Shown here: one piece after another, positions 1-64,000 of the stretch
Numbering within the stretch: the stretch's first letter is position 1
Layout of the letters: each line of letters begins with the position of its first letter
Assembly: GCF_009834535.1 (NCBI RefSeq)
Contig: NC_045696.1
Location: 9,798,001-9,862,000, forward strand
Origin: Camelus ferus
Lineage: Eukaryota
Direction: 5' to 3'
Length of the DNA: 64,000 nucleotides
The notes under the pieces: generated by a model
The model's database searches: none
Seen by the model: the letters and a program-made list of their open reading frames with translations, nothing else
Told to the model about the DNA's origin: nothing
Program-made: the position numbers and the translations under genes

Positions 1-65
1 AGTTTTTGAAAATCACGCTTTCACTCTGATCAAAAGTTACTCATAAAATACGATGGTCTTAAAAT

Positions 66-71
66 TTTATT
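66..71 (-). terminator. Probable MRPS6 polyadenylation signal AATAAA
   Basis: TTTATT on + strand, about 350 nt downstream of the MRPS6 stop codon. Confidence 0.7.
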
Positions 72-419
72 TTGCATGGTTGTATACAGTCTGAATGACT
101 AGCTTGCAACCCAAGGCAGTTTTTACAAGCTTTGCTCTTCAAAATAGTGTTAGTGTTGTTGCAGGGCAAAAGTCCTGACACATTACATTCAGGAAACAGA
201 ATCGAGGAAGCCAAGTGGGGACCACAGATCACAAAGAGGCTCTAAGCAAGCCATGCCCCTACTTCCCACAGCAACGAGGATCAAGAGCTAAAAATATCTC
301 AGAAAAATCAAGTGGCGCCTGCAGCACCCTCTTATATAAAGGTCAAGCTTGTAAATTATTAATCCACGGTGCTCAAAAGTGAGAGAATTAAATATAAGGC
401 TAAGATCTGGCAAATCTTC

Positions 420-609
420 TCACTTCCTCCTCTTCGTGGAATACAGCTTCTCTTCAAGTGGGACTGGGACGATCCCTTCACACTTTTTCACTTCCTGAGT
501 CAGAGGGTGTTTTACAATATTCGGTCTAATCACATCAGTGTCTCGAGACAGATACTCCATTATGCCGTCAACAGTTGTTGTTGGCGCATAAAAATCCACC
601 AAGAAATAC
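420..609 (-). CDS. MRPS6: MRPS6 coding exon 3 (YFLVDFYAP...[21 protein letters not shown])
   Basis: Acceptor TTTTATTTTATTGCAG|G, TGA at 422-420. 45+140+190=375 nt, which is 124 aa plus stop in frame. Cys105 is present. Confidence 0.97.
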
Positions 610-2029
610 CTGCAATAAAATAAAAATTTGTGAATATCCTGCATTCTGAAACACAGCGGTTTCACTACTTTGGTCAGTGTTTTCACTTTACTCCTCCCCA
701 GATAAAGACATCAACCACACACACACACACAACACATCTCTGTCAAAACAGAAACCGCCGGCGGACCCGCTGACCCCCAGTGCCGCAGCGCGCCCACCTC
801 CCTTTGTGACGGCCTTCCCCCTTACACTCTTGTGAAAATCTGGACCCAAACAAGCTCAGTGGTAGAAAAAAAGCAACGTGACGTTACATGCAGTAGGAAA
901 TACTAGAAAGATGGTAAAATTATGGTACAAGAACAGAATTTGCTATTCAGCAAAGCCTGAATTTTCTAAACCATTAGCTGATTTTTTTGAGTGTGGAAAC
1001 ACCTACTAATCTTCTAATTTTCCAAAGGATTTTACAAGTGACTAAATGCACCAAAGAGATACAGAAGGAACCACCGGCCGTACTTCACAAACAAGGAAAA
1101 AGAAAAGGCCTGGGACTTGTCTAAGACTACCTTGCATGGTCAAGAACTGACAGAAAACAACAACAAAATTACCTGAGTTTTGGGTAAGAGAAAGAATTTC
1201 ATATTCATCCACCCAGACCAGACTAGTACAGACAGGCACCTCATACAGCTCCCTGGTCTTAAAAAAGGAAAACAACTTCACAGCGGTCTGCGGGAGGACG
1301 GCACAAAGGAGGAAGCATCTCTGGTCCCTGCCCCCACTCCGCTCAGTTCTGAAAGTTTAAGCCTCCCTTGTCCTGTTTAGTTTGGACAACAGTGCTGTTA
1401 AAGGACAGTTTTCAGTGCAGTATTTCAGAATTCTACAACGTTCCAGCTGGTTAGGATGACCTCTGACACCCCTCATTTTGTTCCAGCCACACTCTTCTCC
1501 CAAGCCTAGTCCCATCCTCGGTCTTCACTGTGCCTCTGCCGGAAGTGGTCTTTACCCACGTCCACACAGCTCCTCCCTCGCTTCCATCACGTCTCCGTCC
1601 AAAAGTCAACTGGTGAGAGAGGCCTTCTGTCCCACCCACCCAGCCATCACTCTTATCTCCCTTACTTACGCTTTGCTTTTCTCCCCCACAGCACTTTATC
1701 ACCCCTGACACAGCACACGCTTGTTTACAGTCTGTCTCGCTCCACTAACAGATAGCTGCCCTAGGAAGGGCCGTGTCGCTACAGCCCCAGCACCCTGCGC
1801 AGAGGCTGACGTCCCTCCATCAGGCCCGCAGTAAATACCTGACAGCGGTGGTGCAGCATAAAAGGCGGGATTCTCATAGAAAGTAGGAAAGACAAGCTTA
1901 AAATGGACAAATTCAGCAAGAAAGTTACGACAAAAAGTACGGCATTTTGTTAATTCCATACAAAGAGGGTTCAAAACTTGAAAGAAAATTTGCCGTGCGA
2001 CCATTCATAAGCCTAGTGGGAAACTCAAT

Positions 2030-5000
2030 CTAGTAAAAATAATTAAAAGGATAGAAAAACATGTATCACGCAAAAATACCAATCAAAAGACAGTCCCAGT
2101 GGCTACAGTAATACCAGACAAAGTAGACTTTTGAGCAAAGAGAATTATCAGGGGAAAAAGAAACACTACATAGTGATGAGTTCACCAAGAAGACACAACA
2201 ACCCTGACTGTGTGTGACAGATAGCAGAGTTTCAACACACAGGAAGTACACGCCAACAGAACTGAAAAGAGAAAGACACAAATCCACAATTAGAGTTGGA
2301 AACCTTCAACATTCCTTTCAGTAATCAACAGACCTGGTACACAGAAAATCAGCAAGGCTATGGAAAAAGCAAACACCACCTTCAACCATCTGGATCTGAT
2401 ACTTGTAGAACCCTCCACCCAAGAACAGCAGGATACGTATTTGTTCTCAGGGGCACGTAGAACATTTGCCAAGGTTGACCATATTCTGGGCTATAAAACG
2501 AGTCACAATAAATCTAAAAGGGATTCGAGCCACACAGAAAAATCTTGGGAAAATCACCAAATACTTAGAAATTAAACATACATCTCAACAACCTATGGGT
2601 CAAAGAAGAAATCAAAAGAGAAATTACAAAATACTTTAAATTGAATAAAAATGAAAACAAATCAAAATTTGAAGAATGCCACTAAAGCAGGACTTAGCAG
2701 TAAATTTACAACACTAAACGTCTATGGAAAAAAAAGAAAAAAGGCCTCAAATAAATTACCTCAGCCTCCACCCTAAGAAACCAGAAAAAGGAGAGAAAAT
2801 TAAATGTAAAGTAAGACAAAAGAAAATAATAAAATCAGAGCAGAAATCCCCGAAGCAGGATACAGAAAAACAGAGCACATCAATGAAACCAAACACTAGT
2901 TCACTGAGAAGACCAACAAAAGTGATACACCTCTAATCAGACTGACCAGTAAAGAGAGAAAAAACAGAAATCACCGATACTGGGGACAAGACAGGTGCAA
3001 TGACTACAAAAGTTTACAGATATTAAAAGGATAGTAAGGGAATATTATACAAAGTTTTTGCAATATATTTGACAACATAGCTGTAATTCCCTGAAAAACA
3101 CAAACTGTCAAAACTCACTCAAGAAGAAACAGATAACCTGAACAGCCCTATATCTATCAAAGAAATTAAATCTGTAGCTAAAAAATCTTCCCACAAAGAG
3201 AACTACAGGCCCAGTCAGCTTCACTGGGGAACTCTACTAACTGCTTATGAAAAAAAAAGCCAATTCTGATACAAACTGGTCTGAAAAATAGGAAAACACT
3301 TTTCAACTTGTTCTATGAGGTCAGCGTTACCCTGATACCAAGACAAGACAAAGACACTACAAGAAGAAAGACCTATATCCCCCATAAACATAAATGAAAA
3401 AATTCTAAGCAAAATTTTAGCAAACTGACTATTATAATATATAAAAAGGACAGTATATCCTGACCAAGTAAGATTTAGTCCAAGAATGCAAGATTTGTTT
3501 AACATTTGAAAATCAATGAAAATCCACCATATTGACACACTAAAAAAAAAAATCTTTTGATCATTCCAGTGGATGCAAAAAGAAGCATTTAGCAAAATCT
3601 CACATCCAATCTTGATTAAAAAAAAATCTTAGCAAACTATAGAAAGAAGGAATCTTCTTCAATCTTATAAAGACCGTATTGGAAAAACCCACAACAGCAT
3701 ACTAACCGACCAAAGTCCGAATGCTTTCCCCCTAAGAGTGGGAACAAACAAGAATGCCTGTTCTCACCACTTCCACTCAGCATTTTACTGAAGTGTCTTC
3801 CCAGTGCGGTAAGTATGAAAAAAAGAAATAAAAGGCATCCAGATAGGTAAGGAAAAAGTAAAACTGTCTTTATTTTACAGATGTCACCATCATGTACACA
3901 AAAAAATATGAAGAAACTTATAAGATACTAGGACTCTTTAAGTTTAGCAAGGTTGCAAGATACAAGGTCAACAAAAATTAACTGTATTTCTATACACTAG
4001 CAACAAATAATCAGACCTTGAAATTGAATATGAAATACTTAAAGATAAATCTGACAAAAGATGTGTAAGACTTGTACGCTAAAAACTACAAAACATTGTT
4101 GAAGGAAACTACAGAAAACCTACATAAATGAAGAGGTATACCTTGTTCACAGGGAGGAAGATTCAATTTATTTAGATGTCAGTTCTCTCAAATTGATCTA
4201 TAAATTCAAGAGAATCCCAATCAAAATCCTAACAGACCTTTTTGCCAGAAACTGACAAACTGATTCTTAAGTTCATATGGAAAGTCAAAGGATGAAGAAC
4301 AGCCAAGACAATTTTGATAAAGTTGAAGGACTAATACTACCTGATTTCAAGACTTATTGTAAAGGTATGGTAATCGAGGTAGTACAGTACTTGTATAAAG
4401 ATACACAAGTAGATCTACAGAACAGAATAGAGTTCAGAAATGGATCCATACACATTCGCACAACTGATTTTTGACAAAGGTACAAAGACAATTCAGTGGA
4501 GAAAGGATACTTCTTTTAACGAATGGTGTTGAAACAATTTGATATCCATATGCAAAAAAAATGAACTTTGATCCATATTTGTACTATATACAAAAATTAA
4601 CTCAAACTGGAACATGAATCTAAACATAAAACATAAAGCTATAAACGTAGAATAAAACACAGGAGAAAATCTTTGTGACCTTGAGTTAATTAGGCGAAGG
4701 TTCCTTAGACATGACACCAGAAGCACAATCCGTAAAAGAAAAATCTGATCATTTAGACTTCATCAAAACCAAAAACTGCTCTTTGAAAGATATTGTTAAG
4801 ATAACAAAAAGACAAGCCATATACTGGGCCTCGCACATCTCATATTTGATAAAGGACTTATTCCTGGAATATTAACAACTCAAAATTTAATTAAAAACAA
4901 TTTTTTAAATGGGCATAAAATTTGAAAAGGTATTTCCTGAAGATATACAATGGTGAAGAAGCAGGTGATGAGATGCTTAATACTGTTAGTCATTAGAGAA

Positions 5001-5690
5001 ATGTGAATTAAAACCAGAGATGTCTACTAGAATGGCTAAACAATGACCATACCAAATGTTGGTGAGGATAGAGAGGAAATGACACTTCCACACACTGCTA
5101 GGAAATGCAAGATGACACCACAACTTTGGAAAACAGTTTGGCATTCTCTTAAAAAGTTAAACATATACCTGCCATTATGATCAAGCCATCCCATTCCTAG
5201 ATTTACTCCCAAAACCAAAGTATATGCCCATAAACAACTTGCACATCAATGTCGACAGCAGCTTTCCTTGTAACAACCCAAAACTGAAAGTAGCACAAAT
5301 ATCCATTAACATGTAAACTAATAAGCAAACTATGGTACGTCAACTAAACAGCATACTACTCAGGAATAAAAGGGAAAAAACTATTAATACAGACCACTAA
5401 TGAATCTCATAATAATAATTTTGCTGAGTGAAAGACACTAGAGCAAAAAAGAGTGCATACTACTTCTATCCAAATAAGACTTTAGAAAATATAAGCTAAT
5501 CTAGAGTGAAAGAAGGCAGATCAGTGGTTGCTAGGTGTGGGAACAAGTGGAAGGAAGGCTCAGAAGAGGCAGGAGGAAACTTTGGGGGTGACCAATTTGT
5601 TTCTCATCTTGACTTGGGTTTATACATCTGTGCAGTTTATTGTGTGGCACATATCTCTGTAAAGCTGTTGATTTTTAAATGCTCTATAGG
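2030..5690 (+). mobile_element. Degenerate old LINE-1 (L1M-type), ORF2 plus 3' end, with internal deletions
   Basis: A-rich strand with ORF2 remnants: endonuclease-like YLFSGARRTFAKVDHILGYK and later GLILPDFKTYCK. Many stops and frameshifts. Confidence 0.9.
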
Positions 5691-8237
5691 AAGCTGAGAG
5701 GCCAGGACTTGGTAAATGACTTGCTGTGGGCGGTGGTGATGAGGGAGCAAGTACAGCTTGATGAAGACCCCCAGGGTTTTCCAAGAAATGAAATAAAAAT
5801 GATATAAATCCCTCCACTAACTGGCAAACTTCTTGAGGGAGTGACTTGTACCTCTGCTCAAGGATGAGACCACTGTTTGGGCTTACTCTGAAAATTACGC
5901 ACCAACCGGGCCAAATTTTCCTAGGTTTCATTCTACTTGTTTATTTCTACTCCACGTAGCCCATGCTAGGATTGCAACCACCCAACTTAAGAACCGCTCG
6001 TTTGTTCAACATTTAATTATTGATTACTTATCCTGAGTAAGGCTCTGGAACAGAACCTAAAAAGTAAGTGTAATCGACCTTAAATTATCTTCTCCTTGCC
6101 AACCCCCAGCCCTTTACCCACTCCTCCAGCCCCCAAATAATTATGGCCACCTGGTGGCCAGAGCACGGAACTCTCACTCAACATAGCCTCCAGTGTCCTT
6201 CTTCCCTTTTTATCCATTTGTTTTTTCATCATATTTTCGTCATTCATCAAATGTATTGCCCGGCTACTGTGGACAAGTTATGACCTCACCCTCTGTCGGC
6301 CAACATCCCACCATACTTAATTCTATAGCAGGTAGTGGTTCCTTAAACATATGCACATCCTCTCTGAGCTCCTTCCTCCTCCCTTGCCTTTGGCTAGTTT
6401 CCCAAGAAGAGTCTTCCTATTTGCCTTATTACACTTAAAGCCCTGTGCTGACGGCTGGAGGGAGGGAACATGAAATGCCATCTATTAACAGAGGGTAAGA
6501 TGGAGGGAAATGCTGAGGCCCGACACGCTCAGGGCACTCAGCAACCCAGGCCACTACCACTGCCAGCCCTGGAAGTGCTCCAAGTCCCCTCCCTCCAGAA
6601 AGTCCACAGGTGTCACCTGCTCTAGTGAGGTAAGCCTGCCCTTCTTTATACTCAAGTATTCAGGTTACTCAAGTATTGTATCTGGGGTTCAGCGAGCATT
6701 GTTTCCTTTCATTTTCCATTCAACCACACCACAGAGGCATTTTTGTGGGCTAGCCTCCAAGTCTAAACATATTTCTAAGAGAGAGGGTGCTTACGGTAGC
6801 CAACAACCAGCTCAACTGCCCACAAACCAACTTCCCTTCAGTCTTCCTGAGCAGCAGCAGCCTCTCTACACTGGCTCTCACGAAACGATGCTAAGAAATA
6901 CACCCAAGGCTTCTGGATATCATTTTCTGATAAGGGTAAAAAGGATACTCAAGGATGGAAACTAGAGGCCAGATATACCAGAAACCTCTTATTTCAGAAA
7001 TTAAAAGAGAGTGTCTTGGAAATCTCTTTTAAACAGCTCCTGAGGAAGAGAACGAAGAGGTGGAAGCCCCACACCACGCGGCAACCCAGCAAATGGAAGC
7101 GGAGGAAGCGGGGCTGGGTGCAGGGCTGGGTCCAGCAGCCCTCTCCCCAGCAACTACTACTGTTCTAGCAGCTTTCAAAGTGGCTTCCTGCACATTACCT
7201 CCTCTGACTTTTATAATAATTAAGTCACTGATTCAAGGTCACTCAGCTACAAAGTGGTCAGTTAGGATTCTAACAGAGTGGTCTTTGACTCCAAGACAAT
7301 AGAAGCCACAGAGAGCTCTGGGGCCAAAGGCTTACAGAATCACAGCATGCAAGTGCTGGAGCGGACCATGAAGACGACACAGTCCAGCTGATCTGCAACG
7401 GGCCACAAGTGAGAGGCAGGCTCCAGACCCCACAGATCCCCACTCCGTCAACCACATCTCTTGCTACTTAGCAGCCAGCATTCTGGAGGTTTCTCAAGGA
7501 TAAAGAGAAGTCCTAGACAAAGGCCTGAAAAGGCCTCCCGGAGATTCTCTGTTACCATCACCCCCCTTCCCCCCGACCCCGCTAGCCTTTACCTTCTTTT
7601 ACCTACCCTGCCTTCCCTGTACCGTGATGCTCATCTGGCAACCAAACCCAAACAGGACCACTGGCCAAAATGCAAATGGGCTTGTACTCACAGCCACAGC
7701 TGCGACAGTCATTTCATGCTTATCACCCTGCTGATCTATGCCTGGGGCTCGTGTGGGCAAAGACTGCTTCTACTCCCAGGCTCCTTATTACACTGTGGAA
7801 ATTTCCACAAAAAGGAAGTACCATCAAAACAGAGGAGAGGAGCAGCTCAGAGGAGGGCAGCTCTTGCTGTATTCGACACTCCTGGTTGAGAGCTGAACCT
7901 CCTTCCTCTGCCTTAGTGACCCAAGCACACAGGTCAGTACCCCTTTACAGCTTTCCCACACAGGAATGCCATGACCAACTCCTGGCTGCTGCCAGCACCT
8001 ACTCTTTTTCTCACCTACATATCTCAGGCAAACCCAGTCAATCAATGAACATCTACTGTGGGCAAACCTCAGAAGGAGGCTAAAAATATGAGGTACACAG
8101 AGCCTTGATCTCCTGGAACTTCAGTCCAGCTAGGGAGAGGAAGTTACCAGGGCTGCTGTGCTAGCAGAAACCGGCGTCCAGGACCTGCACACACCTCCCA
8201 GTCCTGAAGGAGACGGTGGGACTGACGTGGTGGCTGT

Positions 8238-8279
8238 GGACACCCGATTCCTAGCTGCGGACACCCGATTCCTAGCTGC
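8238..8279. repeat. Perfect 21-bp tandem duplication
   Basis: GGACACCCGATTCCTAGCTGC x2. Confidence 0.93.
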
Positions 8280-11200
8280 TGGGCTTTTCTAACCACAGGT
8301 GACCTGAGGAAGGATGATGACGCTTTTTACAGATGTGAGAGACTGAATGGGGCACATCCCTGCGTCTCCATCTGAACCAGTGAAGACATGAGGCTTAGAG
8401 CAGCCTACTTGGAGCTGTAGGCTGGAGCAGCTTCAGAGGCCTGCAAGGATCCCTTTCCCTTGACAGCACAGGTCCGTGACAGACCTGGAAAAACTGGGAA
8501 TTAGGTTGACAGAATGACCTTGGAATGCCCTACATCCCACTGAAAGCTGCCATGGAGAAGCCATTCTGAAATTCAGAAGAGCTGCTGTTCAAAGGAAGGG
8601 GGCCAGAAGAGGGGCTCAACGCCCCAGAGGGATCTGCCCCACTTTCGCCCCAGCCCTGAGCGAGGCGAGGACCGAGAGGATTCAACAGCCACAGTGAGGT
8701 ACCAGCGTTTGCTTCTTGCCCCAACCTAGCTAGGGAGAATCCAAACACAAGCCCCAAAGTCACAACACACGTAGACGATTTCTTATCTTCATCCTCATGA
8801 CAAGCTCCTCACTCAAGGTAGAAGAGTTTAGGGTTATGACTATAATCGCTACTGCCTAGCCATGGCCAAAAGCTGACATTCCAATAAAAAGTAACCAAGT
8901 TCTCCAAATAGCTAGTTTCCACTCTCCACTTTTACTCTAATCAACGATCAAATCAGTAAATGGGCAGATCATTTTGGAAAAATCCAGTTTAGCAATCTGA
9001 ACTCTAATTATAGTATACACTCCCAGCCTCTTCAGCCACGTGTTTGCTGGCACCAGTGAGATGGTTCTGCACACCAGGTAGCCAGGGTTGAATGTAAGCA
9101 CTGTCATCGCCTTCAACACAAAACCCAGTGGTGGTGACATTTCAAGGTGTGTTTTCCCACACGTGGTTCTAATTATAGAATCACTTCATCCACAAGGCAG
9201 ACACCAGCTTCACCCAAGCATCTCTCTTTTCTATAGAAAAGCACTCAGGTTTTATGCAGCCCCAACTGTGCACAAGCAGAAGTAAGGAGATGACTGATAC
9301 CAGGGAAAGAGAGAAACAAAAAAAGCTCAGCACACTAATACATTTCTCATCACAGAGTCCCATGTTCAAAAGTTGGAGGAACAGGGAACCATCTCATACG
9401 CAGAACTGCCCACGTGGTCTTGAAGGTGATAATTAACCCTCCTTTGTATTTCTTAAGACATTCACTACAAACTCTCCACTACCATGACTGAAACCCCACA
9501 GAGATTTGAGAAGACCCAGAGAAAGGGCTTCCCCAGGACAGACCGAGCCCAGTGTCACCAGGACCACACCATCCCCAGCGCGGGCTCCCGTGGGAGCCAG
9601 CAGCCCTCAGCGTCCTTTCTGCTCCTCCTCTCTCGGGCCCGAGCCTCAGTACCACTCAGTCCCCTCCTGGCACAAGGCTACGCGGGCTGCCAGCCCCCAC
9701 CCCACCTGAGTGGCTGAGGGAGGAAACATGTCTTCTTGCAGCACTCCTAAATGTAAAGGCTGTATTTGGTTTTTATTCCACTTTTGTCTTAACCCTGTAT
9801 TTACAAGTTTTCCATAAAAAGTGCTTGGCTGAATTTGAGTTATATTCTTTGTCTGTCTCTCTCAGACACAGTCACACACTCACTCACAGCCTCCCCTTCC
9901 CCCTAGCAGACGAGTGGAAATTTCCACTGAAGCGCTCAGTGGCTCCAGTGAGCAGGGTGGGGGAGGGGGAGAAGAGGGATTTGCAGCCATGAAGCATCTT
10001 CAAGCCTTTTTGAAGACAGGAAACAGATCCGTCTGAATGCCAGTTCCTAGCCTGTATCGGTTAAATCTTGCTGGATTCAGGCTTCGCTGAGGCAGTGAAT
10101 TATTCCCCTTAAAACGAAGACACCCTCTGCATGGAAAAGCCCCATTTCTTTTTATATCTGTTGGGTCTCATACATTTTAAAAACCACTAAACCTGCTGCA
10201 GAATCCTTACAAATCTTGGGACACTGCCACCAAAAAGAAACCTGCAAGGCCATGGCAGCCTTGCCTTGAAACCCTGTCACGAAGCACCTACACACAAGAA
10301 TGGGGTCAGGATGCTGGCCTGGCCTTAACGCTGGCAGGAAAGCACAAGAACATGGAAATGTTAGCTAACGGGAAAACCACAGAGGAGAATCAGTCTCCTC
10401 TAGAGAGGGTGCCAGCGCTCCCGGAGTGAGCTGCAGACACACTCGGGGAGCGAGTCAGTAAAATTCCACTGATTCACCACAGAGCCAGTTATTTTTATCA
10501 TTCTGCTTACCCGTAAATAGAAGGGCATCTTATATGTAGGCCAGCAGATCTCTGCTATAAGTACCTATCCACATTTTAAAGCAGATGAGAAAAGAGAAAG
10601 AAGGGACAAAACAGGCAAGAAAAACCTCCCTCATGTCTTAAGAGCTCTTATACACACGCATTCTGAAGTCAGCCCAGTCTCACTGCAGTAAAATCAGGCG
10701 TGGTAAAAATAGTCAAAGCCAATCTGGGGCATCCTTTTACAAACAAGCACAAGCCCAACACTGAAATATGGACCACGGTTTCTTTTATAGTTCCCTCCCC
10801 TGCACCAGAAATCACTCTCAGTCTCAGTCCAGCCCCATCTAGTGGAAAGAGAGCCTTAAACCAGCCTGTGCAGCCCTGGAGGAAGACAAAGACGCCGACA
10901 TAGTTCTGGCAGAATCTGCTACTATGATTCAGTAAACTGCCCATCCCTTTTTAGCAAGGGTCTAAATGAGCACTTACTCCTGCTGCTCCCTTCTGCACAT
11001 GTGACACTGTCCCCTTTTAGACTCCAAGGAATACAGTAAGAATCTTCCAAGACACCAACCTTCCCTTTCCCACAGAGTCAATCAAGGTGCCAAGATGAGC
11101 ATGTGACTATACAAAGGAAAGCTAATTGGGGGCCCCCAAGAGACTAGAGCAAATCCAGAGCTGAGAATGAATCCCAGGCCTTCTAAGACCACACCACTCC

Positions 11201-14200
11201 CCCTCCCCTCAGCTCCAAATAACGCTCCAGCGGTTGCCAGGCGCTGCCTGGTGAAAGGGGTGGCGAGTGAGGCCAGAAGCCTCCACCTGGAAAGCTGGTC
11301 TAGAGGATCCAAACTTCTCAACCAGCCCAGCCTGGCCCAGACAGCAACAGGGGCATCTGGTCAGCTCCTCCCTGTTCCTAAATGCACATCACCGGAGGGA
11401 CAACTGACAAGGGAACTGACTTCCCCTGGAAAAATACTCTTAATAAGTTACAGGTATCTGAGATACTATCCCCACCCCTGATAAATAAAGGTGACTCAAC
11501 CCAGGCTCTACTCTGCTGCCAGAAGGAATTCAGAGCAGCATTTTAAATCTAAGTTTTAGAAAGGTGCTCCAGCTGTACATATATAACTTCTCCAGTTCTA
11601 CTGACCCTCAGAGATTCTGAGCTCAAGCAAGTTTCTGTGGATCAAAACTTAACCATTAAGTTTTTCTGATGGGAAAATAGGTTCCCAGTTATAAACATCA
11701 AACTTACAAATCCCGTATGTAACCTGGAATGTAACCTGTTTCCAAAGTCAGGACTGACCAAGTTAATATCTGGACTATAATGATTGTATTTTGGGGGCAT
11801 AAACCAGTAACAGACTTGATATAATAAACACTAGGTACCACTTTCAAGGTACCCCCTCCTCTTTCTGGAAGACTTCCCAAATAACCCTAAAGTAACAGGA
11901 TCTCTCCTACCTAAGCATTTTTCTACCCTCATCCTTCATTCAGGCCTACTTGCCATGTGTGTAGCCAGGGAACGGATCTGGGGGGAGGAGGTGAGGTGGT
12001 CAGCCTGGGGGGTGCTGAGCTCCAGCCTGTATACCCCCTTGGCTGCTGCCCCGGTGCCTGGGTTAGTCATACACATGCAAGCCCCTGATTCAAGTGAAAA
12101 CTTCTTGAGATCAGGAACCACAATAATCACGAGAACCATCCTGAGACCTAGGAGTACCACTGGGATATGCCATTTCTTCCTGTAAAATGTAAAAGCAACA
12201 AATATGTATGACCAACAGCACCACAACGCAACGTGGGTTCTTAGAGGGCATCTCGAGCCCACTAGTTAGCCAGCTGAAAAGTTGGCTCTCACACACCAAC
12301 CTAAGGATTCAAGTCAGTGCCCCACCAAAATTACAGACACCTGTCATGGCCTCCACGGCTGTTCAAAAGAGTCAAAACCTTCCAAATGCTAATAAATGCA
12401 TGACAAACAAGTCCACTCTGCTTCTTCTCAACCACTTTGTAAAAGTGAGCCTTCCCAGCACCTGGCACACGCTGGGCACATCTGCTTAATACATGTTTGT
12501 AATGCCTTCTGTGGCTACATCAGTGCACAAAAAGAGCTAGCCATGTGAACAAAAGGCCTAGCACAAATGTCACTGGGGTTAGTGACTATGGGAGGACTAG
12601 TGGCAGCCAATATCAGAGTAAACTTAAGCTCCACACTGCAGACATCCGACACACCACTCAACTCTAAATCTCCAACCCCCGGAGGTAACTCCCAACTACC
12701 CTAGCCCCTCACCTCCTCATTGACCAAAAGCCACTGTGAGGAATATTAGTGAGTGTTACAAAACTAAAAGTTACATGGTCAAAGGACACTGACAAACAAA
12801 GGCATCTTACTGCAGGGTGTCTCACCATTTACACTCTACAGCGTGCGGTGAATCTCTAAAAGGAGCAGAACGTGCAAGGCTTCCCACATCTAACTGATCA
12901 CAAGCACATCCCAGTTTTCGGTGGAGTATCACCACACTTTGGAAAACATTATCTCAAACAAATAAATACCAGATATTGATTTATCCCCAGAAAAGCAAGC
13001 TTAAAACATGAACCTCCCAGCCTGGGACTGGGAATTGCCTTTCTGTGTCAATGCACAATATACACAACATAATGCACTTTAACAATGTGGCTTCTCCTTT
13101 GCTGAGAAGTCTGAAAGTAAAAACAACAACACAACAAAAATAAAATCCTTAGCTACGGAGGAACTAAGTGCCTACAACACAGTCTTTGGTGGGGCACAGG
13201 TACCTTGTCAGGAATCCAGGACGTAGGGCCAGCGTTGTCAGCAGTTCTGCCTTAATTCCAGGTGGGCACTTCCTGGATCTGAATTTATTCTCTCCGTAAG
13301 AGAGAAAGAGCACCACTCCACCCCAGCATATGCACACAGAGGCCTGAAAACTAGATGAATTAACGCAGCAGTTCTCCAAGTGTGGGCCTCAGACAGCAGG
13401 AGCAGCGGCACTGCCCACACCGTGAGAAGCGGTAAGTTCTAGGATGCTGGTCACACCAGCCGCCAATAAGGTCAAATCCTGTACTTGGAAAGAGGGCAGA
13501 AGAAAGCACTCCTACTGACCTCCCTGAAAGCTGACTTCTCTCCCTGTTCAGTGCCTTACATCACGGAACCTGGCTAATAATTCTTGGCCAAATTTTACAT
13601 ACTCCTCTTTAAAAAAGAAAAAGAGGCAAAAGGATTCATAGCCTTGCTATTATAACCAAACCTCTTTGTGGTTAAGTTAAAAAAAAAATGTTACACACAC
13701 AATCGGCATGGCTCACTGTTGTTATGATTGTGGAGAGGGAAAAAGCCACCGTGCATTTCATGTTGCCTAGCAACACCTCAGGCACGCTCTGCAGAGGTGC
13801 TCTCAAGAAGCTGAACACTAGCACAAAACAAGGTGAAGCAATCAAAAGATGCAATGTGCAGTCTGTGCCACACCTCAGCAGAAGGTTTACAGGCAGTAAG
13901 AAAGCCCAGTGTGACGCAGGACTTCACTTGAGTGCATCACTTGTATCAAAACTGCATAAGAGTGCTCGCTCCGTGTGCCTAAAAGCAGCTCACACAACAC
14001 CCAGTGCTGTCCACAGAGCACATCTTCAGAGAACATCTCATTTGATCTCTGTGACAAAGCGGATGGGAGGTCATCTGAGTTCAGTACCCAAGGAAGCGGG
14101 AAACAGAGAAGCTAAGTGACTTGGTCTAGGCCACACAGCTGGGAACACAAGAGGGAGAATCCAGTCTCCGAGTCCGGGCCTCTCCCACTATGCTAAAAAC

Positions 14201-14901
14201 TGATTCCCATCTTCCCTGTCACCTACTTCTAAGGAAGCCTAACAATGTAAGATTCTTCCTCCAAACCAGAAACGATGGGGTAAGCAAGCTACCATGAGAG
14301 CTTACAAAGCTTCAAATCAACTTGACAAACTGGCCTCAAAGAATTTCTACAAGGATAATTATCTACAAGGTACTATAAAAATCAAACCTTTGACAAATGT
14401 GAGAAAAAAAATCCCACTACAGAAATTTTGATTAAAATTGATTGGAGCAGATAAAAACATTTTCTATTATGGGTTTTAGGCTCTGGTTGTATACGGCTGT
14501 AAAAGAAGTACATTCGGCTTATTATCTCAACCTACATTCTTAAAAGGATGCACTGAGTAGGCGGACAATACATTGCTCAATGAGGTGTTTAAAGGCAAAA
14601 GTGAAAGAAATGCCAGGAGAAAACAGTGCTTAAGTTGACAAGAAACGTTTCCCACAATCAAAAGCTTATAAATGTGTTGCTCCTGGCATGACCAGTTTTT
14701 GTACCCTGATTACAGATGATTACGGGTCAGCACAAATGCATCCCATTTGCAACACAACACTGCTGGGGTACATACCTGCACACCACCTGGTAGGATGGGG
14801 ATCTGACTGTTAAGAGTACAGTAACTTCTGAGCTGAAATACACAGTGTTCCCCACTGAGCCCATCAAAGGCAGCTGTCAAGTGACTCATGAAGAGACTTA
14901 C

Positions 14902-15041
14902 CCTCCTCGGGTGTGCCGCTGACTATGCGAGGACATCTTGTAAGGAAGCGCCTGTTCGCCCAGGTTCTCCAGGTTCCTCACTACTGCCCCTCTGTCCATC
15001 AGGGCTTCTAGAGTACGTTTCAAAGCAGCAGCAGTCTCTGG
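14902..15041 (-). CDS. MRPS6: MRPS6 coding exon 2 ([47 protein letters not shown])
   Basis: 140 nt, acceptor AACAG|CCA and donor GG|GTAAGT (phase 2). The peptide matches the ribosomal S6 core (LENLG..ALPY). Confidence 0.97.
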
Positions 15042-15129
15042 CTGTTTGGCGGGTTTTGTTTTTAAAAAGAAGAAAAAACAGATCAGAATCATTATTAGAA
15101 CTGGAATGATTAAGTGTGGTCAGTTCCAA

Positions 15130-15550
15130 TCATAACAGCTCTATTGGGAGGGATCTTTGGGGAAAAACAACAGAAATTATCTTTGGCTAAGAAAGTTTAA
15201 AAAAGAGAGAGAGGTATTTATTGTAAGGATATGAGATAGCTCACAGATACGAAGGAAAATCTGAAGAAGCAGGCCTCGGAGAGTCCAGGGACCAGAGCAG
15301 CTCCAGGGATCTGGGAGGCAGGAACTAACTGAGTGGCTTCTTCAGAGCACCTTGGCCAGGATGAATCAGCGCCAGTCACTGCCAGTTCTTGTAGCCCAGG
15401 GCTCAAAATTCAAATTCCAGGGGAAGAGCATCCTATTGGCAGGACACTTTGATTGACCATCTCACCAAAACCATATACAGACAGTGGGAAAAGGGGTTGT
15501 CCCCCAAAGAAAAATTGGGAGATTGTAGCCAAAAGGGGGAAAGGATGAGT
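15130..15550. mobile_element. Old MaLR (MLT1-like) LTR relic
   Basis: Recalled MLT1-like motifs (TTTATTGTAAGGATATG..., CAAAATTCAAATTCCAGGGGAAGAGCATCCTATTGG). Boundaries approximate. Confidence 0.5.
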
Positions 15551-16839
15551 AAGACCCAACCTCTGCCCTCATGGGGCTTACAATCTAATAAAGACATGAA
15601 CACAAAAACTCATGTAAGAAGACCAGAAGGCAGAGTGCAGGAAGTGACACAGGGACCAGAGAGCTCATGAAAAGAGAAAGCAGATTCAGTTGGAAGAAGG
15701 GTTTCATTAGGAGAGCCGACTTATAAGGAGCCCTGGAAAATGACAATGGGAGATGCAAAGAACAAATGAGCCAGGCGCTGAGTAAAGAAGCAAAGACAAG
15801 AAAGTATTGAGGAAATAGCTAGGAGTCCCATCGGTGACGTTCAGGACAAGGGAGGACTGAGAAGTAAGACTATAGGTTGGGTGCAAGTATATAAATAATA
15901 AATATCTGTTATGAAAAACAAAATTCAAACAAAATAGAGTCCCATCATCCAGAGATAAAATTCGTTAAACATTCTGATGAACTGCTTTCCAGATATCTCT
16001 CTATGCATATGTTTACACCAAAAACTTTAGGAAGAAAAGACACTTTACAATGGTAAACAGGAAGACACAACTAATGAAATGTAGAAAATGAGGAAGAGGT
16101 GTGGCAAAGGGGGCACTAAATATGGGGTTGTTATTAACAGCTAAAAAGAAATCTGGAGTAGCTGGCCAGGGACCACAGAAGATGAATCTGGTTTAGGACA
16201 TGCTGAGTCTGAGATACCCACAGCTTCTCCAAGTTAACCTCTCAAGATGTAAACCTTAAGCTCAAAACAACAGGGCAGGTTAGTCATCTGCCGAGAGGGG
16301 CTATCTGAAACCTTGGCAGTAGGTGAGATCACTGAGGGGAATGTAGAGATCACTGAGGATGAGATCCACAGAAGCTTGGGGAGCACAAACACTTGGCGGA
16401 CTGACAAGAGGACTTGAAGTAAGAGAAGCAAACAGCAGAAGGTAAATCAGATCTGCCCTGTCACAGAAACTAAGGGAAGAGGCAGCCTCCAAAACGACAG
16501 GATACAGGGTGGAGATGAAGAAAAAGCCACAGCGTGGTGACCACATGGTCACTTAGCAAGATAGGGCTAGAAGTCAGATTGCAAAGACATCCATGGTAGA
16601 GGTGTGATGGCAACGACGACCAAAAGAAAGTTCCAGAGCCTGAGGGGCAAACATATTCAAGCAAAGTGTTTGAGGAGAGAGAAAACTTAAGCAAGTTACT
16701 AGTTAAAGGGGGAATGAATCAGTCAGAAGATAAAATGTAAGATGCTTTAAACAACGTCATCAATGGCCAACATGATTTGCTGCGTGACTGCTATATGCCC
16801 AATGCTAGTCTAGTGTTCTAATGTCACATAGTTAATCTT

Positions 16840-16867
<28 letters not shown>
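16840..16867. repeat. (CA)n microsatellite
   Basis: About 14 uninterrupted CA units. Confidence 0.95.
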
Positions 16868-16870
<3 letters not shown>

Positions 16871-18102
16871 CAGAGTAAAGAAGGTTTACAGATTTGGAAA
16901 CTGGGACCCTGAGAGATGCCATAACTTTGAGATCACGTGGCAGTTAGCAGGTGGTAGGGCCTGAGGCAAAAAAAAAAGGAACACTGACAAAAGTCAAGTC
17001 AGGGAAAGGAGGCCAGAGGACACCTGGGCAAGCAAAAGGGAACTTCTCAAAGACATAAATGAAGAAATGCAAGTAAAGAAATCGTGAAGTGCAGGGGTGA
17101 ACTTATGAAAAGCCTACCTTCCAGTGGCTCATTTTAGATCAAATGAAAAGAAAACTGCAGAACAAATTTTAAGTATGCATTCCAGTAGCCCAAGAAGAAT
17201 CCACAATATAGCTGTATATTTTCTTTCTGACAAATACTGCTGAAATGCTGTGAATATACTAAGTATTAGTTTAAGGTTCAGAAATAAAATTTCTCCTTTC
17301 ATTCCTATTGTAGCCCACCATAGACTTCAAAAATACCTAATGAAAATTATGTGAATTTATATATTTAATCACCCTTATGATAAACGGAAATTTCATGAAA
17401 ATAAAAACAGGAGCCAACTATCTCTTTGCATTAACACTAACTAGGTAAAAGTCTACAGCAATTTCTCCTTATGATTGCAAACAAACATTCTTATATAGTT
17501 CCAACAAAATGGAGACTAAATTCTCCTCATATTTCACTAGCAGGTATTTACAAATTTTGCAGAAACCTCATTCCTAACAACAGTTAATATTTCATTTCAT
17601 TTAAAATACTATTTACTGATACAATTAACTGATAAGGTGGATGAACAGTCTATCCAAATAAAGAATGGGTAAAAAAAAAATACTTTGATTGATTATAGTC
17701 TTCTGATTAGCTACTCAAAGCATTAATTTTAATTTCAGTTTTGCCTGATTAAAAAGGAATATATCTCAATACCTCTTGTTTAAATTCCAAGTGAAGTGTT
17801 AACAGTGTGAAAAATGGAGCACCCTCTTCTGAAGTAAGAGCTTGTAAAATAAAAGATTTTCTTCCGTCCAAAAAAGGGTAAAGGCTACCTAACAAGAATG
17901 CAACTTAGGAAAATATCAGAACACATTTCGACCTCAGTAATGTCAAGGTCAAACTGTAGACTGCTTGAATGACCAAATTCATTTCACTGTAGCTTCAGAA
18001 TACCCAGAAGTGTAAAAAGAAGAAGGGGCTAAAAGAGTCCCTGTTTATTAAGGGAGCTCAACTTGTACCTTACACCATATACCTCACCTCATCACTCTAA
18101 AT

Positions 18103-18292
18103 CAAGGGTCAGCAAACAAAGCCTGTGGCCCAAATCTCGCTCACAACTTGTTTCTGCAAATAAAGTTTGATTGGAGCGCAGCCAGCTTATGCATTTATGT
18201 AGTGTCCGCGGCAGCTCTCGTGGTAAAAGCAGACCTGCAGTTACAGCAGAGACTGTATGGCCCACAAGCCTGAATTACTTACTATCTGGCCA
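18103..18292 (+). mobile_element. MER58A-like hAT-Charlie MITE
   Basis: Starts CAAGGGTCAGCAAAC; internal GCAAATAAAGTTTGATTGG and GAGACTGTATGGCCCACAAGCCTG. Confidence 0.7.
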
Positions 18293-19627
18293 GCTTCTGC
18301 TCTACCTTCTAACGGGCTGAGGGAAGCTGGCAAAGCCTCAATCCACTCACCTTAAAATGCACCATGTGAACCTGGGCCCCTGGGGTACAGACAGTGCACT
18401 CCCATGGGATCAGTCCTCAGGGAGACACGCAGGGCACCAGCCTAATAAGGAATATCAGCCTGACTGTTCAGATCATCACAGGACTCAGAAGGGATTCTGC
18501 AAAATCAGCGCTCCATCCACCAAGCTCCTAATATATCAATACAGGATTTCAAATTGCCTCATTTGGTGAAACCTACATATTTATTAATATAAAATTTTAG
18601 GCTTCAAAAAAAAAAAGTTCTGCTCAATACAGCACAATGTTCAATTTGTAAAAACATATGGTCTACAGGAAGCACATGATCTTGCTGCCGTAATTCTCAT
18701 TTACAAGGTCTCTGAACCACTTAATTCCAACTATTCTAAGAGAGGTTGTGCACACGCGCTCCTTATAGGCTTCTCTCACCCCATCTGAAAGCAGCTCCCT
18801 CAGACTTTCCTCCAATCCACCATATGTCAATGAAACACAATTTTGTTACAGCACAGATTGGAGGGCGGAAATCGCTCACTTGAAAAAAATATGGAAAAGA
18901 AACAGTGAATGAATGTGAATGGGAGCTAGGAAAACTGGACTGCAGTCCCTGCTCCTCCACTAATGTCAGACAACCCTGGATAAACTATTAAAATTTATCC
19001 ATTTTAAATTGTGCCTCACTTTCCTCGTGTGCTACATTAGTGATTCTCAACAAATTTTCTGTTTCTGTAAGCTTCACGTATACATTTATGTCACAATTCT
19101 CAAAATATCCTGGAGTCACCCAATGTTTTTTAAAAGTCTCTCTTTTCTTTCTGTGTTCCTCATTCTGACCTCCTCATCACCCAGAAGTGCCCCAAACCCC
19201 AACCCCAGGGACTCCTTGTGTCACCCCGTTTACTTCCACACAGCAACACTCTTTCATCACTAGAATGGAAGCTTCAGGAGAGCAAGGACTTTTGTCTATC
19301 TGGTACACAACTGTACTCCTTAAGTCCACATCACGAAGCTGGCACTAGAAATGGTTGTTGAATAAATTAATGCATCAATTGTACCTCCCAAAGAGGGTCT
19401 CTTGCTTACGTACTCCAGTTTCCCTGCTCCACCAGGAATCTGAAGCTTCCTCCTTTCTCTAATACAATTTGAAGCTACTTTTCATAAACACAAAGCTCAC
19501 TATCAGGGTAGTGACTGCAATACTGAAGCAAAATTATAGTACTAGTGTTTTTATGTTTACTTCACGTAGCGCCAAAATGTTTTTTTTTTTTAAATACAAA
19601 TTTGCAGTTTAAAAGAATCTAACAGAA

Positions 19628-19825
19628 GGAGCTCAGTGGCAGAGTGCATGCTTAGCATGCACGAGGTCTTGGGTTCAATCCTTGGTACCGACATTAAATA
19701 AATAAATAAGCCCAATTACCTACCCCCAAAAAACTTAAAAATATGTATGTATAACTAAATCACTATGCTGCACACCAGAAATTAACAAAACATTGTAAAC
19801 CAACTATACTTCAATTAAAAAAAAA
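19628..19825 (+). mobile_element. tRNA-derived SINE (Vic-1-like) joined to an L1 3' terminus
   Basis: A box GCTCAGTGGCAGAG, B box GGTTCAATCC and (AAAT)n-CCCAATTACC body, followed by L1 tail TGCTGCACACCAGAAATTAAC...CAACTATACTTCAATTA(n). Confidence 0.8.
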
Positions 19826-20591
19826 GAATCCAGAATTCATCCAATAGAAGTGAAACTAAATATATTTCAAAAATATAAAGTTCAAATATATATAAACATA
19901 AATGTTAAACTTAGATTGTTCTGATTATTTGCTGATAACATAAGAATTTACACTAAACAATACTTCAAGAAAATTCACCCTAAGAGAAAATTAAAACCAA
20001 ATTTTGATCTTATTATTAATGATTACTCAAACTACTGGTATCCAGGCCACAAAAGCCCACCTTAGGGAAACCTCAACAGCTGACTTCAAATACTTTCAGG
20101 GCTACTATGCAAACGACAGATATGTCTTATTTTGATTGGACCCTGAGAGTTTGACTGGAATCAATGGGTAAAAATTACAGAGAAACAGAGCCTTGACATA
20201 TAAAGGACACATTTCTGAAAATGACAGCTCCATGGACGTGAAATAGGCTGCCCTGTGAAGCAATGACCTTTCCGTCACTCGAAGTGCAAAGACTGGGATG
20301 ACCATCGGATCAATCTTTCCACTGGGTGGGAGGTTAGACTTGCCAACTTCTAAAGCCCCTGCCAAGATTAAATTCTAATACTATTCCGGCACCATTCTGA
20401 AGGACGTTCTGAAGTGAAACTGCCTTTTAAAAAACACTACGATTGCATGGTGGTGAGAAATACACTGACTACTAATAAAGTTTGGTGCTGGTGCCTAGAT
20501 TTATACTAAGACACCAGCTGTTTTACCCACTACTGCTTTTGCAGTGATCCCCTAAAAAGGTCTCTGAGAAGTCCAAGGCTTTTCAGGTCAC

Positions 20592-20800
20592 TTTTTATTT
20601 TAATTGAAGTATAGCCAGCTTACAATGTTGTGTTAGTTTCTGGTATAGAGCAGAGTGATTCAGTTATACATATATATATTCTTTTCATATTCTTTTTCAT
20701 TACAGGTTATTACAAGTTTTGAATGTAGTTCCCTGTGCTGCACAGTAGGACCTTGTTTTTCATCTATTCTATATACAGTAGTTGGAATCTGCTAATCCCA
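20592..20800 (-). mobile_element. 5'-truncated L1 (~210 bp 3' end)
   Basis: TTTTAATTGAAGTATAG...TACAATGTTGTGTTAGTTTCTGG L1 tail with degenerate TSD TCAG(G/A)TCAC(T/A)TTTT at 20583 and 20802. Confidence 0.85.
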
Positions 20801-23039
20801 CTCAGATCACATTTTGAAAACTGCAGTTCTAGGAATTCTAATGGGCAAAGTTTCTATGACAACAAGGAGACAAGGAAAATAAAAGGAAGTACATCTCCCC
20901 TTGCCCCCCAAATAAAATTCCCAATTCAGTAAGGTTATTACTAAGCTAATAATTCACAGAAGTACCACAAACATCACCATAGGTCAATGACCAGTATTTA
21001 ATCTAATTCAACATATTTTCATCCCAGAAGAGAAGCATGTCAACAAAATTATCTTGTAAATTAGATTCTCTGGCCAAGACAGTTTTGAGCCAGTGGCCCT
21101 AGGGTGCACCTGGGTATCACTACAAAACCGTCACAGCCTACCAGGAAATGAAAATGACACAGAATCCACAACACATAGTGGCATGTAGCATCTACCTACC
21201 TACACCCTGCCTTTCTCATGTTACAAAGGGCCGTGCAGCAACCAGGAGCAAGTCTAAGATTTAGGAAAGCAGGAGCCAGGTCATAAAACTGTTAAAATCT
21301 GTGAAAATGTAAATGTAAAAGCCTTTCCCACTCTTTGTTGCATCTTAATTCCAAGGTTTAGCTCCTTAAGAAAATATCCTTGAAATTTGCATTTCCAAAT
21401 ACAGAGAAAGTCCCAGGAAAGTCTGCATTGAGATTCTCACAGCAGTTTGGAAGAGAAAATCTGTGAGTATCTTTCAACAGTAGTATTAGCTTCCAGGGAA
21501 GTTCTGTCACTAGCAGACCTTGGTGGGAAGAACAGAATGGACACCACCTACCTCAAAATGTGTGAAGTGCCGGCCCTGCCTAACACCATCTACGGTGCCC
21601 AACTCTGAGAATGATTCCATGGGAACTGTTTTATCAAATATTTTTATGACTCAAGAGAACCCCTTTACCCCACAATTTATTGAATCAAGAGCTGTAGTTC
21701 TCCTGGTAATTAAGGGCAAAAATTACTAAGTACAGAAGCTATTTTAAAAATTAGAATAAAATTCACTAAGGGCAAGTCTAGAACAGTAAAAAAAAAAAAA
21801 AACCACAAAGCTAAACAAATACATGCTGGAACATGATTATACTTACCTACAGTGGACTATTATACACTCTGTAACTTGTAGGTAAGTGACTAGAAGAGTA
21901 ACTTACAGACTCTTTGAAGGTAAAAGATAGAAAACACTTTTAAGAACTAACTGCTATACTACTTTGCCCATGAATCATATTTAACAGATCATTTACCAGA
22001 AAGAGAGAATAATCATGAACAAAGACTTTACAGACTTTAAAAAGCGGGGGAGAGAATGAGGGAAGAAGAGAAGGGAACCCATCAATACACATCAAGTGTA
22101 CTAGGAAAGTAACAAATACTGTAATTCAGTGAAAAACTGCTTCTTTTTATAAGCCACTGCTGTGTGCTCTGCAAAATGAAAAATACCTCAAAAATTTTAA
22201 ATAATGCTAAATACTGCAGATTTACAGCTCAGATATATCAAGTGGTCATTTAACCATTAAAGCAACAGAGCTCTAAGAGTTCCTTAAGTATGTACTAAGT
22301 GAAAAGCACTCATGAATATGATATTCAACTTACACAATCACCTTTTTGAGACACAGTTATGGGAGGGGGGCACCTATAAATCCCCACTGGGGAATGATTT
22401 TAAAATAATCTTAATGGCATAAATCAGCTGTAAAAAAGAAGGTGCATACATCCACACCTGGAAATGGAGTGACAGCAAACTGAATGATCTCTTATAAACA
22501 CACCAAACTCTGTGGGTATCAGAAATATAGGTTGTACTTTAAGAAACTGCCATTTGGGGGGATCAAGAACAGTCCAAATATTGACCATTTCTTAAGGCTT
22601 AACCTAATATTTATCCACAAACATTCCTTTCAAAGTGTGTCCCTCAAGACAAGTATTTCCAAGTTTCTCACTATGAAATCCACCTCTAATAGGGTAGCCA
22701 TGGGGATATGAAATACAAATTCCCTGCCCTTTAGAAGTCTGTGATGTAGATATGCAGACACACGTAAGTCACTAATAAAAAGGAGGGTGAAATATTTCTG
22801 ACTGGTGAGTTAGAGATGGCAGACTTCAGCCAGATCCAAAAGACTGAGCATCTCTGTAAGAGGTGGAAGGACAGTCAGTCAGCATCCTCTCAGAACAGGT
22901 TGCACTAACAGGATGACAGGAAGACGGTTCTGATAGAATTTATATTTGGGGTGGAATCGATGTGGGCACTGTGCTGGGTATAGGTAGAATCCACTGCTTT
23001 TTTCCACTCATGGCAATTTTTTGCCTACATTAAGATTTC

Positions 23040-23560
23040 AGTGTCTTCAAACACACTTTTGGTAAAAATGTCAACTTTCTGGAGATCAAATACGGCAATC
23101 TATATTAGTTTAAAATGTGTATACCTTCAATCTATGGCCATTTTTAGGAAATTAAGAAAACGGCCATACCGAAGTATAAGGATTTAGCTATGAAAACATT
23201 CACCACAAAGCTACCAGGACAGTGAATAGATGGAAAAGTATTTGTCCACTAACAGGAGTCTGGTTCAATAAAGTATTTTCACTGATTGAACAACTACTAT
23301 GCAGCCATTAAAAAACAAGATGTTGATCCTTATACATGGACATGAAAATATTTTAAAAATAAAATTAAAAAAAATCAGCATGTAGGGTCAATCCAGTTTT
23401 TTTCTAAAAGAAAAAAAAGTACTAACGTACATGTACATTTAGAAAGTCTACATGAACATACAGCTGAATGACATTAGTTTTCCACAGGTAGTAAGATGAG
23501 AGGTGTATTCTTTCTCCTCTTTGCTTTATTATCTGATTTCTCTTACAATGAGCAATGAAA
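23040..23560 (+). mobile_element. Ancient L1ME-like 3' fragment
   Basis: ACTACTATGCAGCCATTAAAAA and similar L1 3' motifs, highly diverged. Confidence 0.55.
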
Positions 23561-24529
23561 GATGTTTTAAAAATTAAACCTGGGGAGGGGGAGGGCGGAT
23601 TCAGTTTTATTTTGTTTTAAGAATTTCTTCCCCTAAGTCTATGACAATATGCCATAATTTGTGAATTCTGTGTCAAAGCCCTGAAACTATGCCTCAACGT
23701 TTACAACTCATTCACTGACTCCACATCATTTACGTTTTAAATAATGTAATAAGCAGAGAGGTACAGATGGAAAGCTTTCAGTGGTTCCTGAAAGAGCCGT
23801 GCAAGCTATACTTCCAGCATCATGAGCTATTACAACTGGCTGCTCTGCCCCTTGGGAATCAGAGGGAAAACGAATCTAGTCGAAGACAGAAGCCCAGAGA
23901 TCTCTGTTTCTAGAATCAGGGCAACCAAAGAGATGTTATGGGACAGGGCCAAGTTTGGCCTTGAGAACACAGCAGCCAATAAAAGCAAGATGGTAAGAAA
24001 AACAAGAAAGAGGAGCCTGCCTATTCTATGGTCATGCAACCAGGACTGAGGTTCTGGCGATCTGGGAAATGTAACAGAAAAACGTATTCTCTGAACAATG
24101 TGATGAAAATAAAAACAACCCAGGGAAGAATGCAAGAAAAGAAATCAGAGGAGTAAGGATCCAACAATTACCAAGTTTGGCAAAGATCAACGCCATGCCA
24201 AAAGCAAAGTGCAAGAAATAAAACAGAGTCATAGTTCACAGCATTGCTGAATTTGTAACTAGAAAAGCGGTAGGATGGTTGGTAAAGCACTTCAGCTGCA
24301 AGGCAGGTGGAATGCCTTTAAATCATAAACTGGACTTACTTTAAATGTAGTGGGCATCCAAGGGACCCCCTGAAACTAGTCTGTGCTGAGACATCAATAT
24401 CAGTATTGATATCAAAAGATTACAAATGAATAAATTTAAATCCACTGGTTTTCAAGGTCTCAAGTCAAAGAATGTCATTCAGAGGCCATTTAAGGCCATT
24501 TAAGGGGGCTCGTCAAGGCGTTCCTCTAG

Positions 24530-24680
24530 AGTACATTAGAATCACCTAGGGAGTTTTAAAAGTGAGATGTCTATGTCTCACCCTCAGATATTTTTATTCA
24601 GTTGGCCTGGGGATTCATCAATCTTGGGCACTAGGATTTTTTTAAAGCTCCCCAGGTGTGGACGAAGGTGAGAACCACAT
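24530..24680. mobile_element. MER5A-like hAT MITE
   Basis: CATTAGAATCACCTAGGGAG...TTTTTAAAGCTCCCCAGGTG...GAGAACCAC. Confidence 0.7.
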
Positions 24681-26142
24681 TCTAGTAGGAAGTTGGCTGG
24701 CTTCTTTCTTATCACCCCTAAGATGAATGATTCTGGCTGAACTGCAGTTTATAAAGGATTTTCAGCAATGATCTCCTCCAACTCTAATTTAAGGAACATA
24801 AAAGCTCCACTTTTCTCACAGTAATAATGTAGCCCCCCGAATATGAAATGACAGTCCCCAAAGGTCACTACTTGTGGTTAATTCTACCTGAACAGCTGGA
24901 AAAATACCAAAAATAAGGTACCCAGGTTCACTGTTCTGAGAACATTCCAAAATTCACAGTCTTTTTACTGGGAAATTTCCATTTCTATCCTCCTCATTCC
25001 CTTCCAGATGCACTTACGGATGAATAAAAGATGGGAAACAGGAAGACTGGCAGGAGTCCTGGTTACTATGGCAGCAAGTGAATGAAATGCCACAGCTCAT
25101 GAAACTGATAGTGAGAGCAGGCATCAGGTAGACATCATCAAGCCGTGCCTGTCCTGCTGATCGCTCTCCTTCATGCACAATTCAGTTCCCTGCCTTCACC
25201 TTATATTTCAACCTGTTCAGAGAGGAGGGGTGGAATGGAATGACAGGAAGATCAGGAAAGGTGAGAATCAGCAAAGGATTCTGATGTAGAGACAAAAGGG
25301 TTAGAAGAAATCTCTATTTAGATCATGTGAATCTTCTAAGCATTGGTGTACGGGTTTAGCAAAAGTATCAGTAAGTTGACTGGGTTAAGAGAAATTTTTT
25401 AAAACATGCCTTGATACAGTCAGAAACTTGGGCTTTGGCAAGAGAGTCAGATTTGCATACCTTGCTGAACAACAGACCAAAAGTGTGTCCACCACCAAGC
25501 CACTACAGTGGTGCTCAGTGCAAGTGATAGGATGAAGGTACCACTCTGAAAAGCAGGGAGGAGAAAGGGTATAAAAGCACAGAGGAATTAAAGGAATAAG
25601 ACATCCTTCAAGATTCAGCTACCTCCTAGGAAAGTGTGCCTTTCCTCCATAACCCCATGTGTATCTCTCTCAATCCACATACATCTTGCAAGTGTAATTA
25701 CGTAGAAGTACATCCCCTTCCCTAACTAAGCCTCTTCAAGGTTGCTTCTTACTCATCTTAGTAAAGATGCTGGAGATGCAAAGAATCTGGCACATACTCA
25801 ATAAATGTTTGATGAACATGTATGTCAAAAGAATAAATGGAAAGATGAGAGATGGAAGTTGCCAGCTGTACTTTATTCAACTGAAAAGAGGATTAAACCA
25901 AGTAATAAAATTCAAGGAGAAATAAGACCTTCATTGCAAAAAGGAAAACAGCACCTTACATGTAAATTTTTTTCTTTTAAAGGCGAAGATGCCTAACAAA
26001 TTTAAGCATATCCTGTTAGTCAAACACAGAGATGTACGATGTACAGTCAAGGAGCTAGGAGCAGGAGAAAGATGGAAACAAAGATCCAGTCAGAAACTCA
26101 AAAAGGTGCCTCCAAACTTCTAAAGATTCTTGGGACATAATT

Positions 26143-26192
26143 AAAAACAAAAACAAAAACAAAAACAAAAACAAAAACAAAAACAAAAAACA
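26143..26192. repeat. (AAAAAC)n repeat
   Basis: About 8 units. Confidence 0.95.
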
Positions 26193-26817
26193 ATGGACAT
26201 TAGACTCCTACTGTGTACAGAAAATATCAAAGCAAAACTCAGACTATAAAAACCTCTGGAAGTGGAGCCAGCAAGTCCCATATAGATACAACAGTATTTT
26301 AGAGGGTATGACAATAAAAATTCATATTAGAATTGGAAGAAGAATAAAACCCAAAGGAATGGTAGCTCCCATTCTGTTTTATTTATTTCTCATTCCAGTC
26401 TTACATCAGTAACATCTCCCCTGGTGTACTGTATTCAACATGGAGGCCACACATAAAAAGGGACATCAATTGCCTCAAAGTTGCCCAGGAGAAAAAAAAA
26501 AAAAGATGGTAAAGTATCTGAAATCCATGTCCTGTGATGCACACACCAGAGAATGGAGATTAAGCCTGATTCTGAGACTGAAAATTGAAGACTGTATTTA
26601 TCTTGAATATTTATCATCAGATACTCAAAGAGAAAGAAAGCTACACTTCAGGGGCATAACTTGGACTACCGAATGAAAGTCAGAGGCGAATTTGAGGTCA
26701 TAAGAAAACTCTTTAAAATCAGAACTTTTACAAAATGAAATGAACATTCAGGAGTGGGGACTGATAAAGTTCTAGTTCTCATGGGTGGTGGCTGCATAGA
26801 TGTCTGCTTCACAGTTA

Positions 26818-27425
26818 CAGTGGATGCTCATTATTCGTGGATTTCAAATATGCCAATTCACCTACCAAAATGTCTGTAACCTCCAAACCAACACTCCCAC
26901 TGCAGAGTGGTGAACAGTACGCACATTCCCAGCTCAGGTCCAACGTGATGCTCTCTCTTCTTGTTTCAGCCCCCACTATGAATAAGAGTTCTTTTCACGG
27001 TCTATGTAGTGCCATGTTTTTCACACTTTTCTGCTTTTTTTGCTGATTTCACTGTTTAAAGTGGCCCAAGTGCAGTACTGAAGTACTTACTGTCTAGTGT
27101 TTCCAAATGCAATAATATATGATGTCCCTTATGGAGGAAATACGTGTATTAAGTAAGCTTTGTTCAGGCATGAGTTAGGGTGCTGCTGGCCTTGAGATCA
27201 ATGTTTATGAACCAACAATATATTTTAAATATGATGTCTTTAAACCAAGACACATGAAACACAATTATGTACTGACTGGTTGACCAAAATGTGGTGACCA
27301 GCCAGAGACTGGCAGGAACCTAACCATGCATTTCCCCAAGGGGCAACGACTTCATATTCACTAATTCAAGTGTTAGGCGCAACTTTATGGACTGTAACTA
27401 CCACAAATAACAATAATCAATCGCA
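26818..27425 (-). mobile_element. MER82-like TcMar-Tigger element
   Basis: TA-preceded terminus CAGTGGATGCTCATTATTCGTGG, a degenerate inverted copy near 27400-27425, and internal AAGCTTTGTTCAGGCATGAGTTA. Confidence 0.75.
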
Positions 27426-27779
27426 TTCACTACTTTGTACACCTGTTCATGTTTCATGGACTGAGAATGTATGCCAAATTTCACAAAAATATTTTGATAG
27501 GTGGGATTTGTGCTTGGTACAGAAAAATCAAATAGACAACTTCTAAGGCCCCTTCAAAATGGGAGTAACCATTAACTTTGCACTTAAAGAGATAAACAGA
27601 ATTTTGAAACTCCCGTTGTGCTTCTGGTTGTCAACATGTTCTTTTAAGATAAGACAGAAATGGGCAATAGACTCTGAAATATCAAGTTTCAAATGCTAAG
27701 TGGAGAATGGATGTCAGGATTTCCTAGTAAGTTAGAGGATTCAACACAAGCATATACAAAAGAGTTGGAGGTCTTAAAA

Positions 27780-29610
27780 ATTAAAAACCTGATAGAAATT
27801 TAAAAGAAATTCTTTTTCAACAGAAGGGTTGGAAAATAAAGTTTAGACACACCTCTACAAAAACCAAATAAACAAAGATGTAAATTAAAAGACAAAAGAC
27901 TGAAACCAACTGGACCAGTCCAGAAAGTCCAAGAGCTGGACAAAGGAGGTTCCAAAAGGGAGAAAACAGAAGAGAAAAATTATGCCAAGACTGAAGGACA
28001 CAGGAATATCAAGCTGAAAGAGGCCACTGACAGCCCATACAATGAAAGAAAAGCTTTCATCAAGGCACATAATCGTGAAATTTGAGAACACAGGAATTAG
28101 AAGTGAAAAGGTGTTATGCTTAACAAATTTCTGAAGGAAAATACTCCTCAATCCAGAATTTTATATTCAGCCAACTTTCAAACAAATGAGTAGAATAAAC
28201 ATTTTTAGACACACAAAACTTTTTGATTCTAAGAGACTATGAAATTGTTAAAAATGAGTAACAGTGTTAGTACTATCAGATTTCTTGCTGTTGGACAAAG
28301 GAGATACCAACACAGAAGGGGGAAGGCCAAAAAGAAATCTCTAGTGCTGGTTTACAATTGGAAGCATTAGTAGATGTGCACACTGAAAAGGGCCCAGAAG
28401 TAGTGAACATGTTTACCTCTAAGAATGAGCACACCCAGACCTTGGTTTCTAAATACCATTCCCTAAGTAAATGCCTGATCCTGAATGGGGCAAGGAAATT
28501 CCATGTGAGCCTAGAACCCCTTGTTGTGCTGGAAAATAAGAAGTACTCAAAAAATAATGGAAACATGTTACAAAGAACACAAACTAGCCAGAAGGGAGAC
28601 CTGCTAGATAAATCTGGAAATGTTTGAGCAAAATAATGACAGTAATGAATTATAGCCCACTAAATAAAATAATACATGAGTTCAAACTAACATATAAATG
28701 GGGAAGTGGGGAAACTCATTTCAGTAAAGTTAGAAAAAAAAAGTTAGAAAAATCACTGCTATACACCACTGTAGTAATAACTTACTCAAGCAAGAATTAT
28801 CAATGGATGCTAAAAGTAGGGGTTCAAGTCTGATGAGGAATAAGTTACTTACGTAGTCTCAAATTATCTCCCCACAAATTACTTATTACCAAAGGGGCAA
28901 GTGTTAACAATACAGTGGAGAAACCTGGTATATACCACTTCAATCAAGTATCAAAGTTAATGTCAACAATTATGGGACAACACAACATCACAGGCCTCCC
29001 AACGTGAAGTTCTGGGGACATATTATTGCTTAATGTTGTAGTCCCGCCAAAAACACAGTGTGAATCTAATCACAAGGAAACAGATAACAGTAAATTGTGG
29101 AGGGGCATTCACAAAATGACTGGCCTCTAAACTTCAAAAATGTCAATACCACAAAAGACAAAGAAAAGCTGAGGAACTATTTCAGATTAAAGGAAACAGA
29201 CAGAAAAGCTAAATGCAATGGACTGGGTTCTGAACTTTAAAAAAAAGAGAGAGAATGGTTGCCATAAAAGAACATTTTGGAACAGCAACATTTGAATAAA
29301 GACTTTAGATTAAAATATTGCACTACTGTTACCTTCCAGATTTTGATAATCATATTGTGATTATATGGGTGATTGTCTTTGTCTTAAGAAATATACCTCT
29401 AAGTACTAAAAGAGTAAAGAAGAATAACGCATGCAACTTAGGTTTTCAAATGGCTCAGGAAAGCATCTGATAAGAGAGAATGCCAAAGCCAACATGACAA
29501 ACTGTTAACTACCATGAATCTGGGTGAAGGTGATTTCTGGGTTCATACTATTCTTACAACTTTCCTACAATTTGAAATTATTTCAAAAGTAGAAGTGAAA
29601 AAACTTAAGG
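27780..29610 (+). mobile_element. Cluster of old L1 fragments (ORF1/HAL1-like, then L1MC/MD-like 3' region)
   Basis: CCAGAATTTTATATTCAGCCAA (ORF1-type), ACAGTGGAGAAACCTGG, and the end TACTATTCTTACAACTTTCC...TTTGAAATTATTTCAAA. Confidence 0.7.
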
Positions 29611-29814
29611 ATATTTTTATTTATCAATGTTATATATACAACTCAATTCTCAGTCATTACCTGCTAGTCCATGTTAACCAAGGTAAATAACAATAATCAG
29701 CAGGGTTCTCATTGGAACTATTCATGAGATGAGAGAAAAGAAACAGATACAATCTCTTGTGGGTAGACGTGTTCATACTGAAAATACTTAGTCACAGAAA
29801 TGTAAATTTTTCCT

Positions 29815-29820
29815 TTTATT
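29815..29820 (-). terminator. Probable distal SLC5A3 poly(A) signal AATAAA
   Basis: CTGTACCAACTTTGAATAAAAGG on minus strand, with upstream UGUA and a downstream U/GU-containing stretch. Confidence 0.7.
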
Positions 29821-32800
29821 CAAAGTTGGTACAGAAGTGCTAACATTTCCATAAAATAATTAACTATACTTCAATTACAGGACAAAATACCACAGAAAGG
29901 AATATACTTTGCAAGAAATGTAGTTCATCTTAAGTTTCCAAATACTTGTAAAGGCTAATGCAGCAGCTGGCAAAATAACACACAGTACACAAAGAACAGT
30001 GTATTTTACAGAGTCAGTAATGAAAACTGACAGCTCTTTAGCAGATTTGCTTCATTTTTTTTTTCATTTTTTAAACAATAACACTTTTAAAAACACATTA
30101 AACCAAGATCATACATGTCTACAATTTTAAAAATCAGGTTGTATACAATAGGTTAGAATAGTCAAGTTAGAATTGTCACGTATGGTTAACAATCTTAAAT
30201 CTACAATTTCAACTGTACTCCTTTCAATATGGAAGTAACTTGGTTTATATTCTACTTTCTGCTTGCAACTAAAACATTGTACAATGAGATGGACCTGATC
30301 AAACCTTAAAAAAAAAAAAAAAGCCGTGGACAATGAAGAGTACACCAGAAATTAGTTTACAATTCAAAAAACTCACCAATAACGCAACAACTTCATTTAT
30401 AATCACATTTGGTCTACAAGGCATAACTGACAAAACGATCCATGTACACAATACAAACCCCCAGTGCACAGACTGGTCTCTCACAGAGCATCTGAACAAG
30501 CTTAAGAGGCAGGACACTGGGAGGAACATTTTTCAATGTAGACATCTTTTAAAAATGCTTTAATACATACATATCAAAATTACTAGATAAAAGCAGCAGT
30601 ACTCTGCTGACATTTGGCTTAAAAATAAAGAAATGAATGAAGCAATTTCACAGGATATTAGAAAAGGAATTGATTTTCTTCTTGAAGAAGACTACTAACT
30701 TTTGCACAGCAACTATTTTTGATATCCACCTTATTAAAAAAAAAAAGAAGAAGAAGAAGCACGGAGAAGCATAACATAGTTCATATGTGATTGCCAACAC
30801 AGGTCTGAGTAACAGAAAACGGGATGTCCAAGCAAAGAATGGGTAAATCCCCGCTCTATTTCTGAACTCTGTTGGCAATCTATAAACTAAAGCAATATTG
30901 GTGGGGGAAAGAAGGGCAACAGATTCCACACCATCATCTGACACTAATGTAATATGTCATTATTAAAAAAAATAAAGCTTTTGCATTTTAACAACCCCAC
31001 AGAAAAGTCCATGAGCAAAAAGACTTTGTTGATCTGTTTGCCACTCAAGTTAGAGATCTCACAGTGAAATTAGAAAATTCTAATTATACATATTTACATT
31101 ACTAGGACTACTTTCACCTAGACTAATTAAAGCAATTTTCCGTGGAATTATAGATGAAAGATACTCTGCCAAAGGAATCTTGAAAAGCGTTCTTTAAGGT
31201 CTTAAAAACTATTTTAAATTTAAAAACAACATTTAAAGGTACAGAACACATTCTATACAGGCCTAACAGGTTACACGGCTTTGCTTTATCACATATTGCT
31301 AAGTCAAAGATGTTCCTCAAACCTCTCCATTTTCCGGCATGTCTGGTACTCCCCTCTCCCCTCGTCCTGCCAAAGCCTGAGGTTTCACATTCTAAAAGAA
31401 TGCCGTAGGTACACACCTGGTGACTTCTTGCTAGAGCGGGGAATCTCTCCCTCCAAGTGCTCAGATTAATTCTTCTAAACCATGTCCCATTAGTCTACAC
31501 CAGCTATAATCTTCATTCCATATATTATTAAGAGTTGATTATCCCTACGAAGATAAATATACAAAACAGAGGAGAGTGGGAACAAAGGTTCTTCTCTCCC
31601 ATTTTGAGAGTTCTATCTTTCGACATATGGGCAAAATTCAAGACACAGATACACTTATTCCTTGTTGATAAACAGGGACTATACAGGTGAAGAAAAGTGG
31701 GGAGTAAAATAAAGGCAATGCTGAGTACAAGAAAACACATTATGTCCTTCTTTTGCACTCACATTCACAGACTTCATCTAACCTAGTCTCGAAGTGGGTA
31801 TTGGGACAGGCAAACGAATCCTTTAGGCTCTTACGATCATTGTGGAATGCAAAGTATAGATCATTCGGCAGATCTGTCTCAATTAGTTAGATACTCAGTA
31901 CGCTTGGATCAAATTCTGCTCTATTAAAAATGAAGGGCAATCAAGCATATGAAAAAAATAACTTCATTAAGTTTAGATTTACACAAAGATTAAAGATTAG
32001 TATTTGCTCTATTAAAAAGTGAGATTTCTCCATATTTACAGGATACTACTGACAAGAGGTAAAGTTTCCTAAAGATTTAAGATTAAAAAAACAACTACAG
32101 ATTCCAATGGCCCTACAGCTTAAAACAGGAGCTTGTCACAACGTCCCACCCACCAAAGCCTCGAAGTCTGCTCCTGCTTCTTTAGTTCCAGCCCACAGAC
32201 CCCGTCATAGCCAGTCACCCCCTACTATGACTGCAGCATTCTTGACACTGGTGTTCTCTCCTCCATCAAAGCAACACAAATGTACTCGGATTAGCACACT
32301 GAATCACTTAGGATTTAGGACCCCCATCCTGGGTACCTCGCTGTCTGGGGATCTTACTACTGCGGTCCTCAGCCTAACAACTCCGGAGACAAACACGTGG
32401 TGGGCTTTCTATGCCTGGCACTTGTGGGATACTGAGAATACTGTTAGTCTTGTGCTTTCTACATGTGGAGACACACACATGAGGGAACACGGTTTTGTGC
32501 TTTCTACAGGCCTTTAAGCTTTTTCCTTATCATGGAATGTGAAACGGTTGTCACATATATGTTCTCAGATATGCCTATCAAACCTACACTGGAAAAATGA
32601 TAAAGTTAAAACATACTCACAGAATAAGCAACCTTATACTTTTAATTAAAGATAAAAAAGAAACAAATACAGATGAATAAATAACATTTAAGCTGCAACA
32701 CAAAGTAGAACTACCTGGTTTCCTTGACCCTAAATAAAGGCTGCATATAAAGTATGTAAATATAAATGTATTTTCTTCACTAGTTATAACAAAATTTAAA

Positions 32801-35224
32801 AAGAGAAATTGTAACAAGTAAGAGTTATCTATCAAGAAAGGGAAAGGTGTAAACTAGCATATTCAATATTGGCAACAGGAAGGCACTAATCAAAACATAA
32901 ATTTCAGAAGCTGATTATATTATGGAACACCCTATAAAATGGCCTTTGCTAATTTGGGATTTCAGTAATATAGATAGCAATGAGCTTAGTTTCAGTTTCC
33001 AACTATTATAACAAAAAAGTAAGCTATTAAGGAACATTCCACTTATAGACGTTTAAGCTACTTTGATATATTGAAAAATTATCCAGACTGGTTTGTCCAG
33101 AGGCAATTTAAAAAAGTAAACACTCCTTTATCCAGCAGCACTAGCACTAGGGTACAAGGTGAATTTACCAAGATAAACATGTCTCCAATAAAGGTGTTGG
33201 TATCTACTATCAACTTGTGCTGTTGCTGAAGTCACTGCAAAATGTATTTCCCTTATCAATAAAGTTCACTGACTGTAAACTGTTTTGAACTGGGGGCGGG
33301 GCTCCATTATCCCGGGCAACAATTACATACAGTACAGTGCTTCTCCTCTGAGGACAGCGAAGCCACTGCTCCTACACTAACAAGAAACCGAGACCACTGT
33401 GCTTTGTCTTGACTTGCTCTCCAGTTGCTTATTTATTCTCACATCACTTTCTTCAAACATGCTATAAATCTAGGTAACCAAACCAAACTTTAAAAGTCAT
33501 TACATAAATTAAGGTTATTGGTTAAGTCAACAGTCTCAGATTACGTCCTCCCCAAAAAAGTAAAGTGCAAGAGATGAGTAATGATCCAGATACAACCAAC
33601 CATTTTTGTTTACTTTTGAGTAAAAGACTATAATGCTAATGTTTAGGGCTGTTAGTTATCAGATAAATGGGGTGCTTAACACAAAACAAAAAGCTAAATC
33701 CTATCTTTTATAAAGGATTTGAGATGGAAACAGAAACATAAATTATATCAATTCTCACAACATTCCTTTAAAGGTGAATCAGTAGTTTAAAGCCTTAATT
33801 CCCAGCTCTGGAGAGAATTTTAAATAAAAACATTTATATGACTGTGAATAATGGTGTGGGACTCAGCACTGGTAAAGCCTATTAATTATTTTGAACCTTA
33901 GCTAAATCCTGTTCTGGAGTCAAAGTAGCTGAATATCTATCTACTCTTCCAAGAGAGGTGAGTGTGACAAAAAGCATGCCAAATTAAGAGAAGTTACCTT
34001 AATGGAGGCAAAGGGGTTTGCAGCCCTGAGTTATGTCAACCAAGTCTAACCAACTGTAGTAATCAAAAGATCACTTTGTAACTTAATCCAGCTTCATATC
34101 TAACTAGTACAAAGGATTTCTCTAAATGCCAACTGACTAGTTCCAACTTTTTACCTTTAATTACTGCGAGAACAAGGCTTTTTGGCATCAAAACAAACTC
34201 CATTCCTCTCTGCACTGTGATATCATCATTTCAAAGGGGCTGGTGTGAATTTTAATTATTGTTGCCTCCTCTCTAATTTTGAAAAAGGAGTTTTGAGAAT
34301 AAAATATTAATGAATTATTAGGGCTCTTATCATTAGTGAAAACAAAGTCTGAGAAAATAATTCTGGAGAATAAATGGTTTAAACTAATAGAAATTTAGTA
34401 TATTTAAACACAACTATATTTAATGAATCATTATTTGGATCCAAGTCTTCAAAACTGAGGCAAAGCAGCACTTTCGCACACCATGGCAGTAAGTCTGAAA
34501 GTGAATTAAGCTGACAAAAGATCAAAATGGGAATTTGATAAGTATTGAAAGACAGAACAGGTGAATAATTAAAGCAATGTTTGAGGGCAGACAAATAAAG
34601 GGGAAGACCAGTCTCTCTGAATAGCAGGTGGACATACATACAAATAGGAATATATCGTATTTGTAAAGTCTGCTCAGGCTAACATCAACACTGAAATGAC
34701 TTAAGCAATTTAAAACCTAGCTAATAAGAAATTTTATTAGCTAAAGTATCAGTATGGAATATTGTCATTTTAACCTCAAATATGTTAATAAACTCATACT
34801 TTACAATATTTAATATCAAACCAGGGTTTAACAGGCTGGATCTTATTCATTGGTACCCTAGTCTATACGGGGAGGGGTTTAAACTAGCTGATAGCAAAGA
34901 TACTTCAAGTTCTAGAGTTCAATGAATATGATTCTACATCTAACACATATTAAGCTAATTTTGTCCTTTACCAACTTGTTAAGTGTGTATCACCCAGGTA
35001 CTTCTCAGTATCTCTCTTAATAGTTTTTATGACTTTTTAGGACAGTTTTGTCCTGGCAAGTCTCTGTAATCACATAATTTAACGGGACTGGTACTTATAT
35101 ATCTCTCAACCCAAACTCAGGGAATGGTGAGGTGTAACTACTAGATACCCACGTGGTCATTTCCAGCCATCATACCTCAGAGAAAAACAATATAAGGGAG
35201 TAAAGTATAAGAAAAGCAAGTAAG

Positions 35225-35371
35225 GGGGGAGAGTTTAGCTCAAGTGGTAGAGTGCATGCTTAATATACACAAGGTCCTGGGTTCAATCCCCAGTGTCTCC
35301 TCTAAAAATAAATAAGTAAACCTAATTTACTGCCCCCCATAATACAAAAACAAAAACAAACCAAAAAAATT
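35225..35371 (+). mobile_element. Full-length tRNA-derived SINE (Vic-1-like), antisense within the SLC5A3 3' UTR
   Basis: GGGGGAGAGTTTAGCTCAAGTGGTAGAG...GGTTCAATCCCCAG, A-rich tail, and perfect 15-bp TSD AGAAAAGCAAGTAAG (35210-35224, 35372-35386). Confidence 0.92.
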
Positions 35372-38300
35372 AGAAAAGCAAGTAAGCCGAACACTGCCAA
35401 ATGGGAACATTGATGGGTCTAACCTTTTAGTAGCTAATAATACAGCCAGTCTACAGGGTAGCAAAAGAATGAGAATAACCTATACGCTGCATTAAATTAT
35501 ATGTAAAGAGAAAGGGAAAGATCCACACACCCCAAGCAGGGAAGACAGCAATGGACTGAGAAATGTAGAGGCTAACCACCCTGCCCTGGACTTTCAAGCT
35601 CTGCCTTAGGCTCAGGTTAGAGAATTGAGTAACAATCTTCCCACTCAATTCTTAAAATGTGAAGTTTCATGAAGTGATAGGTCCCTGCAAATTACTTAAA
35701 GTGCCATTCCTAAGAGCTAGGATTTTGTGACCCTGGCCAGCCTTTTTTATTCAAAAAGACAAATGATCCTTTGAGCCAAGTGAAAAGGAAGCCTTGGGGA
35801 TCAAATCTGCTGGATTTAGGCCAAAGGACACAGCACCATTCCTACTGCTTGATGCTTCTCCAACCTGAAGATAAGAGTGATAACCTCACCATGAAAGAAA
35901 GGCTGGGAGGAAAGATTGGCTCAGCCGTTTCAAAAGCACTTACTATCCCAGGGTGGGAGGACAAAATATTCTACATGAACAGGGAAATTAAAGGTCCCAC
36001 AAAGGAATCAATAATCATTCTGCATGTCAGGGTAATAATCTCTTCTCATCAGTTCTTAGGACAAAGATTGCCTAACAGGACAAAAATTTAAGTCCTAGGG
36101 ATACCACTAACAGCAGGTAAGAATGTATTTCTCCACTTCTGAACACCAGTGTCCCCACTTCATTTTGACTCTTTTCATCAATATTATTCTTAGCCAATTC
36201 TGAACCTTAACTTGAGCCAATATGTAAATATATACATGTTAATGTCTAGATATCAATGTCATCATCTAGGACCCATTTATTGATGTAAAGTATCACTACT
36301 TTGCTAGCTTTAAGACAGATCATGTATCATTCCATGAACAATCATTCTTATGAAACACGGACTTCAGAATGGTCCCCTGAAATTAAGTTGCAATCAGGAA
36401 TTCACATACTTATTCAAGCACATTATCTATTACTGGAAAGCAGTAAAAGGGCAAGCTTCAGGGACTTCAGTCTAAATAAAGTGATGTTTATACTGGCAAG
36501 AATAAACAATCCTAATGGATATGCTAATAATCATTCCTTATTTACAAACATTAGTGCTCTAAACTTGACCTAATGCTATATACACACAAATAGACATGAG
36601 ATGACGTATTTTATGCATCATACTAAACAAGAGCAGAGAGAAGGCAGGGGGACGCTAGCGCTCCAAACTATTAGGGCTCAACATTAAATAAAGGGGGGGA
36701 AAATCCACTTAAACACCACCTACTTTTTTATGCTTTTAATAGAAGGGGTAAGAAAGCTGCCCAGTCATTATGTCAATTCTCCCTGTTGAGTTACACAGCA
36801 ATGTGTTCAGAGTCAAAGGAAATTTTAATTCCTATAACTTAACGCCAATTTGAAAAGTCTAAGATCCTATTATTTCCCCAAATACCAAAGGTTGCCTCAA
36901 AGGAAGGACAGTTCCTTTGAGAAAAGAAGAGGACAAACCAGGAGTCCAGATTTGGACACCTGATTTTCTGCTCTTCCCAATAACCTTGTAGCCTTGGATA
37001 TGTCACAGCTTCAGCCTCCACACAAGAAAAGGATGGTCCCTATTTATTTGGCCCCCAGCTTATAAACCTTAAGAATGAAACTGAGAAAAAAAATTCTACA
37101 AGGCACTCACTCTAAGCTCTCAGAAATCATGCTATTCATATATGAATTTTTAATTTTTTTTCATATACAGACTCAGTCCATCAGAAAGCCTCCTGGAGAT
37201 GGGAAGACATTATGCTACCTGATAATTTCTAAAATCAACTTTGGACAAATCAAGTCTATCATAATGAAACTAGTTTACAGAATACAAAAAAAATGTAAAG
37301 TCATTAGGACTGAGTTTTGATTCAAAATCTACAAAAGTATCTAAAAAAGTAATAATTTTCCCTAAAGAATACAAGATTAATAAAATCATGCAATTTAAAA
37401 AAATATCAGAGATTATGGAAAAGTCAAAGAAAGTAGATACACAAATAGTTTCCTTCATCTGTCATGGAGGAAGGACAGTGAAGAGCACACACAAAGAACT
37501 ACATATCTGTTGCGCTTTTCTCAAACATCTTTTGTACGTACCCTGTCCTCACAAAGGGGAATCAGTCTGTGAAAAACAGACTCTCATCCACAAAGGCTGC
37601 AACTGGGTACCAAGCCATGTCAAGACAGAGGGTCTTACAATTACACAAGTCCTGTAATCTCCACAAGACACACTACTAAACCCAGAAGTTCTTGTTCATG
37701 GCACCTTCTGAACATACTATCCATTCTACAGAAAGACCATCTGACAAGCTACCAATGGCAAAGCATGCACTCTTGAGTTTTCTGCTACTAATGGCCAGTT
37801 TGCACTGAAATATCCTCATGTTCTATGTCACTAGGTTTTTAAACAAAAATGTAGAGGCTGTGTACAGATGGCAAGCCTTTTGAAAAAAAGTAAATTAGGG
37901 AAAAATAACTCATCAAGGATACAATATGATCTTAAAATTAAATTTTCACTCTAAAAACTCAACCTCAATATATCATCATACAATTAAGTAGGGCAACCCA
38001 GCCAAAGGGCAGCGTTAATTTTTCTTCAAATTTCTGTACACATCTTCCAAATGGATCCACTTGGGAAAGTACCTGGCTAGTAAAGTATGTAAGTATGTTA
38101 CCAATGACAAGAACAAAGCTAGAGAATTAATGGAGTATGAGTAATCACCTGTTCAGCTTAAGCTGCCTGAACACTGCTTAGGGGCTGCTAATTCCCAAAC
38201 TATATAAACAATCTTAATTTGGTCAGTATTTTAAATTTGGGGGTCATCAGCAACGCTTACTTCATTTTCTCCCCCATAATCATTTCACAATACAGTCATG

Positions 38301-39034
38301 ACACATAACTTTATAAAGACAGACTTGGTGGTCATTTGGGTATGGTTCACTTAAACTTCAAAGAAAAAAGAAAAACAAAATAACCGGAACAAAACTGTTT
38401 CCCAACATTCTATACACTGGTGGTACAAGAATAGCTACAGGAAAACATTCTTCTTTTCTTTCAGCATTCCGAATCCATAGGCTCATGCTAACAAAATAAA
38501 CCTGGCAAACTAACTTGTCCTGAAACAAGTTCCCCACAAGCACATGTTAGATTTTCAGTACATAATTGATTATACAATGTCTACAAATTCACTTTTTTTG
38601 TTTTTAATGATAGTAGGGATTATAGAGACAGAAAAAACTTCAAAATGAGCAAGTCTTCTACTTCAGGGTAAGAAGGTCTACCAAGATTTGGCAGTGCAGA
38701 CAGTATACCTTATTCATGACATCTTAGCATATATTCTGCTCTAAGTGATCTATGAGAATAATTGGTCTCTCCTTACTTTGGTATGAAAAATTTTAAACCA
38801 CATGTGCACAATTCAGTCTGTTAAACAAGTTTTACTTCATTTAAGCTGAAATTTTACTTTCATCCATCTCTGGGAAAATAAAGTCTTGCAAATAGATGAT
38901 TTTCTGCTAAGTAAAATTTGGCTAAAACCTACAGCGTAAACAATGCCTGAGAGATGCAACAGTTACATAAGGTGTTTTTTTTTTCAAAGACCAGTATTTT
39001 CTTTAAGTTAGTGTCTCATCATATCCTTTAAAGT

Positions 39035-41191
39035 TCATAAGGAAAAATAAACAAACATGAAAATTCCAAGGGAACACACAGCAAAAAGTCCAATATTTAG
39101 TATTAGTTTAACTTGTGGAGGTTCTTCCAACATTTGTAAACAAACAGCCTCCTCCTCCATCAGGTCTCTGAGACTCCTCTTGCTGAGGCTCTTACTCTTA
39201 AAGCCACAGAACCAATCTATGAACTTCCAGTACCGGCCTCCATCCTCTGTTTCTTTCTTTCTTTCTTTCTCACCCATGAGAGCTGCTTGCCCATTGGAAT
39301 AAGCATCAACTGGTGTTTCCGCTTCTGAATGACCTAAGGAAGCCACTGGGTTGCCCTCCTCTCTGCAAGTCACCAACAGATTAACATCTTCAGGCTGCAG
39401 GCCCTTAATACTATCTTCAGATTTCCCATTGGGAATGACATTGTTGATGGCCTCACTATTCTCACTGCATCTCAGAATGCTCTTCTCTTGCATTTTGTAT
39501 GGTTCGTCTTTCGGGGAGCAGCTCTCCTTCGTCACCAGGATCTTCTTAGACCAAAAGGTGGTGGTACGAATCTGTTCCTTCGTGGGAGGTGGTGTGAGAA
39601 GGCTAACAATTACAGTAATAAGTCCTGTGACCCAAAACAATGCTGTGGCCACATACATGTAATGGATGTCTTTGATGAAGCCTGGCCTGTTATCAGGTTG
39701 GTCACATTCTGGGGCACGGTAGGCAAAGGCCAGTGTCAAACGGACTGCTCCAAGAATAAAGCCAGCCATTCCACCATAGAAAGCCCCTTGTTCATTGCAG
39801 CGCTTCCAGAAAATCGCCAGAAGGAACAGGGCCGCAACTGGGGGCGTCAGGTAATCTGCTACCTCCTGAATATAAAGGTACATCTGGCCTCCTTGCATCT
39901 CCACGATGATGGGCACCCACGCAATGCTGATCACCACCATAAAAGCTACAAATATCCTCCCCACAATCATTAGTTCTCGGGAGCTTGCGCTTTTGCGTAT
40001 GAGTTTGTACACATCGAGGGTGAATATGGTACTGGCACTGTTAAAGATAGAGTCCAAGTCACTCATCAGAGCTGCAATCATCACTGCCATCATTAAGCCC
40101 CGCAGGCCCACAGGAACCAGCTTCATCACCAGACGTGGGTAAGCAATATTAGAGCACCCAGCTCTGCTTCCACACACTTGCATGCAGTGCTCTGGGTTGA
40201 TGCAAGCTATATCATCAGCAAACAGTATCCTGGAAATCATTCCTGGGACAACTATGATAAACATTGGCAGAAGCTTCAAGAAGCCAGCCATTAGAGTAGA
40301 GCCTTTGGCATGAGCAATGTTTTTAGCCGCTAGGACCCTTTGCACGATGACTTGGTCAGCACACCAGTACCATACTGAAGCTGGGGTCTGTCCAAGAATG
40401 AATCCAGGCCAAGGAACATCTTCATCTGTTGGATTCCGCAACATTTTCAGTGCATCTTTCTTAGGGTGGACATTACAAGAATTTGTGTTGGAAAGGTTGT
40501 ACGTCAACAAGATGGAGGTGACATTGGGTGAAGCCAACATGTACCTTCTCTTAACTTCCTCAAACCCGCCAATCTCCATCATGCTAATAATCATAAGTGT
40601 GAGTGCCCCCACGATCATGAGCAGAGCCTGCAGAGTGTCTGTGTAGATTACTGCAACAAGGCCTCCGGTGACAGTCAGCAAAGCAGTCATGCCAATGAGC
40701 AGGATGACAGACACATAAAGGTTCCAACCCAAAGACTCCTGGATAAAGAGGGCACCCGAATACAAATCCACTGAGAGCTTGGTGAAGATATAGAGAATCA
40801 GAGACAAGGCTGCAAAATATACCTGAATCCTATGGCCACCAAATCGCTTGGACAAGTATTCAGGCATGGTGTATACCCCTGACCGGATGTAAATCGGGAT
40901 AAAAACCCATCCCAGAAGTTGCAAAAGCAGTAAGGCATTGAATTCCCATGCGCCCACTGCAAATCCACTTGCAGCTCCAGATCCTGCCAGACCAATGAAG
41001 TGCTCACTCCCAATATTGCTCACAAACAGAGAGGCACCAATTGCTACCCAGGTCATAGAGCGCCCCGCCAGGAAGTATCCACTCACGGTGCTTCTATTAG
41101 ATTTCCACATGGCAAAAAAACCAATGCACATGACCAGGATAAAATACAGGGCCACTATGGCAATGTCTGCCGTCTCCAGCACAGCCCTCAT
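39035..41191 (-). CDS. SLC5A3: Sodium/myo-inositol cotransporter 1 (SMIT1), 718 aa, intronless CDS
   Basis: ORF starting MRAVLETADIAIV with SLC5/SSF motifs (GYFLAGRSM, SNIGSEHFIGLAGSGA, WYWCADQVIVQRVLAAKN), multiple TM segments and the terminal helix ...GIFMFVYFSL. The first ATG is at 41191; the ORF track starts at an upstream TTG. Confidence 0.98.
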   Translation of the reverse strand: MRAVLETADIAIVALYFILVMCIGFFAMWKSNRSTVSGYFLAGRSMTWVAIGASLFVSNIGSEHFIGLAGSGAASGFAVGAWEFNALLLLQLLGWVFIPIYIRSGVYTMPEYLSKRFGGHRIQVYFAALSLILYIFTKLSVDLYSGALFIQESLGWNLYVSVILLIGMTALLTVTGGLVAVIYTDTLQALLMIVGALTLMIISMMEIGGFEEVKRRYMLASPNVTSILLTYNLSNTNSCNVHPKKDALKMLRNPTDEDVPWPGFILGQTPASVWYWCADQVIVQRVLAAKNIAHAKGSTLMAGFLKLLPMFIIVVPGMISRILFADDIACINPEHCMQVCGSRAGCSNIAYPRLVMKLVPVGLRGLMMAVMIAALMSDLDSIFNSASTIFTLDVYKLIRKSASSRELMIVGRIFVAFMVVISIAWVPIIVEMQGGQMYLYIQEVADYLTPPVAALFLLAIFWKRCNEQGAFYGGMAGFILGAVRLTLAFAYRAPECDQPDNRPGFIKDIHYMYVATALFWVTGLITVIVSLLTPPPTKEQIRTTTFWSKKILVTKESCSPKDEPYKMQEKSILRCSENSEAINNVIPNGKSEDSIKGLQPEDVNLLVTCREEGNPVASLGHSEAETPVDAYSNGQAALMGEKERKKETEDGGRYWKFIDWFCGFKSKSLSKRSLRDLMEEEAVCLQMLEEPPQVKLILNIGLFAVCSLGIFMFVYFSL

Positions 41192-41530
41192 TTTGGAAAC
41201 TTTGTGAATAAAAGTGTCCAATGACAGAAGTGTCCAACTTTTTATTTACTCATTAGTAACCCCAGTCAAGTCCGTAAACCATACGTGAACCGGACTATAC
41301 AGAGTGACACAGCAGGTCAAAGTCTTTGTCCTTTGGTTTGCTGTCTTGATGGTGGTGGTTGTGATAAACTTTGAAGGAGACAGTTTAAATTTTCCTCCGC
41401 TTCTTAATTGGGATTGAGAACTTAGCTCGTACTCTTAATCCACTCTCCACAAGACCATCAGCATTTACTCAGGTGCTGGAGGAGAAATTCTGAGTTGCAG
41501 CTAAGTCTAGTGAAGCCTACTGTACCAACC
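41192..41530 (-). other. SLC5A3: SLC5A3 exon 2 5' UTR (acceptor at 41531/41530)
   Basis: Branch-like CTAAT plus strong tract TCTTTGTCTTTTGTCTTTGCTGCCTTGCAG|GGTTGG, 339 nt upstream of the ATG. Consistent with the known two-exon SLC5A3 structure. Confidence 0.88.
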
Positions 41531-44500
41531 CTGCAAGGCAGCAAAGACAAAAGACAAAGATTGAATTAGCGGAGGGGCTCACCAGGCGATGAGGAAACTT
41601 TCAGTCTAGCAAAACGGCGCAACAAGACATTCTTTATAAAAAGAAAAAAAATTTAAAAACATACGTACTTTAGTTCCACAGGAAAGAGCAATCTATACCA
41701 TCACATCTGATACTTAAAGTCAGTGAGAATACTTAATATTTTTAACTAAGAACAAAAATTCATCAACCTCCTAACTAAGTGGCCTAACTTCTCTAGCAAC
41801 TAAGAACCCACCATGACATTGCCCTTTCTTGTCTTACTGTGGTAGTCTCAGACTGGGGGTGGGAAAAGGGAGCGGCGACACTAATCATTCATAATAAGGG
41901 CACCAAAACGAATCTTCAAGTACTGTGACTCCTAAGAGTAATGCACTTTATAGCCAGTTAGGGGCCTGGATAGATACCAGGACAGTGGTATTCTCAGGTG
42001 TTATCATTTACCCCCAAACACAACACCAAGTTATCACTTGGTCTATGCAGACCACTGCTACAAAATTTTCCTAAATTCCTACTACAAATGTCCATCTGTG
42101 TTAGTCATTGTACAGCAACCTAGAAATTGTGAAATGACTCTTGGCCTAAAGGGAAACGAGATTCCACACAAAAAAACTAGGAACATACAACTTATAAACA
42201 ATCCTAAAATTTTATTCTATTAGCTTGAAGTAAGACATTGAAAAAAAGATTTTTTAGTGTTAAAAAAAGTAACTTCCTTCCTTTCCTTTTCATCAGCCAT
42301 TATTTCCAAAAGACTCCCCAAGAGGATAAAGGCACTGACTCAAGGTTTGATTTTGTTGAATATTTTTTCCTTTTAATACTTTCTTGTTGAAGGGTACATA
42401 TAAAGCAAGGAGAGAGAGGAGAAAAATTTTCTGGAAGACTGAAAAATAATGTGATTATTATCACATCTTCCAAAATTAAATGAAACAGACATTTGTAAGC
42501 CATTAGATAATAAATTATCTTCAATAAATCAATCAGATTGTTTCAGTCCTAGATTAAGAAAATCAGTGACAAACAGACATTTAAATTTACCTAAAACTGA
42601 GTTTATGAATATGACAGTTTTTCTCCTGGAAGAAGACAAATTCTGAATCTTCAAAGTTAATTGTAATTGTAGCTGGAAGATCAATATGAAAAACACTTTG
42701 TTACTCAACCTAATGCCTTCCACATGGTAACTTCTAAAGCGATTTCTCCTTTTATAAGGCATCCTCAGAGTGCAATGTTTTCTATGCTTGGCAAAGCAGA
42801 TGCTTTTTGATGAATCCAGACATTTTCCTTTGAGAATTAGGAGCAAACTTTTTAAGTCCTACAAATGATACTAAAAGTTACCTCTTTTCAAAACTGTTCA
42901 AAATGGACCACAGTACTAATCTCACTGGCAAAGAGCTAAAAGTAATGCCTAAAGATAAATGCTCTACCGAATGAGGTTATTAGGTCTACGTAACAATGCT
43001 ATCATGTAGAAGTGACTCGAACCCATCTTTATGTCTTTTTCAAGTGTAAAGAGCTACAACAATTATACTAAAAAAGCTAAAATCCTTTCTCTTAAAAGCC
43101 AGTGTCAGTAATAACTGGCTTGAGTAAAACTGCCGCACACAAAAGCATAAAATACACTGAAAGCTGGGATTTGTATCACTTCCTATTTGCCAAATACTGA
43201 AGCTGGTCATATGTCTATGACTACTTTCCCTGCCCTCCAAAACATTCAAGTTATTAAAGAAATACTTTGGACATTATTTAGGAAGAATTGCCTAAATTTT
43301 TTATAAAATCTAATCAGATGATTAATAAACATTATTTTAAAGGATGTTTTTAATCTTTCAGTATAAGAGTCAGGTCCTCAACTACAAAGAAACCTGTACT
43401 TGGCAGTTAACGTGAGCCCTGCCTTCAACAGAGCTCTCTGCCATCCAGCACCCAAGCCATACTCTTGCCATTTTGTTCCAATTTACACAGATCTAGCTGT
43501 GTAAGCCAAGCTCAATGGTCTGAAGGACCATTTCAGGTTTCACTCTTCCCACTGGCAGTAGTTGACTATGTGTGTCCTCAAGAAGGGACAAATATGGAGT
43601 GTTTTTGTTTCTGTGTGGAGAGAAGGTGAAGTGGGATATGTGTTGTAGCGGCTGCTGCAGCAGCTTATTTGTTCAAAGAACAAAGTGCTCAGAAACAAAA
43701 CCAGCCCTCCTTTCTCCAATCACTAGGAGGCACTGCCAAAATCAGTAACATTGCTCTTCATTGTCAAATACGATGCAAGTCAGATACCTAAGCCATATCC
43801 TGCTCCCGGATGAACACGCAGAGTGGTCTAACCCCTAACTTCTCTAAAACAGCAGGCAAGCTTGAGAGAAAAGATGTTCTGCCCACAGGAAAGGTAGCAG
43901 AGAGTGGCCAAAAACTAGCTCAAGGCCAAGTTCTCAACTCTTTCTGCCTCTTCAGACCCTTCAAAAGCCACTGCTGGCAATCCCCATGTCTCACTGGATA
44001 CCATACCAGTCTGTGGGCAGATTTAAGATTTTTTTTCAATTTAAACAAAAAATATCCAGAGACCAGCACCTGGTAAAGACTGGAAAAGGAAAAAAAAAAA
44101 CAAAACAAAACCAAAAATAGGTCAAATTAGTTTGCAGAAAGACATAAAAACACAATTCAGCCAAATTTCACATTCTAGTCATTAGTAGATTTGTCACAGC
44201 TTTGAACTTTAAGGAGAAAAACTGTGTGATTCCTAAAAATGGTTCCAAATAAAATATACAATATAAGTTTGGCATATTTTTCCTCATTTTTCTATAGAAG
44301 TAAACATTTTGACAACAAAAATAAAATGAACATTATCCAGTTTATTTTTAGGAAGAATATACATGGGAAAAATTTTTCTTCAGCTAAAAATGAAGCTTTT
44401 TAATTTATGTTTTTGTATTTCTAGGACTAAGCTGGTTCAAGTTAATGAGTGAGAAATGTGGGACAAGTAATAAAGTAGGCATAGTAATGATAAGTATGTG

Positions 44501-45384
44501 ACTCAGTTCCACAGTAGTGTATTTTTAAGAAAACAATTATTTCTACAATGAGAATAATACCTGTAGAATGTATAAAGAAATGGTGCCCTGGTTGTGATGG
44601 CTAGTGTAATAAATTTAGCCAATTTCAAACACAAGGATGGTGAAACAGAGAGACTCCCCCAACAGGAAAGGTCTTCCTTCTCAGAAAGTAATGTTTTGTT
44701 GATAGTTCTGCACAAAATTAGAATACAATTTTGGTACCATTTGCATGTACTTGGATGAATTAAATTACAACTGTAGAATTAATCCAAACTGTAGAAGTGT
44801 ACATGAATATTGGCTGTGTTTGAACAACTAGAAAGAGTAAAATAGAAGACCAAATTTAAATCAGCTATTAAACTCCTTCAGGTAATATAATCAAAATATA
44901 ATTAGTTATAATCACTAAATCTAACATCTCTCTTCTATTATCTAGGGAAGTAACTAGGAAGTTACTCTGGGACAATCTGTAACATCCAGCATCACTCTAA
45001 AAAGAAGTCATCTGCCATTAAAATTCAAAAAAAAGGACAAGAAAAACAATCCCTAAAGCCATCAGGGCTCCAAGTCATAATTCACTCTATGAAGGCACGT
45101 GGACTAACAAAGGGTAGAACACAGTGACCCTCATAAAGTGACCAAACCATAATGTTTTTAGCTTTGGGGTCGACTTAGAGACCACACGACCACACACTCA
45201 AAAGGACAAGCTGAACAGGCAGAGCTTAGTACTGTCAATAGTAGGCTTGCCAAGTCTTGCTCATTTTCTGATCCAATGGAAAATACTCCCTTTACCAACT
45301 AACAATTTAAGGGTTACAGAACATACGGACACCTCCGAAAACTTATTTGGGTAGGTGATGTGATCAAGAAAGCAGACAAGCCTT

Positions 45385-45570
45385 GAAGGGCTGGGATCCA
45401 AGCTCTGTCACTTGTTAGCTTCAGAATCTTAGGCAAGTAACAATCTCTATGAGCCTCAATTCTCTCATTTGTAATATGAAACCACCACCTAGCTCTTAAT
45501 GATTTATTAAGGAACAACACACAGTGTGTAATATTGCCTACTGCTACAGGCAGGTGCTCAGTAAATGTCA
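45385..45570 (+). mobile_element. MIR SINE
   Basis: Core TTAGGCAAGTAACAATCTCTATGAGCCTCAATTCTCTCATTTGTAATATG. Other MIR relics lie near 14050-14190, 16760-16960, 18940-19040, 46970-47170, 49105-49260, 51480-51590 and 55570-55880. Confidence 0.8.
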
Positions 45571-46475
45571 CTTTACCTTCCACAACTTGGATAGACCGGA
45601 AGTCAAGGTACTGGCTTCTTTCAAATTAAACTGTCAACTATACACCAGGCATTTTAGGATCCTCATAAATGTTATTTATAGATAAAAGAACTAAAAAAAA
45701 TACTGTATTAAATACGCAGTTCTCTCACAAATATTTTAAACAGGCTCCCAACCACCTCATCAACCATTAGCTTCAATTTACATCACTTCAAGTACAATAC
45801 AACCCTTTCTCCAGCCCCAAGTTCACAGAAAATTCTACTTACAGACTTTTCATACTCATTTTTACTTTTGTCATCTTGATTCAAGATTCGGTAAAGCAAA
45901 TTCCACTAATGGAATAGGTTGATGGTGCTTGGTATGTAGTATATACATACTCATATAAGACCTTCCTCAAACCTCACTTTAAAAATGTAGAGCTTGGTTA
46001 TGCTAGCAGTGTATCAGTGACACCTGAAAGTGTTTCTAATACAACTGATATGAATTCCAGCCAATTTTAAATTACAAGCGGGCTGAAAACAACATTGTAT
46101 ATAATCATATGAGAAAGCAATCCTTAAAACATTTCAAGGAGTTTGCCCTTAAATCTCTTTGGCAAAATATTTCTATTATACCTCCAACCTCGACTATTCA
46201 AGTTTTCAAAAGTACGTAAGAAATGTATGAAACCTTAATTGAACTCAAACGGCATCCAAACTATATTCTGAGGGTTTCTAGTCCCCATGTACCATCACAG
46301 GGGTGAGAGTCAAGGCAGAGTGGGCAGGATAACTCCAGCATCACCCTACCAACCAGAACAGTTCTACTTTTAGCAAATCATTGCAGCAGGTGGTTGGGAG
46401 GGATAGTTTCCCATGTAAGCAAACCAGATAAAATCTTATTCACCTAGAAAAGTTCATAAACCACCAGATTTATTT

Positions 46476-46521
46476 TATATATATACACACACACATATAT
46501 ATGTGTGTGTGTATATATATA
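46476..46521. repeat. Compound TA/CA/TA/TG/TA microsatellite forming a perfect 46-bp palindrome
   Basis: (TA)5(CA)5(TA)3(TG)5(TA)5 read directly from the sequence. Confidence 0.93.
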
Positions 46522-47799
46522 TTCCCCAAGATATCTTCACTTTAATTTGTTTCTATGAATGTAGAAGTGTGGCTCACAATGTTGTGTTTTTGTTTTCTTT
46601 GTTTCATTTTTTACTTTTTAAAGATGTCTCAGAGAATGAAGACCCTTTGGCTATGGGGGCAACTTTGGAACTCCCACTGGTTTCAACCTTCATGTGGGTA
46701 TCAAAACATGTGCGTGGAGCAAACTCCAATTATCTATTTTTTTGAGAGAGGTGAAAATGTGAAATAATAGAACAGTAATGCCTATGATACCGTATATTGT
46801 AATCCCAATGACTAAACATTTGTGTTAACTTTTAACGAGAAGAATTTAAGAGGCTCAGCTTCTTGAACTTTATTTGCTTCCAAAAGACTGATTATCAAAG
46901 ATAAGTGAGTTACAGATAATGGAGATTAAAAAATAAAAACCTGACAGTAACCAGATCCTAACATCCTGTAGGTACTGTCCCTAGAGTGTAGAGTGCATTA
47001 ATTTAATCTTCACAACAATTATGGAGTAAGTACAGTTATTATGATCATTTTACAGATGAGAAAAGTGAAACCAAGGAGGTAGTATAAGGTCCTGGACACA
47101 GTTATTTGCATTATATCAGGATTTGTACTCCCATCTATTTCTAAATAGCTTCTCTCCTTAATTGCTAGGCAATACTACCTTCCATGAAAAGGAAGTTTAT
47201 TGATAGAAACATAAACAATACTAACTAATAAAGGACCATGCAACATCATCCATGTTTCAAATGTCTGTGCTTGCAGAGAAAACACCTGAGATGTATATAT
47301 AACAAATTTTAACAAAACAGACTGCAAACAGTGCATGTGCATAGGATAAAATCCAACTGAAGTATTTACATATGATTATATGTGAAGAATATATTTAAGA
47401 AGAATATGAAGAGATTTAAAAGAAAAGTCCCAGGCACAGGCTTCTTAAGTAAGTGAAAACACATAGAGCAGAAAATTCAGGGCTTAGCCAGCTTCTCACC
47501 ATCCAAGTCCAAGCCTTTTGCCTTCATTCTCTTTATCAGTGTGAATTAGCCCTCCCAGAGATTAAAAAAAAAAAGTCTCAAAGTCTGTTCTACACCTGAC
47601 CTTGTTACCATGGGCTATATGAATCTTAGTCAATCTTCCTTCATCTGCTAACTCTCACATCTTTTTAAGACATTAGCTAAAAGAATCGGCTGTATGATGT
47701 ACAGATACGAATTATAGTAAAATCCATAGACCACTGTTCTTACTGAATCAAGTGTTTGTAACCACCTATCCTTTTCTTTGAGAGTATGAGTAATTTGGC

Positions 47800-48495
47800 T
47801 CATCCCCCTTAAAGCTGTTCTACGCTCAATCTTTGTCGTCTCAGAGAATGGCAACTCCATCCTCACTATTGCTCAGGCCAAAAATGATCAGTCATCCTTG
47901 AAGGCTTGTTCACTTTTTCTCTCAACCCACACAGAATCAATTCATTAGCAAAGTCTGTTGGCTTTACCTCAAAAACAGATCCAGAATCAGACCCCTTAAC
48001 ATCTCAACTGCTAGCACCCTGGTCCAAATCACCATTCCATCTTGTCCAGTTAACTGCCCCAGCCTATCAACTTGTTTCCTAGCTCTGGCCCTTGGCGCAC
48101 TACAGGGCAATAACACAGTAAGCAATCACCTCTTCACTCACAACACACAACATACCAAACACGCCTCTGGGCCTTGACACTGCCACTCCCTAGGCAGGGT
48201 ACACCCTGCACCCCCAGACTTTCCCAAGACTTGCTCTCCTCTCATTGCTATCTTTGCTCAAAAGTAATTTTCCTAGCCATCTCAATCCTTCCATATCCTG
48301 TTTTACTTTTTTCCATACCACACAACAGCTTGTAACATACTACAAAACTCCCTCATGTTTACTGTCCCCTCACTACCAGAATGTAAACTCCATGAGGGCA
48401 AAGACTCTTGTCTGTGTTATTCACTGATGTGGTCTGTGTCTAGAACCCTGTCTTGAACATTTCAGAAGCTCAAGTGTTTGTTAAACGAATGAATA
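47800..48495 (+). mobile_element. LINE-2 3' fragment
   Basis: AATGGCAACTCCATCCTC...TGCTCAGGCCAAAA, GAATGTAAACTCCATGAGGGCA, and terminal TTTGTTAAACGAATGAAT. Confidence 0.8.
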
Positions 48496-49269
48496 TTAAT
48501 GACTAAGTACCTGATTAAGAGTGTTAAATTTCCAATATCCTATATAATCATCAATAAAAAAGTCAGGGTTTTTTAAGCAATAAGAGATGGCAGATGAAAA
48601 GGCCAAGAAGGAGTAGAGCATTTCCTCCCCTGCCACAGTGATTAGGAGTCCCCATCAGCTCTAATTGAGAGTGTGCAGAATAGCAAAAGGCAAATCAGAC
48701 TAGGCAAGAATGCTGCCCTTTATTCAGATAAAAATCTCAATCGGTCACAACACAGTAAAAACCTGTGTCTGGAGTCACTTCATCCTACCTACCAAACTAC
48801 TTCCCTTCACTGTACTAATTCCATTCCAGAATGTGCTCCAGATTTTACCTCTACAATTGTGAACATCCAGTTCACAATGTGCAGTGTTACACACAGACGG
48901 TCCATACACAAGTGCTTCTTGTACTATGGCTGTTCCCATGCAGACAGAAAAGGAAAGGCTGTTTTGGGCAAGCAGCACTACCCTTCGGTTCACTCTAAAC
49001 AAGTCCAAGACTCCTGCTGATGTCAACACAGGAAGACCCTCTCTCATCTCTGTCCCTCTACTACACTTGAAGAGTTAAATGTTTCCACAAAACTGAAAAC
49101 ATTATATTAATAACTAGCACTTACCAACACGAGTGCCAGGTACCATTTTTACACTACATGTACCAGCTCATTTAATCCTCACAAAAATCCAAAAGGTAGG
49201 CATGATAATCATCCTCAATTTACAGATAAGAAAGTTGAGGACATATCAGAGTTACTAAGAGAGTCCAGA

Positions 49270-50900
49270 AACATCGTCTGTGAAGTAAAGATGAAAAATG
49301 TTATCGTTTACAACACTCCCTAGGAAGAGATACATTAAAAAGTAGAAATAAATGTAAGTCAGAAAAAAATCTAGCTCATCAATACAGAAGGAATGATGCA
49401 ATTAGAAAATCACCATTTGTAATCCCTACAAAAAGAAATAACATCCCCAGGCAATGATATAGTGGATGCTAGAACTCTTAGGTGAAAGGTTGATGGGGGA
49501 ACTTTAGAATGGATGGATGAGGCTGACAATATTTGCACCCACCAAGACTTACTCTTATCTCTAGAAGGCAGACATATGTGTCTCCTCATGTGATGCTACA
49601 CCCAGGAACACTTGTAAAACAAAATACAACCTGAATTTAATCAAATGTCTACCTGCCAGTTCACAGAAAATACCCGCAACAGAACCACACATAAAACATC
49701 AGAAAGTGATCAACCAAATTCAAAGGGAGGAAGGGTAGAAAAGCTATTATAGAGTAAGACTTAAGAGGTCATCAAGTGATTATAACCTGTGAACCTGATC
49801 TGCATTCAGATTCAAGCAAACCAAATGCAGAGAAACATGTGAGACAATTCAAGGCACTTGAACATGGATATTAGATGTTCAGGAATTACAGTTAGAGTTA
49901 GGTGTCATAAAGGCATTGTGGTTGTTTTTAAAGCCCTTACCTTTTAGGTACATACTAAATATTTACAGGTGAATTTTTATATTTGCATTTGCTTTAAAGT
50001 ACTTCAGCAATTACTGATTCAGAAATATCAACAGATGCCAAAACCAGTGGAAGACTGCTGGAGAAAATATTCGGTCTCAAGTTTGTCACTCCATAAATCA
50101 CTTAATAATTACTAAAGGAAAAAAGGTACATTTATAATGGAGCAATCTGGTGGATATCACCTAAACCAAATGACTACCTGACATTCCCAACAGTGGGACA
50201 AATCAACATGCCTCCTGACATGGGATACTGACATCCTTATTTAACATTCCGGCCAACAATGTTTAACCTATCTTTAATCATGAGAAAGCAACCAGACAAA
50301 TCCAAATTGAGGGATGCTGCAAAGCAGCAGGACTGAACACTTCAAAGTGCCACTGTCGTTAATGACAATGGCTTGAAAACTGCTCTAGATCAAGGAGACT
50401 AAACAACTAAATGCAGGATCCTTGATTGAATACTGGATTAAAGAACTAAAGAATATCACTGGAATAACAAAGGTAAATTTGAACACAAGTTGAACATTCC
50501 ATAATTATACTGTATTGATGTCAAATGCGTGTAATGGTTATGCATGCTGTAGTTAGGAACAAAGCCTTTATTCCTAAGAAAGGCACATCAACCATGCCTG
50601 CAACTCCCAAATGGTACAGATTTTTTAAAAAGAACCAAAAGGGGGGGGGGGGCACAAGTAAATTCAAACAATTAGTAATCTAGGTGAAAAGTATACAGGT
50701 GTTAACTGAACAGTTCTTATAACTCTTCTTAAGGTTTAAAATTTTAAGTTAAAGTTAATATAAAATACTCCAGCATAAATAAATGAACGAATGAATGAGA
50801 AAGGTGGTGGAGATAAAGGAAGAGTGGTAAATGTTCATTAACTGTTGAAGCTGGGTGATGGGTACAATACAGAGATTCACTAAACTAGTCAGTTTTATGT
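49270..50900 (+). mobile_element. Nested old L1 (L1MC/ME-like) 3' fragments
   Basis: Motifs shared with 28800-29600 (TTTATAATGGAG...CACCTAAACCAA, AACTAAATGCA, GTAATCTAGGTGAA). Confidence 0.65.
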
Positions 50901-53900
50901 ATGCTCAAGTCCATGTCTAATTCTCACTTCTACAAAATGGGAAAAACGCATACTTCAAGTCATCATCATCAAAGTAAGATTATTAAATAAAAGTCCTGTA
51001 GGAAAAAAGGAGGCATTAAACAACTGTCATATACTGCCAATTCTTTCAGGCAAGACTTGAAGACGACCTATAAAACAAAAGCCTGCTGAACTGAATGCAT
51101 GTTAATTTAACTGCTCCAAGACATCTGCACCGGTCCTGCCCTTCTGCCCCCAGTTAACAGCCGTGGCACAGTCCCTCACTGAAGTCTCAGCCTTGCCTGA
51201 ACACTATAACGAAAACAGAATTTGCAGTTTTGTCCCCTTATCCTGCTGTTTTTCTCTTCAGAGCATTGCCAGTGTGTCTCCCTTACTCGAATGTAAGCCC
51301 CACAAAAGCTGGAACTGTCCTAGTTTACCACTGTATTCCCCAAACACATGGTAGTGCTGGTACCTAGTAGGCACTCAAAATAGATGTGAAATACTTCCTT
51401 CAGTCTAAAGGGATCATTAGCTCCACTACCAGTATTCTGTGCACTCTTTTTCACAGATGCAGTGATCAGTTTGAGACTGCCTTTAGACTTGGCCACTTGC
51501 TGAACCGTGTGGTCCCAGGTACCTTTCTGCTTCAGTTTTTTCATATGTAAAGTGGAGATCACACTATCTACACTTCAGATGGCTGCATGTTCAAGGAAGG
51601 AAAAAATACACACACACACACCCTGCTTATTAAACCAGCCACTAAAAATTAGGTATTACAAACCGTAAGATTTATAGAGGTAGAATATCTAACCAGGTCA
51701 ACTTGGTGGTTTACCTTCATGTTTTCTGTTCTCATCCTACTTGGTTTCAATTTTATGTTCCTAGAAAAACTGTTCCTAGAAGAACAGATGCCAAAAAAGT
51801 TTTTCATTTTCCCATGTGACTGAGGCCAGAAAATGTAAACACAAGAGTCTTCCTGGTAGACCAGATTCTAATTCTCCCAAGAGGCCAAGTCATAAATTAG
51901 AAGATTCTGAAATTGGGATGTTTCCTCAGGCAGATATTTTTTAGAAAATTTTAAAACTGTCTAATTTTCCTTAAGGTTGGGGAGTATAAGATTTTCAAGA
52001 AGTGAAAAATAAGACCATAAACAGGATAACTTAATAAAATTTTGAAGGACTGGTAGAAATTATGTCCTGAATTGAACCTAAGAAGTGAACATAAAACTGA
52101 GGCATGGTGCTGTAGATTCCAAATGCAGCTGGATTGTTCTCTTGCATTTCCAAGAGAGAACAAGTAGACTGGTATGAAAATCCAGAGAAGTAAGATCAGA
52201 ACTACTTTCCTTGCATGTCAGAAAGTGGAAGATCTTGAAATTACAAGTGGCTTCCAATTATTTCATCCTAATCAGATAAAACATTTAATTAAGGAAATGA
52301 CATTAGGAGGGATTTTTCACTTTAATCTTACACTGAATTTGCACAAACTCCTGGCCCTCAGGCCATATAAAGAATGGCATTCCTGAGACCAACAGCACTG
52401 CTAGAGTCTGTTGGACTAAAGACCATCCCTGATGGAAATCTGGTGTCTAAGGTTTTCAAGATACTATACTTCACATAACTGCTTTCTCATATAACTGCTA
52501 ACAAAACAGAAGGCAAGTAGTACACCAGCAGCAAAAGGATGACAATCAAGGCAACCTATAACTGGATCATAAGTTTGCTTAATAACAGTTGAAAAGATTT
52601 TTAAAAAGGACACAAGTATAACTTCTCTGTAACATATGCCTAGCAAAGATCTTACCCTCAAATTCAGCTTTTCATTCAGCAGCAGAAACTCACCTTAAAT
52701 CCTAATCAAAACCAGTACTGAACAATGTCTTATATTCATAATTTGCACATAAGATATCTGAACACAAACTGAAAACAAAGCAGGTATCTGGGACTCTGGT
52801 CCACCATCCTTCCAACAGAAGCAAATACTGCCTACTGGTTCCACACAAGGACCCTCCCAGCACCTGAAATCCAAACTGAGCTAAGGCCTGACCACCAGGC
52901 AGTGTACTTTTCATACAGAACTACATCCACAGCACTCTGGCTGTTATAGTGGCACCTGGGTTTCTTCACCTGACAAAATTAAAACATTTTAACAGCCAAG
53001 GTAGGTGTCAAGAAGACGTTTTAAACACTGAAGTCTAAACAAAGACAAAACCAGGAATTCCTGAGGCTGGGGCAGAAGCAGGCAAATGCCAGTCTATGAG
53101 CACTGAGAACTCCAGGTTGAGGTTTTGTTAGTAAGTCCCTGCTTTCACTTGCAATCCCATTTTTAAACTCTCATCAACACCAACCTCTACTGAAGTATTC
53201 CCAAAGTGGGTAGGACTCCCTTAACTAGGGCACTGTAATTATAGCAAAAATGATGGGTGGGGAGTTGGGGGAGGATGGTAGTGTACCAAACCAGATCAAC
53301 TGTACCCTGGACTTGAAAGCTAGGGAAGAACAAACTGGACCTGAGTTTATTTCCAATTTGCTGTTAGATCTGGAGTGGGAGTGGGGAAGTAACAAAGACA
53401 AAAAGGGAAAGTCAGTCAAGGTAATAACTTGGCTTCCATTCTATGGAAACATGAAGCCTGGCCAAAAATAAAAATATTGTATCATCCTCTTACTCCATAC
53501 TCTGACTAGAAGAGCAACTAGTTTTTTTCATAGTAATATTATATTCCAAGGATTATAGGTCATATAAGCTCATGTGAACTTCATAGACATACCCTGAGCA
53601 AAAATGTCATTTTCTAGATAAAAGTAGTCTTTTCCAGGAAGCAGTATTTCATACCTCTAAGACTTCAGTACAATGGGTATAAACCAAGCTACACTAATGC
53701 CTGCTTAAAGTGAGCAATCACCCAGACACGCAAAGTGGACTATGAAGACCAATTTCCGACAGCTTACACCAAGTCATGCTTCAGTCTTTGTGCAACTCTC
53801 TGAAATCTACACGTGTACTTTAGCCTAAATGGGCATACATAGTCCACTAGTCCAAAGCTAGAAATTGATACCACTTTTAAGAATTAAACATGTTTACAAT

Positions 53901-56900
53901 TTACTAAGTAATTACCAGTCATATTGTAAATCAATGGCCAATTAACAAGGTGGGTTTTGTCAATGTGTAAGCAGCAATTTTTGAAACCTAAAATGCTAAA
54001 GGAGGGGTCTAAAGGTAACTAAGCATGTCTTTAAAGAACCTCAAAAGCCCTGCATCTAAATGAGAAATTACAAGATGATAGCCATATCTGACCAACAGAT
54101 ACATTTCATTAGGTCCATGGTGCTTAAATATTTTTAGTTACCAACATCTTAAAAATTAGACTTCTTGTAAAATCTGGATTTCTGGCTAGGAACAGAATAA
54201 GAAAAGGACAAGCTGGCAAAAACCAGGCCCACACTCCCCATGGCAATTGGACTGTAGCAGCAAGCACCAGTACCACCAGCACACACAGGCACCCTCAGCA
54301 GCTCTTCCATTTTGCCACAGGCCCACTCAACCCCTTCCAATCTTGAATTACAATACTCCAAACAATGACACAGTTATCTAAGGCTGATTCATACTTACCC
54401 ATAGTATAAGAATTCAACATACAACCTGTCTATTCCTTAGACAACTTTATTAAACAGCTTGTATTAACCTATGAATACAATCATACTTCACACTGCCATC
54501 TCCAAACACAATGAAAATGATTTAAAAAGTTACCACCATTACTATTCTTCTTGGTCACATTCTTGTTTCTTCATTATACAGTCACACACACTTTTCTCAA
54601 CTCTGCTTCATACAGTGCCCAATACCCTATACCACCCAGTATCTCATTATGGAGCTTCAGAGTAAAATAATCAGGTACCAAAAAAGTCACAAATTAAGTC
54701 TGAAACAAAGTTGGTTTAAAAGACTAACAGTTACATACACATGAAAAAAAATGTCTCTTTTAAATGGTCTTACTTTGGACTTGGTCACAAGTACCCCTGG
54801 CTTATAAAACAATTACTAAAAAAACAATCAAGCATGTTAATGACATATATACATTCCAGCCAACATTTGCTATAATGCAAAATAATACTATTTTATTTTA
54901 ATTCTAGGAATGGAAAGAATCTTAAAATCAATTAAAAGAAAGATATAATGTTTCAATACATTGCTGCATCAAAAAATGAAAAGTAAAATACTAACTGAAA
55001 ATACCCTGTAGCAGCAGAAATCGATGGGCTATAATCCATCTGCTCCATGTGTTGATTCTATCGAGAAGGGGTCATCCCTAAAGCTTCAGCAGTTTGGCAG
55101 TTAGCAATCAAACATTTACTGAATAGATTAAAATACTAAGTTTTCCCCCTACTTGCCTCAAATCACCTTGATACAGCCTATCAAAAGTAATTCTTTTTAG
55201 AGTCTTCCCATTCTTCACTTTTCCCAATCATCTCACTTAAATAATACACTAAGTCTTAACTAAGTACTACTTACACAGGGTCAGATAGGAAATGAACACA
55301 AAGCCCAGATGCAAAGAGTTTAGTTCCTGATGAGGAATCCCAGTGCACACAGCCTGGCAAAGGCTGGTAGCTGCTGAATAAACACTACTTTTCTGTCTAA
55401 CAGAGAATCTGTTCTAAGAGGTGAGTTCATGGGATCCCTCACAAATACATTCTACATCTCACAGTTGCAAAACCTCGACCTTGTTCATTACTGTGCAAGT
55501 TATTATGCAGTATGCCTCCTGTCCACTGATTCAAAAATTTTTAAGCAAGCACTGTATTCCAGGTTTGACTCAGTCTTGGATTCTGGCAACTTACATGTAG
55601 TAAATTTCTTTTGGAGTCTCTTCATCAATAAAGTGGGAATAATGGAAAACTGGACCAAAAAGTTTGATAACTTGCCTGAGATCACAAAGCTACTTTAATG
55701 ACATACTGAACACCTACTACTTCCAAGATCATGTTACCATTTTATCTTCAAACACTCCCCAACTGAGGAATTGCTCCCATTTTACAGATAAAGAAATGAG
55801 GATCCAGAAGTGTTAAGATTCCTAGGAGGTAGGTGCCAGGAACCAAAACCAGGTTCACTGTCTCTAAAGCTCTTTCTACTCTCCCAGTGCCAGTTCTTTG
55901 TTTATTCCAACGTAACACAGCCAGTATCTTCATTTCAGATCTTATGTTCTTCTATTCATTAAAAAAACAAAAATCAGAGCATGTACTGAAGCAGAAGCCT
56001 GTGTAGCCAAAACAATCATATCCAAAAGTAATAAGTAAAAAGGGATTAAAGCTAAAGTAAGAAATCAAGAAAATCATACATACATACCTTAAACATTTTA
56101 TTTAAGTTAAACACATAAATGTATATTCATCTGCCAATCATAACATTGGGTCAAGCACTTGGAGAATGGGGTCGATGATGTGGCGCTCCTTGCTGACTGA
56201 CGTTCCTTCTGCTTGATCTAAACCATATCTAAAAATGCATCATCTACAATCTCCATTCCAGCTTCATTAGAGTGGAAAGCTTTAAGAAATCCTTGTAAAG
56301 CAGTTTACATGTAGAATCATCCTGGACTACTGTTGTTATTCTTCCTCCAAAACTTTTAGTTATTGCAGCCATATCTAATTCTACAGCCATTATTTTAGTG
56401 ACTCACCTTTATCAAGGTTTTCCAGAGAATCCAACTCAGTTTTCAGGGGAAAAAAAAAGTTTGCACTCATTTCTTCAGTTTACATGATATTTAAGTTATT
56501 ATGAAAGCGAAATGACCTGCCATGAAATAGTCTTGGAAACCAACATAACTTCTGGTAAGCACACAACTCCCCCAAAGGGCACTGACTTGAAAGCAACTTA
56601 CTAACACAAGAGACCAGCAGGCTACCTCGTATCTGAGAACTGTCTGAGAGAGATAAGAATAGTGACCCCCGTAAGGCAGGTAAGTGAGCATTGACCTATG
56701 TGCAAAGCAGAACAGAGGACAGAAATGAAAGACCTGACCCTCAAGAATATGTAACCTTGCAAAAGGAGATACGGAACATTCACTGATTAACTGTAATATA
56801 AAATAGAAAGTGGTCCCTGTGATCAGACACAGAAACACACCATGCAAGTCCAAAGGAAAGATGATGCTCCTAACAGTGCAAGTCCTCAATATTTGTTTCA

Positions 56901-57841
56901 TGTACTAAATAGTTAAAACATGAACTTGAGGCACATTATCATGGAGATGATGGGGTAACACTGGAAAGCATTCCAAGAAAAGCAGTGTGACACAGGCAGC
57001 AAATAAAAGGGAATGGTATTTACAGGGATCTGCAGCAGCTTTCTTTACTCAGTACTATATGAAATGGAGAATGAAACAGATAGGGTTTAATAAAAAAAAA
57101 AAAAAAGGTTGGCATCATATTACAGGTGGCCTTGGATGCCATACTTTGATCTGAATTATCTTTGAAAAAGAGCATTATTTCTGAATGTGCTGTAATTTGG
57201 CAATGATGTTGACACAATCAAGTGATAGGAGAAAGTAATGAAATAATCAGAAATGGTCGCTATACAATGCTTTGTATTACTTCCTTACTAAAAACACATC
57301 CCAATTCAATAAATCAAGAACTTATATTTTTGCACCCTAAAAAGTATATTTACAGACATTAATTATCCTCCCCCTCAGCAGTATGTTAGAGAGACCAGCT
57401 AAGAAACTGCAAGAATCCAAGAAACATGAGTGGTTCAACTAGGGCAGAGAAGAGACTATACGGTATTGAGAGGGCAGCAATAAAAGAGCTGGATTTGTTC
57501 AGCCCCAGGTACCAGAAAACAGAGAAGCCATAAACAGAAGTAAGTTAGATGAAGTTTTGGAGTAGGCCACTCATTCAGTTTGAACCGCACTAAGTTTGCA
57601 GTGCCAAGGGAACATCCCGGAAGCTACCGGCAGCACAGGCGAGTACAAAGTGCCAGAGTTCTTGGCTTATTACCAAAAAAAGGCAAATCACGTGAAGGTC
57701 AAACTATATGAAGGTCAAAGGCATAGGTACTACATAAAGAAGAGTGAAAGAAGGAATCAAAGCAGCAATCTCAGAAAACAGCAGCATAAGAAGCTAAGAG
57801 AAATACTGAACCTGAGAAACCATGTGTCTCTATATACTAAA

Positions 57842-58092
57842 TCAGGGGTCAGCAAATTTCCTCTGTAAAGGACCAGATAGTAAATACAAATAAATGAACA
57901 GGGTTATGTTCTGACACATCTATATTTATGGACTCTGATATCTGAATTGCATATAATTATCATATCATAAAATATTACTCTTCTTTTAATTTTTTTTCCT
58001 GACTAGAAGTGTAAAATCCTTAAGTTCACAGGCCATACAAATGCAGGTGACAGGTTGGATCTGGCCTATGGACCATATAGTTTGCCAACCTG
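57842..58092 (+). mobile_element. MER58B-like hAT-Charlie MITE
   Basis: Terminal inverted repeats CAGGGGTCAGCAAA and TTTGCCAACCTG; internal CTGTAAAGGACCAGATAGTAAATA. Confidence 0.75.
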
Positions 58093-58310
58093 TCCAAGTT
58101 AAAGTAACAACAAGGAAATAGGACTGAATTAACTGTCTTTTTCCAAATTTCTAAGGGTATTTTTTTTTTAGCTAAATTGACAACATACCACATTCGTTAA
58201 AGTTGAATGATTTCCTTAAATCTAACTAATTCCTTAAATGTGATTCCCCTAAGAGATTAATTACATGTGTTGATAACAATCCCTGTTGGTTTAGAATTGC
58301 CTTCCACTAA

Positions 58311-58422
58311 AAAATATGAAAACAAATATATGTATGTATATGCATGACTGTGACATTGTGCTGTACACCAGAGATTGACACATTGTAATTGACTGTACTT
58401 CAGTAAAATAATAATAAGTAAA
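58311..58422 (+). mobile_element. Young 5'-truncated L1 (~110 bp 3' end)
   Basis: ATGCATGACTGTGACATTGTGCTGTACACCAGAGATTGACACATTGTAA tail with TSD AGAATTGC(C/T)TTCCACTAA at 58293 and 58423. Confidence 0.85.
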
Positions 58423-61400
58423 AGAATTGCTTTCCACTAAAAAGATGTATACCGTATTTTGAACAGAAATTCTACCTGTACTATAAATACAATGAAGGTA
58501 CTAGATGAAAAACATTACTTTAGAATTCCCTAATTGCTTTCAAACTCTTAGTTTTCTTTTAAATTATTTTATAATCTAAAGGTGAGAAGATTCAATATCA
58601 ATCTGCATATGAAACATCTAGATTTTAAAAACCAATAAACACTGTTTTGAATGTGTGAGTTACGATTAACAGGAAAAAATATTTAGTGCAGAATGTCAAA
58701 CTTCTGACAAGCAGTCTTCATACATACAAACCATGTCTGGTAAGGAAGGACTCCTTACCCCCAAGCCACTCCTGGTACCTTAGCTGTAGCTCAGGGGCAG
58801 GAACAGGACTCCTTCTTCAACCACTTGCTGCGGCAATAAGCTGTAACCCAAGAAAACTTTAGTACCAAGTGAAAGTACAACAAGGCTCAAGTCTTTCATT
58901 TCAGGATAACTATTTTAAGTTGCCTGATTTCAAGCAGACAAAACACAAAGGGTGACTACTAAAGATACAAGCTAAGCTGTTAAGGGAGGGCCCACGAGAA
59001 GGGAAAAAAAGACTAACTTAGCCAGCTGACAGCTAGAACAAAGACGTCTCCATTTGAACTTTTGTCTGCCACCACCTGAACAGAAATATCACTGGTTCCT
59101 AGTTATCGAATGTTGCCAAGCAAGCCGAGCTACATCACCTAAGGGTGGCCAGTCCCATACCTGAGTTCATTAGCGCTCTATGCCTCCGAAGAGTATCTAA
59201 AATGCAAACTTTTTTTGGTATTTCTTCCACAAGATTGTAAACTTGGATACAACTCTAGAATACACAACTATTGCCAGTTTATCTAAACAAAATGGCTTCA
59301 CTGAGAAGAAATAGAAAAGACTCTTCACTGCATAATCAGAAAACCTACTGCTTTGTACGTTTTTAGGAACTAGAACTACACTTCTATTTCTAAACGTATA
59401 AAACCCAACTCATAAATTATGCTCAGTACATCGTAAAACTCTTTACTTACAAAAAACTATTTCAATGAATTAGAATTAAAAATATGATTTTCAGTGAAAT
59501 TAATAATTAGAGATACTGAACATAAAATAACTTGTGAGATCTGTTTTAATGAGAAAGAATTTAAGATGTGCGAAGTAGCTATCTACTTTTATTTCTATTA
59601 CAAAAATATATACAAGATATATAAATGGTATTTTATTTTATACACCTGCATTCACTTAGAATGAAACTATTATTTACATCATTAACCTTTAATTCTTCAC
59701 GTAAAAATTCCTGAGTAACAATGAGAAGATTTCAGGAAAAAAATATCTTCCCAGGGCTTTCACAACTCTAAATATGCCAACTGTGATCATCCTCTGGGCA
59801 AACATAAGACATGATAATTAAAGTGCTCCTAAAGTGAGTAACCAAAGAATATAAATGTTCTGCATAAATCTTTTTTTATCCTCAAAATTCCTCTTCCTGA
59901 TCCCATCCCAAACGTAAAAATTTTCTACAACGTTTACACAGCTTTTTCTAGGCTTCTCAACACAGTATGTGGCTTTAAAATTCATAAATTGGCAATTCAG
60001 TTCTATCTTCTACCTTGATAAACTAAATATCAATCTTTCAAATCTAACTTCAGAGTGAAATCAATGGACTATAAGCCATTTCTCAGACTCTGGAGAGAAG
60101 GAACCTCAGTAATCAGTGTCAGATCCTACCCCTCAAATGCATGACCCTTCCTCTATCTACCAGAACATTCTCACTGCACGAGGTCAAGAGGTGGAGAGAA
60201 AACTCGCCATCTCACAGGCAACTGGCTTAGTTTTCAGCTGTTAGGAAAGGTCTACCAACGCTGAATTGACGCCGCCTGGAACCTGCAGCTTGTGGTCTCT
60301 CCTCTGTAGCCTATGTCCTTCCATACTACAGCATTGAATACTGTGTTTGCCAGAGTGAATAAAACTCTTCTGATACAGGCACAAGACTTCCAAAATCTTT
60401 TTAATCTGGAAACTCTTCTATAAATGGTCTAAGACTGGTCTAAGCAACCACCTTTTCAAATGGCTTTAGTCATCACCTTTAAAGGCCTAATTTTGCAACA
60501 TCCACTACTTCATTGAATCAATTTTCAGAATTTAACCTCATTTTTACCTACTTTTCATGCTAAATTACAAGAAGGGGGAATACCAAAATAAGACAACTGT
60601 ATATATACACATTACAATAAAAGTCAAGCTAAATGGTACCTGCAAATAAATTTCTTTTTGGGAGGACTGATATCTACACTCATAAGAGCACAAACTTGAA
60701 AGTGCAACAAAAGCAGATACCCATTATAACTGACTCCCAGTTGTAAACCGAGAAAGAAATAGCACTGGAACTTCTCAGTGACTAACACACAACTGTATAG
60801 TTCAATAAGGACTCATTCTACATACTATACCCTGAAGTCTTTCAGTAGGGACTCCCACACGAGACGCTGGTACAACACAGTGGGTCTCCAACACGAAACG
60901 CTGTGAGAGCCTCAAAACAGCATCTGCATCTTAAACTTTAATACTCTTGTATGCTCAATGTTAAAGAATCAAGCTTGGAGTCAAATAAAATAAAACAGTA
61001 GGGAAGGGGAAATAATACACTTTAAAGAGACTAGAAATGCTCTTCAGGCTTATAGAGTATCACAGGAAAAAAAGACAGGAAAACCTTTCCGGAAATCCAA
61101 GAAAAGGCTGCAAAAACTACCATCTCTCAATTTCTCAATGTCTGTTCTAAAGCTGTCTAACATAGTGCATTTCCTCAATTCCAAGATACATAAATGATTT
61201 GGGAGAGGAGGAAAAGGACAATAAGCCCTTAAAGGGGTAAACTTTAAGAGGTAACACATTTTAGAATCTAAAAATATAAAAAATATGCGATGTGAAATTG
61301 AGGAGTTATGTACAATAGGCAACCTGCAGCAGAGCTACAAACCGCCGCATATTAGAAGGGAGAGGCTTCCCTAGCGCCTGCCAAAGCTCATGGTGGCATT

Positions 61401-63503
61401 TTTCATTCATTTTCCCTAAAGTATTGATCTTACTTTAGAATCCAATTTTCCTAAATTGAAAGCAACCAAAACTATTCAAAACCAAGTCTTTGTGATTGTT
61501 ACACATTGACAACCTACTCAAAAACAAGTTTTGTCAACAATAAATTAAAAAAAAAAGTTTATTTGTTGTTTAGTCTTACTTTATTTAGGTCAAGGGGCTC
61601 TTCAACACAACTTCATCGTTGTTACAATGTTCTATCTGCAGCCATGGAGGCCTCTGCCTCCAGGGAGGATTTCACCTTGATTATCTGTAAAGGTTTCTTT
61701 TTTCCCCCTGCCCTCTTGCCAGGATTTCAAGGAAAATGAATTGAATTATTATTTTAACCAAACCGCATTTCTGTGGCTTATCTTAATTCGAGTAAAAAGT
61801 ATATGCTCCACACCAAAGTTTGTGAATCCTACTTGTAACAGGATAAAAAAACAAAAACAAGAAACATAGTGGAAATACATGTAACTAATACACTTAAAGC
61901 CTTGTTAACAAATGTACAGTACTTGGCAGCTATGCTAAACACAAAGAAGAGTTCAGAGTCTTCATTTAAAAGGTTCATGGATACACTGACTCTTCAATGA
62001 TACCTGTTTCATCCCTAAAACAAGGTGAAACAAAAGAAATTTCAAAAACTGCATTTCCCAGATTCTGGTATCTCCTAAAAAGTGTAAGTTAAAGGGAGGG
62101 CTTAAACAATTACCACGTAATTTAAACTGTTTCCTTTTTAGTAACGTGCACTACTTCTCTTCATTGTTCCTATTCTTTCTAAGCAGTGTCCTAACATAGA
62201 GAAGAAGGGCCAAGCTGGGGGTAATACTCAAGAGGCTAAACAATGCAGTCTTCTCCTAAATTAGAGGAGAAACAAGCTTGAGGACACAGTGGCATACCAG
62301 ACCAGACTCCCAAACCTGATCAAGAGGCACTGGTGTCCTCTCCCACAACACAATGTACAAAAAAGTAAGGATTTTCCAATGTTCTGTGATTGTTAGTTTC
62401 TCAACAGCGCTTGAACCGAGACCCTAGGCTTAAGTTCAACCAAACTTCCTACACAGCTCTTCTTCAGAATTGACCCAAAGTATAAAATGTGTCCAAGCCT
62501 CTGGCGCTGTAGGAAGCCATGCATCCAAAGTTCGAACATAGGTTTTTTTGTTTTTGTTTTTAATACCTGCAAGAGGAGTTAAAAAATAAAATAAAATAAA
62601 ATCATACACCACGCTCTACGTTACCCAATTCACGGAAGAACGGGGATTTCGGCGACGGCTTGAGGAGTACCTGACCCAGAATAGAGAACGAAGGGCTGCC
62701 TCCGGGCCGCGGGTCCCTGTCCTCGGCCACACCATTACCTGAAGTGAAAGGGCTGCAGGATCGCTTATCATCCCTCCAAACCTGAAATCCCCTACCTCAA
62801 GAGCAATCAAAAGCAGGGGGAGCAAAGTTTCTTCCGGAAGGCGCAAAAAAGGCCACAACTTGGATGAATGAAACTGGGCTAAGGGCACTCGGAGCAGGAT
62901 TTTCGCTGAAGTCAGAAAAAGAGAAGTCAAAGATTTTTTTAACGTGAGCCGGTTATACGCGGCGGTGGTCCAGACAACTGCACAAACACGCTTGGAAGAA
63001 GGTTTTATTGAGCGCGGACGGTTCCGGAGCGGCCGGCGGGCGCTAGAGTGGAGGCGGGCGGCGGAGGCGGAGGCGGGTGGGCGGCGGAGCGGGGCCGGAG
63101 CGGGCGGCGGCGGCGGCGGCGGGGCCGGCGACGAGGCAGCTTCGCGACGGCAGAGACGGGGCCGGGGCCGGGCGCTGGCGCGTGTCCTCCCGCGGACCTT
63201 CCACTGGACTCCCGCGGGCCGCCCCGCCCCCCGTCCCCCGCCCGCCCGCCCGCCCGGCGGCCGCGTGCGAGGCACACCCTCCCGCGGCCGCGCTCCCGCG
63301 CCGGCACACCCCCGCCTCCCGCGCGCACGCGGCCTCGCCGGGCCAGCCGGCCCCACGCGCGCCCCCTCAGCCCGGACGCCCGCCGCCCGCCCGCCCGCGA
63401 CCCCGGCTCCCTCCCGGCCGCGCGGGGAGGGCGGGAGGCGGCGGCCTAGAGGCTTCGGGAGCGCCCGCGCGGGAAGGCGGGCTCTGAGGGGAAGGTCACT
63501 TAC

Positions 63504-63548
63504 CCGCTGCATGGCTTTCAGAATCAAAGCCAGCTCGTAGCGGGGCAT
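63504..63548 (-). CDS. MRPS6: MRPS6 coding exon 1 (MPRYELALILKAMQR); first exon shared with SLC5A3
   Basis: ATG at 63548 gives 15 codons matching the mammalian bS6m N-terminus, followed by donor CGG|GTAAGT (phase 0). It lies in the CpG island. Confidence 0.97.
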
Positions 63549-63718
63549 ACCCGAATGCACAGCGCGCAGCTCCGAACCGAGCCGGCTCCGGGGACGTACG
63601 AGGTCGGGGACCGCGGGGACCAGGCGGGGGACTGCGCCGGAAGGCTCCCAAGCGGCGAAAGCACGCTCCGGCCGCGCGAGCCCGGGCTTAAAGGCTCTGG
63701 CAGCTGCGCAGACGGCCC

Positions 63719-63766
63719 GCCACGCCCCCTCGGCTAGCCACGCCCCCGCGCCCCACGCCACGCCCC
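63719..63766. promoter_or_regulatory. Three GCCACGCCCC Sp/KLF boxes
   Basis: Exact copies at 63719, 63737 and 63757, about 170-220 nt upstream of the ATG. Confidence 0.7.
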
Positions 63767-63968
63767 CTCCTTAAGGCGGCAGTGCCGCGCCCCCTCGACA
63801 GCCCTGCCGCCCCCGCCGGGACCCCAAGCTCTGCCCAACCCGGTAGCCACTGCGTGTGGGAGGCAATGTGGGTTCGGGCGGGAGGGAGGCCAGCCGGAGC
63901 TACACGCCCCCTCCGACCCCACCGCCGCCGCCCCTGCCGCTGCGCTACGTACGGTTCTCGAACCAGCT

Positions 63969-63979
63969 GGAACTTTCCA
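63969..63979 (-). promoter_or_regulatory. Promoter-proximal TonE/ORE (NFAT5) site TGGAAAGTTCC
   Basis: Matches TGGAAANNYNY within a GC-rich promoter. SLC5A3 is an established NFAT5/TonEBP target. Confidence 0.72.
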
Positions 63980-64000
63980 TGCCTTCCGTTTCATCCTGGG

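Follow-up and report, generated by a model that had tools for sequence, protein, structure and literature searches.

The chimeric splice junction considered here, by which a GT inside the SLC5A3 (SMIT1) coding sequence would be joined to exon 2 of MRPS6 and that exon would be read in a second frame, is best viewed, with a probability of roughly 0.6, as no more than a minor splice path in this animal, or one at noise level, cryptic or of low use and carrying an unselected tail, and not as a conserved dual-coding isoform. A donor of at-chance quality, an alternative frame that is open at chance level, a bird in which the GT is missing, a tail whose stop and CCC are not kept in another mammal and the lack of any tailed protein in the collections searched all lean against a selected dual-coding isoform.

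The SLC5A3-MRPS6 locus

The stretch of Camelus ferus DNA analysed here (the window, 64,000 nucleotides) holds the coding parts of two genes, listed below in the direction of transcription.

63504..63548, minus strand: coding part of the first exon common to MRPS6 and SLC5A3, from sequence and frame
39035..41191, minus strand: SLC5A3 (SMIT1) CDS, intronless, 718 aa plus stop, from the ORF, Pfam, the SGLT1 match and the protein cluster
14902..15041, minus strand: MRPS6 exon 2, 140 nt, frame 0 corresponding to ribosomal protein S6 positions 16-55
420..609, minus strand: coding portion of the last MRPS6 exon (exon 3), with its stop at 422-420 and Ribosomal_S6 positions 58-90

The single coding exon of SLC5A3 sits within intron 1 of MRPS6, on the same strand, and the two genes have the MRPS6 first exon in common. 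All the exons above form one transcription unit on one strand, as a chimera of nested genes demands. The MRPS6 ATG lies at 63548 and exon 1 contributes 15 codons before a CGG/gtaagt donor that follows 63504; this common exon is described as coding for MRPS6 only in the relevant portion of a published paper. MRPS6 exon 2 is bounded by an acceptor reading ...aaacag and by an AGG/gtaagt donor, and its frame 0 matches the Pfam Ribosomal_S6 family with an E-value of 1e-5. The position of the MRPS6 stop identifies exon 3 as the last exon. When searched against its own genome, MRPS6 exon 2 matches its own locus alone, and hence there is no retrocopy that would preserve a spliced form.

The identity of SLC5A3 is equally plain. 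The 718-residue protein read from the ORF matches the SSF family of Pfam (PF00474, E 1.3e-158), and its residues 6-537 align to the human SGLT1 structure 7sla (E 8.7e-218). The exact camel protein is present in the protein collection, in a cluster with SLC5A3 of sheep, dog, ferret, bat and horse. Of the 24 sequencing runs listed, 20 match the SLC5A3 stretch; six of these are RNA by their records, and a single run contains raw reads.

Candidate donors and the predicted chimeric product

Four further features, all within the exons above, define the putative junction and its product.

39268..39277, minus strand: candidate 5' splice site TGG/GTGAGA inside the SLC5A3 CDS, exon end 39274, phase 1, a candidate at the sequence level
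39190..39199, minus strand: second donor-like site in the CDS, AGA/GTAAGA, exon end 39196, Lys665 plus 1 nt, phase 1
39050..39106, minus strand: codons of TM14, the final hydrophobic segment (residues 696-714), from hydropathy, which the chimeric form would lack
14923..15041, minus strand: MRPS6 exon 2 in its second frame (P0001), with the split junction codon and 38 further codons, closed by TAG

A preliminary description of this locus had placed a donor, ATGG/GTGAGA, right after Met639 and in the loop before TM14, and both the sequence and the hydropathy profile bear this out. The exon end at 39274 is 1918 nt into the CDS, that is, Met639 plus one base, and the candidate GT takes its T from the third position of codon Gly640. 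The hydropathy profile peaks over residues 514-532 and again over 696-714, which puts the candidate donor in the loop that precedes the final helix, and a potential 5' splice site between TM13 and TM14 is present in the CDS. The region beyond it (residues 650-717) aligns weakly to the final helix of SGLT1 in the human structure 7sla. The second site in the same loop is the point at which two gene models, P0117 from the narwhal and P0102 from a bird, depart exactly from the canonical sequence.

Donor quality was scored with a crude matrix for 5' splice sites. The Met639 site scores 2.94 bits and ranks first among the 123 GTs of the CDS, but the real donor of MRPS6 exon 2 reaches 6.17 bits with the same crude matrix. 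Scores at least as high as that of the Met639 site are found at 89 of the 4142 minus-strand GTs of the window (2.1%), and about 2.6 donors as good are expected per CDS of the size of SLC5A3. The Met639 GT is thus a donor-like site of ordinary quality, at about chance level. A metagenome scan yielded two loci from 120 pattern matches, one an avian SLC5A3 and the other weak, and a genome scan yielded a lone locus from 78 matches, a Rhizobium contig with 28% identity that was set aside as irrelevant; mammalian DNA came from neither scan. In the avian contig L002, which is 98.6% identical to an owl SLC5A3, the Gly640 codon is GGG and the GT is therefore absent, a bird being a distant comparison for the donor, and one that covered the SLC5A3 sequence.

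A scripted join of 39274 to 15041 places the stop at codon 679 and gives a protein of 678 aa with a 39-residue tail, a result identical to the phase-1 join proposed earlier. The tail stop at 14925-14923 leaves 21 nt to the exon end at 14902, again in agreement with the preliminary description. Nonsense-mediated decay spares an mRNA whose stop codon precedes the last exon-exon junction by less than about 50-55 nt. With 21 nt remaining and exon 3 as the last exon, the geometry of the predicted transcript is that of an mRNA exempt under the 50-nt rule, as had been argued.

Searches of protein collections point to a predominance of the canonical form. Against 1.84 billion representatives, the tail returned two matches and no protein carrying it; one match is relevant (P0002, discussed below) and the other, an unrelated repeat protein, was discarded. 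A 40-aa translation of the window found no match among proteins of 71-2000 aa. The C-terminus of SLC5A3, searched against 5.8 billion clusters, recovered 105 relatives, of which 101 span 96% or more of residues 560-718, so that canonical C-termini dominate, and all four short SLC5A3 fragments run on canonically past Met639. Among the 30 members listed for the cluster, out of 481, 25 are 718 aa long, one has 717 aa, one 774 aa and three are partial bird sequences. Five of the 105 relatives (P0107, P0102, P0007, P0029 and P0010) were examined individually, together with P0117 from the cluster list. P0107, from the Iriomote cat, was rejected as evidence for the junction, being an automatic model of patchy quality that runs from SLC5A3 into exon 3 of MRPS6, read there in the MRPS6 frame; P0117 and P0102 were likewise rejected as evidence for the Met639 junction, as they use the other donor and carry other tails. 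With clustering at 50% or 90% identity, these collections could easily miss a tailed form; at 94% identity to the canonical protein, the 678-aa form would be hidden in the cluster of the latter, and the protein searches count as weak negatives.

A real, regulated minor isoform akin to human SMIT1-2 and SMIT1-3 offers the strongest alternative, although we consider it unlikely. Here, the Met639 or the Lys665 donor would be joined downstream, in this case to MRPS6 exon 2, producing a working 13-helix transporter with a cytoplasmic tail, from an mRNA whose 3' UTR is short, and the tail itself need not be conserved. The donor does lie in the 533-695 loop and is the best GT of the CDS, the stop is positioned so as to spare the mRNA from decay, and, with the two genes nested on one strand, the next constitutive acceptor is that of MRPS6 exon 2. 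The narwhal and bird gene models also quit the CDS in this loop, at the other donor; however, they are automatic predictions with different tails, and no tailed protein was found in the collections searched. The distal exons described by Porcellati in 1998 and 1999 are reportedly nearer to the SLC5A3 coding exon (exon 2) than exon 2 of MRPS6 is. A bolder version, in which SLC5A3 pre-mRNA escaping polyadenylation would be spliced from the Met639 GT to MRPS6 exon 2, perhaps widely, is decidedly more doubtful. The resulting stable mRNA, with its short 3' UTR, would encode a 13-helix SMIT1 bearing a second-frame MRPS6 tail, and, as a regulated switch, might tie the transport of osmolytes to the transcription unit of MRPS6.

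The second reading frame of MRPS6 exon 2

The bases of the TAG that ends the second frame belong, in the MRPS6 frame, to a His codon (CAT) and the Ser codon (AGT) after it. The tail matches no Pfam family. Chance openness was estimated by keeping the MRPS6 residues fixed and drawing synonymous codons at random, with 20,000 draws per codon scheme. The second frame stays open for at least 38 codons in 9.0% of recodings with uniform codons and in 7.6% of those with SLC5A3 codon usage, and hence its openness does not exceed the level that the first-frame protein sets by chance (P = 0.076-0.090). On the favoured reading, the MRPS6 codons leave the second frame open as a mere side effect.

The sole other mammal recovered is represented by P0002, an unspliced genomic ORF that is colinear with positions 15078-14586 of the window and 71% identical to the tail. 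It carries a Pro at the position of the window's stop, and two Cys (CC) in place of three (CCC); its second frame is open across the whole exon and the Cys pair adjoins the junction. The second frame is thus open in both mammals seen, the two not being independent. Together with the missing avian GT, the comparison amounts to non-conservation in the two cases available, and these thin data lean against selection.

A separate proposal holds that MRPS6 exon 2 is selected in both frames, with the Cys cluster of the tail palmitoylated and anchoring the C-terminus in place of TM14. That reading is highly improbable: the frame is indeed open for 38 codons in the window and throughout the exon in one other mammal, and a Cys pair or triplet adjoins the junction in both, but random synonymous recodings are equally open in 7.6-9.0% of cases, the stop position and the Cys cluster differ between the two mammals, the tail has neither a Pfam family nor another protein match in the collections searched, and a bird lacks the donor GT. 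The replacement of TM14 by palmitoylation of CCC is pure inference that found no support here; S-palmitoylation follows no consensus motif.

The favoured reading and known systems

The reading favoured here, that of a minor or noise-level splice path, can be outlined as follows. A transcript would take the SLC5A3 acceptor and stay uncleaved in the SLC5A3 3' UTR, whereupon splicing would proceed from the internal GT to the next strong acceptor, which is that of MRPS6 exon 2. The product would be SMIT1 without TM14, ending in an unselected and probably disordered tail, and its usage would presumably be low. Two observations deserve mention beside this reading. The Met639 donor, as the best-scoring GT of the CDS, is placed where the human isoforms without TM14 must branch, which speaks against the favoured view; and substantial real usage of the 39274 to 15041 junction would be compatible with the present evidence, all of it sequence-based.

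The sequence permits the chimeric junction but does not call for it. Were the junction used at a meaningful level, it would link the barely followed-up SMIT1 isoforms without TM14 to the nested MRPS6 gene, it would exchange an SLC5A3 3' UTR of ~9 kb (an estimate of the preliminary description) for a short one, and it would provide a further exon that is read in two frames. Of practical value are a precise junction and a second candidate donor at 39196, both of which can be counted in RNA-seq of this species.

Several known systems offer points of comparison. CDKN2A, with p16INK4a and ARF, and GNAS, with XLas and ALEX, contain exons that are read in two frames, both of them translated and constrained. 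The camel candidate resembles these in that one exon would be read in two frames set by the upstream exon; in contrast to them, its second frame is putative, and the length and Cys cluster of that frame differ in one other mammal. A likeness can also be drawn to read-through (cis-splicing) chimeras, which rely on one pre-mRNA, a first exon in common and the constitutive acceptor of a downstream exon; here, however, the upstream site is a GT within a coding exon instead of an annotated exon end. In the literature covered, which for the human isoforms consisted of reviews, an SLC5A3-MRPS6 chimera appears only in the form of GWAS locus names, and the exon 2 junction is not described.

The closest parallel lies in human SMIT1 itself. 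The preliminary description had noted that human isoforms lacking TM14 were reported, and two reviews, citing Porcellati et al. (1998, 1999), corroborate it in their passages on SMIT1-2 and SMIT1-3, isoforms that use a donor within the SLC5A3 coding exon, lack the final transmembrane helix and gain a new, short C-terminus from a distal exon (PMC7849949, PMC12347752); the same passages give no coordinates for the junctions. The kind of event is therefore already known, and the camel candidate, itself known from sequence alone, would reproduce it with an in-exon donor, the loss of TM14 and a C-terminus drawn from a distal exon. With respect to canonical SMIT1 and the SGLT family, the chimeric form would fully retain the SGLT1-alignable residues 6-537, but it would lack the helix at 696-714 and would end in a cytoplasmic loop.

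Arrangement of SLC5A3 within MRPS6

The SLC5A3 open reading frame (ORF) and all three coding exons of MRPS6 share the minus strand, and their coordinates place the SLC5A3 coding exon within MRPS6 intron 1:

63548-63504, minus: MRPS6 exon 1, from the ATG (63548) to the donor CGG/gtaagt after 63504, by sequence and frame
41191-39035, minus: SLC5A3 ORF, 718 aa, by ORF reading
15041-14902, minus: MRPS6 exon 2, its frame 0 matching Ribosomal_S6 positions 16-55
609 to the stop at 422-420, minus: MRPS6 exon 3, matching Ribosomal_S6 positions 58-90

The 718-aa product belongs to the sodium:solute symporters (Pfam SSF, E 1.3e-158); its residues 6-537 align with the human SGLT1 structure 7sla (E 8.7e-218), and the exact protein was found in a mammalian SLC5A3 cluster that includes sheep, dog, ferret, bats and horse. 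An excerpt of PMC5387827 states that SLC5A3 and MRPS6 have one exon in common, which codes for MRPS6 only. In this genome (~2.09 Gb, 2043 contigs), G+C around the common first exon (62001-64000) is 0.61, versus 0.34-0.50 elsewhere in the window, a rise compatible with a CpG-island promoter. An apparent SLC5A3 acceptor, cacaaag/TTTCC, lies 8 nt before the ATG (~41199-41188, minus), its position being taken from the sequence and from an automatic gene model of narwhal (P0117). If exon 1 were spliced to it, the MRPS6 start codon would open an 18-codon upstream ORF whose TGA would overlap the SLC5A3 ATG (ATGA); stop and start codons that overlap in this way are typical of termination-reinitiation. 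At the MRPS6 exon 2 acceptor (15042-15085, minus) the architecture is unusual: the pyrimidine tract lies ~25-45 nt upstream, with an A-rich stretch between the tract and the AG.

The candidate donor and the second reading frame

The preliminary description had proposed a donor inside the SLC5A3 coding sequence (CDS), and the site is indeed present as ATGG/GTGAGA with a putative exon end at 39274, 1918 nt into the CDS (Met639 plus one base) and, by hydropathy, within the long loop that precedes the final helix (last two hydrophobic segments 514-532 and 696-714). Scripted joining of 39274 to exon 2 likewise reproduced the claimed shift into the second frame, which adds a tail of 39 residues (the junction codon plus the 38 residues searched as P0001), ends at TAG 14925-14923 and gives a product of 678 aa. 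Beyond this stop the predicted 21 nt of exon 2 remain; with exon 3 as the final exon, the geometry satisfies the 50-55 nt rule for escape from nonsense-mediated decay.

With a simple and crude 5' splice-site matrix, the Met639 donor scores 2.94 bits, the top value among the 123 GTs of the CDS, and the real MRPS6 exon 2 donor 6.17 bits. On the minus strand of the window, 89 of 4142 GTs score at least as high as the Met639 donor, and therefore ~2.6 such sites are expected per CDS of this size; the donor does not exceed chance. Directly after the candidate GT (39271-39245, minus) the CDS continues as a run of purines in which GAAA recurs and which encodes a Glu/Lys-rich stretch following Gly640; purine runs often serve as splicing enhancers.

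The open second frame does not exceed chance either: when the exon 2 residues were fixed and synonymous codons randomized (20,000 draws per scheme), it was open for at least 38 codons in 9.0% of draws with uniform codons and in 7.6% with SLC5A3 codon usage. The tail TAG is formed by His CAT followed by Ser AGT in the MRPS6 frame, and the stop hence hinges on a synonymous site.

Comparison with other species and with known proteins

Two cross-species comparisons were made, with one avian contig (L002) and one mammalian ORF (P0002). The L002 ORF is 98.6% identical to owl SLC5A3, and the contig shares 79% nucleotide identity with the window CDS. Residues around the donor site are unchanged, but the Gly640 codon is GGG and the bird therefore has no GT at this position. 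P0002 is a 186-aa ORF from an assembly contig of 1079 bases. It follows window 15078-14586 colinearly from intronic sequence across exon 2, read in the second frame, and back into intronic sequence, which identifies it as orthologous DNA of another mammal in unspliced form. The tail shares 71% identity with the second frame of P0002, which has Pro in place of the tail stop and two Cys versus three; a chimeric ORF in that animal would continue into exon 3. The alternative frame is thus open in both mammals (two of two, which are not independent), but the end of the tail and the Cys triplet differ between them.

Among 1.84 billion representatives the tail matched only P0002 and an unrelated repeat protein, and it had no match among proteins of 71-2000 aa in a 5.8-billion-cluster collection; protein-search negatives of this kind are weak, as a 678-aa form sharing 94% identity with the canonical protein would sit hidden in the latter's cluster. 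Canonical C-termini prevail among the 105 relatives of SLC5A3 residues 560-718, 101 of which cover at least 96% of that region, and all four short fragments run canonically beyond Met639. In the SLC5A3 cluster, 25 of the 30 members listed (of 481) have 718 aa, the remainder comprising three partial sequences from birds and two members of 717 and 774 aa.

Three automatic gene models depart from the canonical C-terminus. One (P0107, Iriomote cat) is patchy and has SLC5A3 fused to exon 3 of MRPS6, read in that gene's own frame; it does not count as evidence for the junction considered here. The other two, P0117 and P0102 (bird), branch after "CGFK", for which the window counterpart is a second donor-like site:

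39190-39199, minus: AGA/GTAAGA, exon end 39196, after Lys665, phase 1, by sequence

Joined to MRPS6 exon 2, this site would likewise lead into the second frame of that exon, and the avian contig retains its GT, as GTAAAA. The P0117 C-terminal tail maps to 8730-8533 (minus), in MRPS6 intron 2 (52% residue identity, with the last 20 residues nearly identical). An additional exon, which this model places between exon 1 and the one encoding SLC5A3, maps to 52811-52698 (minus; 84%). Judged by sequence, these counterparts may be either real exons or merely alignable DNA.

Explanations for the candidate junction

Since the two genes are nested on one strand, the proposed path is mechanically plausible: a transcript that took the SLC5A3 acceptor and escaped polyadenylation in the 3' UTR could finish only if an internal GT were spliced to the next acceptor in constitutive use, that of MRPS6 exon 2. 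Given the chance-level features, the lack of GT in the bird, the unconserved tail and the lack of any tailed protein in the collections searched, we favor a cryptic or low-use path from 39274 to 15041 with an unselected tail (probability about 0.6). The same observations make a genuine minor isoform like those published for human rather unlikely, in spite of its precedent, and a dual-coding exon under selection, its tail anchored by palmitoylation, for which the frame open in both mammals would speak, very improbable. Twenty of the 24 public sequencing runs listed include the SLC5A3 stretch, six of these recorded as RNA. Literature searches, as far as the excerpts returned extend, contained no SLC5A3-MRPS6 chimera, the matches being GWAS locus names only.

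The existence of human SMIT1 isoforms without TM14 is backed by two reviews (PMC7849949 and PMC12347752). According to an excerpt of the former, SMIT1-2 and SMIT1-3 are proposed products of human SLC5A3 that differ in their C-termini and lack the last helix. Since there are reports of a TM14-less SMIT1 whose donor lies within exon 2, the kind is already known, and the 39274 to 15041 junction, if real, would represent a new variant among such forms.
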